A DNA stretch of 64,000 nucleotides from contig NC_135879.1 in the NCBI RefSeq assembly GCF_964194155.1, positions 16,926,001 to 16,990,000 of the forward strand, given 5' to 3'. The DNA is from Cetorhinus maximus. Lineage: Eukaryota. Both the position numbers and the translations under genes were made by a program. How positions within the stretch are numbered: the first letter of the stretch is position 1; the number at the start of each line of letters is the position of its first letter. Positions 1 through 64,000 of this stretch are shown one piece after another. The notes under the pieces are model-generated. The model did no database searches and was not told the DNA's origin. It was given only the letters and a program-made list of their open reading frames with translations.

Positions 1-1984
1 GTCCAAATTGGGGAGAAGCATGAGCGCTGTGCTGCATTTTTAAACGTAGACAGTGGCTTATAAGGGGCCAGCACAACTCCCAGAATTACCTGGGCCTTCG
101 TGGGATGATGACACAGGAGCTCCAAGCATAGGGAGGCCCCACTCCCAGCCCCATGCGCTCTGGTGTGTAAGTCCTTGTGAAGGACAGACAGAGATACTCC
201 GTCCTTCCCCTCTCCCCCTTCCAGGTTTCCCACAGACACTGCGACAGCAGGCCATTTTTTTCAGCCTTCTGCCGCACTCCTAACAGAGTTAGAAAGGGAT
301 ATGAAATTATGGGACTTAATCAGATGCTTAACCGCACTTGGAAGCAGCTGCCAAGCCAATCTTGTCCTGATTCCAATATTGTGCATTGCTTGTGATTTGA
401 TGTGACCTTGACTCTGAGAAACAGACTCCTGATTATTTGGAAGTACAGATATTCGGGAATGCTTTATTGTGTCTTGTTAGATGGTCAGGTGATGATCAAC
501 AACATTACTGTTACGCAATCTCGCCTTTTATAACCCAAATGTATGTTTTTTTACCATATGATAAATGCCTAGGTTGTGCAGTCGCAATCCAACGTTTGGT
601 ATGGGTAGCAATGTCAATTCTATTTTCCTGAAATGCACAGGAAGGAATTTAACCCTGCCGGTCCAGGAGGCAATTAAAAATGGTCAGTGTGGCACATACC
701 AATACCACTGCCTTCCTGTGGGTCGCCATCTTAAATTGCTCTTTTGAGCAGGCAAGAAGGCCACCCAACAGAGAGCTATGGGTCCTTCTTTAATATGTGG
801 ATCAAGTCTGATGATGTCAGTGGGACCTGACAGCAATTTTAACCAGAGCTATGTGCAGGAAGCCAATGTGACAAGAGGAACCAGGGCCAGAAGAAGCCTC
901 CACACCCACAAAGAAATCTATGACCTCCTTCCCCTTCCCACAACCGTGATGCCCTTTGCTGATACCCCTTCGAACCAAATATCCAAGTAGTGAGACTATG
1001 GGTTTCTGGCAGTGGTCTACTGCCACCCAAATTCCCACTCCCGGCCTCCTATGAGCTGGTGCTTCCCACCCGGGTTCGGGCATGGGAATGATCTCCCAGG
1101 CGTCTCACTGTGAAGGGCTGGACAGATTGCCACCGCCTCAACCTCCACCTGCACGCCTCACACCTGGAGCTAAAATCAGTCCTTAGCATTAAAGAGAGAA
1201 AGAAGTTGAATTTATATAGTGCCTTCCACATCCTCAGGACATTTGATTCGCGGGCAATAAATTGCTTTGGAAACGTACTCAAAATGTACCTCATCAGAAC
1301 TTCCAATCTTTGCATGTGGCTCTCACATCCAGTTCACCTACAAAATTGAAACTTAATCCTGAGTGAACATGGCTCAGCAAAGGTCGGGGATCGACTATTG
1401 TGTTTAACAGATCCTGGACCAACTCTGCAGGTTAATAGTCAATTTTATTAATAGTTGGTGTTTGGTGCACCATATTGTTCAAAAACACAGGGACTGAAAC
1501 TTTTTATATGCTAATTTTTAAGGGTCGCAATTCATATGATGCAGTGCAGTTTCTTTGTGAGTTTCTGCTACATTTCCCCCAAGTCAAAGGTAATTTTGGA
1601 AACAAAGTGTCAAAACCAGAAATCACAGAAAAGAACAATTGATTCTGAAATACAGAGTGTTCAATCAATATTAAACTTCTAATGTCATCCAATATTCTAA
1701 AGTGAAATGCAATCTATTCTGACAGTATACTTATAAACACGCTAAGAAATTGATTGGCATAGTTCTTCCTCGCATAAAAAAGTGAGTACAGGGGCCCATC
1801 TTTGCCGTTAATCGATAGATTCTACCTTACTTTATGAATATACCAGATGATTGTCTAATTGAACAATTACACTGCATGGTTACAAAATAGGCAAATATTA
1901 CAATAACAAAAAACACAATGATGTTGACTTCCAGTAGCTCCAAAACTAGCCTTACACCCAGTCCAGTTAGACCTGGTAGATCCC

Positions 1985-2610
1985 ATGAACATCCTGGGGG
2001 CTACCTTTGACAAGAAACTGAAGTGGATTAGCCATATAAATGCTCTGTCTACAAGAGCAGGTCTGGAAATTATTGGGCGAGTAACTCACCTCCTCCAAAG
2101 TCGGTGCACCATCTACAAGGCACAAGTCAGGAGTGTGATGGAATACTCTCCACTTGCCTGGATGAGTGCAGCTCCCACAACCCTCAGGAAGCTTGGCACC
2201 ATCCAGGACAAAGCAGCCCGCTTGATTGGCACCACATCCATGGCCTGCAACATTCACTGCCCCCACCACCGATACACAGTGGCAGCAGTGTGTGCCACCT
2301 AGAAGATGTATTGCAGAAACTCACCAAGGTAACTCTCCAAACTCACAACCTCTACCATCTAGAAGTACACGGGCAACAGGTAGATGGGAACACCACAACC
2401 TGCAAGTTCCCCTCCAAGCTACACACCATCCTGATTTGTAACTATGTTACTGTTCCTCCAATGTCGCTGGATCAAACTCCTGGAACTCCCTTCCTAACAG
2501 CACAGTGGGTGTACCCACACCACATGGACTGCAGCGGTTCAAGAAGGCAGCTCACCACCACCTTCTCAAGGGCAATAAATGCTGGCCTAGCTAGCAACAC
2601 TAACATCCTG
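1985..2610 (+). mobile_element. CR1-group LINE family A, 3' fragment
   Basis: TIYKAQVRSVMEYSPLAW motif; 3' tail caccaccttctcaagggcaataaatgctggcctag. Confidence 0.85.
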
Positions 2611-2769
2611 TCAATAATTTTTTTTAAAATCCCACTGAAAATAGACTCCGGTCAGCTGTGGTTTTTATTGTGTTACATGATGTTAAGCACAAGGAAATAA
2701 TCACGGGAAAACAATACACAACCTTGGCGGGAGTAGAGTGTATGCCCACTGGAGATATACCGGAAGGGA

Positions 2770-3010
2770 ACATAGGAACAGCAGGAGGGATTCAGCCCGT
2801 ACCGAGCCTGTTCCTCCATTCAACCAGATAATGGCTGACCGTATCTTGACCCATATCCCTTGATACAAAAACCCATCAATCCCGAACAAATATCTATCAA
2901 TCTCAATCTTCAAAATTTCAATTGGCCTGACATCCACAGCCTCCCAAAAGGGAGAATTCTAGTTTCCCACGACTGTGTGTGTGAAAGAAGTGCTTCCTGA
3001 TCTTACTCTT
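2770..3010 (-). mobile_element. CR1 LINE family B 3' end
   Basis: gaacataggaac tail, and the reverse complement of the FFTQ.VV..WN region. Confidence 0.7.
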
Positions 3011-3228
3011 AAAGAAAATGTAAGTCAGCCAGCAGAGGGAGCAAATCGTTCATTTTTCATTCTAAGGGAAAAAAAATCTCAAAAAGTAGTGAAGAGCAAG
3101 ATACAAAACTTCACAGCTTTTGAATTCCAAGCTACTGCACTTGTGTACGGGTCAAGAACGGGTCAAGTCAGTGTAAAATATTTCCTTTTCCTGGAATGTA
3201 AATATGTCAATAATTTGCTCTTTCATAG

Positions 3229-3338
3229 CTCCTGTAGTCATACTCTCTCCAACATCAGTCCAGAATGTGACTGGTGCCCAAGTCTATCTGGCCTGTGAAG
3301 TGAAAGCTGTTCCAACTCCCATTGTCACTTGGAGGAAG
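3229..3338 (+). CDS. IGFBPL1: IGFBPL1 internal exon (exon 2; start of Ig-like domain)
   Basis: tttcatag|CT acceptor and AAG|gtagga donor; 110 bp, phase 1 to 0. Encodes (A)PVVILSPTSVQNVTGAQVYLACEVKAVPTPIVTWRK, close to IGFBPL1 APVVVVPPRSVHNVTGAQVGLSCEVRAVPTPVITWRK (recalled human sequence). Confidence 0.93.
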
Positions 3339-3859
3339 GTAGGAAAGGACTCAGTTAACATTTTGCCTAATGTCTGTTTGTTCCTTTAGTGAATTAATTC
3401 ACACGAAAGAGGCAGATAGTGATAGATTGAAACAGTCATTTAATTTTCAGGCCTTTTATTCCACTGAAAAAAAACTGTCTTTTGCAGGTTTTAGGCCCAA
3501 AATTTTATGTATTTGTTATTTCAGCATAAAATGCTCTTAAGTTGTGAAACTGTCGCCACTTACCCCTTCGGTATTGCTAAGAAACAAGTCATGGTGCTGG
3601 ATTTCTGCTGAGTCTGCATGACTTGGAAGCCCTTTAAAAGTGGCGGGCAGGAATTCCATGATTCCCAACTCCATTCCCGAGGTTTCCGTTTTTTGAGAGC
3701 GCCTTTTATGGTGCGGGCTGGTTCGGGCCGCGAGCGCGCACTCTGCGCTCCCGACCTGGCCGGCTCCATTGCGGGTATAGGTATGTCCTACTCCTCCACA
3801 ATTTTCATAGAGTCGTTGAAGAGGGTACTCCCTCCAATCCAGCAACTACCACATAGGCC

Positions 3860-4484
3860 AGTTGAAGAGAAGAAATTACAATCCCCGATCACACAGCGAC
3901 CACAGAGACTCAGGCTTCCTTTAACCGGTTTTATTCAAGCATATGCAAGGGAGTCGCAATCATTCCTAAGAATGAAGACCCAGCTCCCTGATTGATTACA
4001 TTTCATTCCTTTTGTACTTTATCTTATCACAATACATTTGAGTACATTTGAATACATTCAATCAGTAACCGACACATCGGTCCATACTAACTCTATCCTA
4101 TTGAGTACATAAACATGTGATTTTGCTAACCAATTATTCTAAAGGATGTATACATACTTATATTATAAAATCAAAATTAAAACACGAATGCAAAGACCTT
4201 GGTTCTTACAACTCAGGACTGTTTGTGTTTCATCAAAGCCCCCTCTCTTTCCATTGTATGTCTTCCCATATCTAAGCTAAAACCATCTGTTCCTTCCCTA
4301 TGTGAGAGGGGAGTACACCTAATCTAATTTTTGTCTTCCAGTCTGACTCTCAAGGCTGTGCAATTTTCATCTGGCAATCTTCAACTCTTAATATGTTTAG
4401 CAGCCATGTCTGCCTGGAGATTTTAAGGTTTTTCAGTAAATTCTTACAGTGTTCTCTTTTAGCATTTTTAATTTTCCCCTAACA
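3860..4484 (-). mobile_element. Probable solo LTR in IGFBPL1 intron 2
   Basis: The minus strand starts TGTTAGGGG and has AATAAAA about 70 bp before its end (...cttcaact); ~625 bp, non-coding. No convincing TSD. Confidence 0.4.
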
Positions 4485-5477
4485 GTCGTGGTTCACGGCA
4501 CCTCAGGGGTGTTGTGAAACATAGTTTGCATGAGGGGATCTTTAAAAAGTTAAGTTCATAAGGTCTCTTCATGCGCCCATATCAAGGGATTGCCCCTCAA
4601 ACAACCCCCATGACCCCTCATGCCCCCATGCCAAGCTATGGCTCTTTCATGCCCATTTAGCCACTAAACGCTGTATGGAACCGATGAAACCTATAGTGAC
4701 AACAGGATGTGTAAAAACACTTTTAAAAGCACAGTCGTTCATTGATAACTTTCTACTTCCTTAAAAAAAACTCATTTTTACTATAGCCCAATAAAAGTAT
4801 CAGTCATCCAGAACCATTAAAGTATCAATAGATGAAACTGAAAGCACTTTAAACCTCTTTATCTTGTATAAATAAACATTGTGAAATTAACAGCATGGAT
4901 CAGGGAGCCAGAGCTGTCAATAAAGTAATGTTTTCCCTGGGGTCAGGTGTTTTAACAAGCTAATGGATTTCTGGGCTCTCAGCCATGCCTCATTACGCAT
5001 TCATGGCTGCCTCCATCTTAGGAGCATCAGCCTAGATATTTGAGCCTAGGTCCTAGAGTCAAACTATGAACCTACAATCTTCTGTCTTAGAGACAAGAAT
5101 GCTACCAACTGAGCCATTGCTGACACCAGATATGAGTGGAGAATGCAGGCAATGATTCTGCTACTTCTTGCTTATCTCTAATATTAGGCATTCAAACTGC
5201 TGATGAGAGACCAGCACCACTTTACCTGAGAGAATTCTAAGGCATAATATTTATTATTAGTCATAAATTATAACATCTTTTAAATTGTAAATTTTTAAGA
5301 TCTCCTAGCTGAATACTGAGTCTGGTGTGAAAGATAGGCCTATATTTTGGATTATATACATCTTTTTGTCCATGCATTGTTCAGATTCCCATTGTGTTGC
5401 TCTGTACTGTATTAGTTCATTATATACTGGTCTTGTTTATCATTTTTATTTATTGTTTATTTATTTGCTGTGAGCAG

Positions 5478-5594
5478 GTCACTGAGTCCCCCAAAGGAAT
5501 AAAGCTTTTGGAGGAGTTGCCTGGAGACCGAGTGAATGTTGCGGTTCAGGTTCGTGGTGGACCATCCAAACATGAAAGCACAGGATGGGTTTTG
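5478..5594 (+). CDS. IGFBPL1: IGFBPL1 internal exon (exon 3)
   Basis: gagcag|GTC acceptor and TTG|gtaagg donor; 117 bp, phase 0 to 0. VTESPKGIKLLEELPGDRVNVAVQVRGGPSKHESTGWVL matches the IGFBPL1 signature LEELPGDHVNIAVQVRGGPSDHEATAWIL. Confidence 0.95.
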
Positions 5595-6827
5595 GTAAGG
5601 AATAAGTTTTACATGAGCTGAGGTTAGGCGACATAAAGAACTGAAACAAGATCAAACTGGACCTTGTAGAACTTGGCAAAATTATACTACAGTATCAATG
5701 CACAACAAAATTCCCAGCAGAGTACATCCTACCATCAATCCTGGCTAGTGCTTTAAGGCAAATCCTGATCCCCAGTGGGAAAACACATTCGATAGGAACA
5801 TGGATCGGAGCTCCCTGTGAGCAGTGCTGTCTGTTAGGGGTCCAGGAGCATTGTGTTAACCTTTACCTAAGAGAGGAAGTTCAGCAGGTAGGAGCAGTTG
5901 TATTAAAAGGTCCACCCAGGTATTTTATGCAGAATGTTAAGATGCAATGAATTTAGAGTTCTCAGGAGAATCTAAGGAAATACATTTCTTCAAAGTAAAT
6001 CCTATTTTTTATATAAGAAAAAGTAACTTGCCTTAAATTCATTTGAGCTGTTCTTGAAAACATTAGTCTTCGATCCCGGTTGGAGATATTGGTTGGGTCC
6101 CTCCTCTTCTCTGCCTCCCCCCAACCACCACCCCACCACATCCCCATCCCCGCTTAGGTAGACGACAGTATCCTACAACTGGGAGTTTTGTGCAAGACTG
6201 ATGTTGCGTGCAGTGACAAGTGGCATGGAGGCATGGACGACCATTTTAACAGTTAAGACCCCACAGTCTAAAAGGATCATGACATGAAAGTAACCCACAG
6301 GTCTATACAGATGATCTATGATCGTGTGTTATTTTAGGGATTCAAATTCAATGTTTTCCAAATCCTGCATTTGCGCCCCCTGATGGTACCTGGCTATAAC
6401 TGCCCCACTCTGGTACCTCTTCACAATGTAATTTACCAGCTTCCTCTCGACAAGGTGTCCAAGACCACGATATTCTCCTACACATGACTCCTTTTAACAG
6501 CACACCAGGAAAGGACAAGGGCACGAGAAACTTATCATTTAGGAAAGAGTGGGATGCTACAATGATAGGACTTCAAGGTGAATGAGGATGAGTTGATGAA
6601 TTTTACATATCAGTAATAATCTTGTCTTAGCTCTGTAATATCAAAGGTTCCCTCTGGCCGTTGTCAATATTGTGATTGTCAAACCTTCATTTTATATTAG
6701 ATGATAGTTTTCAGAGTGATTGCATTGAACTTTATTCTTGCAGAAATCCATGCACCTTACAGTCTAACTCCATTCTTGTTTCTACACATAAAAATATTCC
6801 AAAACTTGCTTTTCAAAATCCTTCCAG

Positions 6828-6945
6828 ATTAATCCACTGACAAAGGAAGATGAAGGTGTCTATCAGTGTCACGCCAGCAATATCCTTGGAGAGGTTCAGA
6901 CGGAAGGTACAATCAAGGTCACTGAAAAACTCCCTAGAGTTAAAG
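6828..6945 (+). CDS. IGFBPL1: IGFBPL1 exon 4 (end of Ig domain)
   Basis: cttccag|ATT acceptor. INPLTKEDEGVYQCHASNILGEVQTEGTIKVTEKLPRVK contains the Ig D-x-G-x-Y-x-C motif and matches IGFBPL1 INPLRKEDEGVYQCHA. Probable donor AAAG|gtatga at 6946; the 3' boundary is less certain. Confidence 0.9.
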
Positions 6946-7719
6946 GTATGATTGACACCCAGGAACTAGAAAAAATGAGCAGTAATCTCGTGGGATGTAG
7001 CATTTCACTCGTCTGACCATAGAAAATCTGCCAGGATCTGGAGGGAAGTAATGGGGCTCTACTCCGCCGAGTTTACCTTGGGGCCCTACCAGAGAAGAAA
7101 ATGCCAGCTCAACACTTAGAGATGGAGTTACTTCCAGCCAACGGGCACTGTTGAGTTTGACATTTAAGTATGGTTCATTAGATTCTCAACTACACGCTGC
7201 CAGGAATCTGTGAGGCCACACCATGGACTGCATCAATGCGTCTGGATTGTGGCTTCTGCAGGAGCAATACGAGTAGGGGAACACAAGTGGTTTCCTGTTG
7301 CCTTCCACATGTGTGCTTAAAGGGAACACAAGTCCTCTGTTCACAGGATCCTTCACCTGTAAGCAACCATTATCCCTCATGGTTCTAGCATTTCCTCCAT
7401 CACCACCGAAAATTCACTGGTTCCGCCACTCGCCATGGCTCATGACCCTGAGCTTGGGATCCTTACCCAGGCCTGGGACGACTTGCAAAAGGACAGGGGC
7501 AACCTCTGAGGTCTCAAATGACCCCCGCCACCCTCTTTATTGGCAGGCAGTAAAATACATACCCCTAGCACTGAAACAAACCAACAGAAGAAATTAGATG
7601 TTTACAGTTATAGCTTTCCTGGTGTCATGCACCTATTATAAATCCAAAGGTCTGCATAAATAAAAATGTATATCATTGACTTAAAGTGCTAATTATTTTG
7701 TCATGCCCAGGAAAATTCA

Positions 7720-7955
7720 CATTCTTTACTTTCTTCCATCTTTTTCCTCCACCTCCCTCTCTTTCTTGCTTTGCTTGTCTCTCTCTCCTCTTTCTCTTCT
7801 CTCTCCTCCTTCATTTCAAAATCTTGAATTCTCCTCCTCTCGTTCTATTTTTCTCTCTATGTTCTTTCTTTCCCCCTTCTCCTTTGCTTTCTCTTCTTTC
7901 CCTCTTGCCACCACTATTCATGCTTCTCTCTCTCTCTCCCTCCTCTTCATTCTTA
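7720..7955. repeat. Polypyrimidine (C/T) low-complexity tract
   Basis: Predominantly C/T on the + strand. Confidence 0.9.
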
Positions 7956-7961
7956 TACATT

Positions 7962-8533
7962 GGGCTGAATTCTAGGTTTTCGCCGGGAGCAGGTTGCCAC
8001 GAGGACGGTGGTGTAAAATTGGGAGCAATGTTTATGGGCATCTTTCCCAATGCCTACCCACTCGACCCCACCCCAATTTTAGGCCTGGCAGGGGAGGCCG
8101 GAACCAGATTGGCAGCTCACTCTTTGGGCTATTGGCCAGAAATGGGGGGTGTTCCTCCTTTAACCACCGCCACCCCCCACAACCCTGGGCCCATTGAGGT
8201 CTCATGCCCAAAGTCTGACCTCCCAAGGTTTCTCCTCCCCACCCCAGCCTGTACACCCTGGCCTCCACTCCCCTCACCCCATTCTGGGGCCACCTATTGT
8301 GGCCCCACTGCAAATCCCTCTAACTTACCTCCCCATCTGGCTCCAATGAAGATCCCTATTGAATCTTCCTATAGCAGTGGCCACCACTACCTATGGAACT
8401 ACTGGGAACAGAGAGCTACCAGTCATTTGATTGGCCAGCAGCTCTTGGAGATGGGACTTGCTTCCTAGATGGGAGCAGGAGTCTTGCTCTGAGCCAATCA
8501 ATCGTTAAATGGTAACGCTGGGAAATCTTGCCC
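7962..8533. mobile_element. Non-autonomous Harbinger-type MITE
   Basis: Ends gggctgaattct ... aaatcttgccc; 3-bp flanks att/gtt. Confidence 0.55.
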
Positions 8534-9140
8534 GTTCTTTTACATGCAGTCTTAAAATCACCTGTAGTTGGCTACCATTGATTTCCCTACCAAATAAATT
8601 ATTGGTATAGAAATTATCCTTTTTTCCTTCCTGTTTGATCCTTTTACTTATTAAGCATAACCCAAATAAAAACCAGTGATGCTTTGGAAAAATATTCTTA
8701 CAAGTTGCTATAGTAGCTCCTTTTCCAATGAAGGAGCCAATCTTTGCTCACAGACAAAATCCCAAAACACTCCATTTTTTATATTTTCCTTCACAAACTT
8801 CCTATTTTAGACCTGTGGTTCTTAGAACTCAAATTATTTAAGATAAGGAAATACACCAGAGACTCAAACCAAGGTCCCAACCTCTGCACCACTCTGGCCC
8901 CAACTATTTATGCTATTTAAAGTTGATTTCAGTAAAATTTAAACTATACCTCACCCCTGGAAACGATGAACTTGCTCCTTTAGCCAAAAATTTAGGAATG
9001 TTTCTTCCAGCCTGTAATTGGACGAGAACACAGCTTTGAAATCGCTGATTTGGGAGGACGCGATTTTATTGGCAAATCAACATTTAAGGAGAAAACTTTC
9101 CATATTTTTTTGTTAAAAAGAGGGTTTTTTGTTTCATCAG

Positions 9141-9190
9141 ACAAGTGTGCTAATCATATCACCACCAGGAGAATGACCAAATTAAGGTAG
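9141..9190 (+). CDS. IGFBPL1: Candidate terminal coding exon of IGFBPL1
   Basis: Acceptor ttttttgtttcatcag|; phase-1 compatible with exon 4, giving (D)KCANHITTRRMTKLR*. Followed by ~1.2 kb of AT-rich, largely repeat-free sequence resembling a 3' UTR. No homology support. Confidence 0.4.
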
Positions 9191-10339
9191 GGCTGATTAA
9201 TCCAATATTAATGCCACAATTAACGGATGAAATTTTACAACTCCAATTTTCGATTCAAATTTATCACTTTTATATCTAGGGTGTTTTTTTTTGCGTATGA
9301 AGCTACATTTAGCGTCCGTTAAGGTGTCCTACATTTCTTAAACAAACGGTATTAAGAAAATGTTCTTACACCTTGAGTGAAGCACTGCGTCAGATCGAAA
9401 CCATTTGACAGATTGTCCATCAGGGTGTAATCAGTAAGTTATATCTTTAACACTGTCTGGGGAATTGTCTGGCCTACTCCTCCTGCTCCTAATTCGTAAG
9501 CTCGTATGTTCATTTGAGCTGCTCGTTTCTTTGGAATGCTGTGTAATTAGTCGGCTGTCATTTTTTTTCAGGGAAGAAGAAAGATGGTCATCAAAAGGAA
9601 GAAAACTAAACCCTGACTGACTCCGAATGCTGTCACCATCAACTCCACACTTGATAAACCCTTACACTGTTTTATTAGGGTTAGGTAAAGGTACTGCATA
9701 ACTAACTGAATTGCAAATGATGTATTTTGTACCATTTTCTTCAACTTTTGTAAATTTTTTAAGGGACGGTATAAAATTGTCATGTGCAGAATTTCCAGGG
9801 TTTGTTAATTCAAATGTCTTAGGTTTGTGGGGGCAAAGGGTGAGTCTGTGAGTGTTTAAATCTCACAGCAGCTATGTGAAGCATGGAAACAGGGTGTAAT
9901 AAGGTAGCACTATAACAAGGATAATTAGCTATAGTAAATTATTTCATGCTACATAAACTAATTTTAATCTTTCAGCATCCAGGGTACAATATTTAACTCT
10001 TTAACTACACAATAGGCTTGTTGCCTTCAGTGCTGCCAATAGTCTTTATATAGATTTCTTTGAAAACTGTACTTTTATATTTTTACTGAATTTTACCTTC
10101 AATTTTGCTGAACTAACAAGGTGGAACTTTTGCAACTACTGAGTTCCCATCTATAATTTTAATGAAAATTACTACCTGTAAGTTAGTGGGTACCGCATTG
10201 CTCTGTTACTGGCAGTAACCCGCTGTAACTTAACCAGCATGGAGGCTTTCAACAAGAATTCTTGAAGCTATGTGAAATATAACTGCTATGTGCATACCAA
10301 TTCAGCCATCTTTGTTCTGTATTCATTATGAAATGTTTT

Positions 10340-10345
10340 AATAAA
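10340..10345 (+). promoter_or_regulatory. Candidate polyadenylation signal for IGFBPL1
   Basis: AATAAA followed by T-rich sequence at the end of the putative 3' UTR. Confidence 0.3.
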
Positions 10346-10823
10346 TATCTTTATTCCTCTTCAGAAGATTTTCCCTTTTATTAACCAATTTTGAGTTCTT
10401 ACTTAATTTTCATTTTCACTCTTTGAAATAACCCTTATCACCTCTAGCAGAAGGAGGTGAGACAATGAACGTCTTGGCTCTTTGTTACTCTGGCTATTAC
10501 CAATTTAATATGCTTAGCCTAAGCTTATGCTCCATTGCGAGAAAACAAGGCGAAGAGTCTAGGATATCACCATTGGACATCATCAATGTTGGAAAGATGA
10601 AAGAGAAGATATAGGAACATGGGAGTGTAGGAAGACCACATGAGATCATTGCAGCCCACCTAGATGATCCCAAGGTTTATAAAAGCATGGTACGCTATTC
10701 CACCTCTCATAGTTGAAGAATCTTCAAATTTTCTCTAACAACTCAAAAGAAATTTACCGAACCTGAAGAGGCCATTGTGGTGTATCTGCTTGGAAGGTCA
10801 AAGTTAATCAGTGAGATTCAGGG

Positions 10824-10953
10824 AGATAAAGGCAAAATACTGTGGATGCTGGAAACCTGAAACAAAAACAGCTCTGAAGAAGAGTCATACAGACTCAAAA
10901 AGTTAACTCTGCCTTTCTCTCCACAGATGCTGTCAGACCTGCTGAGTTTTTCC
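10824..10953 (+). mobile_element. Penelope-like terminal-repeat fragment with decayed hammerhead motif
   Basis: gcaaaatactgtggatgctggaaa / ccacagatgctgtcagacctgctgag; 10-bp direct repeat agattcaggg at 10814-10823 and 10954-10963. Confidence 0.65.
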
Positions 10954-10960
10954 AGATTCA

Positions 10961-11345
10961 GGGTGGCTTATTGATAATGTCACTAGACTAGCAATCCAGA
11001 GGCCCAGGCTAATTCTCTGGGGACATGGGCTCCAATCCCACCATGGCAGCTGGTAGAATGTAAGTTCAATTAATAAAACCTATAATTAAAAGCTAGTCTC
11101 AGTAATAGTGACAAGAAACCATCATTAATTGTTATAAAAACTCATTTGGTTCACTAACATCCTTAAGGGAAGGAAATCTGCCATCCTTACCTGGTCTGGC
11201 CTACATGTGACTCCAGATACACGGCAATGTGGTTGCCTTTAACTGCCCTCTGAAATGGCCTAGCAAGTCACTCAAAGGCAATGAGGGATTGGTAACACGT
11301 GCTGGCCTTGGCAGTGACTCCCAATTCCCATGAAAGAATATTTTT
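10961..11345 (+). mobile_element. tRNA-derived SINE (family S1, sharing its 3' tail with LINE family A)
   Basis: B-box-like ggctccaatccc; body ggaaggaaatctgccatccttacctggtctggcctacatgtgactccaga; tail aaggcaatgagggattggtaacacgtgctggcc. Confidence 0.8.
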
Positions 11346-12647
11346 TTTTTAGAAAATCAGCGAGCTGACATTCAGCTGAGATTTTAACACTGAAGATTGC
11401 AGGAAGAAGAAAAGATTGAGAGCGGTATAAGAAGTCCCACAGTTTAAAATCCTGGTTTACAAAAAGGCAACTACCTTGGTGAGTTGGGGAGGCCTCTGTT
11501 CTGTCATACACCTCCAATTTATCCTTGCCTTTGAAGTGTATCTTAACAATGTCTATCATGTGTTCAATATCTACTTAGGACACACAATCCAGAGGAAACA
11601 ATCAAAAACTGCCCAAAGCTTCAAGAAAGCTGACACAGCCACGAAAAAGCTAACAGCTCAAAAATCAGTCTAACTATAGGATATGTGCAGACAAGTAACT
11701 AAACTGAATATACAAAAACACAGGGATCCCCAATTGGTTGCAATTTTTAAAAAATGACCCACATCTTCAGAAGCTGGCAGAGTGACATTAGACATTGCTT
11801 TAGCCTTTAGCAGACAAACAGGTTTATTAAATAATAATTGAACAAGTAAATAGTAGTGGCAACACAACATGCAAGGGCTAATTTTCCTACGACATGAACA
11901 TGGATACATGCAATTCCCAGACACAAGGCAGAGGGAAAATTAATGGAGACTCATTGCACCATATCTGTTCCCAATATGCAGCACCAAGTGATTTTCTGAG
12001 GATCTTACGGGTTGGGGGATGGAGTCTAGCAGGGTCTTCTCCCTGTTGGACCACTGATGGGCAGTAGTCCATTGGAAGAACATCTAGCAGGAAGTGGTCA
12101 GTATTCCCAGCCACACTAGGATCGGAGCATCGGAGGGCAAGAAAGAAACGGAAAGCAAAGAAAGTAAGTGAAACGTTTTTGTTTCATGGGGCTAACAATT
12201 AGATCCTTGGGGCTAGAGTTTTTGTGTGGACAGCAGCCAGAAATTCAGAAGAGATTAACACCCCCCACCTCCTGCGCCACTAAGAGGGGCACCTGTTGCT
12301 AAGCAGCATTGGGCCATTAATGACCTGAAGCCACAAAAATGTCTGCCACAAGTCAGATGAACTGAAGTGTATTTTGAGTGACTAATGCCATGGCAGAGGA
12401 AGGAAGGAAAATTGGGGCTATATTTTTTCATAGAAATTGTTAAATTTTACTCGTTCCTTGCATAGTAGAAAATAATAGAGTTTGATGAAATGTTGACACT
12501 AAGGCCGTTGGCGGCGGGTGTCAAGACCGGTGTGGATTTTTTTTTGTTAATCAAAGAACCATCGCTTGCTGCTTCTGCTCTCCTTGGAGAATTCAGTGTA
12601 CCCACCTCGTTTCTTTTTGTCACTCTGTGGGGATAGAAAACCTTCAG

Positions 12648-12720
12648 TGCCCAGACAAGGACTGGAACCCTGGACCCTTAAATCAAAAGTCTGATATTCT
12701 ACTGACTAAGCCACCAAGAA
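12648..12720 (-). pseudogene. tRNA-Lys(UUU) pseudogene
   Basis: The minus strand reads TTCTTGGTGGCTTAGTCAGTAGAATATCAGACTTTTGATTTAAGGGTCCAGGGTTCCAGTCCTTGTCTGGGCA. It aligns gap-free over 73 nt with vertebrate tRNA-Lys(UUU) GCCCGGATAGCTCAGTCGGTAGAGCATCAGACTTTTAATCTGAGGGTCCAGGGTTCAAGTCCCTGTTCGGGCG (about 18 mismatches by hand count). Stems are disrupted; a TTTT terminator lies just downstream. Confidence 0.8.
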
Positions 12721-13891
12721 TTGCAGCGGACAATATTGCGAGAAGGCCAAAAATTGGTTTTACGCTATCGTGAAACCAGTTTGCGATCATCCGCTCTGCC
12801 TGTCAACGGCGGGCCGCATTTCCCACCGTCCAGCGTCGGGAGCTTAATTTTAATGCATTTGCATCTCATCATTGTGGCCGCATGCCGGAATCATCCCCCC
12901 CCCCCCCCCCCAAGTCAAATTTACCTCTCATGTCAGTGTAACTTCAGAACAGCGTGATTTACAACTGCCTTTAAAAGGCATGCTCCTGTCGAGCTGAACT
13001 CGGAGGTGGGTGCACACATCCTTGCGCGGTGCTCAAGGATCGCTCATATGACATCAAGGGATATGCGCCGCGCATTCGTTATGGCGGTGGGGGTGGAGGG
13101 GGGTGCACAGGCAAGTCCATTTTTCCCGGCTGGCTTTCGGTGTGGTGCCAGGGCAAGGGCTCCAGTGCGTGTGGGGCTGGGGTAGGGGTGGCAAGGCAGC
13201 ACAGACTGAAGGAAGTACACAAGCACATGCCAGTGGTGGGGGTGAGGGAAGTGACCACACACTTGGAAAAGTTTGTTAAAAGTGAGCATTCTCCCGCAGC
13301 TGAGACCATTCAGCTTCAGCTCCATTGACAGACTTGGAGTTCGGCCTCTGAAGCATTTCTGCCCCACTCAAGCAACGCAAAAGCATAGATGTAGCGCCAA
13401 ATGCTCCAGAACTTTTCACCCTCGGGCACAGACTGCAAACTAAGGTGCATTTTAGGGGGCAGCAGAATAATTGGATGACTGGGCAAGTTGTAGAAAACCC
13501 TTGCGAAAGGTGGCCACAGCACAGTCACTGATGGAGGCGCTCAGAGCACCTTGCAATGTCTGTATTAAGGTTTGGAGTAGTATCCCTCATGGCTCAAACT
13601 AACCGCGCAGCCTTGCAGTGTGGGTTAGGAGAATGCCTGCGCCTGAGCTGAGAGCACAGCATTCAGTCCAGTGGCCGAAGCTGCCGCCAATCGCTCAAGT
13701 GGAGCGGGGCAGAGGTGGGTGGGGGTTCAGACAGCCATGAAGTGCACTACACACTGGCCATCCAAATGGTGGCCACTCTTCAGCATATTTGAAGGGCCCT
13801 TGAGGCTTAACTAAGAGAGAGGTTTCTTAGTACACTCATGCTAACCCATGTGTCTGTCTCTTTGGTCCTGCAGGAGGAGGACATCAGGATC

Positions 13892-15115
13892 ATGGAGCCT
13901 GGTGATTTAGTGGTATGCCTCGTGGCTGACAGGGAGCAGAGAAGGAGAAGAGTACGACAGAGGCGCCTGGCTCACCAATGAAAGGAGCAACAACCTCAGG
14001 ATGAAGGTGCAGCAGGGCCTCCTGCGCATGAAGCTGAAGATCCACAGCGAGCTGTCACTGATAGATGCCTTGCTAGACCCAGAGTCTGTAGATGGCTCTT
14101 GTCATTCAGGCAGATGTCTGAGAACCAGTGTCGCTGAAGACTGCATACGTCTAGGGAACTGGTCAGTCACATATGCCAACTGCTGCAGCATTTGACGCCA
14201 CAGGGACATGGAGGGCATCCACTGACAGTGGACTTGAAGTCACCACGGTGCTCAATTTTTACGTCAGTGACTCCTTCCAGGACTCCACAGGTGACCTGTG
14301 CGGGATCTCACAAGCCTCCACCCACAACTGCATCCAGGAGGCCACAGGCACCATCTTCGTGAAGGCACAGAACTTTGTGCATTTCACCCAGGATCAGGAA
14401 AACCAGGAAATAAGAGCACTGGGATTTGCGGCAATCTCTGGTTCTCCAAAGGTGCAGGGTGCCATTGACTGCACTCACATGGCACTTAGATCTCTGTGGC
14501 AACAAGGAGTCAACTGTATCAACTGCAAGGGCTTCCACTCGTTCAGCTGGTCTGCGACAACCACAAACGCATCCTACAGGTCTGTGCACGATTCCCAGGA
14601 AGCGTCCACGACCCCCACATCCTTAGGAGGTCTCAGATCCCTGGCATCCTCCAGGGTTCAGAGGCTGCAAGGTTGGCTCCTCAGGGTCAAGGGCTACCCA
14701 CAGAGGAAGTGGCTGATGACAGCCCATGTGGCGGTCTTAGACTGCAGCAGAGAGATGGTACAACAAGGCTCATACCGCAACCCAGACTCTGGTGGAGCAA
14801 ACTATAGGCAAATTGAAAATGAAGTTCTAGTGCCTCAACAGGTCTTGTAAAGCACTACAATACAGTCGCCAGAGGGCGTTACGCATCATCCTATCTTGCT
14901 GCACTCTACACAACCTGTCACTGGACCTGGCTGAGGAGGAGATGGAAGAGCTGCACATATCCTTCAATGAGGAGGACATCAAAGGTGATGAGAGTGATGA
15001 GGTCCTTGAGGGCGAGGGTGTCAGTGATGAGGCCATCGCACTGGCCAGACCAGGTAGGCACGCTCGTGAGGTCCTAATAGCCACAAGATTCGTGGAGGAT
15101 GACGAGATGCAGTGA
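13892..15115 (+). pseudogene. Harbinger (HARBI1-like, DDE_Tnp_4) transposase, frameshifted
   Basis: Motifs GDLCGISQ, VQGAIDCTH, NCKGFHS, VQLVCD, ARFPGSVHD and WLLRVKGYP (from LLGDKGYP) are spread over three frames with stops; acidic C-terminal tail. Confidence 0.9.
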
Positions 15116-15837
15116 GGACTGTCCTGACACCCTAACCTTGCATCTGTGAGCATTTCACTCCTGTGTGGCTGATGGCAGTGCACATACCCTCAGTGCTCAG
15201 GATCATGTCATAGAGACGCAGTGGAGTCTCGAAAAGTTGCAAATATCCAGAAGGATGATGACTACATGCAGTAAGGACACTCCATAGATCTTCACATTGT
15301 CTCTGTGAATGTCTGGCTCTTGTCTGGCTGAGGGCAGCTCGCTTGTGCTCTGTGATCAGGGTCATATCATAGAGATGAAACTGTGAAGCTTTAAGTGCAC
15401 CTAATCCTTTGGCAGCCTTCAGCACCTGACCCCTTCAGGAGCACAGCATCACCAATCACAGATGCTGAAGAGGTAGGGGGGCCAGCCCCACCTCAAAGGT
15501 GCTGAGGGCACACAGAGAGACTGCCGGAACTCTGATGACTGTCCACAACATTCTGGCAGCAATGACAAGCACTGTTGAAGTTCAGGCATCACTAATGCGC
15601 CCAGTGAGTGTGAAGCTGGACCGTCACTTTGCTCTGAAGGTTACACACTGTACAGGGAAGAGGCCCTGGTCTGAGGCATCTGCAGGAGCCAAGGTTCCAT
15701 TTGGAGTGACACGAACACTGCTCATCATAACAAGGAGCCATAGACAAGGAGACATTCTTGGGAGTTTGTATATAATGTTCACTATTATAAATAAGTGATT
15801 AACACCTGTGCCCACACTATTCAACTACATCTTCTTA

Positions 15838-16316
15838 TAGGCTGCACTCCCTTTTCAGTTATTTAAAAAACCTTTTATTACTGTTTTGTTTGCACTTCAG
15901 TCCCACGCTCCTGATTTACGGACACCCGGTGCGGAGGGGGGTCGGGAAGGAGGAGGACCTCCTCGTGAACCTGCTCCTGGGCCTGGCCAAGTTGGCCATT
16001 AACAGGTCCAGGCAGCGGGCGATCGAGGGGGTTGTCCGACCCGACTGTCTGCCCCTCTTCTGCGGCTACGCTCGCGGCCGGGTGTCCCTGGAGAGGGAGC
16101 ACGCGGTGTCTGCTGGCACCGTCAAGGCCTCCCGTGCCCGGTGGGCACCGCAGGGACTGGGGTGTTTTATCGACCCCTTTAATCACATTTTGATTTGATG
16201 TTTGTAAGTTTTCTTTAAACTTTGTCTTTGGTTTTACAGCTAACCTGACTTAGGGGCTGCGTTTCCTTTATCCCCCATTTTGTTGATTTAGTTTATTAGG
16301 TTGGCTTTAAAAAGAG
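15838..16316 (+). mobile_element. Tx1/L1-clade LINE 3' fragment nested in the Harbinger element
   Basis: ORF2 C-terminus HFSPTLLIYGHPV...LVNLLLGLAKLAINRSRQRAIEG...FNHILI*, then a T-rich 3' UTR; ~13-bp TSD ctacatcttc(t/c)ta at 15825-15837 and 16317-16329. Confidence 0.85.
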
Positions 16317-16329
16317 CTACATCTTCCTA

Positions 16330-18005
16330 ACCTTCCTAACCCTGTCGCTACATCTTGGTGCTCCACCGACATCCACAGCGGAGGTAGAGGAAGCCTCCTG
16401 ACTGCTACGCCCGTCTGTGATGACCTTGGCGGGCATCCTCTGGAGGTTCAAGGCCTGCTTTGGGTGTCCTGTTGTGGGCCAGGTGCACCTAGCCCTGTGG
16501 AGCTGGAAATGATTGGGTCACAGGAAGAGGGGATTTGGATTGGCTGGAATTCCCAGAGTCACCTGGGTAGATGGCCCCCGGGAGTTGAGCTGCTGATCCT
16601 CCTCCCTATTGGTGTCTGAAGGCCCCTGGCTGACTCCGTGAGGAGTAGGAGAAGCTGGAGTGAGATTGAGCTACATACCACCCCTCTCGCATTGACACTG
16701 GGAGGCCAATTATGGCATCAGCGATGGAGGTCAACTTGGGCAGCAGTGTAGGACTGATGTCCTGGACCAAGGTCTCCATGGCAGCTGTCACTCTGCCAGT
16801 AGTGACCTTGGCTTGTTAGCACGCAGGCGCCATCACCTCTGACTGAAGGCAGATGGACTCCACCATTGTCCCTTCCAATCTGAAGAGTGCACCTGACATC
16901 CCTTCCTGATGTTCCCGTGATCATCTTTGCAGCTCCAACAACTGACTGAGGACCAAGTCCAGAGGCTCATCATCTGATTCGGACTCAGCAGTTTCCTTGC
17001 CTTCAAGGCAGTCCTCTTGAGTGCCGGATTTCCCTGCCTGCACCTGCTGTGGAACAGATTGTGCGCTGGGCTCACGAGATTGTGATCCTGAGGCTGCTCT
17101 ACATCTAGATCCCACCGAGGAGTGTGTTGCTGCACTGGTGGAGGGTGTGGGTGAGCGATGTGACGGGTCTTCAATGGTGCTGTCCTCAGGTCCCTCGTCC
17201 GAGTTGCTCTCGGTGCTGGCATCGGTTGCCTGAGAGCGACATGGCAGAGGTGCCTTGGAGAGAAAGTGGAGATTATTAATGCTTGGCTGCCATGTTACAC
17301 ACAGAACAATGGACTCAGAGTAGCGTTGACAGAGGGATGATGTGGTGCAGGATCCTCATGTGAATGTTTGCCGCCGACCTCACTGTCACCGCAGGAATGG
17401 TCCACATCCTCTCCAGCTAGATCCAACATGTGACCCTCAAACAGAGTGAGGACCTTAATGTCCATACCCGCTCTGGGACCTCTCCCGCACATTGTGCATG
17501 ACCTTGTCCTGCATAAAGACAGATGGAGAGAGAGTGTGAGAGAGGCACATGCCAGGCCAAATGATAAGGTTGCCAGGCATGTGTGTATGCTAAGTGGAGC
17601 CATGGACTGGATGAGGGGGCAATCTCCAGAGAAGATGAGGCCATATGGGGGTGTGAGGGTGTGTGTGTGAGAGAGTGAGTGGTGATGTCCCTTGAGCTGG
17701 CAGTGAATGAGATGCCAGTGAATGTGAGTGTGTGAGTTGAGAGTGATGAGATGGTTGACTTACCCTGGCGGCTTGGGTGAGATCATTCATCCTCTTTCTG
17801 CACTGGATGGCTGACATCTTGTGTGCAGTATTGGCACTGATCACCTCTGCCCCCACCTCCCAAGCCAGAGTGGTGAGACTGATGGGACTCCTATGGTCAG
17901 AGCGGGGGTAGAGGACATTGCAGCGGGCCTCCATGGTGTCCAAAAGGCATCTCAGGGATGCATCACTGAATCGGGGGCTGCACTCTTCTTGGCTTTTGGG
18001 GCCAC
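16330..18005 (-). pseudogene. Harbinger Myb/SANT-like DNA-binding protein gene, spliced, decayed
   Basis: APKAKKSAAP...MEARCNVLYP...AWEVGAEVISANTAHKMSAIQCRKRMNDLTQAAR|gtaagt (exon ends 17764). The next exon starts at 17508 with DKVMHNVRERSQSG (cf. K.AHN.RER..TGGG of Myb_DNA-bind_5 proteins). 3' boundary approximate. Confidence 0.8.
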
Positions 18006-18456
18006 GTCTTCACCGGAGCAGTCCTGGGCTGCAAACATTGAGAACTGTGTGCGCGGCTGCAGTTTAAATATGGCGCCCGGAGTGAGGAAGTGGTGAGGTA
18101 ATGGCGTGGCGGGCAAATTGAAGGCCGGCCGCCAGCTATACAATATTTTTCCCGTAACTGCGTAATTTATGAGGTGGGATACAGGATATGGCCGGCAAGA
18201 TACGGCACGAAAATCCGCCATTGCAGATAAAACGTCTTTGTTCATGCCCACTACCATGCTTAGTGCAAATATGAGATGATTCTGTCCTAAATCTATGCTA
18301 TAGATGCTGTCTTTATGTCATGATTCTTTAATCCTTTTCTCACCAACTATAGATTTGGCTCATCAAGTTGTCTTCAGAGGTGCAGGCTTCCAATAAAATA
18401 TAGCTACCTTCAATTAAGTAATCAGGGCCTCATAAACTTAAATAGATCAACACCCT

Positions 18457-19100
18457 ATCAATGCTCTGGGGTTACCATTGACCAGAAACTGAACTGAACT
18501 GGACCAGCCATATAAATACTGTGGCCACGAGAGCAGGTCAGAGGCTGGGAATTATGCGGCGAGTAAATCACTTCCTGACTCCCCAAAGCCTGTCCACCAT
18601 CTACAAGGCACAAGTCAGATATGTGATGGAATCCTCTCCACTTGCCTGAACGAGTGCAACTCCAAAAACACTCAAGAAGCTTGGCACAATTCAGGACAAA
18701 GCATTGGCATCCCATCCACCACCTTCAACATTCACTCCCACCACCACCGACACACATTGGCAGCAGTGTGTACCCTACAAGACACACTGCAGCAATTCAC
18801 CAAGGCTCCTTCGACAGCACCTTCCAAACCAGCAACGTGTACCACCTAAAAGGACGTGGCAGCAGATAGATGGGAACACCATCACCTGCAAGTTCCCCTC
18901 CACCCTGACTTGGAAATATATCGTCATTCCTTCACTGTTGCTGGGTCAAAATCCTGGAACTCTCTTTCTAACAGCACTGGAGATGTACCTACTCCACATG
19001 GCAGCGGTTCAAGAAGACGACTCACCACCAGCTTCTCAAAGGCAATTAGAGATGGATAATAAATGCTGACCTAGCCAGCGACACCCATATCCTGTGAAAG
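18457..19100 (+). mobile_element. CR1-group LINE family A, 3' fragment
   Basis: Same ORF2 C-terminus and 3' tail as the 1985-2610 copy. Confidence 0.85.
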
Positions 19101-19579
19101 AATTTTTTAAAATGAAGCGTTCAAAAAACCTCTTAGCAGACGCAAATCTGCATAAACAGCAGAAAGTGTTTCTATTTGAATTGAATGTATCCACTCATAC
19201 CACAAGCAAACTGACCAACAATCAGCTAAACAATTATTGTACCAATATATCAAGGTAAGTTGGAACATTCTTCTGCATTTCAATCCTTTGTGTGCCATGA
19301 CCAAATGAAAGAATCCAATTGAAACAAGCCAATTGATTGACTTATTTATATATGATCCACACATGCCGTTTACATGGCCTCATTCAACTTCCCAAATCAT
19401 AACTTGTTCAATTAAACAGCCAACAAATTCTGCACACATGTAACACACCACCAGCAATACGAGGCTTAATAAAACAGGCTTCACATGCATCTTTGGACTT
19501 CTCTTGCCCTTCCTAAGTTGCACACAAAATTATTCAGAAAATCAAAGTATATTCGTCTAGGTATATCTGGTCCAATATT

Positions 19580-20250
19580 TCATAAATCATTGAAGGTGGC
19601 AGGACAGGTTGAGAGAGCAGTTAATAAAGCATAGCATACTCTGGGCTTTATTAATAGGGGCATAGAGTCCAAGAGCAAGGAAGTTATGTTGAACTTGTCA
19701 CTGCCTCAGCTAGAATATTGCGTCCAGTCCTGGGCTCCACACTTTAGGAAGGTTGTGAAGGTATTAGCGAGAGTGCAGAAAAGATTCACAAAAGTGGTTC
19801 CACAGATGAGGAACATCAGTTATGAAGATAGATTAAAGATGTTAAGACTGTTTTCCTTAGACAAAAGAAGGCTAAGAAGAGATTTGATAGAGGTACTCAA
19901 AATCATGAGGGGTCCATGAGAGCAAATAGGGGGAAATTGTTTCCAATCGTGAAAGGATCGGGAATGAGAGGAAACAAATTTAAAGTAATTCGCAAAAGAA
20001 GCAAAAGTTATATGAGGAAAAATATTTTCACACAGCTAGTGGTTAGGATTTGGAACACGCTGCCTGAGAGTGTGGTGGAAGCATGTTCAACTGAAACATT
20101 CAAAAGGGATTTAGAGTGTTATCTGAAAAGGAAGAATGTGCACAGTTACAGGGAGAAGGCAGGAGAGTGGAATGAGGTAAGTTGCTCATTCGGAGAGCTG
20201 GTGCAGACACAATGGGCCAACTGGACTCCTGCTGCACTGCAACAATTCTG
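19580..20250 (+). mobile_element. CR1 LINE 3' fragment
   Basis: PQLEYCVQSWAPH...RRLRRDLIEV...FTQLVVRIWNTLP. Confidence 0.88.
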
Positions 20251-23029
20251 TGAAAAAGCAATAAGTATTGATTCCTTCTTAACCTTCCAGTCAACACTTA
20301 ACCTGTTTTATGCAGAATTTTGACAACATTGTCCAAATTCTGCTGAGGTGGTTTTTTTCTCCCCAGCTGCCATTATTAGTTCTACTGTTCTTTCAGCCTC
20401 TCATTGGTGATTCTTACTTTTCTCCAAGCATTTCTGTCATTTGTCAAACCTTTATGGGAAATACTTGTTTTCACAATCTGTCGACAAGTCTAAGCAATTA
20501 AATTTTTATGTTGTACTGCTCCAGCCTTCTCATGTGATGACTTTTATCCTCCCTAAAAGTAATCATTCTGTAGGAATATATCTTTAAATCAAATCATCCC
20601 TTTTCAATCCATTTCTTTCTTGGCTTCTTACATTCACATTTTCATCTCCACCTGATACGGAAGGCAGTGCTTGACTCTGAAATAACTTTGCTGCATGTCT
20701 CATTAATCTTTCTCCCTTATTTTTTTTCAAGAATCCTGATAGTAGGAACCATTGAAACAAGCAGTCAAAAAGGCAGCAAAGAAAAGCACCCAGAATGTTA
20801 TGGGGAAACCTCCAAGCCAACTTGGACAAAATAGAACTGGGCGCATATCTGTGCCAGTAATCCTGCCACAAATATCATTTGTGTCACCAGATCTGCAGAC
20901 TAGTGCCACAAGAAATCCAATGAACAGGGAAGGCAAGGAAACAATGTCCTTTTTCTTCTTAGACATAAACAAAACATGTTGGAAACACTCATACATCAAG
21001 CAGCACCTGGGGAGAGAGAAACAGATTTAGCATTTCAGTTCTGTAACCTTTTGTTAAAACTGAGAAATGTTTCAGGTTTTAACCAAGTATATGGGCAGGG
21101 AAAGGGGAAGAAGGAATAAAAGGGAAGGTCTGTGATAGGGGGGGAAGGCAGGCGTGACTAAATGTCAAAAGGGAGACAGCTCAAGGAAAAAGGAGTAAAG
21201 AAACAAAAGATGAGTCTAGAGCAGCTGCAAATGGCAACCATTCTTCTTGCCCACTCTGGGCAAGAGGATACTTTTCACTCCCTTAAAGGAACACTTAAAT
21301 AACTAATTATTCACAATTCACTCTGATAATAGCAATATCTTCATAATGAACCGAAAAAGCCTTTCTCTACCAAATTAGCACCCCCACCACTCTTACTTCA
21401 GCACTCCTGCACCATCTGGCACACACTCCATAACTACAAACCTTCCTCTCATTTACTCAATCCTTAGGCAGGAGAAATTGCTGCACTGTGCCCATGAGAG
21501 ACAGGTCACTGAAGAGAGCAGTCCCACCTTAAAACAACTCGTGCCTTATAAGGAGAAGGGCAAGGAGGTAATTTTCACTTGACATGTGTGATAGTGAGAC
21601 CAACAGCGTACTGCTGACACATTGTTAATGCTCACGTGTGTTAATGGCTGAACTTTATCCTGGAATTTACTGTGAATGTCCAAGTTACTACCCCCAATCT
21701 GTTTCCTTAAGGAAGCCGTAAATCAAAATAAGCAAATTTACTGAATGACCCCCCAAACAAAGAAATTACCACAATTCCGCTCTTTGTAGCCAATACTTTA
21801 TTTACAAATTTACAAATCAGAATCCACATAAATTAAACATGAATTAACAGGCAAAATATAGCCATTTCAAATTATAAATTACACAAGGAATAGCAGCTGC
21901 AACAAAGATAATCTCACAGGATTTTAAGCATTAGTATAACTCTCGGCACACAAATGTGGCACCACATGAAATCTCACAGTCTTTCTAACTCAGCCTCTGG
22001 AACATAGAGTCTCTCACTTTTCTCACTCAATGGATTTGTTCTTGAGTTACCTACAATGTTAGCTCCACTCCATCTGAAAATTCATCACCCAAACAGCACA
22101 GTCCTACAGAACCTCCTTAGCTAAGATTACAGCAATCTTGATGGCACAGATTCCCCAGCGACTCCTTTATCAGACTTCTTTAATAAACCTCATTAAATGG
22201 TCAGGTCAACTATGGCATAACGGAAACATAGCGGTATAATTGTTCAATTCACAATCTACACTCTAACCCTGCCTTCAGGTTTTAGTCCTTTTTATCTGTC
22301 TTACACACACAACTCTTTGTGAATGTGCCTTCTCTGTTCTTCCCCTACTGCAGCTCTCCTTTGTTTGCAGTATTCCTTTATGTCTGCAAACCACGCAGAT
22401 TTTGTATGTTAACTTCCTTCCAGTTGGTACTACTTCCAGGTCAAGGGTTGCCAGGTCACATGAACCAGTATTTCTCATTATTCAGGAAAATTACAATTGA
22501 TGCAAACTCTTAAAAGTACTTTTCAAACATGTTTTAAAACAATTTACAGATTCCACAGCCATTTTAAAGAAATTACAAATTTTCCTTATTGTACTTCTTC
22601 CAGGTCAGGGGTCATCATAACCAGCACAAGGAGGCAATTGATGATGTGGAACTCAGAACTCATGGGTCCTTAACTGGGAAGAAGGAAGTTTGAGATACAT
22701 CAAAGCTATGTGCAGAAGTCAGTCTCTGAGGATGTGCACCAACTGCTAGTGTTGACTCTCAGGCTTACAGCGCTCATTTGCAGTAACAGACTCAGGGAAA
22801 CCTTTTCTTGATTGCAGGCCCCAATGGACCACATGGCCACTGCACCAGAATTTGCAGCAGACCCATACCTAAGAAGTGGTTGGGGAACCAGTCAGTGCCT
22901 CCTCCTCCATGGAAGCACAGACTGCAGATCTGATAGAAGCTGGGCAGAGAATAGACAGCAAACTTGTGAGTAAGTGAGATTTTAAGGTGAAATGTTACCA
23001 ACAGGAGAAGTCTGTTTTCTATTGTAGAT

Positions 23030-23670
23030 AGCTGACCTGTCAGGATCCTATGACCCCACTTCGGGACAGAGTAAGGGTATTCTCCCTGGTGCCCTGGTCC
23101 GTAATTATCCCTCAGCCAACACCTAAAAACAGTTTATCTACTCTTTACCTCATTCCTGTCATGTGTACATAAGGTTGGTAACTGCAACTAAATGCATTCC
23201 TGGAGGTTTAATCACATGACTTGCTGCCACAGGCCAGCCATTAGTCAACCACAACATCCACCCTTGTGAAACATTTCCTTCCAATGCCAATTGGAAAGCA
23301 AAAAGACTCATTACCCAATTGGATGATGATGATGATGCTTGACTGTCAGCCAAACAGGCTTTTTTCCCCCCCTATTTTCAATACTTTGATATCTAGTAAA
23401 GAGAAATGTTCAGAGAATTTTTTTTTTAATATCTTTTTTCATGTCCCGATGATTTTTCTCCAGGGTTGCACACAGCAGTGCCCAGGAGATTGACCTTCAA
23501 TTCCTGGAGGCTGCAGGCCAATCCTGGAGAGCTGGTAACCCGTGTGTGCAAACTGACTGCTGTGTTTCCTACATTAGAGTAGTGACTACGCTTCAAAAGT
23601 ACTTAATTGTCTTAAGTGCTTTGAGATATCCTGAAGTGAGGAAAGGTGCTATAGAAATGAAAGTCTTTCT
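23030..23670 (+). mobile_element. Deu-domain SINE 3' half interrupted by a MITE
   Basis: ttctccctggtgccctggtcc...ccctcagccaac; resumes at about 23543 with tgtgcaaactgactgctgtgtttcctacatta...aaggtgctatagaaatgaaagtctttct. Confidence 0.65.
23171..23541. mobile_element. MITE with GGGTTGCCAAC-type TIRs (probably Harbinger-group)
   Basis: Degenerate TIRs aaggttggtaact / agctggtaaccc; interior homologous to 24775-25093. Confidence 0.6.
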
Positions 23671-24361
23671 TTCATCATGAAAATCATTGAAGTTTTGAGT
23701 TGAAGCTTAGCCTATTAGCACTGACAGTTTAATTATCCTTTAGTATTATCAATCTTCTGGTAAACTTGCAAGGGTTTTAAAAACATGTAGTGCTGTGGCA
23801 GAATGTGGCTGCTCCCAGGCTCTGAATTCTTCCAGCTTGGGAGGGATAGTGGAGATGTGTGACATGTCTCGGAGCCATCACAGGTTGCTGGAGTAACAAC
23901 ACTAACATTCTCTGCACAGAAAGAATGCCGTAGGTATGTGTAAACAACCTCGCTATTTAATTAGTTTTATAGTTTCAATTAGTTCCTGAAGCAAAACATT
24001 TGATCATGGGGAAAGAAGTTAATGCTGAACCGTTAGTTGCAAAACAAATCCACAAGGTTATATCCACATAAAGTATACTTTTAAAAAAGAGAGGACAACA
24101 ATCCTCCGGTTAAATAGGTCTATGTCAATTCATTTTACTCTACAATTTTATTCTGTAATTCTCATCTGATATGAGGCAAACGGCAGTTATGGCAACATCA
24201 CACAGGCTATGGTTTCAGGCCTTAAACAAAGGGGCAGTTGGCAGCCTGGCTAAGTGTGCATCTCAGGGAACAAGAAAGCTGACAGCTATACTCAAGGCGC
24301 AACATTTTCCGGTCGCTTCCAGATATGGCAGCGATCAATCTGTTCAGTTTGCTGACACGCT

Positions 24362-25422
24362 GGGTGGAATTTAAACCAGCCGGCGGGAAAGATGGTGGCC
24401 CGGCTCCACTTATTCACGGTAGAGGCAACACAGCTATCTCCTGGCAGCAGGAGTACCTCTCGTGATTAACTTGGAGGTGTAAACAGGCCAACGTGGTAAA
24501 CTCGCCTGCTCGCGACAGTGTGTCAATTAAGCTCATGGTTGAGCCAATTGACTTCAATTGTCCCTGTGCCCACCAAAATTTAGCCGTGCCTCAAGGATTA
24601 AAGGTGAGTGGCATGGTTTTCCTGTGTTTGCCTGTGGCCTTCTAGAGGCTCCGTCTTTCAAAGGCAATTAGTGCCCGATTGGGGGACCTGGCATCAGGAA
24701 TGGGGGTGAGTGGTGGGGGTGGGTGGTGGGGGTGAGTGGTGGGGGTGGGTAGCCACTGAAAGCCACCCCCTACTGGGGTTGCCTACTGTGATTAAATGTA
24801 TTCGTGTAAACACATGACTTACCCCCATGCTCCAGCCATTAGTCACCACCACACCCATTCTTGTGAAGCACTGCCTTCCTAAGCCAATTGGAAAACAAAA
24901 AGACTCATAGCCCACTTGGATGATGTTTGACTGTTGGCCAAACACCTTTTCTCCTCCCCATTTTCAATATTTTTATATATGGTTAAAAAAAGTTCTCTTT
25001 TTTAATGTCTCCAGGATTGCACACACAAGTGCCCTGGAGATTGATTTTCAATTCCTGGAGACTCCAGGACAATCCTGAAAGGTTGGCAACCCCTTACCCT
25101 TGCCTCCGACCTCTCAAACCTCCCTTCCTGGCCACCTCCTCCTTGCAACCCCCATCTGCCCTCACTCGCCTGAGTCCAGGCCTCCAGCAACAATTCCCGG
25201 TGAAGTCCCAGCAGCACTTCTGGCAACAGCCGCCGCTCCTTGTGGTGCTGCTGGCAATGGAGAGCTGCTGACCTTTGAATGGCCAGCACTTCTGGGTGAC
25301 ATTTCCACACCGGCCAGTTAAGTGCCTGACAGGTTGAGCCTCTCCCACAGAAGTGATGTGGGTTTCCCAACGGTCCTCCAACCAGTGGACTGGCTTCATG
25401 TTGAGAACATGAAATTTTGCCC
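24362..25422. mobile_element. Non-autonomous Harbinger-type element
   Basis: Ends gggtggaattt ... aaattttgccc; GC-rich non-coding interior. Confidence 0.55.
24775..25093. mobile_element. MITE with GGGGTTGCC...GGCAACCCC TIRs, nested in a larger MITE
   Basis: 9-bp perfect TIR; second copy at 23171-23541. Confidence 0.7.
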
Positions 25423-26104
25423 TGTCTGTTAGGTGACGAACCTTACAATACACAGTGGGCGGAATCATCCCAGATTTGCACAAAGTGCGGTATTATTACA
25501 CCTCCTTTTGTCCCCTACAGATATCGCTTCCTTCATTTAACTATTCTCTGCTCTCCACCTAGGGAATTTTACAGTCATTTTGTGGGGAATATTACAGTGA
25601 TTTCATTTCCCCCTTCCCCTTATCTTTCTTCAATCCCTTATTAAATGCTCTTCATCTGCAACATCTCCCAGTCCTATCTCATTATAAGCCCCACTCACCG
25701 GAATCATCCCCCTATGTTGGATCATGAACTCAGATCGGGACTTCGAGGCTCATTTGCCTACCTTGCTTCAGGCAGCACTCACGGTCATCAGCACCAGGCT
25801 TCGCAGGCGGCACAGTCACTTTTAGGGGTGGGGGGGGGGTGGCTAATGGGCAGCTCTCTACCTACCAGACCAGCAGTAGGGTGGGGGTGACTTTTCAGTG
25901 ACTGCAGGGCTAGAGCTTGCTTGGGGAAGGGGGGGCACATGTTGATTGATGCAAGTGGCCTCAAGATGGTGAGGGCTGAGGAGGCAGTCTCCAGAGGAGA
26001 TGAGGCCAGGTGGAGGTGTGAGGGTGTGTGTGAGAGAGTGAGTGGTGATGTCCCTTGAGCTGACAGCGAGTGTGATGCCAGTGAATGTGTGATGGCCTGT
26101 GAGT

Positions 26105-26925
26105 ACTTTTTTATTCATTCACGGAATATGGGCATCACTGGCTAGGCCAGCATTTATTGCCCATCCCTAATTACCCTTGAGAAACTGCCTTCTTGAACCG
26201 CTGCAGTTCATGTGGTGCAAGTGCACCTACAGTGTTGTTAGGGAGGGAGTTCCAGGGTTTTGATCCACTGACAATAAAAGAAGAGTGATGTATTTCCAAG
26301 CCAGGAAAGTGAGTGGCTTGGAGGGGAACTCCCAGGTAGTGGTGTTCCCATGTAGATGGTAGTGGTCGTGGGCTTGGAAGGTGCTGTCTGAGGAGCCTTG
26401 GTGAGTTTCTGCAGTGCATCTTGTTGTGGTACACACTGCTGTTACTGTGCATCGGTGGTGGAGGGAGTGAATGTTTGTGGATGGCGTGATAATCAAGCGG
26501 GCTGCTTTGTCCTGGATAGTGTCAAGCTTCTTGAATGTTATTGGAGCTGCACTCATCCAGGCAAGTGGGTAATATTCCATCACACTCCCGACTTTTGCTT
26601 TGTAGATAGATGATGGACAGGCTTTGGGGAGTCAGGAGTTGAGTTACTCACCACAGGATTCCTAACTTCTGACCTGCTCTTGTAGCCACAGTATTTATAT
26701 GACTAGTCCGGTTCAGTTTCTGGTCAATGGTAACCCACAGGATGTTGATAGTGGGGGACTCAGTGATAGTAATGCCATTGAATGTCAAGGGTCGATGGTT
26801 AGATTCTCTTTTGTTGGAGATGATCATTGCCTGGCACTTGTGTGGTGTGAATGTTACTTGCCACTTGTCAGCCCAAGCCTGGATATTGTCTAGGTCTTGC
26901 TGCATTTGGACATGGAGCGCTTCAG
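26105..26925 (-). mobile_element. CR1-group LINE family A, 3' fragment
   Basis: MQQDLDNIQAWADKWQVTF...; tail ggctaggccagcatttattgcccatcccta on the + strand. Confidence 0.88.
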
Positions 26926-27259
26926 TTGTTAGGAACTAGAGATAGTTTAAGTTAGTTATATGTGTATTGGGGTCTGTTAGGATTAAGGTATATTTTTAAG
27001 TTTAAGTTTAATTTTATATTTCTGTATTTTGTGGATTAAAAGGATGAAAGCTGAGTTTTAGTTTAACTTTAAAAGATGTCTGTATTTTAATGAGATTTAT
27101 GACTCTTCGGGGAGTTGAAACAAACAAAGTATAAAAAAACTGTGCTGTTGCCTAGCAGAGAGAGAGGCCCCACGGAGACAGAGAGAAACAGAAGAGCAGT
27201 TTTTTAGTTCAGTTGGAAACAGGATCTAGGAGAAGCTGGACAGGGGGGAGCTGCAGGAA

Positions 27260-27355
27260 CAAAAACAGAAAATGCTGGAAAATCTCATCAGGTTTGACAG
27301 CATTTGTGGAGAGAGAAACAGAGTTGACGTTTCAAGTCTGTACGACCTTTCTTCA
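27260..27355 (-). mobile_element. Penelope-like terminal-repeat mini-insertion
   Basis: aaaaacagaaaatgctggaaa...gagagagaaacagagttgacgtttc; 12-bp TSD gagctgcaggaa at 27248-27259 and 27356-27367. Confidence 0.75.
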
Positions 27356-27360
27356 GAGCT
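27321..27360 (-). ncRNA. Minimal hammerhead ribozyme motif (PLE-type)
   Basis: The minus strand reads CUGAAGA-A-AGGUC(guaca)GACUU-GAAAC-GUC/AACUC: intact CUGANGA and GAAA cores, stem II, and a GUC triplet; stem I is weakened. Confidence 0.6.
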
Positions 27361-27457
27361 GCAGGAAGCAGGTTTCCCCACAGAACAGAAGAAGGGGGCC
27401 CGGAGAAGACCTTCTAGTCAAAGGGAAAGAACAGGAAGCTGGAAAAGGTGGTGGTGC

Positions 27458-28035
27458 CCTTGAGAAGGTGGTGGTGAGCTGCCTTCTTGAACCGCTGCGG
27501 TCTATGTGGTGTAGGTACACCCACAGTGCTGTTAGGGGGGGAGTTCCAGGATTTTGACCCAGTGACAGTGGAGAAACGGTGATATATTTCCAAGTCAAGG
27601 TTGTGAGTGGCTTGGAGGGGAACTTCCAAGTGGTGGTGTTCCTATGTATCTGCTGCCCTTGTACTTCTAGATGGCAGCAGTCGTGGGTTTGGAATGTGTT
27701 GGATGAGGAGCCTTGGTGAGTTGCTGCAGTGCATCTTGTAGAAGGTACACACTGCTGCTACTGTGCATCGGTGGTGGAGGGAATGAATGTTTGTGGAAGG
27801 GGTGCGAATCAAGTGGGCTACTTTGTCCTGGATGGTGTCAAGCTTCTTGAGTTTTGTGGGAGCTGCACTCATCCAGGCAAGTGGAGAGTAATCCATCACA
27901 CTCCTGGATGGGCTTAAGGAAGTTAGGAGTGAGTTACTCGGTGCAGGATTCCTAGCCTCTGACCTGCTCTTGTAGCCACAATATATATATGGCTAGTCCA
28001 GTTCAGTTTCTGGTCAATGGTAACTCCCAGGATGT
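27458..28035 (-). mobile_element. CR1-group LINE family A fragment
   Basis: DYSPLAWMSAAPTKLKKLDTIQDK on the minus strand. Confidence 0.85.
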
Positions 28036-28039
28036 TGGC

Positions 28040-29360
28040 AGACTAGGAGAAGAGATGGGAAATGAAGATGAAGACAGATCAGAAGGGGTATTGATACCCA
28101 CGAGTTGCTGGAGCTTGCAATCCTTAACACCTGAAAGGAAGAGAAAATGTGTTTTGTTAAAGTGTTGGATGAGACGAGGGATGAAATGAGACTGTGGAGC
28201 AGGTCAGCTTTGAGGTGGAGTGACTACAGCTTTAAAGTGGATAACAATGGGGAACAGACATGGAGCTGACAGATTGTGGAGAGGCAAGGTTGAGAGTCAG
28301 GCCCAGCTGAATAGTAAGAGATGTGAACGAGAGACTCCTATTTTAGCACACTTGATGAGGCCATTTGTGTTTTGCACTGTCACCAATTCTGATCCTGCTG
28401 GGTCTATTTTATACCTTGCTGTTGGTAACCCTGACCAATAGCAGGAGTGAGTGGCCATCCTCACCCTCAACTTGCTCCACCAAGATATTCGTGCTGCCTT
28501 CAGGAACCTAGTTACCAGCCAGAATTCTCCAGACTGTCCCAGGCACCTTTCTCCGCCTTTTAAGGTTTGCTGCAGCTGTTGACTGACAAAAAAAATGAAC
28601 CATAATACAAAAGCAAAATACTGCATGTGCTGGAAATCTTGAAATAAAAACAGAAAATATTGGTAATACTCAGCAGGTCTCGCAGCATCTGTTTCTCTCT
28701 TCACAGGTACTGCCAGACCTGCTGTGTGTACTTGCGGCATTTTCTGCTTTTATTTCAGATTTCCAGCTCCTGCAGTATTTTGCTTTTGTATTAGTGTTTA
28801 ATTGACTGCCATTTTTCTTCCAGGAATACCCACCTTGAAGAAGCTCTGCTCCTCTTGTGTTTGATTAGGTATCCGAACACTTTCACAGCCACATCTCCTT
28901 CCTCAGCAACAGTCTCAGGCTCCGACTTATACCACATAGATTCCAACTAAAATTCCACCCTTCGTGTTTCCGATCCACACACAATTGCAGGTATCTCCGA
29001 GATATTCAACATTCCTGGAACCGTTGTTCTTGCAGCACCCTGAGATCCACACTCAGTGCCCTGCACTGCCACCTGCCCACTATCGACCTCTCTCTTCAGC
29101 AGCACCCGCTCACTCCATCTCAAAGCTGACCTGCTCTACCCCCCGTCTCATCCAGCACTTTAACAAGAAACATTTTCTCTTCCTTTCAGGTGTTAAGGAT
29201 TGCAAGCTCCAACAACTCGTGGATATCAATACCCCTTCTGATCTTCCTTCATCTTCATTTCCCTCTGACGCCATCCCTTCTTCTAATCCCACTCTTGTTC
29301 CTCTCTCCATAGATGCTGCCAGACCTGCTGAGCGCTTACAACATTTTCTGTTTTTATTTA
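28040..29360. mobile_element. Penelope-like element cluster in inverted arrangement
   Basis: Hairpin 28602-28793, inverted pair 28040-28222 / 29111-29290, and terminal-repeat sequence ctctccatagatgctgccagacctgctgag. Confidence 0.7.
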
Positions 29361-29834
29361 AGAAAGTGAACCACCACTTTAAGCTCTTGTACACATTTAA
29401 GAAAATGCAGCGGCGTTCGATTTCCTGCCTGTAATGGTTAAACGAGCTTATCACAAGCACATTTCACACTTAAAGCTCACCTGCTGCATGCAAATGAAAT
29501 GGAACCTGGAAAATCAACGGCACCTCACCCTACCTTCTCTAAGCAACTTTTAATCTTCCTTCAATCACTATCTTATAATCAATGAGAAACAATGTACAAA
29601 ACCAAAGAGGCTATGATAAATTTGTATGAGGGATTGATTAGCCCACAGTTAATGTATAGGTCTGGGTGCTCAGTTATACAAAGGACATTAAATCCATAGG
29701 AAGTGTGCACTGTAGATTCTTCAGGGGTATGGTTATAAGGAGAAACTTGAAATACTGGAACTATTAATAAAGGAACAGAAATGTTTAAGCATAGATTTAA
29801 CAAAGTTCATAAAATTATATGAATGGTTTTGGGC

Positions 29835-30950
29835 GTAAAGGATTAGCATGGATTGAGGATTGGTTAACACACAGAAGACAGAGAGTCAGAATTAATGGGT
29901 CTTTTTCAGGTTGAAAAGATGTAACTAGTGGAGTGCCACAAGGATCGATCCTATTATTATTATTTACTCTCTATATTAATGACTTGGAGGAGGGGGCAGA
30001 GTGTCATGTATCCAAATTTGCTGATGGTACAAAAACAGGTGGGAGGGCATGTTGTGATGAGGACATAAGGAATCTGCAAGGGGATATAGACAGGTTGAGT
30101 GAGTGGGCAAAAACTTGGCAGATGGAGTTTAATGTAGGAAAGTGTAAGGTCATGCACTTTGGTAGGAAAAATCAAAAGACAGACAATTATTTAAATGGAG
30201 AAAGACTCCAAAAAGTGCAGCACAGAGGGATCTGGATGTTCTTGCACATGAAACACAAAAAGTTAGCATGCAGGTGCAGCTAGTAATTAAGAAGGCAAAA
30301 TGAATTTTGGCCTGTATTGCTAGGGGGTTGGAGTTTAAAACTGGGAAGTCTTGTTGCAACTGTACAGGGTGTTGGTGAGGCCGCACCTGGAGTACTGTGT
30401 ATGGTTTTGGTCCTCCTATTTAAGAAAGGATATACTGGCATTGGAGGCAGTTCAAAAGAGATTCACTAGGCTGATTCCTGGGATGAAGGCATTGACTTAT
30501 CAAGAAAGGCTAAACAGGTTAGGCCTTTATTCATTAGAGTCTAGAAGAATGAGGGGTCATCTTATTGAAACGTACAAGATTCTGAGGGGGCTTGACAGGG
30601 TAGATGTTGAGAAGATGTTTCCACTAGTCGGGGAGTCTCGAACTAGGGGATATAGTTACAGAATAAGGGGACACTCACTTAAAACTGAGATGCGAAGGAA
30701 TTTCTTCTCTCAGGAGGTAGTGAACATCTGGAATTCTCTACCCCAGAGGGTTGTGGAGGCTAGATCACTGAAAGTATTTAAAGAGGAGGTAGATAGATTT
30801 TTGAAGTATCGGAGAGTTGAGGGCTATGAGGAGCTGGCACGAAAGAGGAGTTGAGGCCTGGGGCAGATTAGCCATGATCTTATTGAATGGCGGGGCAGGC
30901 TTGAGGGCCGAATGGCCTACTCCTGCTCCTCTTATGTTTTTATGTTCTTA
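29835..30950 (+). mobile_element. CR1 LINE family B, RT to 3' end
   Basis: GVPQGS, KFADGTK, RPHLEYC, WNSLP; tail gccgaatggcctactcctgctcct...tatgttctta. It interrupts an older CR1 piece (about 29780-29830 and 30950-31315). Confidence 0.92.
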
Positions 30951-31534
30951 TGGTTTGGATGGGCTACTTAAGGAAATACTATTCCCTCTGGTTGGGGAGT
31001 TTAGTGATTGCCTTTAAAAGAGCGAGGAGTCAGGTTAAGGAGACATTTCTTTAGGCAGAGGGTTTTTTAGAGAATGGAATGTTTTGCCAGGGGAAATAAT
31101 TCAGGCAGAGCCGGTTGCTTCTCTTAAGGGAAAATTGATTAACATTTGAAGAAGGGTAAGATACAGGGCAATGGGGAGAAAGCAGATGGGGCCAAATGGC
31201 CTACTCCTGCTCTTTTTTCAGAGCAGTGAGATTAGTTTTGGATTGATCTAGCAGAGAGCTAGCACAGACATGGGCTGAAGGATCTCCTTCTACACTGTGA
31301 ACTTCCATGGTTCTGTGACATGTGAAAACAAGTATTCAATGGGCTTTGTGACTTAAGCTGTTGATGTACTTAACATTCCTTCACCTGTTTTGAAGGAATA
31401 AAAATATGAAAGCCCAAAAGGGAAAATGTATACGTTGAAAGCATAAAATTGGTGGTGCATTTCTTGGGGAAAGCTTAGAATTTTTTTTTATAAAGACGTA
31501 TACATACTGGTTGATGCTAAGTTGAGGGGGAAGA

Positions 31535-31790
31535 AGGTGGCATAGTGATAATTTCAGAGGCCCAGGCTAATGCTCTGTGGACATGGGTTAAAATCCCACT
31601 ATGGCAGCGGGTGGAATTTAAATTAAATTAATTAATAAAATCTGGAATTGAAAGCTAGCCTCACTAATGGTAACTATGCTGTGAAAACCCGTCTTGTTCA
31701 CTGAAGGAAATCTGCCATCCTGATCTATCCATGAATCCAGACCCACAGCAATGTGGTTGACTTTTAACTGCCTCTGAAGTGGCTTAGCAA
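31535..31790 (+). mobile_element. SINE family S1, partial
   Basis: cagaggcccaggctaatgctctg...gggttaaaatccc...agacccacagcaatgtggttgac. Confidence 0.75.
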
Positions 31791-32299
31791 TTGAAACTTT
31801 TTTTCATCATTAAACAGAGTAAAAAAAACATCAGAATTTCCCCAGACAAAGTTTTTCTGTCTCCATCAGTGAATCATTTATATACACAGTAAACATCAAT
31901 GGCCCAGCCTGTGGTAGTGCCCTTGCCATATTAATGCAGTTCCATAACCCAACTTTTTACTTTCTCTGAGTTTTCATCCATCACAAAAGATTGCCTTCAA
32001 TCTCATACTAGCCTGCCTCATGAACTACCCCCTTGATGGGCAGGTTCATCCAGCCTGCCCCTCACTCGTGGTGACTGCAGAATCATAACTAGATGCTTCC
32101 TTTCTTCTCGCATCTATGTAAAAGAAAAACTGAGAAAATCCCAGAGACGATAAGAGAAAAAATACTATGGAAAATGCCTCTCCAACTGTTCCTCAGATGA
32201 TTGAAATCCGCCCAGGAGATCTGATTGACCATGTATTATTTGTAAAGCCACTTACCTTCTTTAAGATGTAACCTCTGCACTAATAACTGGTCCTGCTTG

Positions 32300-32935
32300 A
32301 CATTTTTTTTTATTATTTCAAGGGACGTGACCATCACACCATCCATAATTTCCCTTGAGATTGTGGTGGTGAGCTACCTTCTTGAACCGCTACAGTCCAT
32401 CTAGTGTTGGTACATCCTAAGTGCTGTTAGAAAGGGAGTTCCAGGATTTTGACTCAGCGACAGTGAAGGAGTGACAATATGGTTCTAAGTCTGGATGGTT
32501 TGTGGCTTGGAGGGGAACATGCAGGTGGTTTCCCCATTCGTCCGCTGCCCTTTTCCTTCTAGGTGGTAGAGGTTGCAAGTTTGGAAGGTGCTGTCAAATG
32601 AGACTTAGCGAGTTGCTGCAGTGTACCTTGTATCTGGTACCCACTGCTGCCATTGTATGTTAATGGTAGGGATAGTAAATATTGAAGGTTCAAGGGGCAC
32701 TGAACAAGTGGACTGCTTTGCCCTGGGTGGTGTCAAGCTTCTCGAGTGTTGTTGGAGTTGCACTCATCCAGGCAAGTGGAGAGTATTCCATTGCAATCCT
32801 GACTTGTGTCTTGTAGATGGTGGGCAGGCTTTGAGGAGTCTGGAGGTGAGCAGAATTCCTAGCACCTAACCTGCTCTTGTAGACACAGTATTTATGCGGC
32901 TGATTTCAGTTAAATTTCAGGTCAATGGTATCCCC
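32300..32935 (-). mobile_element. CR1-group LINE family A, 3' fragment
   Basis: Reverse complement of the family A 3' region, more diverged. Confidence 0.8.
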
Positions 32936-33974
32936 TAAATATGTCATGTCTGCAGAATTTGTATAACTGCAAGTTCTGGCATTTAAGCCCAGTAAATTTG
33001 TTGGGCAAACCATAAATTCATGTTGACTCCCTCATGTTATGACATCCCGCAATATCAACATTGGCCAAAAAAAAAGCACCAAAAGAGCGAGATTAAGTAT
33101 GAAGATGCAGTAAGCAACTTTAGCAGAACAGAGACAGTTCTGTAGATTGGTAGTTAGGCGTCAGGTGAAATTTAGAGCAAAGAAATGTGGGAGGAAGAAT
33201 AGGAAGATGAAATATACAGTAAATGATAAAACTTTAATTGGATTAGAGGAGCAGAAAGACTTTCAGGCTCAAATACACAAATTTCTATAAGTGTTGGAAC
33301 AATAAAGCTGTAAATCTAAATGTATGGGATGCTAGGTGTTACAATAGGAGTACTGAGTGAAAAGCAAAGATTTTTACACTAGGGATACTGAATACAAAGC
33401 AAAAACTTTTACTACTAATATAAATCATTAGTTAGAATATTGGTCCTTCATCGCCAGTGTTTTGACAGGATGCAATATAGGTAGAGATCATTGGAATTAC
33501 CAAGGCCAAAAAGTACTTGGGTTTTGTAGGCCTTGTTACAAGTATGGTCCAGTAATATCCTCAGAGCAGGCCAGCCCTCTAACAGGGCCTTGCACCAAGA
33601 ATTGGATGTGGAATCAAGAGTCCAGCTTAGCTGCCAGCCTTGGGAAACAATAGTCAGTTGGTCCCCAAGCACCAAAAATGATCATGTCCTTCAAGTAAAT
33701 GTTGTGCACTTAGCTGCTTGTCTCTCAATGCCTTGCAGCTGCACTTTGAGAAGCCATAAGTTGGCAGGTGTGGGGGAGGAATGGGGGGCTGGTGGGAATG
33801 GCACAAAAGCCACAAAGCTCAGCACCAGCTTCTTGAGCCATCACTGTGAGGCTCAGGGAGATTAAATTAAGGTGAGTTAGGAACATTTCTTTAGTTTCAT
33901 TTAAATTGCCTATTGTAAGCCCTGCTCTTCCCACTTACTCTTCCTATTTTTGAGGAAGCCCCTGAAATATACCA

Positions 33975-34322
33975 AGATACCCAGGGTAATTCTCTGGGGA
34001 CCTGGGTTCGAATCCCACCATGGCAGATGGTGAAATTTGAATTCAATGAAAAATCTGGAATGAAAAGTCTAATGATGATCATGAAACTATTGTCAATTGT
34101 CGTAAAAACCCATCTCGTTCACCAATGTCCTTTAGGAAAGGAAATCTGCCATCCTTACCTGGTCTGGCCTACATGTGACTTCAGACCCACAATAATGTGG
34201 TTGACTCTTAAATGCCCTCTGAAATGGCCTAGCAAGCCATTCAGTTCTCAAGGGAAATTAAGGATTGGCAATAATGCTGACCCAGCCAGTGACGCCCACA
34301 TCCCATGACCGAATATTAAAAA
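33975..34322 (+). mobile_element. SINE family S1
   Basis: B box GGTTCGAATCCC, family body, and tail aagggaaattaaggattggcaataatgctg. Confidence 0.85.
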
Positions 34323-35277
34323 AAAATCCCAGGGAGATGATAGAAACCCAACCTAGCGAGTCTCCATCCTCTTTTCTTCTCCCTAGCAACTGTGAAAATG
34401 TTTATCCCCGAGGCACTGGGGATAACAAACATCAAGGCCACTGTGTATTTGGGATTATTGCTTTAGGAAGGCTGTCAATGCCATAAAGAGAGAACAGAAA
34501 AGATTTTGCAAAAGGAACACAGAAATTAGTTTAGTTATGTGGTGAAGAGAAAGAAATACCATTCGACATTGATGTGAGCCTGGGGCAAGTGGAAGATTAG
34601 CCTTTCCCCCTTACCAAAACTCAAAGGGGCATGATAAAAGAAGGAGAATCCTGGTTGTATCTCAAACTCTGCTCCTTCCAGGCAAAAACCTGCTTTTTCT
34701 CATCCTCTCCACATCCACGAACTTAAAGGGCCTCTCAGTCCTGGATAATAAATATTGAACTAATTCCTTCTTTCAGAATATATTGCATGCATTGTTTTCA
34801 TTGGAGTTGTATAAGTTTGATGTTTTTTAGTCACCAACCTCTTCGATTGCGTGCAGCACTAAACGTTGGTTGTTTGCCAAGTCCTAGCTTTGCTGAAGGG
34901 ATGGTGGGAAGGTCACCAGTGTGCTCTGTGGGAATAAATCACATAGTTAGAGTCTGTTTGTTCTTTCTTGCCTTCCAGTTAATAAACTTTCTTCCCCCGC
35001 TTTGTTCTGTGCCAAGAGGTTGGACATTCCATCATCGTTCTGTCTGCTTGTCTGAACATCTAACAGACCAGTACAAAAATGCAGTTATTATTTCTGTAGC
35101 TGTCTTTCTGTTCAACAGCAGAAATTCCATGTTTAATAGCTCCAATCAACTTCCTGTCAATTTGCAGACAACTTATTCTCAGTTGTTCCATATGAATTTC
35201 TTAACAATTTCATCAAATGAACACCATAGTAATGGAGGTACTGCTAGATTCTTAACGCTAGATTCTTAAGTGGCTAG

Positions 35278-35632
35278 ATTCTGAAGAGGCTTGACAGGGT
35301 AGATACTAAGAGGTTGTTTCCCCTGGCTGGGGCCTTTGGGACACGAGGGCACAGCTTAAGGATAAGGTTTAGGACTGAGCTGAGGAGAAATTTCTTCACT
35401 CAATCGGCTGTGAATCTTTGGAATTCTTTATCCCAGAGGGTTGTGGATGCTCCCTCGCTGGATATACTTAAGGCTGAGATGGACAGATTTTTGGTTTCTC
35501 AGGGAATCAAGGGATGTGGGGAGCAGGCAGGATAGTGGAGTTGAAGTCCAAGGTCAGCTCCAGTCGTACTGAATGGTGGAGCAAGCTCGAGGGGTCATAT
35601 AATCTATTCCCGCTCCTATTTCTTATGTTCTT
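35278..35632 (+). mobile_element. CR1 LINE family B 3' end
   Basis: RRNFFTQSAVNLWNSL; tail ctcctatttcttatgttctta. Confidence 0.85.
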
Positions 35633-36429
35633 ACTGTGAGCACAAAGTTACTATTTTCACTGGGGAAACTTTTGAGTTGGGCACTGAATAGATGCCATAT
35701 TGGTGGTGCGTTCATGGTACCCACACGATGCAACAGTCAAGAGACGCAACCTACTTTCCGGTTCAGGCCTCGTTAACATTACTTCATTGGGTTGCAAACG
35801 TAAAAAATTTTAGCGGTCACTCTGCTAAATCTCACCAAATTTCTTCAGGAACCGAAGTGACCGGCTATTGCACTCAACTAGATAAGGCACACTAGAGGTT
35901 TGAGGTGTTGGTAGTGAATGCAGGGGTTTGAGGGGGCGGTGGGAGTGGGAGAGTGCAAATGGGGTGGTAGTGGGACGGAAAGATGTTGTGGAGACCAGAG
36001 CAGCATTTCTGTTCCTCCGAGCCCCGCTAAAGTTCTTTTCAACAAAAAAAATTGTTAGGGAAAAGCTTCCAGCAGCCCCTTTAAGGACCACCAGTAAGGC
36101 CTCAAGGCACTGAAGGAAGTAGAATTAGCATGTGCTGTACATGCTTTCTTCTTGAAAATTATAATCAGAGTCCTTTTTAAACATCCTCCCACATTAGTTT
36201 TGGCCAGGAGTGCTGGGCCTTCCTGAATGTTGATTCAGGCCAGTAATTGGCTGTGCAAGATCCCCACCTGATTTTTAATAGCCAATCACCCATTTTAAAG
36301 ATGAGAAACAAAAGACTGGTAAGGTGGAAGTCCCCTTCCTTTATTGGGTCAAAAGAAATGTTTAGCAGCATAGAGAGGCTCATTTCAATTGGGACACACA
36401 CAACTTGGATTTATATAGCACCGTTTTTT

Positions 36430-36760
36430 TATTTATGGGATGTGGGCATCACTGGCTAGGCCAGCATTTATTGTCCATCACTAATTGCCCTTATTCAGAA
36501 GGCATTTAAGAGTCAACCACATTGCTCTGGGTCGGGAGTCACTTGTCGGCCAGACCAGGTAAGGACAGCAGAGAGGGACATTAGTGAACCAGATGGGTTT
36601 TTACAACAATCGACAATGGTTTCATGATCATCATTAAACTTTTAATTCCAGATTTTTATTGAATTCAAATTCCACTATCTGCCCTGGCAGGATTTGAACC
36701 CAGATACCCAGAGCATTACCCTGGATCTCTGGATTATTAGTCCATACCTGTATGCCATTG
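36430..36760 (-). mobile_element. SINE family S1-related
   Basis: Reverse-complement tail ggctaggccagcatttattg and head ggatttgaacccag; interrupts a SacSINE-like tail. Confidence 0.8.
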
Positions 36761-38831
36761 CCCCCCCACCCACCCCCTTTTCACATCCTCAGGGCATTCT
36801 GAAGTGTTTCACAGCCAATAAATAACATTTTTGAACTATGACACCAACCGCCCCCCTTCCCCTCCACCACCCCCACCCCTACACCCCCTCCCCAGAGGAA
36901 AACAGTCACTCACTGGGATTTTCACAGAAGCGTCCCCTTAATTGGTATGGAGACAGTTTTCCTGTCCAATTAAGGGCAGTGAGCGAACTCACAAAGTTGA
37001 AAGGGTCAATCAGAGGCCTTTCTGATTGAGAGGGACAGCACGCTGTAATAGAGGGTAAGTAACTGAGAGGATGCTTCAACTTTGGAGGTGCTCTCTCACA
37101 TCATTTTTAAAATTATATTCAAAAAACAAAAAGCAGCTGTGTCTACATGTTGGTTTGTGGGGAAGGTGGTGGGAATTCCTCTACAGGGCATTCTTTGGCA
37201 GGGAAGGCAGGGTGAACCTTTGGTCTTGCCTGGAGCACTGGCCTCCACAGGCTGCCCCTGGGTGCTTGCCACCAGGCGGTTAAACTGGGGAACTGGAAAC
37301 CAACCGGAAAATCCCAGTCAGCATCCTTTAATGGCTGTTAACAAGGGTCTTAATCAGGCTAATTTGCTAGCCCCTTCATGGTGGCATGTACCCCTGCCAG
37401 CCCTGAACCCACCTTGGCAAAAATGGCTAGCGCTGGGAACAGGGTTGGAAAACCGGCGTGTCATCCGGTGCCGGTATTTTCGGGTCATGTCTGCCTCTGC
37501 TCAGTGGGGCCCAAAGATTCTGCCCATAGTCTCTGTTGCATTAGAGTCTGAGCAGTGCACACTTACCTGAATGTGGCAATTCTGTGTTGCCAACTGTTCT
37601 CTGCACTTTTAGAGAAATAATTCCAGCTGCTGTCCTCCATGTCATGCACTAAGTTTAATTGGACATAGATCCCTGCTCAATGCCACTCTAATCTCTTCCA
37701 CATGGCTGGAAAGTCTCTGTATGTCTCAGGCCCATCTAACATCAAACTATTTATATACCACTATGTAGTTTTACTTAGGTTGCTATCGTACTTACCCATG
37801 GATTGATTTTAGAGTCTTTAGAAATTGCCACTCAGATTATGTGAAGTAATCCTGCCTTGGTCTATGCAGCCTTTCAACTGACTATGATGCCTGAACATTT
37901 TCTTTCCCCTCTTTTGAATTTCCCATTTATCCAAGAGAACAGGAGGCATCTGCAGCAAGGAATAGCGTGCAAGATGGTTTGCAAAACTGACTACGTTCTT
38001 CTGCTAAAAAGTGATTAAAAGTGAGCTCAGATATCACTTCATGAGGCTATAAGTTCCTTGAGCAATACTAACTGAAGAATGCTTAATGCGCTCCTTCTGC
38101 CATCTAGCTTAACGCTACCATGGCCAGGATTTTTCTTCCCCACCGCGGTGTGTCTCCCCCTGGTGGATGCAGTGAGCCATTTAAATCTCCATTCAGTTCG
38201 ATGGGACCATAATATCTCGTCGGGTGGGAGGGGCCATAAAATCCTGGCCCATACATCCAATTATTTTTAAAAGGGATAGGGCTGCCATTAGAACGTCAGG
38301 CAGATAAATCACCAGCATCAATCTCTGGCCTATAGTAGAATTAGAGTTTAAAAACTCAGGCTGGGAAATTCTTCAGTGTATGTCAATCCCGCTCTCTGCG
38401 TTGTTTTACCCAAAGTTCTTTGAAGTAATTTGGCTGAGCAGGAACTTCTCTGAGAAATCAGCAAACCTTGATCATGACAAACTTTCTAAAGTCAGTGCAA
38501 TTTTACTCTCAATTGTTGGCTACATTGGACTAATTGATCAATCGTAGATATTTGTCACTATTTTGAATCCTTATTAGTATGGTGATAGTTCATGGTTGTA
38601 GCTCACTGATAGAACTACTATTATATCACAAGGTACTGGGGGCATGATTAATTTCTCAACGCTTTGAAAATATGAGTCACAAGAGTCTACTTGGATTGGA
38701 TTAGAACACAGATTAACAGCACTAATAGGATTGTCTTTTAACCTACCACACTCCAGACCACACAAACGTACCAAGTATCACATTGTCTGTCTCTCAATTA
38801 GCACGTGTCTCTGGATGGAAGTGAAAATATT

Positions 38832-40050
38832 TTTTTTTGCAAAAATATACTTTATTCATAAAATATCTTCAACCACATTCCAAACCATTTCAAAAACACC
38901 ATTACAAGGATACAATCCGGTTCAACTTTAACAAAATGTATCACCAGGTGCATCAGTACAAACAATATTACAATCATTTACAGCCTTTCATTTTGAGCTG
39001 TACAGCCCGAGGGGATTTAAACAGTTCCCAGCCCCTCGGTGCGCTGTGGCAGAAAGGTCTTAGACAGCGACCCTTCCCCATTGCGCCTTTGCGGCAGCTG
39101 CCCCAAGCTTTAGTGCGTCCCTCAGCACGTAGTCCTGGACTTTGGATTGTGCCAGTCTGCACCACTCGGTCGGGGACAACTCTTTGTGCTGGAAGACCAA
39201 CAAGTTTCGGGCAGACCAAAGCGCTTCTTTCACCGAGTTGATGATCCTCCAGCTGCAGTTGATGTTTGTCTCGGTGTGCGTCCCTGGGAACAGCCCGTAG
39301 ATCACAGAGTCCTGTGTCACAGAACTGCTCGGGATGAACCTCGACAGCAACCACTGCATCTCTCTCCAGACCTTCTTTGCAAAGGCACAATCCACAAGAA
39401 GGTGAACAACGGTCTCTTCCCCACCACAGCCACCTCGAGGGCAACGTGCAGAGGGGGTGAGACTCCTGACGTGTAGGAAGGATCTGATGGGGAGGGCCTT
39501 TCTCACCACCAGCCAAGCCACGTCTTGGTGCTTGTTGGAAAGTTCTGGCGATGAGGCATTCTGCCAAATGACTTTGACAGTCTGCTCGGGGAACCATCCC
39601 ACAGGATCCACCCTCTCCTTTTCTCTCAGGGCCTCTAAGACGTTACGTGCTGACCACTGCCTGATGGACTTGTGGTCAAAGGTGTTTTTCTGCATAAATT
39701 TTTCCACCAGGGACAGGTGGTACGGCACGGTCCAACTACTTGGAGCGTTCCGCGGCAGCGTGGCCAGACCCATCCTTCGCAACACCGGGGACAGGTAGAA
39801 CCTCAGCACATAGTGACACTTGGTGTTTGCGTACTGAGGGTCTACGCACCGCTTGATGCAGCCATACACAAAGGTGGCCATCAGTATGAGGGCGATGTTG
39901 GGCACGTTTTTTCCCCCTTTATCTAGAGGCTTGTACATCGCGTCCCTGCGGACACGATCCATTTTTGACCTCCAGGTAAAGCGGAAGATGGCTCGAGTGA
40001 TCGCCATCGCGCAGGAGTGTGGAATGGGCCAGACCTGCGCCACGTACAGC
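38832..40050 (-). mobile_element. Tx1/L1-clade LINE, 5'-truncated, recent
   Basis: Uninterrupted 330-aa ORF2 C-terminus with zf-RVT (CPRGGCGGEETVVHLLVDC), AATAAA and poly(A). Perfect 13-bp TSD aagtgaaaatatt at 38819-38831 and 40051-40063. Confidence 0.93.
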
Positions 40051-40399
40051 AAGTGAAAATATTCTGGTTTTCACTAGCCCATAATTTGTTATAGCAGGAC
40101 ACCTAATGGCATCTGCTGTTAGTTAGTTAGACTTGCTCATGCACGTTTAGATTTTAATTTTTTTTTTCGTGTGGCAAGTTGCGGAAAATGTCAGCTGATA
40201 ATGTCAGGGAAACAAGGCATCTGGGACCTTAGTGAGCTGAGCAAACAACTGTGTATATCCTTAACCAACCAGATTGAAGGATTGCAAAATTAACAGTATG
40301 AGGACTGAGAAAGAAATGTAAATTGAAGTGGGTGGATTCAATGTCAAATCAGGTACAGAAAGAAAACTAAAAAGGTGGAAATAAAGATTGGATTGAAAA

Positions 40400-40655
40400 A
40401 CAAAAGAGAATCAGAAAAAAACATTTTCACACAAGAGGTTCGAGTCTGGAATGCACTGCCTGGAAGTATGGTGGAGGTAGGTTCAATCGAGGCATTCAAA
40501 AGGGCATTAGATGATTATTTGAATAGAAACAAGGTGCAGGGGTACGGGGAAAAGGCAGGGCAGTGACATTCAGTCACAATGCTCATTTGGAGAGCCAGTG
40601 CAGACACAATGGGCCGAATGGCCTCCTCCTGTGCCATTAGATTCTGTGATTCTGT
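40400..40655 (+). mobile_element. CR1 LINE 3' end
   Basis: NIFTQ.VRVWNALP; tail gggccgaatggcctcctcctg...attctgtgattctgtga. Confidence 0.8.
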
Positions 40656-41699
40656 GAAAGGAAAAGTAATGAAAAATAAATTTTACATTTCTAAAATCTC
40701 CAATAACAAATAAACCCTGAAGGAATGAGAATCTACACTTGTCATAGTCAATTTACAATACCAGAAGGGTTGATTGGTGGCAATTAACACTTACCACATT
40801 ATTTAAAGGGTACGCAGCAAAGCTTAATTTTTGTGGCAAGTTTTGTTTTTGCCTACCATACAAGTATGGGAACATTATGCCACCCCACACGTTTCAATAG
40901 TGAGTCAGACAGTGAGGTGCCATTCTTTCAGGTTTTAGAAATCCGCAATGGGTGACCAAAAAGTTGATAAAAAGGGAAAATATAGAACATGAGAATAAAC
41001 TAGCAAAGAATATGAAAACAGATTGTACAAGCTTTTACAATTATGCAAAAAGGAAGGTAGTTAAAGAAAACATTTGACCATTAGAGACAGAAACAGAAGA
41101 AATTATAATAGGGAATGAGGAAATGACAGAGACATTGAACAAATATTTTGTTCTGTCTTCATGGTAGAAGACACAAATTACATATCAGAAATAGAGAGTA
41201 ACCAAGGGGCTAATATAAGTGAGGAATTGAAAATAATTAATCCCAGCAGAGAAAAGGTATTATATAAATTTAAGGGACTAAAATCTGACACATCCCAGGA
41301 TCTGATGGCCTACACCCTAAGGTTCTAAAAGAGGTAGCTACAGAGATAATGGATGCACTGGTTATGATTTTCCAAAATTCCTCAGAGTCTAGACAGTCCT
41401 AATAGATTGGAAGTTAGTAAATGTAAAATCTCTATTCAAGAAAGGAGAGAGAAAACAAGAAACTACAGGCCAGTTAGCCTAACATCAGTCAATCCAAAAA
41501 TGCTAGAATCTATCTTTAAGGAAGCCTTAACAATGCACTTAGAAAATCATTGTATGATCAATCAGAGCCACCATAATTTTATGAAAGGAAAAACATGTTT
41601 GACAATTTTATGAGAATTTTTTGAGGATGTAGCTGGTAGGGTAGATAAAGAGGAACCAGTAGATGTAGTAGATTTGAATTTCTAAAAGGCATGCTACAT

Positions 41700-42870
41700 A
41701 TTTTTTTTATTCATTCATGGCTTGTGGGCTTCGCTGGCTGGGCCAGCATTTATTGCCCATCCCTAGTTACCCTTGAGAAGGTGGTGGTGAGCTGCTTTCT
41801 TGAACTGCTGCAGTCCATCTGGTGTAGGTACATCCACAGTGCTGTTAGGGAGGAAGTTCCAGGGTTTTGACCCAACAACAGTGAAGGAACGGTGATTTTT
41901 TCCAAGTCAGGATGTGAGTGACTTGGAGGGGAACTTCCAGGTGGTGGTGTCCCCATCTATCTGCTGATCTTGTCCTTCTAGATGGTAGTGGTCGTGGGTT
42001 TGGAAGGTGCTATCGAAGGAGCCTTGGTGAATTCCTGCAGTGCACGTTGTAGATGGTATACACTGTGCGTCGGTGGTGGAGGGAGTGAATGTTTGTGGAT
42101 GTGGTGCTAATCAAGTGGCCTGCTTTGTCCTTGACAGTGTCAAGCTTCTTGAGTGTTGTGGGAGCTGCACTCATCCAGGCAAGTGGGGAATATTCCATCA
42201 CATTCCTGACTTGTGCCTTGTAGATGATGGACAGGGTTTGGGGAGTCAGGAGGTGGGTCACTCGTTGCACGATTCCTAGCCTCCGACCTGCTCTTGTAGC
42301 CACAGTATTTATATGGCTAGTCCAGTTCAGTTTCTGGTCAATGATAACCCCAGGATGTTGATAGTGGGGGATTCAGTGATGGTAATGCCATTGAACATCA
42401 TGGGGCGATGGTTGGATTCTCTCTTGTTGAATGTGGTCATTGCCTGACACTTGTGTAGCACAAATGTTACTTGCCACTTGTCAACCCAAGCCTGGATATT
42501 GTCCAGGTCTTGCTGCATTTGGACATGGACTGCTTTAGTATCTGAGGAATTGCGAATGGTGCTGAACATCGTGCAATCATCAGCGAACATCCCCACTTCT
42601 GACCTTATGATGGAAGGAAGGTCATTGATGAAGCAGCTGAAGATGGTTGGGCCGAGGACACTACCCTGAGGAACTCCTGCGGTGATGTCCTGGAGCTGAG
42701 ATGACTGACCTCCAACAACCACAACCATCTTCCTTTGTGCTAGGTATGACTCCAACCAGTGAAGAGTTTTCCCCCTGATTCCCATTGACTCCAGTTTTAC
42801 TAGGGCTCTTTGATGCCACACTCTGTCAAATGCTGCCTTGATGTCAAGGGCAGTCGCTCTCACCTCACAT
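41700..42870 (-). mobile_element. CR1-group LINE family A with RT domain, nested in a CR1 family B copy
   Basis: LDIKAAFDRV...GVPQGSVLGP...FADD RT motifs, with a complete 3' tail. Confidence 0.92.
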
Positions 42871-43099
42871 TCATTCAATATGATCACCTCCATATGACAG
42901 GTTAATATGCAAGATAAGAGGTCATGGAGTTAGAATAATATATTATTGTGGTTGGAGGACTTGTTAACAAACAGGAAGCAGGGAGTAGGGAAAAATGGGG
43001 CACTTTCATTTGGCAGGTAACTAGAGAAGTGTCACAAGGATCAGTGCTGGGTCTTCAGCTATTTACCATCTATATTAATAATGCCTTGCATTTATAGGA

Positions 43100-44220
43100 T
43101 CATAGAATAGTTTCAGCACAGAAGGAAGCCATTCAGCCCATCATGTCTTTGCTGGTCCTCAGAGGGAGCAATTCACCTACTGCCACTCTCTTGCCTTCTC
43201 CCTGTAGCCCTGTAAATTTTTTTCAGATAATGATCCAATTCCCAAGTCCCTCTGCTCCTGCACCCCCCTTGGAATTGAACCATTTATTTTTAATTGTTTG
43301 TCTGCAGTGTTCCTGCCAAATTGCATCACTTCACACTTCTCTGCATTAAATTTCATCTGCCACTTTCATTCTACCAACCTGTCTATGTTCTTTTGAACTT
43401 CTACACTATCCTCCTCATGGTTCACATTACTTCCAAGTTTTGTATCATCCTCAAATTTTGAAATGGTGCCTTGTACACCAAGGCCTAGGTCATTAACATA
43501 TATCAGGAAGAGCAGGGATCCTAACACTGAACCCTGGGGAACTCCACTATATACCTTTCTGCAGGCTGAAAAACAACCGTTCACCACTACACTTTGTTTC
43601 CTGTCACACAGCTAATTTTGTATCCATTGTGCTACCGTCCCTATCATTCTATGAGCTCTGACTTTGATCACAAGTCTGTTGTGCAGTACTTTATCAAATG
43701 CCTTTTGGAAGTCCATGTATACCACATCAACAGCATTAGCCTCATTAATCTTCTCTGTTACCTCACCAAAAATCTCAAGCAAATTAGTTAAACATGATTT
43801 GCCTTAACAAATCCATTGCTGGCTTTCCTTAATTAGCCCGCATTTGCCCAAGTGACTTAATCTCGTTCCAAATCATTGTTTCTAAAAGCTTCCTCACCTC
43901 CAAGATATAACTGACTGGTCTGTAGTTTCTGGGTTTACCTTTGTACCTTTTTCTGAACAACAGCGTAGCATTTACAATTCTCCAGTCCTCTGGCACCACT
44001 CCTGAGTCTAAGGAAGATTGGAAAATTATGGCCTGTGTCTCCGCATTTTCCACGCTCAATTCCTTCCGTATCGTTGGATGCATCTCACCTGATCCTGGTG
44101 TCTAATCAACTTGAGTACAGACAGCCTATTCAATGCTTCCTCCTTATCAATTTTAAACCCTGCAAGTTTCTTAACTGCTTCCTCTTTCACCATGACCTGG
44201 ACAGCATCTTCTTCCTTGAT
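43100..44220 (-). mobile_element. CR1 LINE, nested, minus strand
   Basis: EDWRIVNATLLF..NYRPVS, GVPQGSVLG, KFEDDTK; atcatagaat tail. Confidence 0.88.
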
Positions 44221-45384
44221 AATAAAATGCTTTTCACCACCACTAGACATCTCAAAATGCTTTATAGCCAATGATGTGCTTTTGAAAAGTAGTCACTATT
44301 GTAAAGTAGGAAGAACAGCAGCCAGCAGCAAAGCCAGGTGGAAGTTAAGCTCTGAGGGGGTTGAAGAGGCTGCAAATAGTTATAGACTGTTTAACAAGGT
44401 GGCAGATGGACTATAATGTGGGGATGTGTGAGGTTATTCACTTTGACGAGAAGTATAGAAAAGCAGAATATCTTTTAACAGGTATGAAACTTCTAAGTGT
44501 TGATGTTCAGAGAGTCTTGAATGTACTTGCGCAAGGAGCACAGAAGGTTAGTATGCAGGTACAGCAGACAATTAGAAAGGCAAATGGCATGTTAGCCCTT
44601 ATTGTAAGAGGGTTGGAGAACAAGAATTAGAAAGTCTGCAACTGTATAAGGCTGTAGTGAGACCACACCTGGAGTACCATGTGCAGTTTTGATCTCCATA
44701 TTTAAGGAAAGATATACTTACTTTGGAGGAGATACAAGGAAGATTCATTAGGTTGGTTCCGGGGATGAGATGTGGAGAAATTTCTTCATTCAGAGGGTTG
44801 TGAATCTTTGGAACTTTCTCCCCCAGAGGGTTGTGAATGCTCCATCACATATGTTTAAGGCTGAGGTGGACAGATTTTTGGTCTCTCAGGTATTAAGGGA
44901 TATGATGTACGGGCAGGATCAACCATAATCATATTGAATGGCAAAGCAGGCTTGAGGGACTGTATAGTCTACTCCTGCTCCTATTTCTTATATCGTTAGG
45001 TTATTCGCCTCATCGTTATTTTGACAGCAAATTATGAACCATTATTTCTCTTTAGCCTTTTTCCCAATATGCAGTCTTGTCATACTTGGGGTTACCAACT
45101 CTGGTTCTAGGTATTCCTGGGGCTATGATATGTAGCATTTTAACAACAACATGTCTGCCAGTGTTATTGCATTTAGATTTTGCAGCGATTGGGTCCTCTG
45201 CAGTTGAGCATCTTTTTGGTTTCATGCCAGCATCTGTTGTACAAGAAGTACTAAAAACCAGGAAGTCACCCATGAGCAGATGAAGAAGAGAAGCTGAGAG
45301 CAAGAAAGAGGGGAAACTGAAGGCGGCGGAATGATTTACAGGGAGGAAACCAGAGATGGTTTCCTAGTGTGCTCTGTTCTGGAG

Positions 45385-45750
45385 TCGCATAGTGGTAATT
45401 TCACAGGACTTGTAATCTAGAAGCTAGGCTAATGTTTTGGGGATACAGGTTCAAATCCCACTGTGACAGCTTGTAGAATTTAAATCCAATCAATAAAATC
45501 AGGAATTGAAAGCTAATCTTAGTGATGGTGACCATGAAACCTATCATTGATTGTTGTAAAAAAAACCCAACTGGTTCACTAATGCCCTTTCGTGAAGGAA
45601 ATATACCATTCTTACCTGGTCTGGTGTACATATGACTCCAGACCCACAGTGATATGACTTAGCAAGCCACTTAGTTCAAGAGCAATTAGGGATGGGCAAT
45701 AAATGCTGGCCTTGTCTGCGATGCTCGTATCCTGTGAAAGGATAATTTTT
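45385..45750 (+). mobile_element. SINE family S1
   Basis: ggttcaaatccc B box; tail gcaattagggatgggcaataaatgctggcc. Confidence 0.85.
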
Positions 45751-46039
45751 TAAAAATGTAATTAATGACTTGGATGAAGGAATAGAGAGTTGTATATCCA
45801 AGTTCACATTGTTAGAAATGATAGTAAGTCGTGCGGGATAGAAGCAGGACATTGCAAAAGGCAAAAATTGAGTGATCAAATCTATGGAGTTCGATGTGTA
45901 CAAATGTAAGGTAGAAAGCTTTTAAGAGTTGATTTTCAACAATGCAGCTGAACAGCAATATCGTGACTGTTACTACTTTGGACTGGCAAAAGATAGACCA
46001 CAGCCACAAGGAAGGAGTGAATATATATGATGGTGGATG

Positions 46040-46320
46040 GGATGTCAATAAAGTAGGATGACAAATCCTGGATGATGTCAAGCTACTTGAGTATAGTTGG
46101 AGCTGCACTCCTCCATGCAAGTAAAGCGTATTCCATCATTATAGATGGTGGACAGGTTTTTGGGAGTCAGGAGGTGAATTATTTGCTGCAGAATTCCTAG
46201 CCTCTGAAGCAGGCTCTTCTAGCCATAGTATTATGTCTGGTCCAGTTTTCAGAATGTTGATGATGGGAACTTCAGAGATGTTAATGCGTTGAATGTCAAG
46301 GACAGGTTAGGGTCTCTCTT
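46040..46320 (-). mobile_element. CR1-group LINE family A fragment
   Basis: Diverged match (ggagctgcactc...ggagtcaggaggtg...attcctagcctctga). Confidence 0.7.
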
Positions 46321-46387
46321 ATATAGTTTAAATCAAAAATACTGGAAATACCCAGCAGGTCAGGCAGCACCAGTGGAGAGAGAAACA

Positions 46388-46424
46388 AAGTTAATGTTTC
46401 AGGTTGATGACCTTTCATCAGAAT
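46388..46424 (-). ncRNA. Minimal hammerhead ribozyme motif (PLE-type), partly decayed
   Basis: The minus strand reads CUGAUGA-A-AGGU(cauca)ACCU-GAAAC-AUUAACU, within a Penelope-type repeat (about 46335-46425). Confidence 0.5.
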
Positions 46425-46619
46425 AGTTCTAGTTTACACCAGTTTGATATCAGTCAGGTATTAGTATGCAGGTCTGAAATTTGTATTGGATTTAAATTAT
46501 TGCACTATTAGCCAGATATTAACCAGAAGTGAGCTCATGCAAGTTTGATAGTGATATACAAGTCTCAGATCAGTATGAACTCAGTCTTATTTCTGTCAGA
46601 CACTGCTTCATAGCACGAT

Positions 46620-47057
46620 TATTTTATGAGGAGAGATTGAGGAAACTGAGCCTGTATTCTCTAAAGTTTTAAAATAAGAGGTGATCTCATTGAAACTTAC
46701 AAAATTCTTACCGAGTATGACAGGGTAGATGCAAAAAGTATGTTTCCTCTGGTGGGTCTAGAACCAGGGGACACAGTCTCAGAATAAGGGGTAGGCCATT
46801 TAAGACTGAGACGAGGAGGAATTTCTTCACTCAGAGGGTGGTGAATCTTTGGAATTCTTTATCCCAGAGAGGCTGTGGAAGCTCAGTCATGGAGCATGTT
46901 CAAGACAGAAATCAGTGGATTTCTGGCTACTAATGACATCAAGGGATTTGGGGATAATGCGGGGAAATGGTGCTGAGGTAGATGATCAGCCATGATCTAA
47001 CCGAACAGCAGAGAAGGCTCAATGGGCCGAATGGCCTTCTCGTGTTCCTATGTTCCT
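46620..47057 (+). mobile_element. CR1 LINE family B 3' end
   Basis: gaggtgatctcattgaaac...ttcttcactcagagggtggtgaatctttggaattc; tail tgttcctatgttccta. Confidence 0.85.
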
Positions 47058-47136
47058 AGTCTATTGACATTAGTTTTAGTCAGATAATTTAATATCAGTT
47101 AGATATTATATAGGTTTATTTGAGTTGGTGTATACG

Positions 47137-47450
47137 GGAGTTTAACTTGTGTGAATTGGAGTTTAACTTGCCTGAACGAGAATTTAGCTCGGTTCAGATT
47201 GTGAGAATGGGAGTTTAGTTTAACTTGTACCAATAGGAGTTTAGTTTAACTTGTACCAATGGGAGTTTAGTTTCGTTTGTATGAATTGGAGTTTCGTTTA
47301 ATTTAACTTGTATGAATGAATGAGAGTTTAACTTAGTCTGTGTGAATGGGAGTTTAGTTTAACTTGTGTGAATTGGAGTTTGGTCTGTGTGGATAAGAGT
47401 TTTAGTTTGTTTCGATGGGATATGAGCTCCTCTCAATGGGAGTATAGTTT
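47137..47450. repeat. Degenerate ~22-26 bp minisatellite (aatgggagtttagtttaacttgt...)
   Basis: About 10 diverged units; near-identical 26-mers at 47211-47236 and 47237-47262. Confidence 0.85.
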
Positions 47451-47470
47451 GGGTGGAGCCTGAGTTTCTG

Positions 47471-47476
47471 TATAAG
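47471..47476 (+). promoter_or_regulatory. TATA-like box of the IGFBP7-like gene
   Basis: TATAAG followed by GGGC, 56 bp upstream of the ATG, with a GGGTGG box just upstream. Confidence 0.5.
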
Positions 47477-47526
47477 GGGCCCCCGGGTCTTCTAGGTTGG
47501 AGTTATTTGCCAAGTTTACTGTCAGG

Positions 47527-47950
47527 ATGGGTTTGCAGTTGCTGGGTGGGCTCCTGTTGCTCCTTGCGGTGGATGTGGGAGGGAAGTCGGGCAGGGCGAA
47601 ATGCCCTCCCTGTGCGCTGTCCGAGTGCCCGGCTCTGCCCCCGGGAGGCTGCCCTTTCGGGGAGCTGACCGACCCGTGCCGTTGCTGCACCGTGTGCGCT
47701 GCCGGCGAGGGAGCGCCTTGCGGCGGCCTCGTGTCCAAGTACGGCCGCTGCGCCCAGGGCTTCGAGTGTGTCCGCTCCAGGAGCAAGCGGAGGAGCCCCG
47801 GGCGCTGCCTCTGTAAGTTCCCCCAGCAGGTTTGTGGCAGCGACGGCATCACCTACAGGGATGGCTGTGAACTGAGAGCCGCAGCGAAGCGGGCGGAGAG
47901 GCAGGGAGAGACCCCAATCACCAGGACTGGGAAAGGAGCCTGTGAGACAG
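47527..47950 (+). CDS. IGFBP7-like gene, first coding exon (signal peptide + IGFBP domain + Kazal domain)
   Basis: ATG in good context (aggATGG), hydrophobic leader MGLQLLGGLLLLLAVDVGG, and 16 Cys in IGFBP7 spacing. ...DPCRCCTVCAAGEGAPCGG...ECVRSRSKRR...VCGSDGITYRDGCELRAAAKRAERQGETPITRTGKGACET parallels IGFBP7 VCGSDGTTYPSGCQLRAASQRAESRGEKAITQVSKGTCEQ. Phase-1 donor ACAG|gtgaga; CpG-rich. Orthology versus paralogy is unresolved, so no symbol is given. Confidence 0.92.
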
Positions 47951-48019
47951 GTGAGAAAAGACAAAAAAACGTACCTCTCCCTGGGGCAATAAGCAGCCCG
48001 GGGTAAAGGTGGAGGAAAC

Positions 48020-48800
48020 GATGAGAGAGAGAGAGAGGAGAGGGCAGAGGGGCAGAAAGGAGTGAGAGAAGAGAGGGCAGAGAGAAGAGGGGAGTGAGAG
48101 GGAGAAGAAGGAAGAGAGAGGAGGGAGAGGGCTAGAGAATAGGGAGTGAGGGAGGAGAGGGCAGAGGGAGAGAGGAGTGAAAGGGAGAAGAGGGAGAGAA
48201 GTGAAAGGGAGGAGAGGGCAGAGAGGAGAGGGAGGAGGGCAGAGAGAGAGGAGAGGGAGGAGGGCAGAGAGAGAAGAGTGAGATGGAAGAGAGGGCAAAG
48301 AGAGAGAAGGGAGTGAGGGAGGAGGGGGGCAGAGAGAAAAAGGGAGGAGAGGGCAGAGGGAGAAGAGGGGAGAGAAAAGGGAGTGAGGGAGGAGAGGGCA
48401 GAGGAAGAGGGAAGGGAGTGAGGGAGAAGAGGGCAGGGGGAGGAGAGAAAAGGGATTGAGGGAGGAGAGGGCAGAGGAAGGGAGTGAGGGAGGAGAGGGC
48501 AGGGGGAGGAGAGGGGAGAGAAAAGGGAGTGAGGGAGGAGAGGGCAGAGGAAGAGAGAAGGGAATGAGGGAGGAGAAAGGAGGGAGGAGAAGGGCAGGGA
48601 GAAGAGGGGGAGGAGGACAGAGAGAAAAGAGTGAGATGGAAGAGAGGGCAGAAAGAGAAGTGAGGGAGGAGGAGAGAGAGGGAGGAGAGGGCAGAGAGAG
48701 ATAGAGAGAGGATGGTGGCGAGAGAAGGTGGGGGAAGGAGTAGAAGAGGGCAGAGAGAGAGAGAAAGTGAGAGAGGGAGAGAGATGATGGTGGAAGGAAA
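48020..48800. repeat. Polypurine (G/A) low-complexity satellite in intron 1 of the IGFBP7-like gene
   Basis: ~780 bp almost entirely G/A, with the recurring unit gagtgagggaggagagggcagag. Confidence 0.95.
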
Positions 48801-51139
48801 AAAGTGGGCAATTGCTTAAAAGATGCATATTGAGATCCTACGCTGGCTGCACACAAGACACACACACATTCAGTCCAAGTGTATCAGTTGGTGAGTGCAA
48901 GCAGCCGTTTTTAAGGAGAATTTTAAAGAATCTTCAGAAATGAACGCAATTTTGGAAGGTCAGGACTAACACCCCTGTTCCCCCCCACCCCACCCCCGGC
49001 TCCGCAAAGTATTGCAGCCTCCCACCAGCCCATGCAGGACCCCTCTGGGATAAGTCCCGCCCTCCCCTGCCACACCCCGGACCCAACCTGCCAGGCTCAT
49101 TGTGATTCACCGCCCTCCCACAGCCGGCAAGCTGCAGCACAGCACCATTTGGTACCTGCAGTTCGCCCAGTGGAATTCCAATGAAGCCCAAGCTTGAGGA
49201 CAGTTCGGTCTCCCAGTGTTGGCTCTGGGCGCAGCCACTGCACTTCCACTGAGTTCGGAGGCGAAAGTCCAAAATCACCCACCATGTCTCCTTAGAGAGT
49301 ATGGGTGAGGGATTTACAATTCCACAGTCATTATTAATGCTTCGAGCTGTCCAATGTTGTTTTAAATACTTGTTCACAGACATTCAATCTCTTTGTGACA
49401 TTAACTCATTTTGTTTTAGTTTTCTCATTTAATATTTTGATATCTCTTTGCTTATCTACACATTATTTGTGGCCAAGAGTTTCCGCTCTGTAAGCAGTCG
49501 GCGATCCGGGCACAAACTGCATTAATTTTAAGAAGAGTTTTTGTTTGCATTCGAACTTTCTTGCATTTTGCTGAACATAAAATCTTCCATCAAAATGCGC
49601 AATTAGGCAACATTTTCCAACAGTTTAAAATCAGTTTTGCTTTAATAAAGATTTCTTGATCTGTTTGAGTGGTAACCTGGCGAAGACGCCTTAAACCATT
49701 TTCAATTGTATTATCACAAACCATGTTTCAATACTTTAATCAGAGTCTATAGTTCACCAACTGTGAGCTTTCCGATATTAAATAACTGGAAGTAACTAAA
49801 AACATTCGCAGAACCATTTTCTAATTTCATCAGTTTCTTAGTAAATGAATGCAAAACGTTTAAAAGCTTTTACAAATGTGCCCTTTCGTGTCCTTGCGCC
49901 TAAAAACAAGTTAATTTTAAAGCTTACTCGAACCCTGCAAATGGACACAATGAGCCGAAATTCGCAATGCTGATGAATTCGATATGGGAGTATTGCCAGT
50001 TTGGAGCTGGGGGTCAGTTTCCACTGTGGTGGGGTTTATTCGACTAGTGCAAAATGATGGGGAAACCAATTTGCAGTGGACTGGATTAGCGCTTGAAATT
50101 CCTCGGTCGTTTGCACTGCTTTGGTCGATTTGTGGTGGATTGCACTGAAATGTAACCTAGTGGAAGCTCCGGCTCTGTATCTCTCACCACCTTGCAGCCC
50201 TCTTTCTTTCGCCCCACTGACAGTATTTTCTCACTAGTTACTTCAGGTAAGCTTTCCGTTTCTAATTCACTAGTTAATGCTGCTCATTGCTACCCGAACC
50301 CAGAATCTTCCCCACGTTCCTAACATATGGGTTTAAATAACTTTTGAAGATGTATATTAAGCCTTCACTTCCACAGACATGTTTATTAAACATTCATTGC
50401 ACTAATGTTTAATGGTAAGATTATTGAATCATTGGATGATACAATTGGGGCATTTTCTTAGTCTGCACCAGTTTAGGGAGGCATTTGCGAAAAAAAAAAG
50501 TTTCAATGTTTTAGAGTTCAAAAAAATTGCTAACTGCTGTTTTGAAAGAGGTCCTTGGCTCACCTGTCACCTCTTTATATAAATAAATGGGACATAAGCA
50601 CAAGAGAAAAGGTAGATTGAAGTTTTATTTCAATACCAACTAGCAGACATGACAAATTGCGAGGAAGAGGGCATGACTTGCAGAATTGCAAGGACAGGTT
50701 AGTGGAGTGGGCAGGTAGGTGACAGATGCAGTTTAATGCAGGGAGATGTGAAGCTGTACATTTTAGGAAAAAGAACAATGAAATATGTACTCTAAATGAC
50801 AAGATTCTTAGCAGAGAGGAGGAACAGAGAGATGTAGCAGTGCAAATGGATCTTTAAAGTTAGGGGTGCATGTAGAAAAAGCCAACAAAAAGGGTAAATG
50901 ATTTTGGGTTTTAAGTTCAAGAGTATGGAATATAAAGCAAGATACAATGTTCAATTGGCAAGGCTACAATTAGAGGATTTTCTGAAGTACTAGGCACCTT
51001 GTTAGAGGAAGGATATTCAAGCCTTGGAAAGAGAATAGTAAAGATTTACTGAAATTATATTATAGTTATAAAGAAAACTGCAAAAAGATTTGATGCATTT
51101 TTGAAGCAGCACCAAGTACTAATGGCTAATCTAAGTTGT

Positions 51140-51465
51140 GGTTTAGCTCAGTTATTTCTGAATCAGAAGGTTGTGGGTTCGATCTTCCCTGTATAATCCA
51201 GGCTGAAATTTTAACATGGTACTGAATTGTTAGGGACAACATCTTTTGGATGAGACGGGTTGAGGTAAAAGATCCACACAGTTTGAAGAGCAGAGAGTTG
51301 TCCCCCCTAACATTACTTCCTCAACCAAAAACAGATTCTCTATTCATTTCACTCACTGTGCGCAAATTGGTTGCCAGGTTGTCAGTGAAACTTTAAGATC
51401 TGTTGTTTGTAAAGGTTTTGGGAGGCCCAAGGATATGATGAGGTACTATGTAAGTTCAAGTTTGT
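51140..51465 (+). mobile_element. Deu-domain SINE, diverged
   Basis: tctgaatcagaaggttgtgggttcga head, gtaaaagatcc core, tgtgcgcaaattggttgcc tail; splits an old CR1 fragment (about 50660-51800). Confidence 0.65.
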
Positions 51466-52949
51466 TCTTGTGGATGATTTCAGAATTAGAACAGCTCTTT
51501 AAACAGAGAGGAACTAGTGAAAGATTGTTTCCATTGATTAGTGAATCATTAACAAAAGGAAATTTACTCAGGATTATCACAAAGAATGAAGGAGAAGGCG
51601 AGGAGATTTTTCACACACAAATAGGGAACACTTTCCTACAAGTGGCTACTGAGATAGTTACTCATTTAAAAGGAATCAGAAGCGTATTTCAAAATGAAGA
51701 CTATAAAACGGTGCAGGGAAATGTTAAGAGAGATGAATGGATAACTCTAGTTGAAGAGCCTGCACTTGCCCAGAACAATAGGTCAAATAACTTCTTTCTG
51801 CGCTGTGAATTCAGTAATTATACCTACTAGGATTGCAACCAAACCATATTAATTGTACTAAACCTTGCACATATTTGACGTGATTCAGTTAGTCGGTGCA
51901 AGTTCAGAGCTGTATGTGCAGAGCCCATTTTTGAATGTAATTCATTGCATGCAACCAAATTAGGGGCTGGTCTTAATCGACACATTAATCACATGATTTC
52001 CATCAGTTGGAAATGTTTTTAGAAAGTGACTTCAGAAAACCTAGAAGAGGAAGCATTTTTTTATTCAACATTTAGACAAGCCATAGCTTACTCCTCTGAG
52101 ACATTGTACCTAAGAATTTAAACTTTAGCAATTCTGGACAAATTAATAACGTTGTTCATGGCTCTCCCAAACAACACTGCTCTTAATGAAATACTGCAGT
52201 ATCTCCAATTATTCAACTGCAATGTATTTTCCCTCTCATGTAATTAAAATTATATCATAGTGAATTTGTATCATTCTCAAACATGGTCCGCTCTGCATTG
52301 GAGCAGGGCTTTGCTTGGCTGGAAATAGGTTGGGAGTATTCTCAGCTCTAACCTGTAATGTGTCAGATAACTGGTATACCAGGTGGCTAGCAGGTAAGAT
52401 CCATCTGTGGATCCAGGCTTAGGTATTGGCCTGGGCTCCCAAAATAAGAAGTCGCAAGTTAGTAGAGTGAACCTTGCACATGGTACCAAGATATCCAAAA
52501 AATATCTTCATGCTGATGGCACTAACAAGTGACTGAAAACACTATATTCCCTCTAGCTATTGGTAGACATTCAAGATGTGCCCATAATAAGTATGTGTCC
52601 AAAATGCAGGTGCCCACCCCAAACAGATAAAGATTTCACTACCCGCCCGCCCCAACCCCGGATCCTGGATAATCTAGCAGAGTCAGTGGCAGAGATTGCT
52701 AACGGGTTGGTCAAAAGATGTTGGGGCCTATTCAATTTTTTATAGTGAGGGTCACTGTACAAACACATTGGTCCTAAAAATCCACAGGAATCAACATCCT
52801 GGCATGAATACTGAGATTCCCTCACCAGGAAATTCCAATGCTAACCCTGCCAGAATCCACCCAGTGTCAGGAGGGTCCCCACTTTATATTTTAACAGTGG
52901 GTGTTGGAGCCACTGTGCTTCTCAGGTGTCTGAACAAAAGAGAGAATAT

Positions 52950-53367
52950 GCTGCCATTCACAACCTCAGGGCATCTCAAAAAGGTTTTACAGCCAGTGAA
53001 TCACTTTTTGTAGTGCAGTCCCTGCTGTAATATTAGAAACATAGCAGCCAGTTTGCACACAGCAAGATCTTACAAATAGCAATGAGATAATGACCAGAAA
53101 ACCTGTTTCAGTGATGCTGGTTCAAAGATAAATATTGTTCAGGACCAGGAAAACTCCCCCACTCTTCTTCAAAGGTGCTTACGGAATCTTTTACATGCAC
53201 CTGAGAGGGCAGATGGGGCCTTGATTTAATATCTTATGTAAAAATACCATCCTCCAACAGTGCAGCACCCCTACACTGAAATATCAACCGAGTCTCTAGA
53301 GTGAGGCTTGAACCCATAACTTCCTTACTTAGAGGCAAGTGTATTAGCTCTGAGCCAGGGCTGACAC
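52950..53367 (-). mobile_element. Deu-domain SINE (SacSINE1/AmnSINE-like)
   Basis: Reverse complement of a tRNA-like head (cttgaaccca) and Deu core (ttttacatgcacctgagagggcagatggggcc), plus tail cagccagtttgcacacagcaag. Confidence 0.75.
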
Positions 53368-53371
53368 AGGA

Positions 53372-53575
53372 ATCAGGTGCACTTCTCTAGATATGATGCC
53401 CTTAGGTAGCTACATCGATGAAGCATGTGATCACCCACAGTGCTGATAGGGGGAGTGTAATCCTTGCCTGGGGCTGGTTGGAAGAGAAAAACTGTCTTTT
53501 TAATTCTGATAGTCATGCCAGATTGCAGGCAATCTGCTGCAAAGTGATTTATGATTGTTTGCTCATCATCCTGAG
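53372..53575 (-). mobile_element. RTE-clade LINE RT fragment
   Basis: QTIINHFAADCLQSGMTIRIKKTVFLFQPAPGKDYTPP resembles RTE/BovB GLTISxKKT.V..QPAPG. Confidence 0.7.
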
Positions 53576-54539
53576 GGTGGCTCATGAGAATATCTCATGA
53601 GTCATAGTAAATAGGAATTAATGAATAACTTTATTCGTTTTTAAAAATTGAAAATCTCAAGCAAATGTGTTGCCATTGTCACCTGTCGCCATATAAGCAC
53701 ATAGGAACAGAAAATCTACAGCCTTTCCATTGTCCTCCTACCATACCTCTGACAAGACTGTGACCGAAGGGTTGTGAATTATTCCAGGGAAGAGATCCTA
53801 CCCTTCCTCAGTCGTTTCAGTGATGCCTTGTGAAAGGAAAACCAAACAGGGCTAGCAGCGTGGGAGTTGCTGCAAGAGCATGGGGGTCAGTATGCTGATG
53901 GGGCCAAGTATGACAGCTTAATCAACAGCATATGGGACTTGAATTGCAGCCAAGAGCCTTAAAGATTTGAGGAATTCCTGAAGGGTTTTTAAGTCCAAAA
54001 TGCACCACTAATAATGCAAATACCCATCACTGGCATTTAAAAAAGGCAACCTCCTTCTGACCTCATCAACTTTATTTGGGTCAGCACTCGAGGTCATTGT
54101 TGGGTGGATTCCCAATATTTACACTAGAGTCAAAATCTGCTGGGGTTTTGGACCCATTGCGTTTTTCTTAAATGTACAGAAGCAGTTAATAAAAGTTTTT
54201 TTGTGTGCTTATAGTAACTCATCTCTGCTCTTGTTTGTAGTAAGCTTAAGTTTCCAAATTAAGGCACATTTTATCCCACATATGGATCTTAAGCTAGCCT
54301 TTGTTGTGGATCCATATTTATGTCCAGTTAGGCAGTAGTAAAAACTTTCTTCAGTCAATTTTCTTCCTGTACTCACCTGAAGCATAGCAACTTACATTAC
54401 ATTGTTAGAAAGTCTATCATTCAGTAGTAAAATAATGCAGATTCTGAGAGTCTGAAATAAAAATAGAAAATGCTGGAAGGATTCATCAGGTGTGGAGGGA
54501 AAAACGTTAAGGTTTGAGGTTGATGGCTTCTCATCAGTT

Positions 54540-55040
54540 CATTAGGAATAGGAGTACGCCATTCAGCCCCTCAGCCTGTTCCACCACTGGATGAGATAAT
54601 GGCTGACCTAAGTCCACATACCTGCCTTTGCTGGATATCCCTTAATACTTTTACTTAACAAAAACTAGAAATCCCATTTTAAAAGTAATAATTGATCTGG
54701 CATTGGCTGCACTTTGCAGAAGGGAGTTCCAAACTTCTACCGCCCTTTGCATGTAGAATTGTTTCCTAGCTTCTCTCCTGAAATATCTGACTCTTTTAGG
54801 CTATGTTTTGCAGTCATACACTCCTCAATCAGTGGAGATAGTTTCTCTCTATTTGCCCTATCTGTTCCCCTTAATATCTCAAAAACCTCAAATTAGCCTT
54901 TAACCTTATAAATTCCTGGGATTGCAAGGGTAGTCAGTTTAACTGTTGATGGCTAGCTATCATTCTAGTAAATCTATGCTATATTCTGTCCAAAGTTAAT
55001 ATATTCTTCCTAAATTGTGGTGCCCAGAACTGTACTTGGT
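54540..55040 (-). mobile_element. CR1 LINE 3' fragment
   Basis: ataggagtacgccattcagcccc tail...tggtgcccagaactg (YCVQFW region in reverse). Confidence 0.7.
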
Positions 55041-55634
55041 GTGATCTAACTCAAGTTCAGTCTTTCTAGATGATTTGGGCATAGGGAGCAGTACATCAAA
55101 ATTTGCTGACTACACAAAAGTAAGGGGGTTAGTAAACATTAGTTAGTGGAATAGGTGGAAGGGTAGGAGGTCCAAATTATCAGGAGAAGTGATGCATTGT
55201 TAAAGGAAATAAAAAAACGGTACATACATTCGATGGGAACATGTGGAACGATCTGAAGGAGCAGAGAGGCTCAAATATTTAATTCCCTGTAAGTACGAAT
55301 GCTGGTAGAAAAAGCCATAAAAAAAAACCAAGATTGTTTGATTTTATAGATGGGACATACAATACAAGAATAAACATAGTGGTTTGTGCCAGGTAACAGT
55401 TGGGCCTCAGTTAAAACACTGCTGTTTTGGGCACCACCATTATAGAACATACACTAAAGCCATAGAGAGCATTCAACCTAGATTCACCAGGATGTTGCTG
55501 GGGATAGGAGGTTGTAAGTTATGAGGAAAGAGTTAAGATACCAGTAATATTTTTACTGGAGCAGAGAAGATTAAGTGGAGGCGTAATAGACATTTTAAAA
55601 TTGTGAGAAGTTTTGATAAAGAGACAGGGAAATA

Positions 55635-57639
55635 CAGTGAAACCACAAGCTTGGATGACACAAAATTCCAGTTATGTTGAAGGCGTCTACCCTTCCCGCT
55701 GGCACAATAGCAAATCCCATAGAACGATGCCCGAAATTCTGCATAGTAATTACAGATTAGCCAAACTTGTCAAAGCTTGTCATATGACCGTGTCAACCAA
55801 TCAGAGCAGAGTTAGACCACGCAAGAGTGCCAAATCATGGAGCGCTGGGATATCCGTCTTTTGACATTGAAATATCCCCATGAAGGGATGTGCAAAACCT
55901 GCGATTATGGCTAAACCTGTGAGAAAGTTAAAAGCGTTGTCGATCAGAGAGAAGGTGAAGCTGATACAGCAAGGGAAAAACCGTGGCGCGAAGTGGAAAG
56001 CTGACATCGCAAAGAAGTGGGAGATTCCGCCATTATGGAACACAAGGGGAACATCCTGGAACGGTTAGACAAACAGGCATTCTTACCAGCAAGGAAGAAG
56101 ACAAAAACGGCTGCCTATCTCGATGTTGAAGAAGTTCTGCTAACATGGTTCAAGGCAACCCTGCAGGAAAGAGGAGTCACCCTGGCAAAGAAGCTGGGCC
56201 ACATGGAGTTCGCCTGCAGTGATGGATGGCTGGACCAATTCAAGACAAGGCACAGCATCATCTTCTGCACGGTAAGCAGCGAGGGTGCAGCGGTTATGGC
56301 AGCAATGACAATTGATTGGCTCCAAAATGATCTTGTCCACGGCTTGAATGAGTATGCACCACAACACATCTTTAATGCAGATAAAAACTGTTTTATTGTC
56401 TTTTGCCAAACTGCTCTTTAAGGTTTAAAGGTGAAGCGTGTAATGGTGGAAACTGGAGCAAGGAATGCGTCACTGCCATGGTCTGAACAACATGGCTGGT
56501 ACCGAAAAGCTGTTGCTTCTTGTGACCCGTCACAAATGTCAAGGCACTACCCACGCAGTACAGGGCTAACAAAGCCACCTGGATGACTGACAGCATTTTG
56601 AGGCATGATCAGGAAAGAGGGCAAACCATAGCATCAAAAGAAAAGGAAGATTGTCATCATTACAGACAACTGCCCCCCACTTCCTGATAACACTGACCTC
56701 AAGAGCATGAAACTATTGTTCGTGCCTCGTAACACCACGGCCAAGCTCCAGCCAATGGATAAGGAGATAATTAGGAATCTAGAAACCCACTACTAACGGC
56801 AGCTGATCTCTCAGATTATCGAGCCACCGATAAGAAGCAGGAGTACAATCCAACTCTTCCCGAGGCCATGTCCATGATGAAGAAGGCATGGAAGATGGTG
56901 TTGGAAACCACAGTTGCCAACTGCTTTCACCATGCTCAGTTCCAATAGGTCATGAATGCTCAAGACATTGAAAACAAGGAGAAGCGGTACGAGGCCGACC
57001 TACCCAATGACGAGGAACTTTTCGTTCTCCTGCAGGAGGCTGGCATGGAAATTCCAGCAGAGAGAACCTTGAAAACTTGGACAATGCCATACCTTGCACG
57101 ATGGAACTGACAGATGATGCAATTGTATTCAACCGAGGAGCTCAAGGAGGCCGACGACCCTGGAGAACCCGATGAATGCTCGCCCGCCTGTTCCCCTAGC
57201 TGTAGCCGCAAAGGGTTGTAGCGATGCTCCAGGATTCCGTACTGCAACACGAAAACACCAAGGACGTGTTTGACTGCATTGACAACATGATGGACTGTAT
57301 CATGGACGTTGGAAAACGGCATGCAAAGCAGAGAAAGGTTACGAAGTTTTTCCAGAGCTCACTCCTGAGAGTGCATTTTCAATGCAAAACTCCGGCCGTT
57401 TACAAGGTCAGGCCATTGTAAGGAGTAAACAAATTGTATAAAGACTTTTTCACACATTTACTGTGTTTTCATTTGGCATGTGAGTCTATTGTTTCTGACA
57501 TAGACCATGTTTGTAGGCATATCCGGTTACATAGAGGTATATTCATGTGGGAATGGGGCCTAGTTGGCTATCCTGAAGCTCTGCTTAACTCACATTTGTG
57601 GGTGGATCCCCTGCTATTCGACTCATTGGGATTTTACTG
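55635..57639 (+). mobile_element. Tigger/pogo (Tc1/mariner superfamily) DNA transposon, decayed
   Basis: TA|CAGTGAAACC left end and GGATTTTACTG right end; CENP-B-type transposase remnants inside; the flanks are two halves of one CR1 fragment. Confidence 0.85.
55907..57367 (+). pseudogene. Tigger-type transposase (CENP-B HTH + DDE_1), frameshifted
   Basis: RKLKALSIREKVKLI...KADIAKKWEI; YLDVEEVLLTWF; FACSDGWLDQFKTRH; YAPQHIFNAD; PRNTTAKLQPMD; C-terminal KQRKVTKFF. Confidence 0.88.
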
Positions 57640-58679
57640 CGCTCCCTCTGGTTGAAAGCCTGTGACAAGAGGTCATCAAATTAAAATCATCATTAAATAA
57701 ATGATGGGAATGGTTAGGAGAAATTTCTTTACACAGAAGCTGGTTGGAGCATCAAATACCATAAACAGCGGCGTATAAGTTCACATAATCACAGAATTGT
57801 TACCGTGTGGAAGGAGGCTATTCGGCCCATCGAGTCCGCACCAGAGCTTTGAGCAAAGTATAAGGGCCACCTCATTTTTCCGGCCTCAAAAATTATGTTT
57901 TTGCATACACTCACCATATAAGAAGATCCCCTTTTCACGGGTCCATAAAATTCCACCCCATGTTTTAATTAATGGTAGCTTTTAACTGGGAGTAAGGGAT
58001 TAATCAAGGGGATATGAGCTGTGTTGTGAAGGTGTGCAAGAGTTTAAGACATGCACACTCTGTGTCAGAAGCAGATAACATTTCAAAATGTCAACCACTA
58101 CACCCATGCCAGTGTCTCATTTTTATACTCAGTGTATAATTAACCACCCACTCCCCCACCCCAGCCCTGGTTTTGGAGGGATTTTTTTGGGGGGGCTTCA
58201 AGGATCAACAATATTCTGTCAGTTCAAATTTCACCATGGCAGTTGGGGAATTTGAATTCAGCCTTTAGGAATCTGGAAATGGAAAGCAGGTATCAATAAA
58301 AAGTAACCCTTAGTTCATTAATGGCTTAGTGCCTTAGCTTGGAGGTCATACAGTAAAGGTTTATTATATTGATTCCCAGCATTGTATGGGGTGGGCAGAG
58401 GGGTATCCCAAAGATGTGCTGGGAATCCCCTTTCGAAGTTCCCAGGTAAGGGTAGGCATGGCAACTGAGAAGTGCAAATTCCCTCTGAGCAATTGTCCTG
58501 CACTGGGAACCATTCAAAAAATTAAATCACAAACTGTATGGTCCGGGCTGGGTTACACTAATAGTTGTCCAGAAAAAGTTAGAAGAATTAAAACCTCTTC
58601 TAACTTCTGGGTTACTGTTGTAAAGATCCAGACCGACCCCATCACCACCCAAGGAGACTGTGCCCACCCCTGGGGACTG

Positions 58680-59140
58680 TACCTCCATCCCCAACTACCT
58701 CCTTCCCCCCTCACAGGACTGCCCCCATCCCCTGACCCCAAAGGGGAATCCTCTCACTCCCTGACTAACCCCGCCCCCCATGGGATTCCCCCCACCCACA
58801 TGGGACTCCTCCCCCCACCCCACAGGCCGGGTCTGAACTGACCCTGACCCAACCCATCCTGGACCCAGCCCCCCTACCCCTACCCCCCCGACCTGTCCCA
58901 ACTCAACACCCCCGACCCGATACGAGGCTCCCCCGGACCTCCCTTACCCCCCCCACAACACCCCCTGACCTCCCCCCCCCAAACTGCTGAGGTCCAACCC
59001 GCCCCGCCCCCAGGCCCCTCCGGAGGCCCAACCCCCCCTGAGGCAACAAAACCATCCCCCCACCGAGGCCCAGCTCCCCCTGCCTAGCCCTGACCCCCAA
59101 ATCCTCCGAGTTCTGACCCCCACCCACCCACCCACCCACT
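58680..59140. repeat. C-rich low-complexity tract (G-runs on the minus strand)
   Basis: Dense runs of 3-10 C separated by short spacers. Confidence 0.85.
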
Positions 59141-59174
59141 GCTGATTGCCACTCCGAGGAAGTTACGGCCTATA

Positions 59175-59530
59175 GTCTCAGGAGTTTAGAAGAATGAGAG
59201 GTGACCTCATTGAAAATATAAGATTCAGAAGCAACTTATCAAGGTAGACACTGAGAGGTTGTTTCCCCTGGCTGGGGAATCTGGAACACAGGGGCACAGC
59301 CTCAGGAGAAAGGGTCAATCATTGAGGACTGAGATGAGGAAACATTTCTTCACTCAGAGGGTCGCGAATCTTTGGAATTCTTAAGCCCAGAAGGTTTTGG
59401 ATGCTCCATCGTTGAGTAAATTCAAAGCTGAGATATATATTTGGTCTTACAGGGAATGAGGAGCAGGCAGGAAAGTGGAGTTGAAGCAGAATGCCAACCA
59501 CGATCGTACTGAATGATGGAGCAAGTTCAA
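59175..59530 (+). mobile_element. CR1 LINE family B 3' end
   Basis: agaagaatgagaggtgacctcattgaaa...ttcttcactcagagggtcgcgaatctttggaattc. Confidence 0.8.
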
Positions 59531-59531
59531 G

Positions 59532-59665
59532 GAGCTTTTGAAGAAGAGTCATATTGGACTCAAAACGTTAACTCTATTTCTCGATTCACAGATGTTGCCA
59601 GATCTGCTGGGTTTTTCGAAAACTTTCTGTTTTTATTTCAGATTTTCAGCACACTCAATATTTTC
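59532..59665 (+). mobile_element. Penelope-like terminal repeat with mutated hammerhead motif
   Basis: ttgaagaagagtc(atattg)gactcaaaacgttaactct...cacagatgttgccagatctgctg. Confidence 0.65.
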
Positions 59666-60305
59666 TTTTATAATGAGAAGCCATATGAATTACTCCTGCT
59701 CCTGTTTTTTATGTTCTTCTGTCCTTCCCAGAAGGAAACCCATGGTCCTGACCTAATCTGGCCTATTTGTGACTGGAGTCGCATACCAATGTAGTTAACT
59801 CTTAACTGCACTCTGAAGTGGCCTAGCAAGCCACTGAGTAGCAACAAACAGCTACAAAGAATCAGCATTGTGGGGTAATCTTCACCATGTGGGTTGCAAC
59901 CGTTCAAGGGAAAGGTCCACCACCCTCATCTTAGAGCAACTGGAGATGGGCAATAAATGCCAATGGTGCCCTACGGATGGGAAATAAATGTGGTGCCTGC
60001 CTCCTGAGAATGAATAAGGAAAATTCTCCAGTGGAAAATGTCATGTTATCCAGATAGTGATGCGATTCAGGAAATTTACACACACCTCCCAACACTCCCA
60101 CCTATATATACACACACCCACTTAAAGCACGACAATTTGATACCTGGTTGGCTTTTGCTGATTTAGCTGTGGCAACTGGAGGGGTGCTACAATTAGCTCC
60201 AGGAGCTTTGTGAGTAAAAGGAAGATCTATCTGGTTGACTGTTTCTGATCATTATCCAACAGCCCCTGGAGGAAGTGCACAGAAGTGCAGGTCAGTGATC
60301 ACATG

Positions 60306-60990
60306 GGTCAGAATCTTGCCCTTGTCAGGCGGGCTCGGTGGGGGCGGTCGGGAAGCCGACTGCCACCTGCAATTGAGGCCAGGAGGCGATTTCACGTTGG
60401 CAGGCCAATTAAGGCCCACCCAGCGTGAAACGCGAGTGGCAGCGCTCATCGCTGCCTGTGCAGAAGGTGGGGGGTGAAGGGCGAGCGGGGCAAGCGCGAA
60501 CTTCACACATGAGCGCGAGTGGGCGCTTGATAATCTCCCCGAGGCACGGAGCTGCCTCAGAGAGATGAAGAGTTTTTTTTAAAAATAATAAAGAAATTAA
60601 AAATGCTATAATGACGCTGTCACATGAGCAGGGACATGTTATTAATTAAACTTAAACATTTTTATTTTATTTTTATTTGCTTTAGGATACCTCATCCCGC
60701 TCGTGGATGAGGTTTCCTAAAAAAATGCAAAAGCGCCTTGGCCTTTTCGCCAGCCTGCCAAGCGTATGGTTGGACGAACAGTGAAAAATGTCAGTCAATT
60801 GATACTTTAATGGCCTTAATAGGTCTTTTAATTGTCAGCGAGCACACAGCCAACTCCGGCACACACCCACCAACCGAAATATTGCGCAACTGCGTGTTGA
60901 CTCGGGGACGCTTGCCCAATGTCAACACGCGTCATTTTACGCTCGAACGGGTCGGGCGCACGCCTGCCCGTCGAGCTAAAAATTTTGCCC
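60306..60990. mobile_element. Non-autonomous Harbinger-type MITE
   Basis: Ends ggtcagaatctt ... aaaattttgccc, 3-bp flanks atg/ata; CpG-rich subterminal arms around an AT-rich core. Confidence 0.7.
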
Positions 60991-61094
60991 ATAGGATGGT
61001 TGGAGCATTGAGTGCTTTTCCATAGTGAATGGTTGTGACAAAGACCAATGCAACTTTTAAGGGAAAAGTGGATAAACAATTGAAGCAGGTATGG

Positions 61095-61760
61095 ACAGGT
61101 TGCTTCTCCTTGGGATCAGGATGCACTCTGGTTCAGTGGACTCTGAGGTGACAGGTGGTGCTTGAAGGATCAGGTAGATGAGTTGTTGGGAGGTTTGTGC
61201 ACTTTCTCTGGCACCTCGACTTCACCTCTGTGTGTTCCTGATGAAGCCTTTCAACGTGTTCAGTGCCTTTCTGAAGGAACGTTCTCCGTTTTGGTCAGTC
61301 ATAAGCCAGGGACTCCCAGTACTCAGCAGGAATGTTTGATCTCTTCAGGGATGAAGCGTTTCTGTTGTCCTTCTGGGAGTGTCCTGCCACGATCAAATTC
61401 TGAATAGAGCAGTTGCTTTGGGAGTCTGGTGTCAGACATATGAGCAACATATCTTGCCCAGCGGAGCTGGTTTTGAGTGATTAGCACCTTGATGCTGGGC
61501 AAGTTGGGTTGGAAAAGATTGCTGTTCTTCGACTGCCTTTCTTGCCACCAGATTTTGAGGCTCTTGCCAAGACTCCGCTGATGATATCCTCCTCTAATCT
61601 GGCTGCCCTCAGAAATTTGTTACCATTCTCCACCTACTCCACAATGATCAGGCATGCCATGATCCTCAATAATGGAACCACCACATACCCTATCTCAGTG
61701 AAGACTTGCGTCAGACAATGACATGGGTCATTGCACTAACCCTCTTTTCCATTTTCCTTG
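61095..61760 (-). mobile_element. RTE-clade LINE fragment with an inverted RT segment
   Basis: Minus strand NQLRWARYVAHMSDTRLPKQLLYSEF..G....GQQKRF; plus strand 61597-61760 GCPQKFVTILHLLHND...VKTCVRQ...IALTLFSIFL. Confidence 0.8.
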
Positions 61761-62129
61761 GAGAGGTTAGGGCTTGATGTGACACTCACAGTCACCGCTC
61801 TGTATTGACCACTTGGGAGTGTATAGAGAGTGGGGTTAAGGTTAGCAGCATAAGAGGGGAGAAAATGCTTTGAAATCCTATAATTAGTAATTGTTTAGAT
61901 ATAACTTTTCACAAGAAGGGTTTGTGAACAGGGTGTTTTTTGGTAATAAGCAGAAGTATACTTTTTCATGTTACAACATTATTATGCTCCTGGCAGTTCT
62001 TCCACTGAAATGTGGTTATGTCAGTAGTTCAACTCAACAAAACATTTATTCTATGCTGTGTTTCCACAAGCGCAATCAAGCACTCGCAATACAGGATACA
62101 CTTTGGCAGGATTCCAGAACTAAATTCCA

Positions 62130-63270
62130 GGTGAGAGTGACTGCCCTTGATATTAAGGCAGACTTCAACCTAGTGTGGCACCATGAGTCCTAGTAAAACT
62201 GGCATCAAAACTGGAATAAAAGAGAAAACTCTTTATTGGCCAATACCTAGCAGAAAGGAAGATAGTTTTGCTTGTTGGAAGCTAATCTTCTCAGTTCCAG
62301 GATATCACTGCAGAAGTTCCTCAGGATAGTGTCCTAGGTCCAACCATCTTCTGCTGCTTCGCCAATGACCTTTGTTTCATTAAAAGTGAAAAGTGGGGAT
62401 GTTCCCTGATGATTGCACAGTGTTCAGTACTATTCACAACTGAAGCAGTCTCTTCCTGCATGCAGAAGACCTGGACAACATCCAGCTTTGGCCGGATAAG
62501 TGTCAAATAACATTCATACTATACAATTGCCGGGCAATGACTGTCTCCGACGTGAAAGTGTCTAACCACCACTCCTTGGCATTCAATAGCATTACCAACT
62601 CTGAATCACACAACACAACAGCCTGCTAGTAACTATTCACCAGAAACTCAATTGGACCAGTTGTGTAAGTGTTGAGGCAACTAGAGCAGATCAGAGCCTG
62701 GGTAATCTATGCCAAGTGCTTCACCTCCTGATTCCCCAGAGCCTGTCCACCACCTACAAGACACAATATGATGGAATACTCTTCTCTTGCTTGGATGAGT
62801 GCAGCTCAACAACAGTTAACAAGATCCACACTATCCAGGCTAAAGCAGCTCACTTGTTGAGAAGCCCTTGCAGCACCTTAAACATTTATTCTCTTGCCAC
62901 TACTGCACCGTGGCTTCAGCGTGTACTATCGACATGATGCACTGCTGCAACTAGCCAAGGCTTCTTTGATAGCGCCTCTGAAATCTGCAACCTCTACCAC
63001 CTCGAAAAACAAGGATAGCCATCGCATGAGAATATCACCATCTCCAAGTTCCCCTCCAAGCCACACGCCACCCTGACTTGAAAATACATTGTTGTTCCTT
63101 CATCGTTGCTGGTTCAAATTGTGGAACTCCCTTCCTAACAGCCCTGCGGGAGAGTACTTTCACCACAAGGACTGCAGCGATTCAAGAAAGCAGATCGCTA
63201 ACAACTTCTCAAGGGCACTAGGGATAGTCAATAAATGCCGACTTCGCTAGTGACATATATCCCAAAAATT
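62130..63270 (+). mobile_element. CR1-group LINE family A, RT to 3' end, diverged
   Basis: VRVTALDIKADF, gttcctcaggatagtgtcctaggtccaacc (PQG motif) and family tail tagggatagtcaataaatgccg. Confidence 0.88.
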
Positions 63271-64000
63271 AATTTTTAAAAATGGAAAACCTATTTGCAT
63301 AATCACTTTGGTTAAAATTTATATAATCTCTATCCACTGTGACTAAAAGATATTAAAAGTCAAAATACTTTGAACTTGAGCATAATATTTAGATTGCTTT
63401 TAAAGTACCAAGAGTTTCTGTAAGAAATCAAGCCAGATCAACATAGCAGTGTGCTCCTTAGCAATGGATCAGTGTTGCAGCACTTGAACTTTTCACAATT
63501 CAGCTGAGAAGAATGCAGCAGCATGTCTAATCTTATTAACAGCCTACGTGCAGTGACAAGTCAAGCTAGTTTTGATAAATGGTTGCAGTCTATTAATTTT
63601 TGCTGAGACCAATCTATCAGTAGAAGTGGCTTTTAACCATTGGTTCCTGTATGCCTTTGTTAAGCGCCGGATTAATAATAAACACAGCCGAGTACACAGA
63701 ATATTGTCTGAAAGGTTTTGCTGGCAGTGCTGAACCTTTTCTATGGTGAATATTTCATTCCACGATGACGAAATGTTTTCACTGTGGCTGGATTTTTTTT
63801 CTCTTGCACAGTTATTTTGCACTGTTGACTCCATTTGCTGGTTTCCCCCTTTGAATGTTTCTCTAGAGCTTTGAAAATGGCTGCTTATATCCCTGCTGCA
63901 AATCACTGGACAAATCCTGAATAGTAAGGCCTATTTATATGAAAATTGATAGGATGTGGGTTGAAACTTTAGATGTGACCCCAAAGGCTTTCATGTTACA

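What the first reader, a model, noticed from the sequence alone, without database searches (positions are those of the whole stretch)
3229..47950. IGFBPL1 directly followed in tandem by an IGFBP7-type gene: possible retained ancestral pair or an unrecognised IGFBP7 paralog
Seen: IGFBPL1 Ig exons at 3.2-6.9 kb and, ~40 kb downstream on the same strand, an intact exon 1 whose IGFBP+Kazal sequence resembles IGFBP7 (ECVRSR..RR, CELRAAAKRAERQGE, KGACE) rather than IGFBPL1. No other recognisable host gene lies between them. Known: human IGFBP7 (4q12) and IGFBPL1 (9p13) are unlinked members of the IB-Kazal-Ig family, with KAZALD1. Inference: the two subfamilies may have arisen by tandem duplication before the vertebrate genome duplications, with reciprocal loss in bony vertebrates. 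This gene would then be an IGFBP7 ohnolog retained in cartilaginous fish; its divergence (KFPQQVCGSDG vs KSRYPVCGSDG) fits that.
Basis: partly seen in the sequence, partly recalled or inferred. Interest (0 to 1): 0.75.

Follow-up and report, generated by a model that had tools for sequence, protein, structure and literature searches.

The report
Sharks keep ancestral IGFBPL1-IGFBP7 gene pair
Two related growth-factor-binding genes, IGFBPL1 and IGFBP7, which sit on different chromosomes in humans, lie side by side in this shark and on one chromosome in other sharks and rays, which likely preserves the ancient side-by-side duplication that made them; the second gene is most likely the ordinary IGFBP7, not a hidden extra copy.

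Summary
Both genes are complete, with five exons each and the same intron phases. They lie 38 kb apart on one strand, with no gap and no other gene found between them. The 'unrecognised paralog' reading fails. The downstream gene is the only IGFBP7 found in the genome. It matches an NCBI-annotated IGFBP7 letter for letter, falls in the IGFBP7 clade and ends about 560 bases from the stop of POLR2B, a human IGFBP7 neighbour. It is not a misassembly: 16 of 16 other sharks and rays have both genes on a contig of one length, and 4 of 11 give near-consecutive record numbers. Hagfish has both genes; each lancelet and tunicate cluster seen holds one type. Best reading: an early-vertebrate tandem duplication kept in elasmobranchs. 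IGFBP7-POLR2B later moved beside REST-NOA1, which in this shark lie on another chromosome. Adjacency in jawless fish is untested.

The parts
3229..3338 (+). IGFBPL1 exon 2 (110 nt, start of Ig domain); exon 1 is outside the window at G000:C1:16878907-16879387
   Evidence: AG/GT flanks; five-exon translation identical to P0014, which NCBI names IGFBPL1
5478..5594 (+). IGFBPL1 exon 3 (117 nt)
6828..6945 (+). IGFBPL1 exon 4 (118 nt)
9572..9609 (+).
9610..47526 (.). 37.9-kb spacer, mostly repeats and transposon remains; no host gene found
   Evidence: 58% of 7100-47400 masked as repeat; 0 of 126 remaining frames hit Pfam; no N
47527..47950 (+). IGFBP7 exon 1 (424 nt: hydrophobic leader, IGFBP and Kazal domains; phase-1 donor)
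   Evidence: 96% identical to white shark IGFBP7 P0002
47951..64000 (+). Start of IGFBP7 intron 1. Exons 2-5 follow beyond the window at G000:C1:16993194-16993303, 16996687-16996803, 16999034-16999142 and 17001020-17001036; the POLR2B stop is at about 17001599 on the other strand

Best explanation
The window holds the end of IGFBPL1 and the start of a complete IGFBP7, likely the shark's single ordinary copy, and their head-to-tail position is likely the surviving state of a tandem duplication in early vertebrates that humans later lost when IGFBP7 likely moved away together with POLR2B. Steps: (1) shown: two complete five-exon genes with the same intron phases (1,0,0,1) and the same lengths of exons 2 and 3, followed by POLR2B tail to tail. 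(2) Shown indirectly: the same linkage across sharks and rays. (3) Inferred: one chordate IGFBP-Kazal-Ig gene was copied in tandem before hagfish and jawed vertebrates split, and extra genome-duplication copies were lost. (4) Inferred: on the line to humans the IGFBP7-POLR2B block moved next to NOA1-REST, and IGFBPL1 stayed near EXOSC3. (5) From known family biology, untested here: both are secreted IGF- and insulin-pathway modulators; nothing here shows shared regulation.
For: Gene models identical to P0335 and P0014, all introns GT-AG. One locus of each type among 15 and 10 matches; the rest are HTRA-, KAZALD- and CRIM1-type. The best other exon-1 match leads into protease exons. RPB2 exons adjoin; stop to stop about 560 bases. 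Both genes on a contig of one length in 16 of 16 other elasmobranchs with data. Consecutive locus tags chiPu_0005752/5753 in bamboo shark; accessions within 3 in 4 of 11 species. Separate IGFBP7 (99-100) and IGFBPL1 (95-100) clades, each with hagfish. The two genes are 43% identical, so this is no recent duplicate. EXOSC3, a human 9p13 gene (position recalled), lies 650 kb upstream of shark IGFBPL1. REST and NOA1 lie together on contig C2 with no IGFBP7 or RPB2 trace in 550 kb; a latrophilin I read as ADGRL3 is also on C2. A chance landing beside its closest relative in a 4-Gb genome is far less likely than a retained pair (inference).
Against: No outgroup shows the pair: adjacency in hagfish, lamprey or chimaera could not be tested. 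7 of 11 species have distant accession numbers; that is weak, since this genome's own adjacent genes differ by 88-103. The 79-row tree joined shark and jawless-fish IGFBP7 (100/94) against bony fish and tetrapods; two smaller trees did not repeat this. The neighbourhood is a mosaic. Other genes near IGFBPL1 in mammals (positions recalled) are elsewhere: POLR1E and a TMOD1-like gene on C2, a CCDC180-like hit on C10. The 4q12 gene PAICS is on C1, 130 Mb away. SHB was not found, in a partial scan. Lancelet and tunicate rows leaned to the IGFBPL1 side (91/64 and 97/78), so the duplication could be older than vertebrates. The unlinked state rests on human papers and echidna contig lengths.
Confidence: 0.8

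Rival explanations
1. Hidden paralogy: the block was doubled in a whole-genome duplication; sharks kept one copy of IGFBP7-POLR2B and bony vertebrates kept the other.
For: Shark IGFBP7 grouped with jawless-fish IGFBP7 at 100/94, and shark IGFBPL1 with hagfish at 99/76, in the largest tree. The shark and human neighbourhoods differ beyond POLR2B.
Against: The grouping changed in two further trees, and a jawed-vertebrate IGFBP7 clade is not rejected (p-AU 0.196 and 0.17). No second copy or relic was found. It needs paired reciprocal loss of two genes, one of them essential. 4q12 and the JUN/HOOK/ADAMTSL-type region are not duplicates of each other (recalled), so a move is needed anyway.
Confidence: 0.07
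2. Secondary meeting: IGFBP7 and IGFBPL1 arose apart (for example as first-round genome duplicates), and IGFBP7-POLR2B moved next to IGFBPL1 in the shark and ray ancestor, so the human REST-NOA1-POLR2B-IGFBP7 block is the older state.
For: The split predates hagfish, which fits the first genome duplication in time. Shark C1 and C2 are reshuffled mosaics. No outgroup adjacency is available.
Against: It needs a chance landing on the same strand within 38 kb of the closest paralog. No IGFBP7 or RPB2 relic was found at the supposed donor site.
Confidence: 0.1
3. Artefact or recent event: a misassembly, a misplaced IGFBPL1 exon 1, or a recent IGFBPL1 duplicate.
For: None found.
Against: Each gene has its own five exons in order. 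No N in the window or the flanking stretches counted. Same linkage in 16 other species. 43% identity and separate clades.
Confidence: 0.02

Closest known systems
Vertebrate IGFBP7 (IGFBP-rP1/Mac25; PDB 9zhh at E 2e-93; human chr 4 locus with NOA1, REST, POLR2B, PMC8417822 passages)
   Same: IGFBP-Kazal-Ig protein, IGFBP7 clade, single copy found, POLR2B beside it; 51-64% identity to IGFBP7 of hagfish, lamprey, sturgeon, bird and mammals.
   Different: Its 5' neighbour is IGFBPL1; NOA1 and REST are on another chromosome; beyond POLR2B come a THAP1-like gene, a JUN-family gene and a HOOK gene.
Vertebrate IGFBPL1 (human 9p13.1; 43% identical to IGFBP7, PMC4868013 passages)
   Same: Same domains and clade; also 43% identical to its IGFBP7; EXOSC3 within 650 kb.
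   Different: Followed directly by IGFBP7; preceded by an ADAMTS-like (THSD4-type) gene; exon 1 carries an acidic insert.
Kazald gene quartet (PMC12955574, passages)
   Same: Same three-domain family; that paper calls Igfbp7 a chordate innovation, found in lancelets and Clavelina.
   Different: The Kazald paralogs came from the two genome duplications, whereas IGFBP7 and IGFBPL1 appear to be a tandem pair with one survivor each. The main text never mentions IGFBPL1 (0 occurrences).

Membership tests
IGFBP7 (orthologue) | IGFBP, Kazal and one Ig I-set domain in one protein | tested here: met
   Pfam on exon 1 and on P0002; gene model identical to P0335
IGFBP7 (orthologue) | Falls inside the IGFBP7 clade, apart from IGFBPL1 and KAZALD | tested here: met
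   99/99, 100/99 and 100/100 (96% identical P0002 as stand-in; own protein P0335)
IGFBP7 (orthologue) | POLR2B as direct neighbour | tested here: met
   human locus in PMC8417822; human tail-to-tail orientation recalled
IGFBP7 (orthologue) | NOA1 and REST next to POLR2B, as in human (supporting feature, not part of the gene's definition) | tested here: not met
   REST and NOA1 at G000:C2:139.61-139.72 Mb
IGFBP7 (orthologue) | Branches with bony-vertebrate IGFBP7 as the species tree predicts | tested here: inconclusive
   Three trees gave three arrangements; clade not rejected, p-AU 0.196 and 0.17
IGFBP7 (orthologue) | Binds IGF1R, insulin or CD93 | not testable with these tools
   IGF1R binding per PMC4868013 passage; the other partners recalled
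IGFBPL1 | Same three domains and place in the IGFBPL1 clade with tetrapod and hagfish members | tested here: met
   100/97; 95/94; 100/100; the IGFBP domain scores 23.7 bits, below Pfam's cut-off of 28
IGFBPL1 | Human 9p13-type neighbours | tested here: inconclusive
   EXOSC3 650 kb away; POLR1E and TMOD1-like on C2, CCDC180-like on C10; SHB not found in a partial scan; mammalian positions recalled
Genome-duplication paralog (ohnolog) of IGFBP7 | A second IGFBP7-type locus or relic in the same genome | tested here: not met
   genome searches score only the best candidates
Genome-duplication paralog (ohnolog) of IGFBP7 | Lies in a region paralogous to human 4q12 | not tested
   No bony-vertebrate or lancelet genome could be searched; by recall the regions belong to different ancestral linkage groups
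Retained tandem duplicate | Adjacent, same strand, shared exon layout | tested here: met
   phases 1,0,0,1 in both; exons 2 and 3 are 110 and 117 nt in both; no gene found between
Retained tandem duplicate | Linkage shared by distant relatives | tested here: met
Retained tandem duplicate | Adjacent in an outgroup (chimaera, hagfish, lamprey) | not testable with these tools
   Hagfish records of both genes carry no position; no chimaera or lamprey IGFBPL1 row was listed

The most novel reading that the evidence does not exclude
The IGFBPL1-IGFBP7-POLR2B block of sharks is the pre-duplication vertebrate arrangement, and the shark and jawless-fish IGFBP7 and RNA polymerase II subunit B genes descend from a different genome-duplication copy than those of bony vertebrates. 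A 'single-copy' core polymerase gene would then be a hidden paralog across jawed vertebrates.
Probability: 0.07. Interest if true: 0.6.

Novelty: new member of a known kind. Interest (0 to 1): 0.3.

Why it matters
It gives a simple origin for the IGFBP7/IGFBPL1 split, a local tandem copy rather than a genome-duplication pair, unlike their Kazald relatives. It also marks a rearrangement that brought IGFBP7-POLR2B beside REST-NOA1, a human disease-association locus (PMC8417822). Both genes are already annotated in many sharks, and sharks keeping old gene order is a known pattern (my knowledge), so this is a modest comparative-genomics note, not new biology. Five searches with both gene names (and 77 for IGFBPL1 with its locus) found no paper on the pair; the library lacks most subscription journals.

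Tried and rejected
Second IGFBP7 at G000:C21:15.6 Mb: rejected, it continues into HTRA protease exons. Prediction that SHB flanks REST on C2 (which would mean one ancestral five-gene block): not borne out, a long coiled-coil gene that I read as CENPE by recall lies there (no Pfam hit). STRA6-family search: one locus on C31 under a stricter first look, uninformative. Search for the gene 5' of NOA1: none recognised in 240 kb. Scan for genes between EXOSC3 and IGFBPL1: 122 of 4034 unmasked frames sent to Pfam (145 top-ranked, 23 transposon-like dropped), 2 hits, so absence of SHB is not shown. Rhea contig lengths for the two genes differ by only 1,271 bases, so I did not count Rhea as unlinked. 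RefSeq accession distance as a negative test: rejected, because this genome's own adjacent genes differ by 88-103. Sequencing-run search: no RNA holder listed; no read-level view of splicing was obtained. PDB holds no REST match for the large exon; REST was named by Pfam PF24540. The protein atlas was not available for that exon. Paper searches returned nothing; two returned association studies. Earlier findings of this scan: none near; eight unrelated notes by words.
Full report
Observation. Exon 1 is 47 kb upstream of the window. The downstream exon, 47527-47950, encodes 141 residues with IGFBP and Kazal domains. Its exons 2-5 start 3 kb past the window's end. With GT-AG introns throughout, the two models translate exactly to P0014 and P0335, which NCBI names IGFBPL1 and IGFBP7 of the basking shark. 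Both have intron phases 1,0,0,1 and exons 2 and 3 of 110 and 117 nt, yet they are only 43% identical. In the spacer, 0 of 126 non-repeat frames of 45 aa or more hit Pfam; 58% of it was masked as repeat and not scanned.

Is it a hidden extra IGFBP7? Three own-genome searches gave 7, 15 and 10 matches, with one IGFBP7-type and one IGFBPL1-type locus. The others are three HTRA-type, two KAZALD-type and one CRIM1-type gene, named by eye from their translations. The best-scoring of them runs into protease exons and has no convincing Ig exon within 100 kb. These searches score only the best candidates, so a very decayed copy could be missed. The RNA polymerase II RPB2 gene lies on the other strand, with its stop about 560 bases from the IGFBP7 stop. 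A human association paper lists NOA1, REST, IGFBP7 and POLR2B at one chromosome 4 locus (PMC8417822, passages). A case report places IGFBPL1 at 9p13.1 (PMC4868013, passages).

Trees. I built three: 79 of 308 proteins held, then 31 and 33 of 341, chosen as near-full-length rows spread over lineages. Each gave an IGFBP7 clade (99/99, 100/99, 100/100) and an IGFBPL1 clade (100/97, 95/94, 100/100), both with hagfish members. Inside IGFBP7 the order is unstable. Sharks joined jawless fish at 100/94, were unresolved, and sat with amniotes and jawless fish at 90/87. A jawed-vertebrate clade was not rejected (p-AU 0.196 and 0.17), which does not prove it. Lancelets and the tunicate Clavelina each gave one cluster of this type. 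They leaned weakly to the IGFBPL1 side. PMC12955574 (passages; supplements not opened, and its Table S2 may list loci that bear on this) also finds Igfbp7-like genes only in chordates. PMC5823240 (passages) treats the three genes as homologs and does not discuss their positions.

Other species. In 16 of 16 other sharks, skates and rays where both proteins had a contig length, the lengths were equal. Six more species had one gene only or no contig: sawshark, zebra shark, Mustelus, two stingrays and the chimaera. The brownbanded bamboo shark has consecutive locus tags, chiPu_0005752 and 0005753, on a 3.9-Mb scaffold. Accessions differ by 3 or less in 4 of 11 species with both listed. The other 7 say little, because this genome's own adjacent genes differ by 88-103. 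Echidna has the genes on contigs of different length; Rhea is ambiguous. No ray-finned fish IGFBPL1 was among the best 120 of 353 rows, while many ray-finned IGFBP7 rows were. That hints at a loss but does not show one. Hagfish has both genes and lampreys have IGFBP7, without usable positions.

Neighbourhood. On C1 the order is EXOSC3 (16.22 Mb), an ADAMTS-like gene (exons seen at 16.74-16.78 Mb), IGFBPL1, IGFBP7, POLR2B, a THAP1-like gene, a JUN-family gene, a frame I read as RNF170 by recall, and a HOOK gene. REST and NOA1 lie tail to tail on C2 at 139.61-139.72 Mb. A CENPE-like gene (recalled) is on one side and 240 kb without a recognised gene on the other. No IGFBP7, IGFBPL1 or RPB2 trace was found in 550 kb there. 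A latrophilin whose C-terminus I read as ADGRL3, the next large gene beyond human IGFBP7 (recalled), is on C2 at 151 Mb. So the human flanks of POLR2B-IGFBP7 share a shark chromosome that lacks this block. The picture is not tidy. POLR1E and a TMOD1-like gene are on C2 at 134-137 Mb, a CCDC180-like hit is on C10, and PAICS is on C1 at 147 Mb. SHB was not found in a partial scan. Mammalian positions of these markers are recalled, not from a call.

How it most likely came about. One chordate IGFBP-Kazal-Ig gene was copied in tandem before hagfish split from jawed vertebrates (inferred from trees, adjacency and shared exon layout). One copy of each gene survived the genome duplications. Elasmobranchs kept the linkage (shown). 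On the line to humans, IGFBP7 and POLR2B moved together beside NOA1-REST and IGFBPL1 stayed near EXOSC3 (inferred; one move). When this happened is open: amphibians, lungfish and coelacanth could not be tested. A secondary meeting in sharks (about 0.1) needs a chance landing beside the closest relative. Hidden paralogy (about 0.07) needs paired loss of two genes plus a move, and rests on one unstable branch. Nothing here shows that the two genes share regulation; their protein function is taken from the known family.

Verdict. Searches for both names with shark, synteny, tandem duplication, lamprey or paralog (listings seen, three of the papers read in passages) found no report of the pair. 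Interest 0.3.

Noticed in passing
G000:C1:17065429-17072852 (L037, L038): A JUN-family bZIP gene that seems to have an intron (second frame hits Pfam Jun and bZIP; first exon read by eye), about 130 kb from a HOOK gene. It may be the fourth JUN duplicate, matching the JUN-HOOK1 and JUNB-HOOK2 pairs (recalled) and lost in mammals.
   Followed up: partly
G000:C2:139606848-139719081 (L157, L121, L128): REST and NOA1 are tail to tail but not next to POLR2B, so the human head-to-head NOA1-POLR2B pair (recalled) does not exist in this shark.
   Followed up: yes
protein search: No ray-finned fish IGFBPL1 among the best 120 of 353 rows, while sharks, hagfish and tetrapods have it; possible loss in ray-finned fish.
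   Followed up: no
G000:C5:86117300-86118100 (L158): An intronless EXOSC3 copy with an open frame of 265 codons, besides the spliced gene at C1:16.22 Mb; probably a young retrocopy.
   Followed up: partly
G000:C1:16738175-16782800 (L055, L058, L059): ADAMTS-like gene (spacer, cysteine-rich and TSP1 exons; THSD4/ADAMTSL4-type by recall) directly upstream of IGFBPL1; perhaps a duplicate that humans lack.
   Followed up: partly
G000:C21:15615785-15646200 (L008, L072-L075): A third HTRA with IGFBP-Kazal leader on the same contig as an HTRA1-like gene and a KAZALD gene; probably HTRA4, which PMC5823240 reports in elephant shark.
   Followed up: partly
L016:1444-1924 (IGFBPL1 exon 1): A glutamate-rich insert from a GA-rich repeat between the IGFBP and Kazal domains; the protein is 287 aa here and in white shark, 271-276 aa in most other sharks.
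   Followed up: no
window 47130-47400 and 48020-48800: Short degenerate repeats just upstream of the IGFBP7 start, and an 800-base purine-only stretch just after exon 1.
   Followed up: no
window 56005-56418: Fragment of a Tc5/pogo-type transposase inside IGFBP7 intron 1.
   Followed up: no
G000:C1:17083000-17117000 (L039-L042): About 33 kb of a short-unit satellite between the JUN-family gene and the RNF170-like frame.
   Followed up: no
G000:C1:16115280-16115669 (L196): Weak homeodomain match, E 2e-4, below the curated cut-off.
   Followed up: no
G000:C2:139796000-139803300 and 139910000-139922300 (L136, L137, L214, L215): Fragmented retroelement-like open frames (by eye) in the gene-poor stretch 5' of NOA1; observed only.
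   Followed up: no
In three bamboo and epaulette sharks the pair lies on contigs of 45-107 Mb, against 140-390 Mb in other elasmobranchs; possibly a chromosome fission in that family.
   Followed up: no
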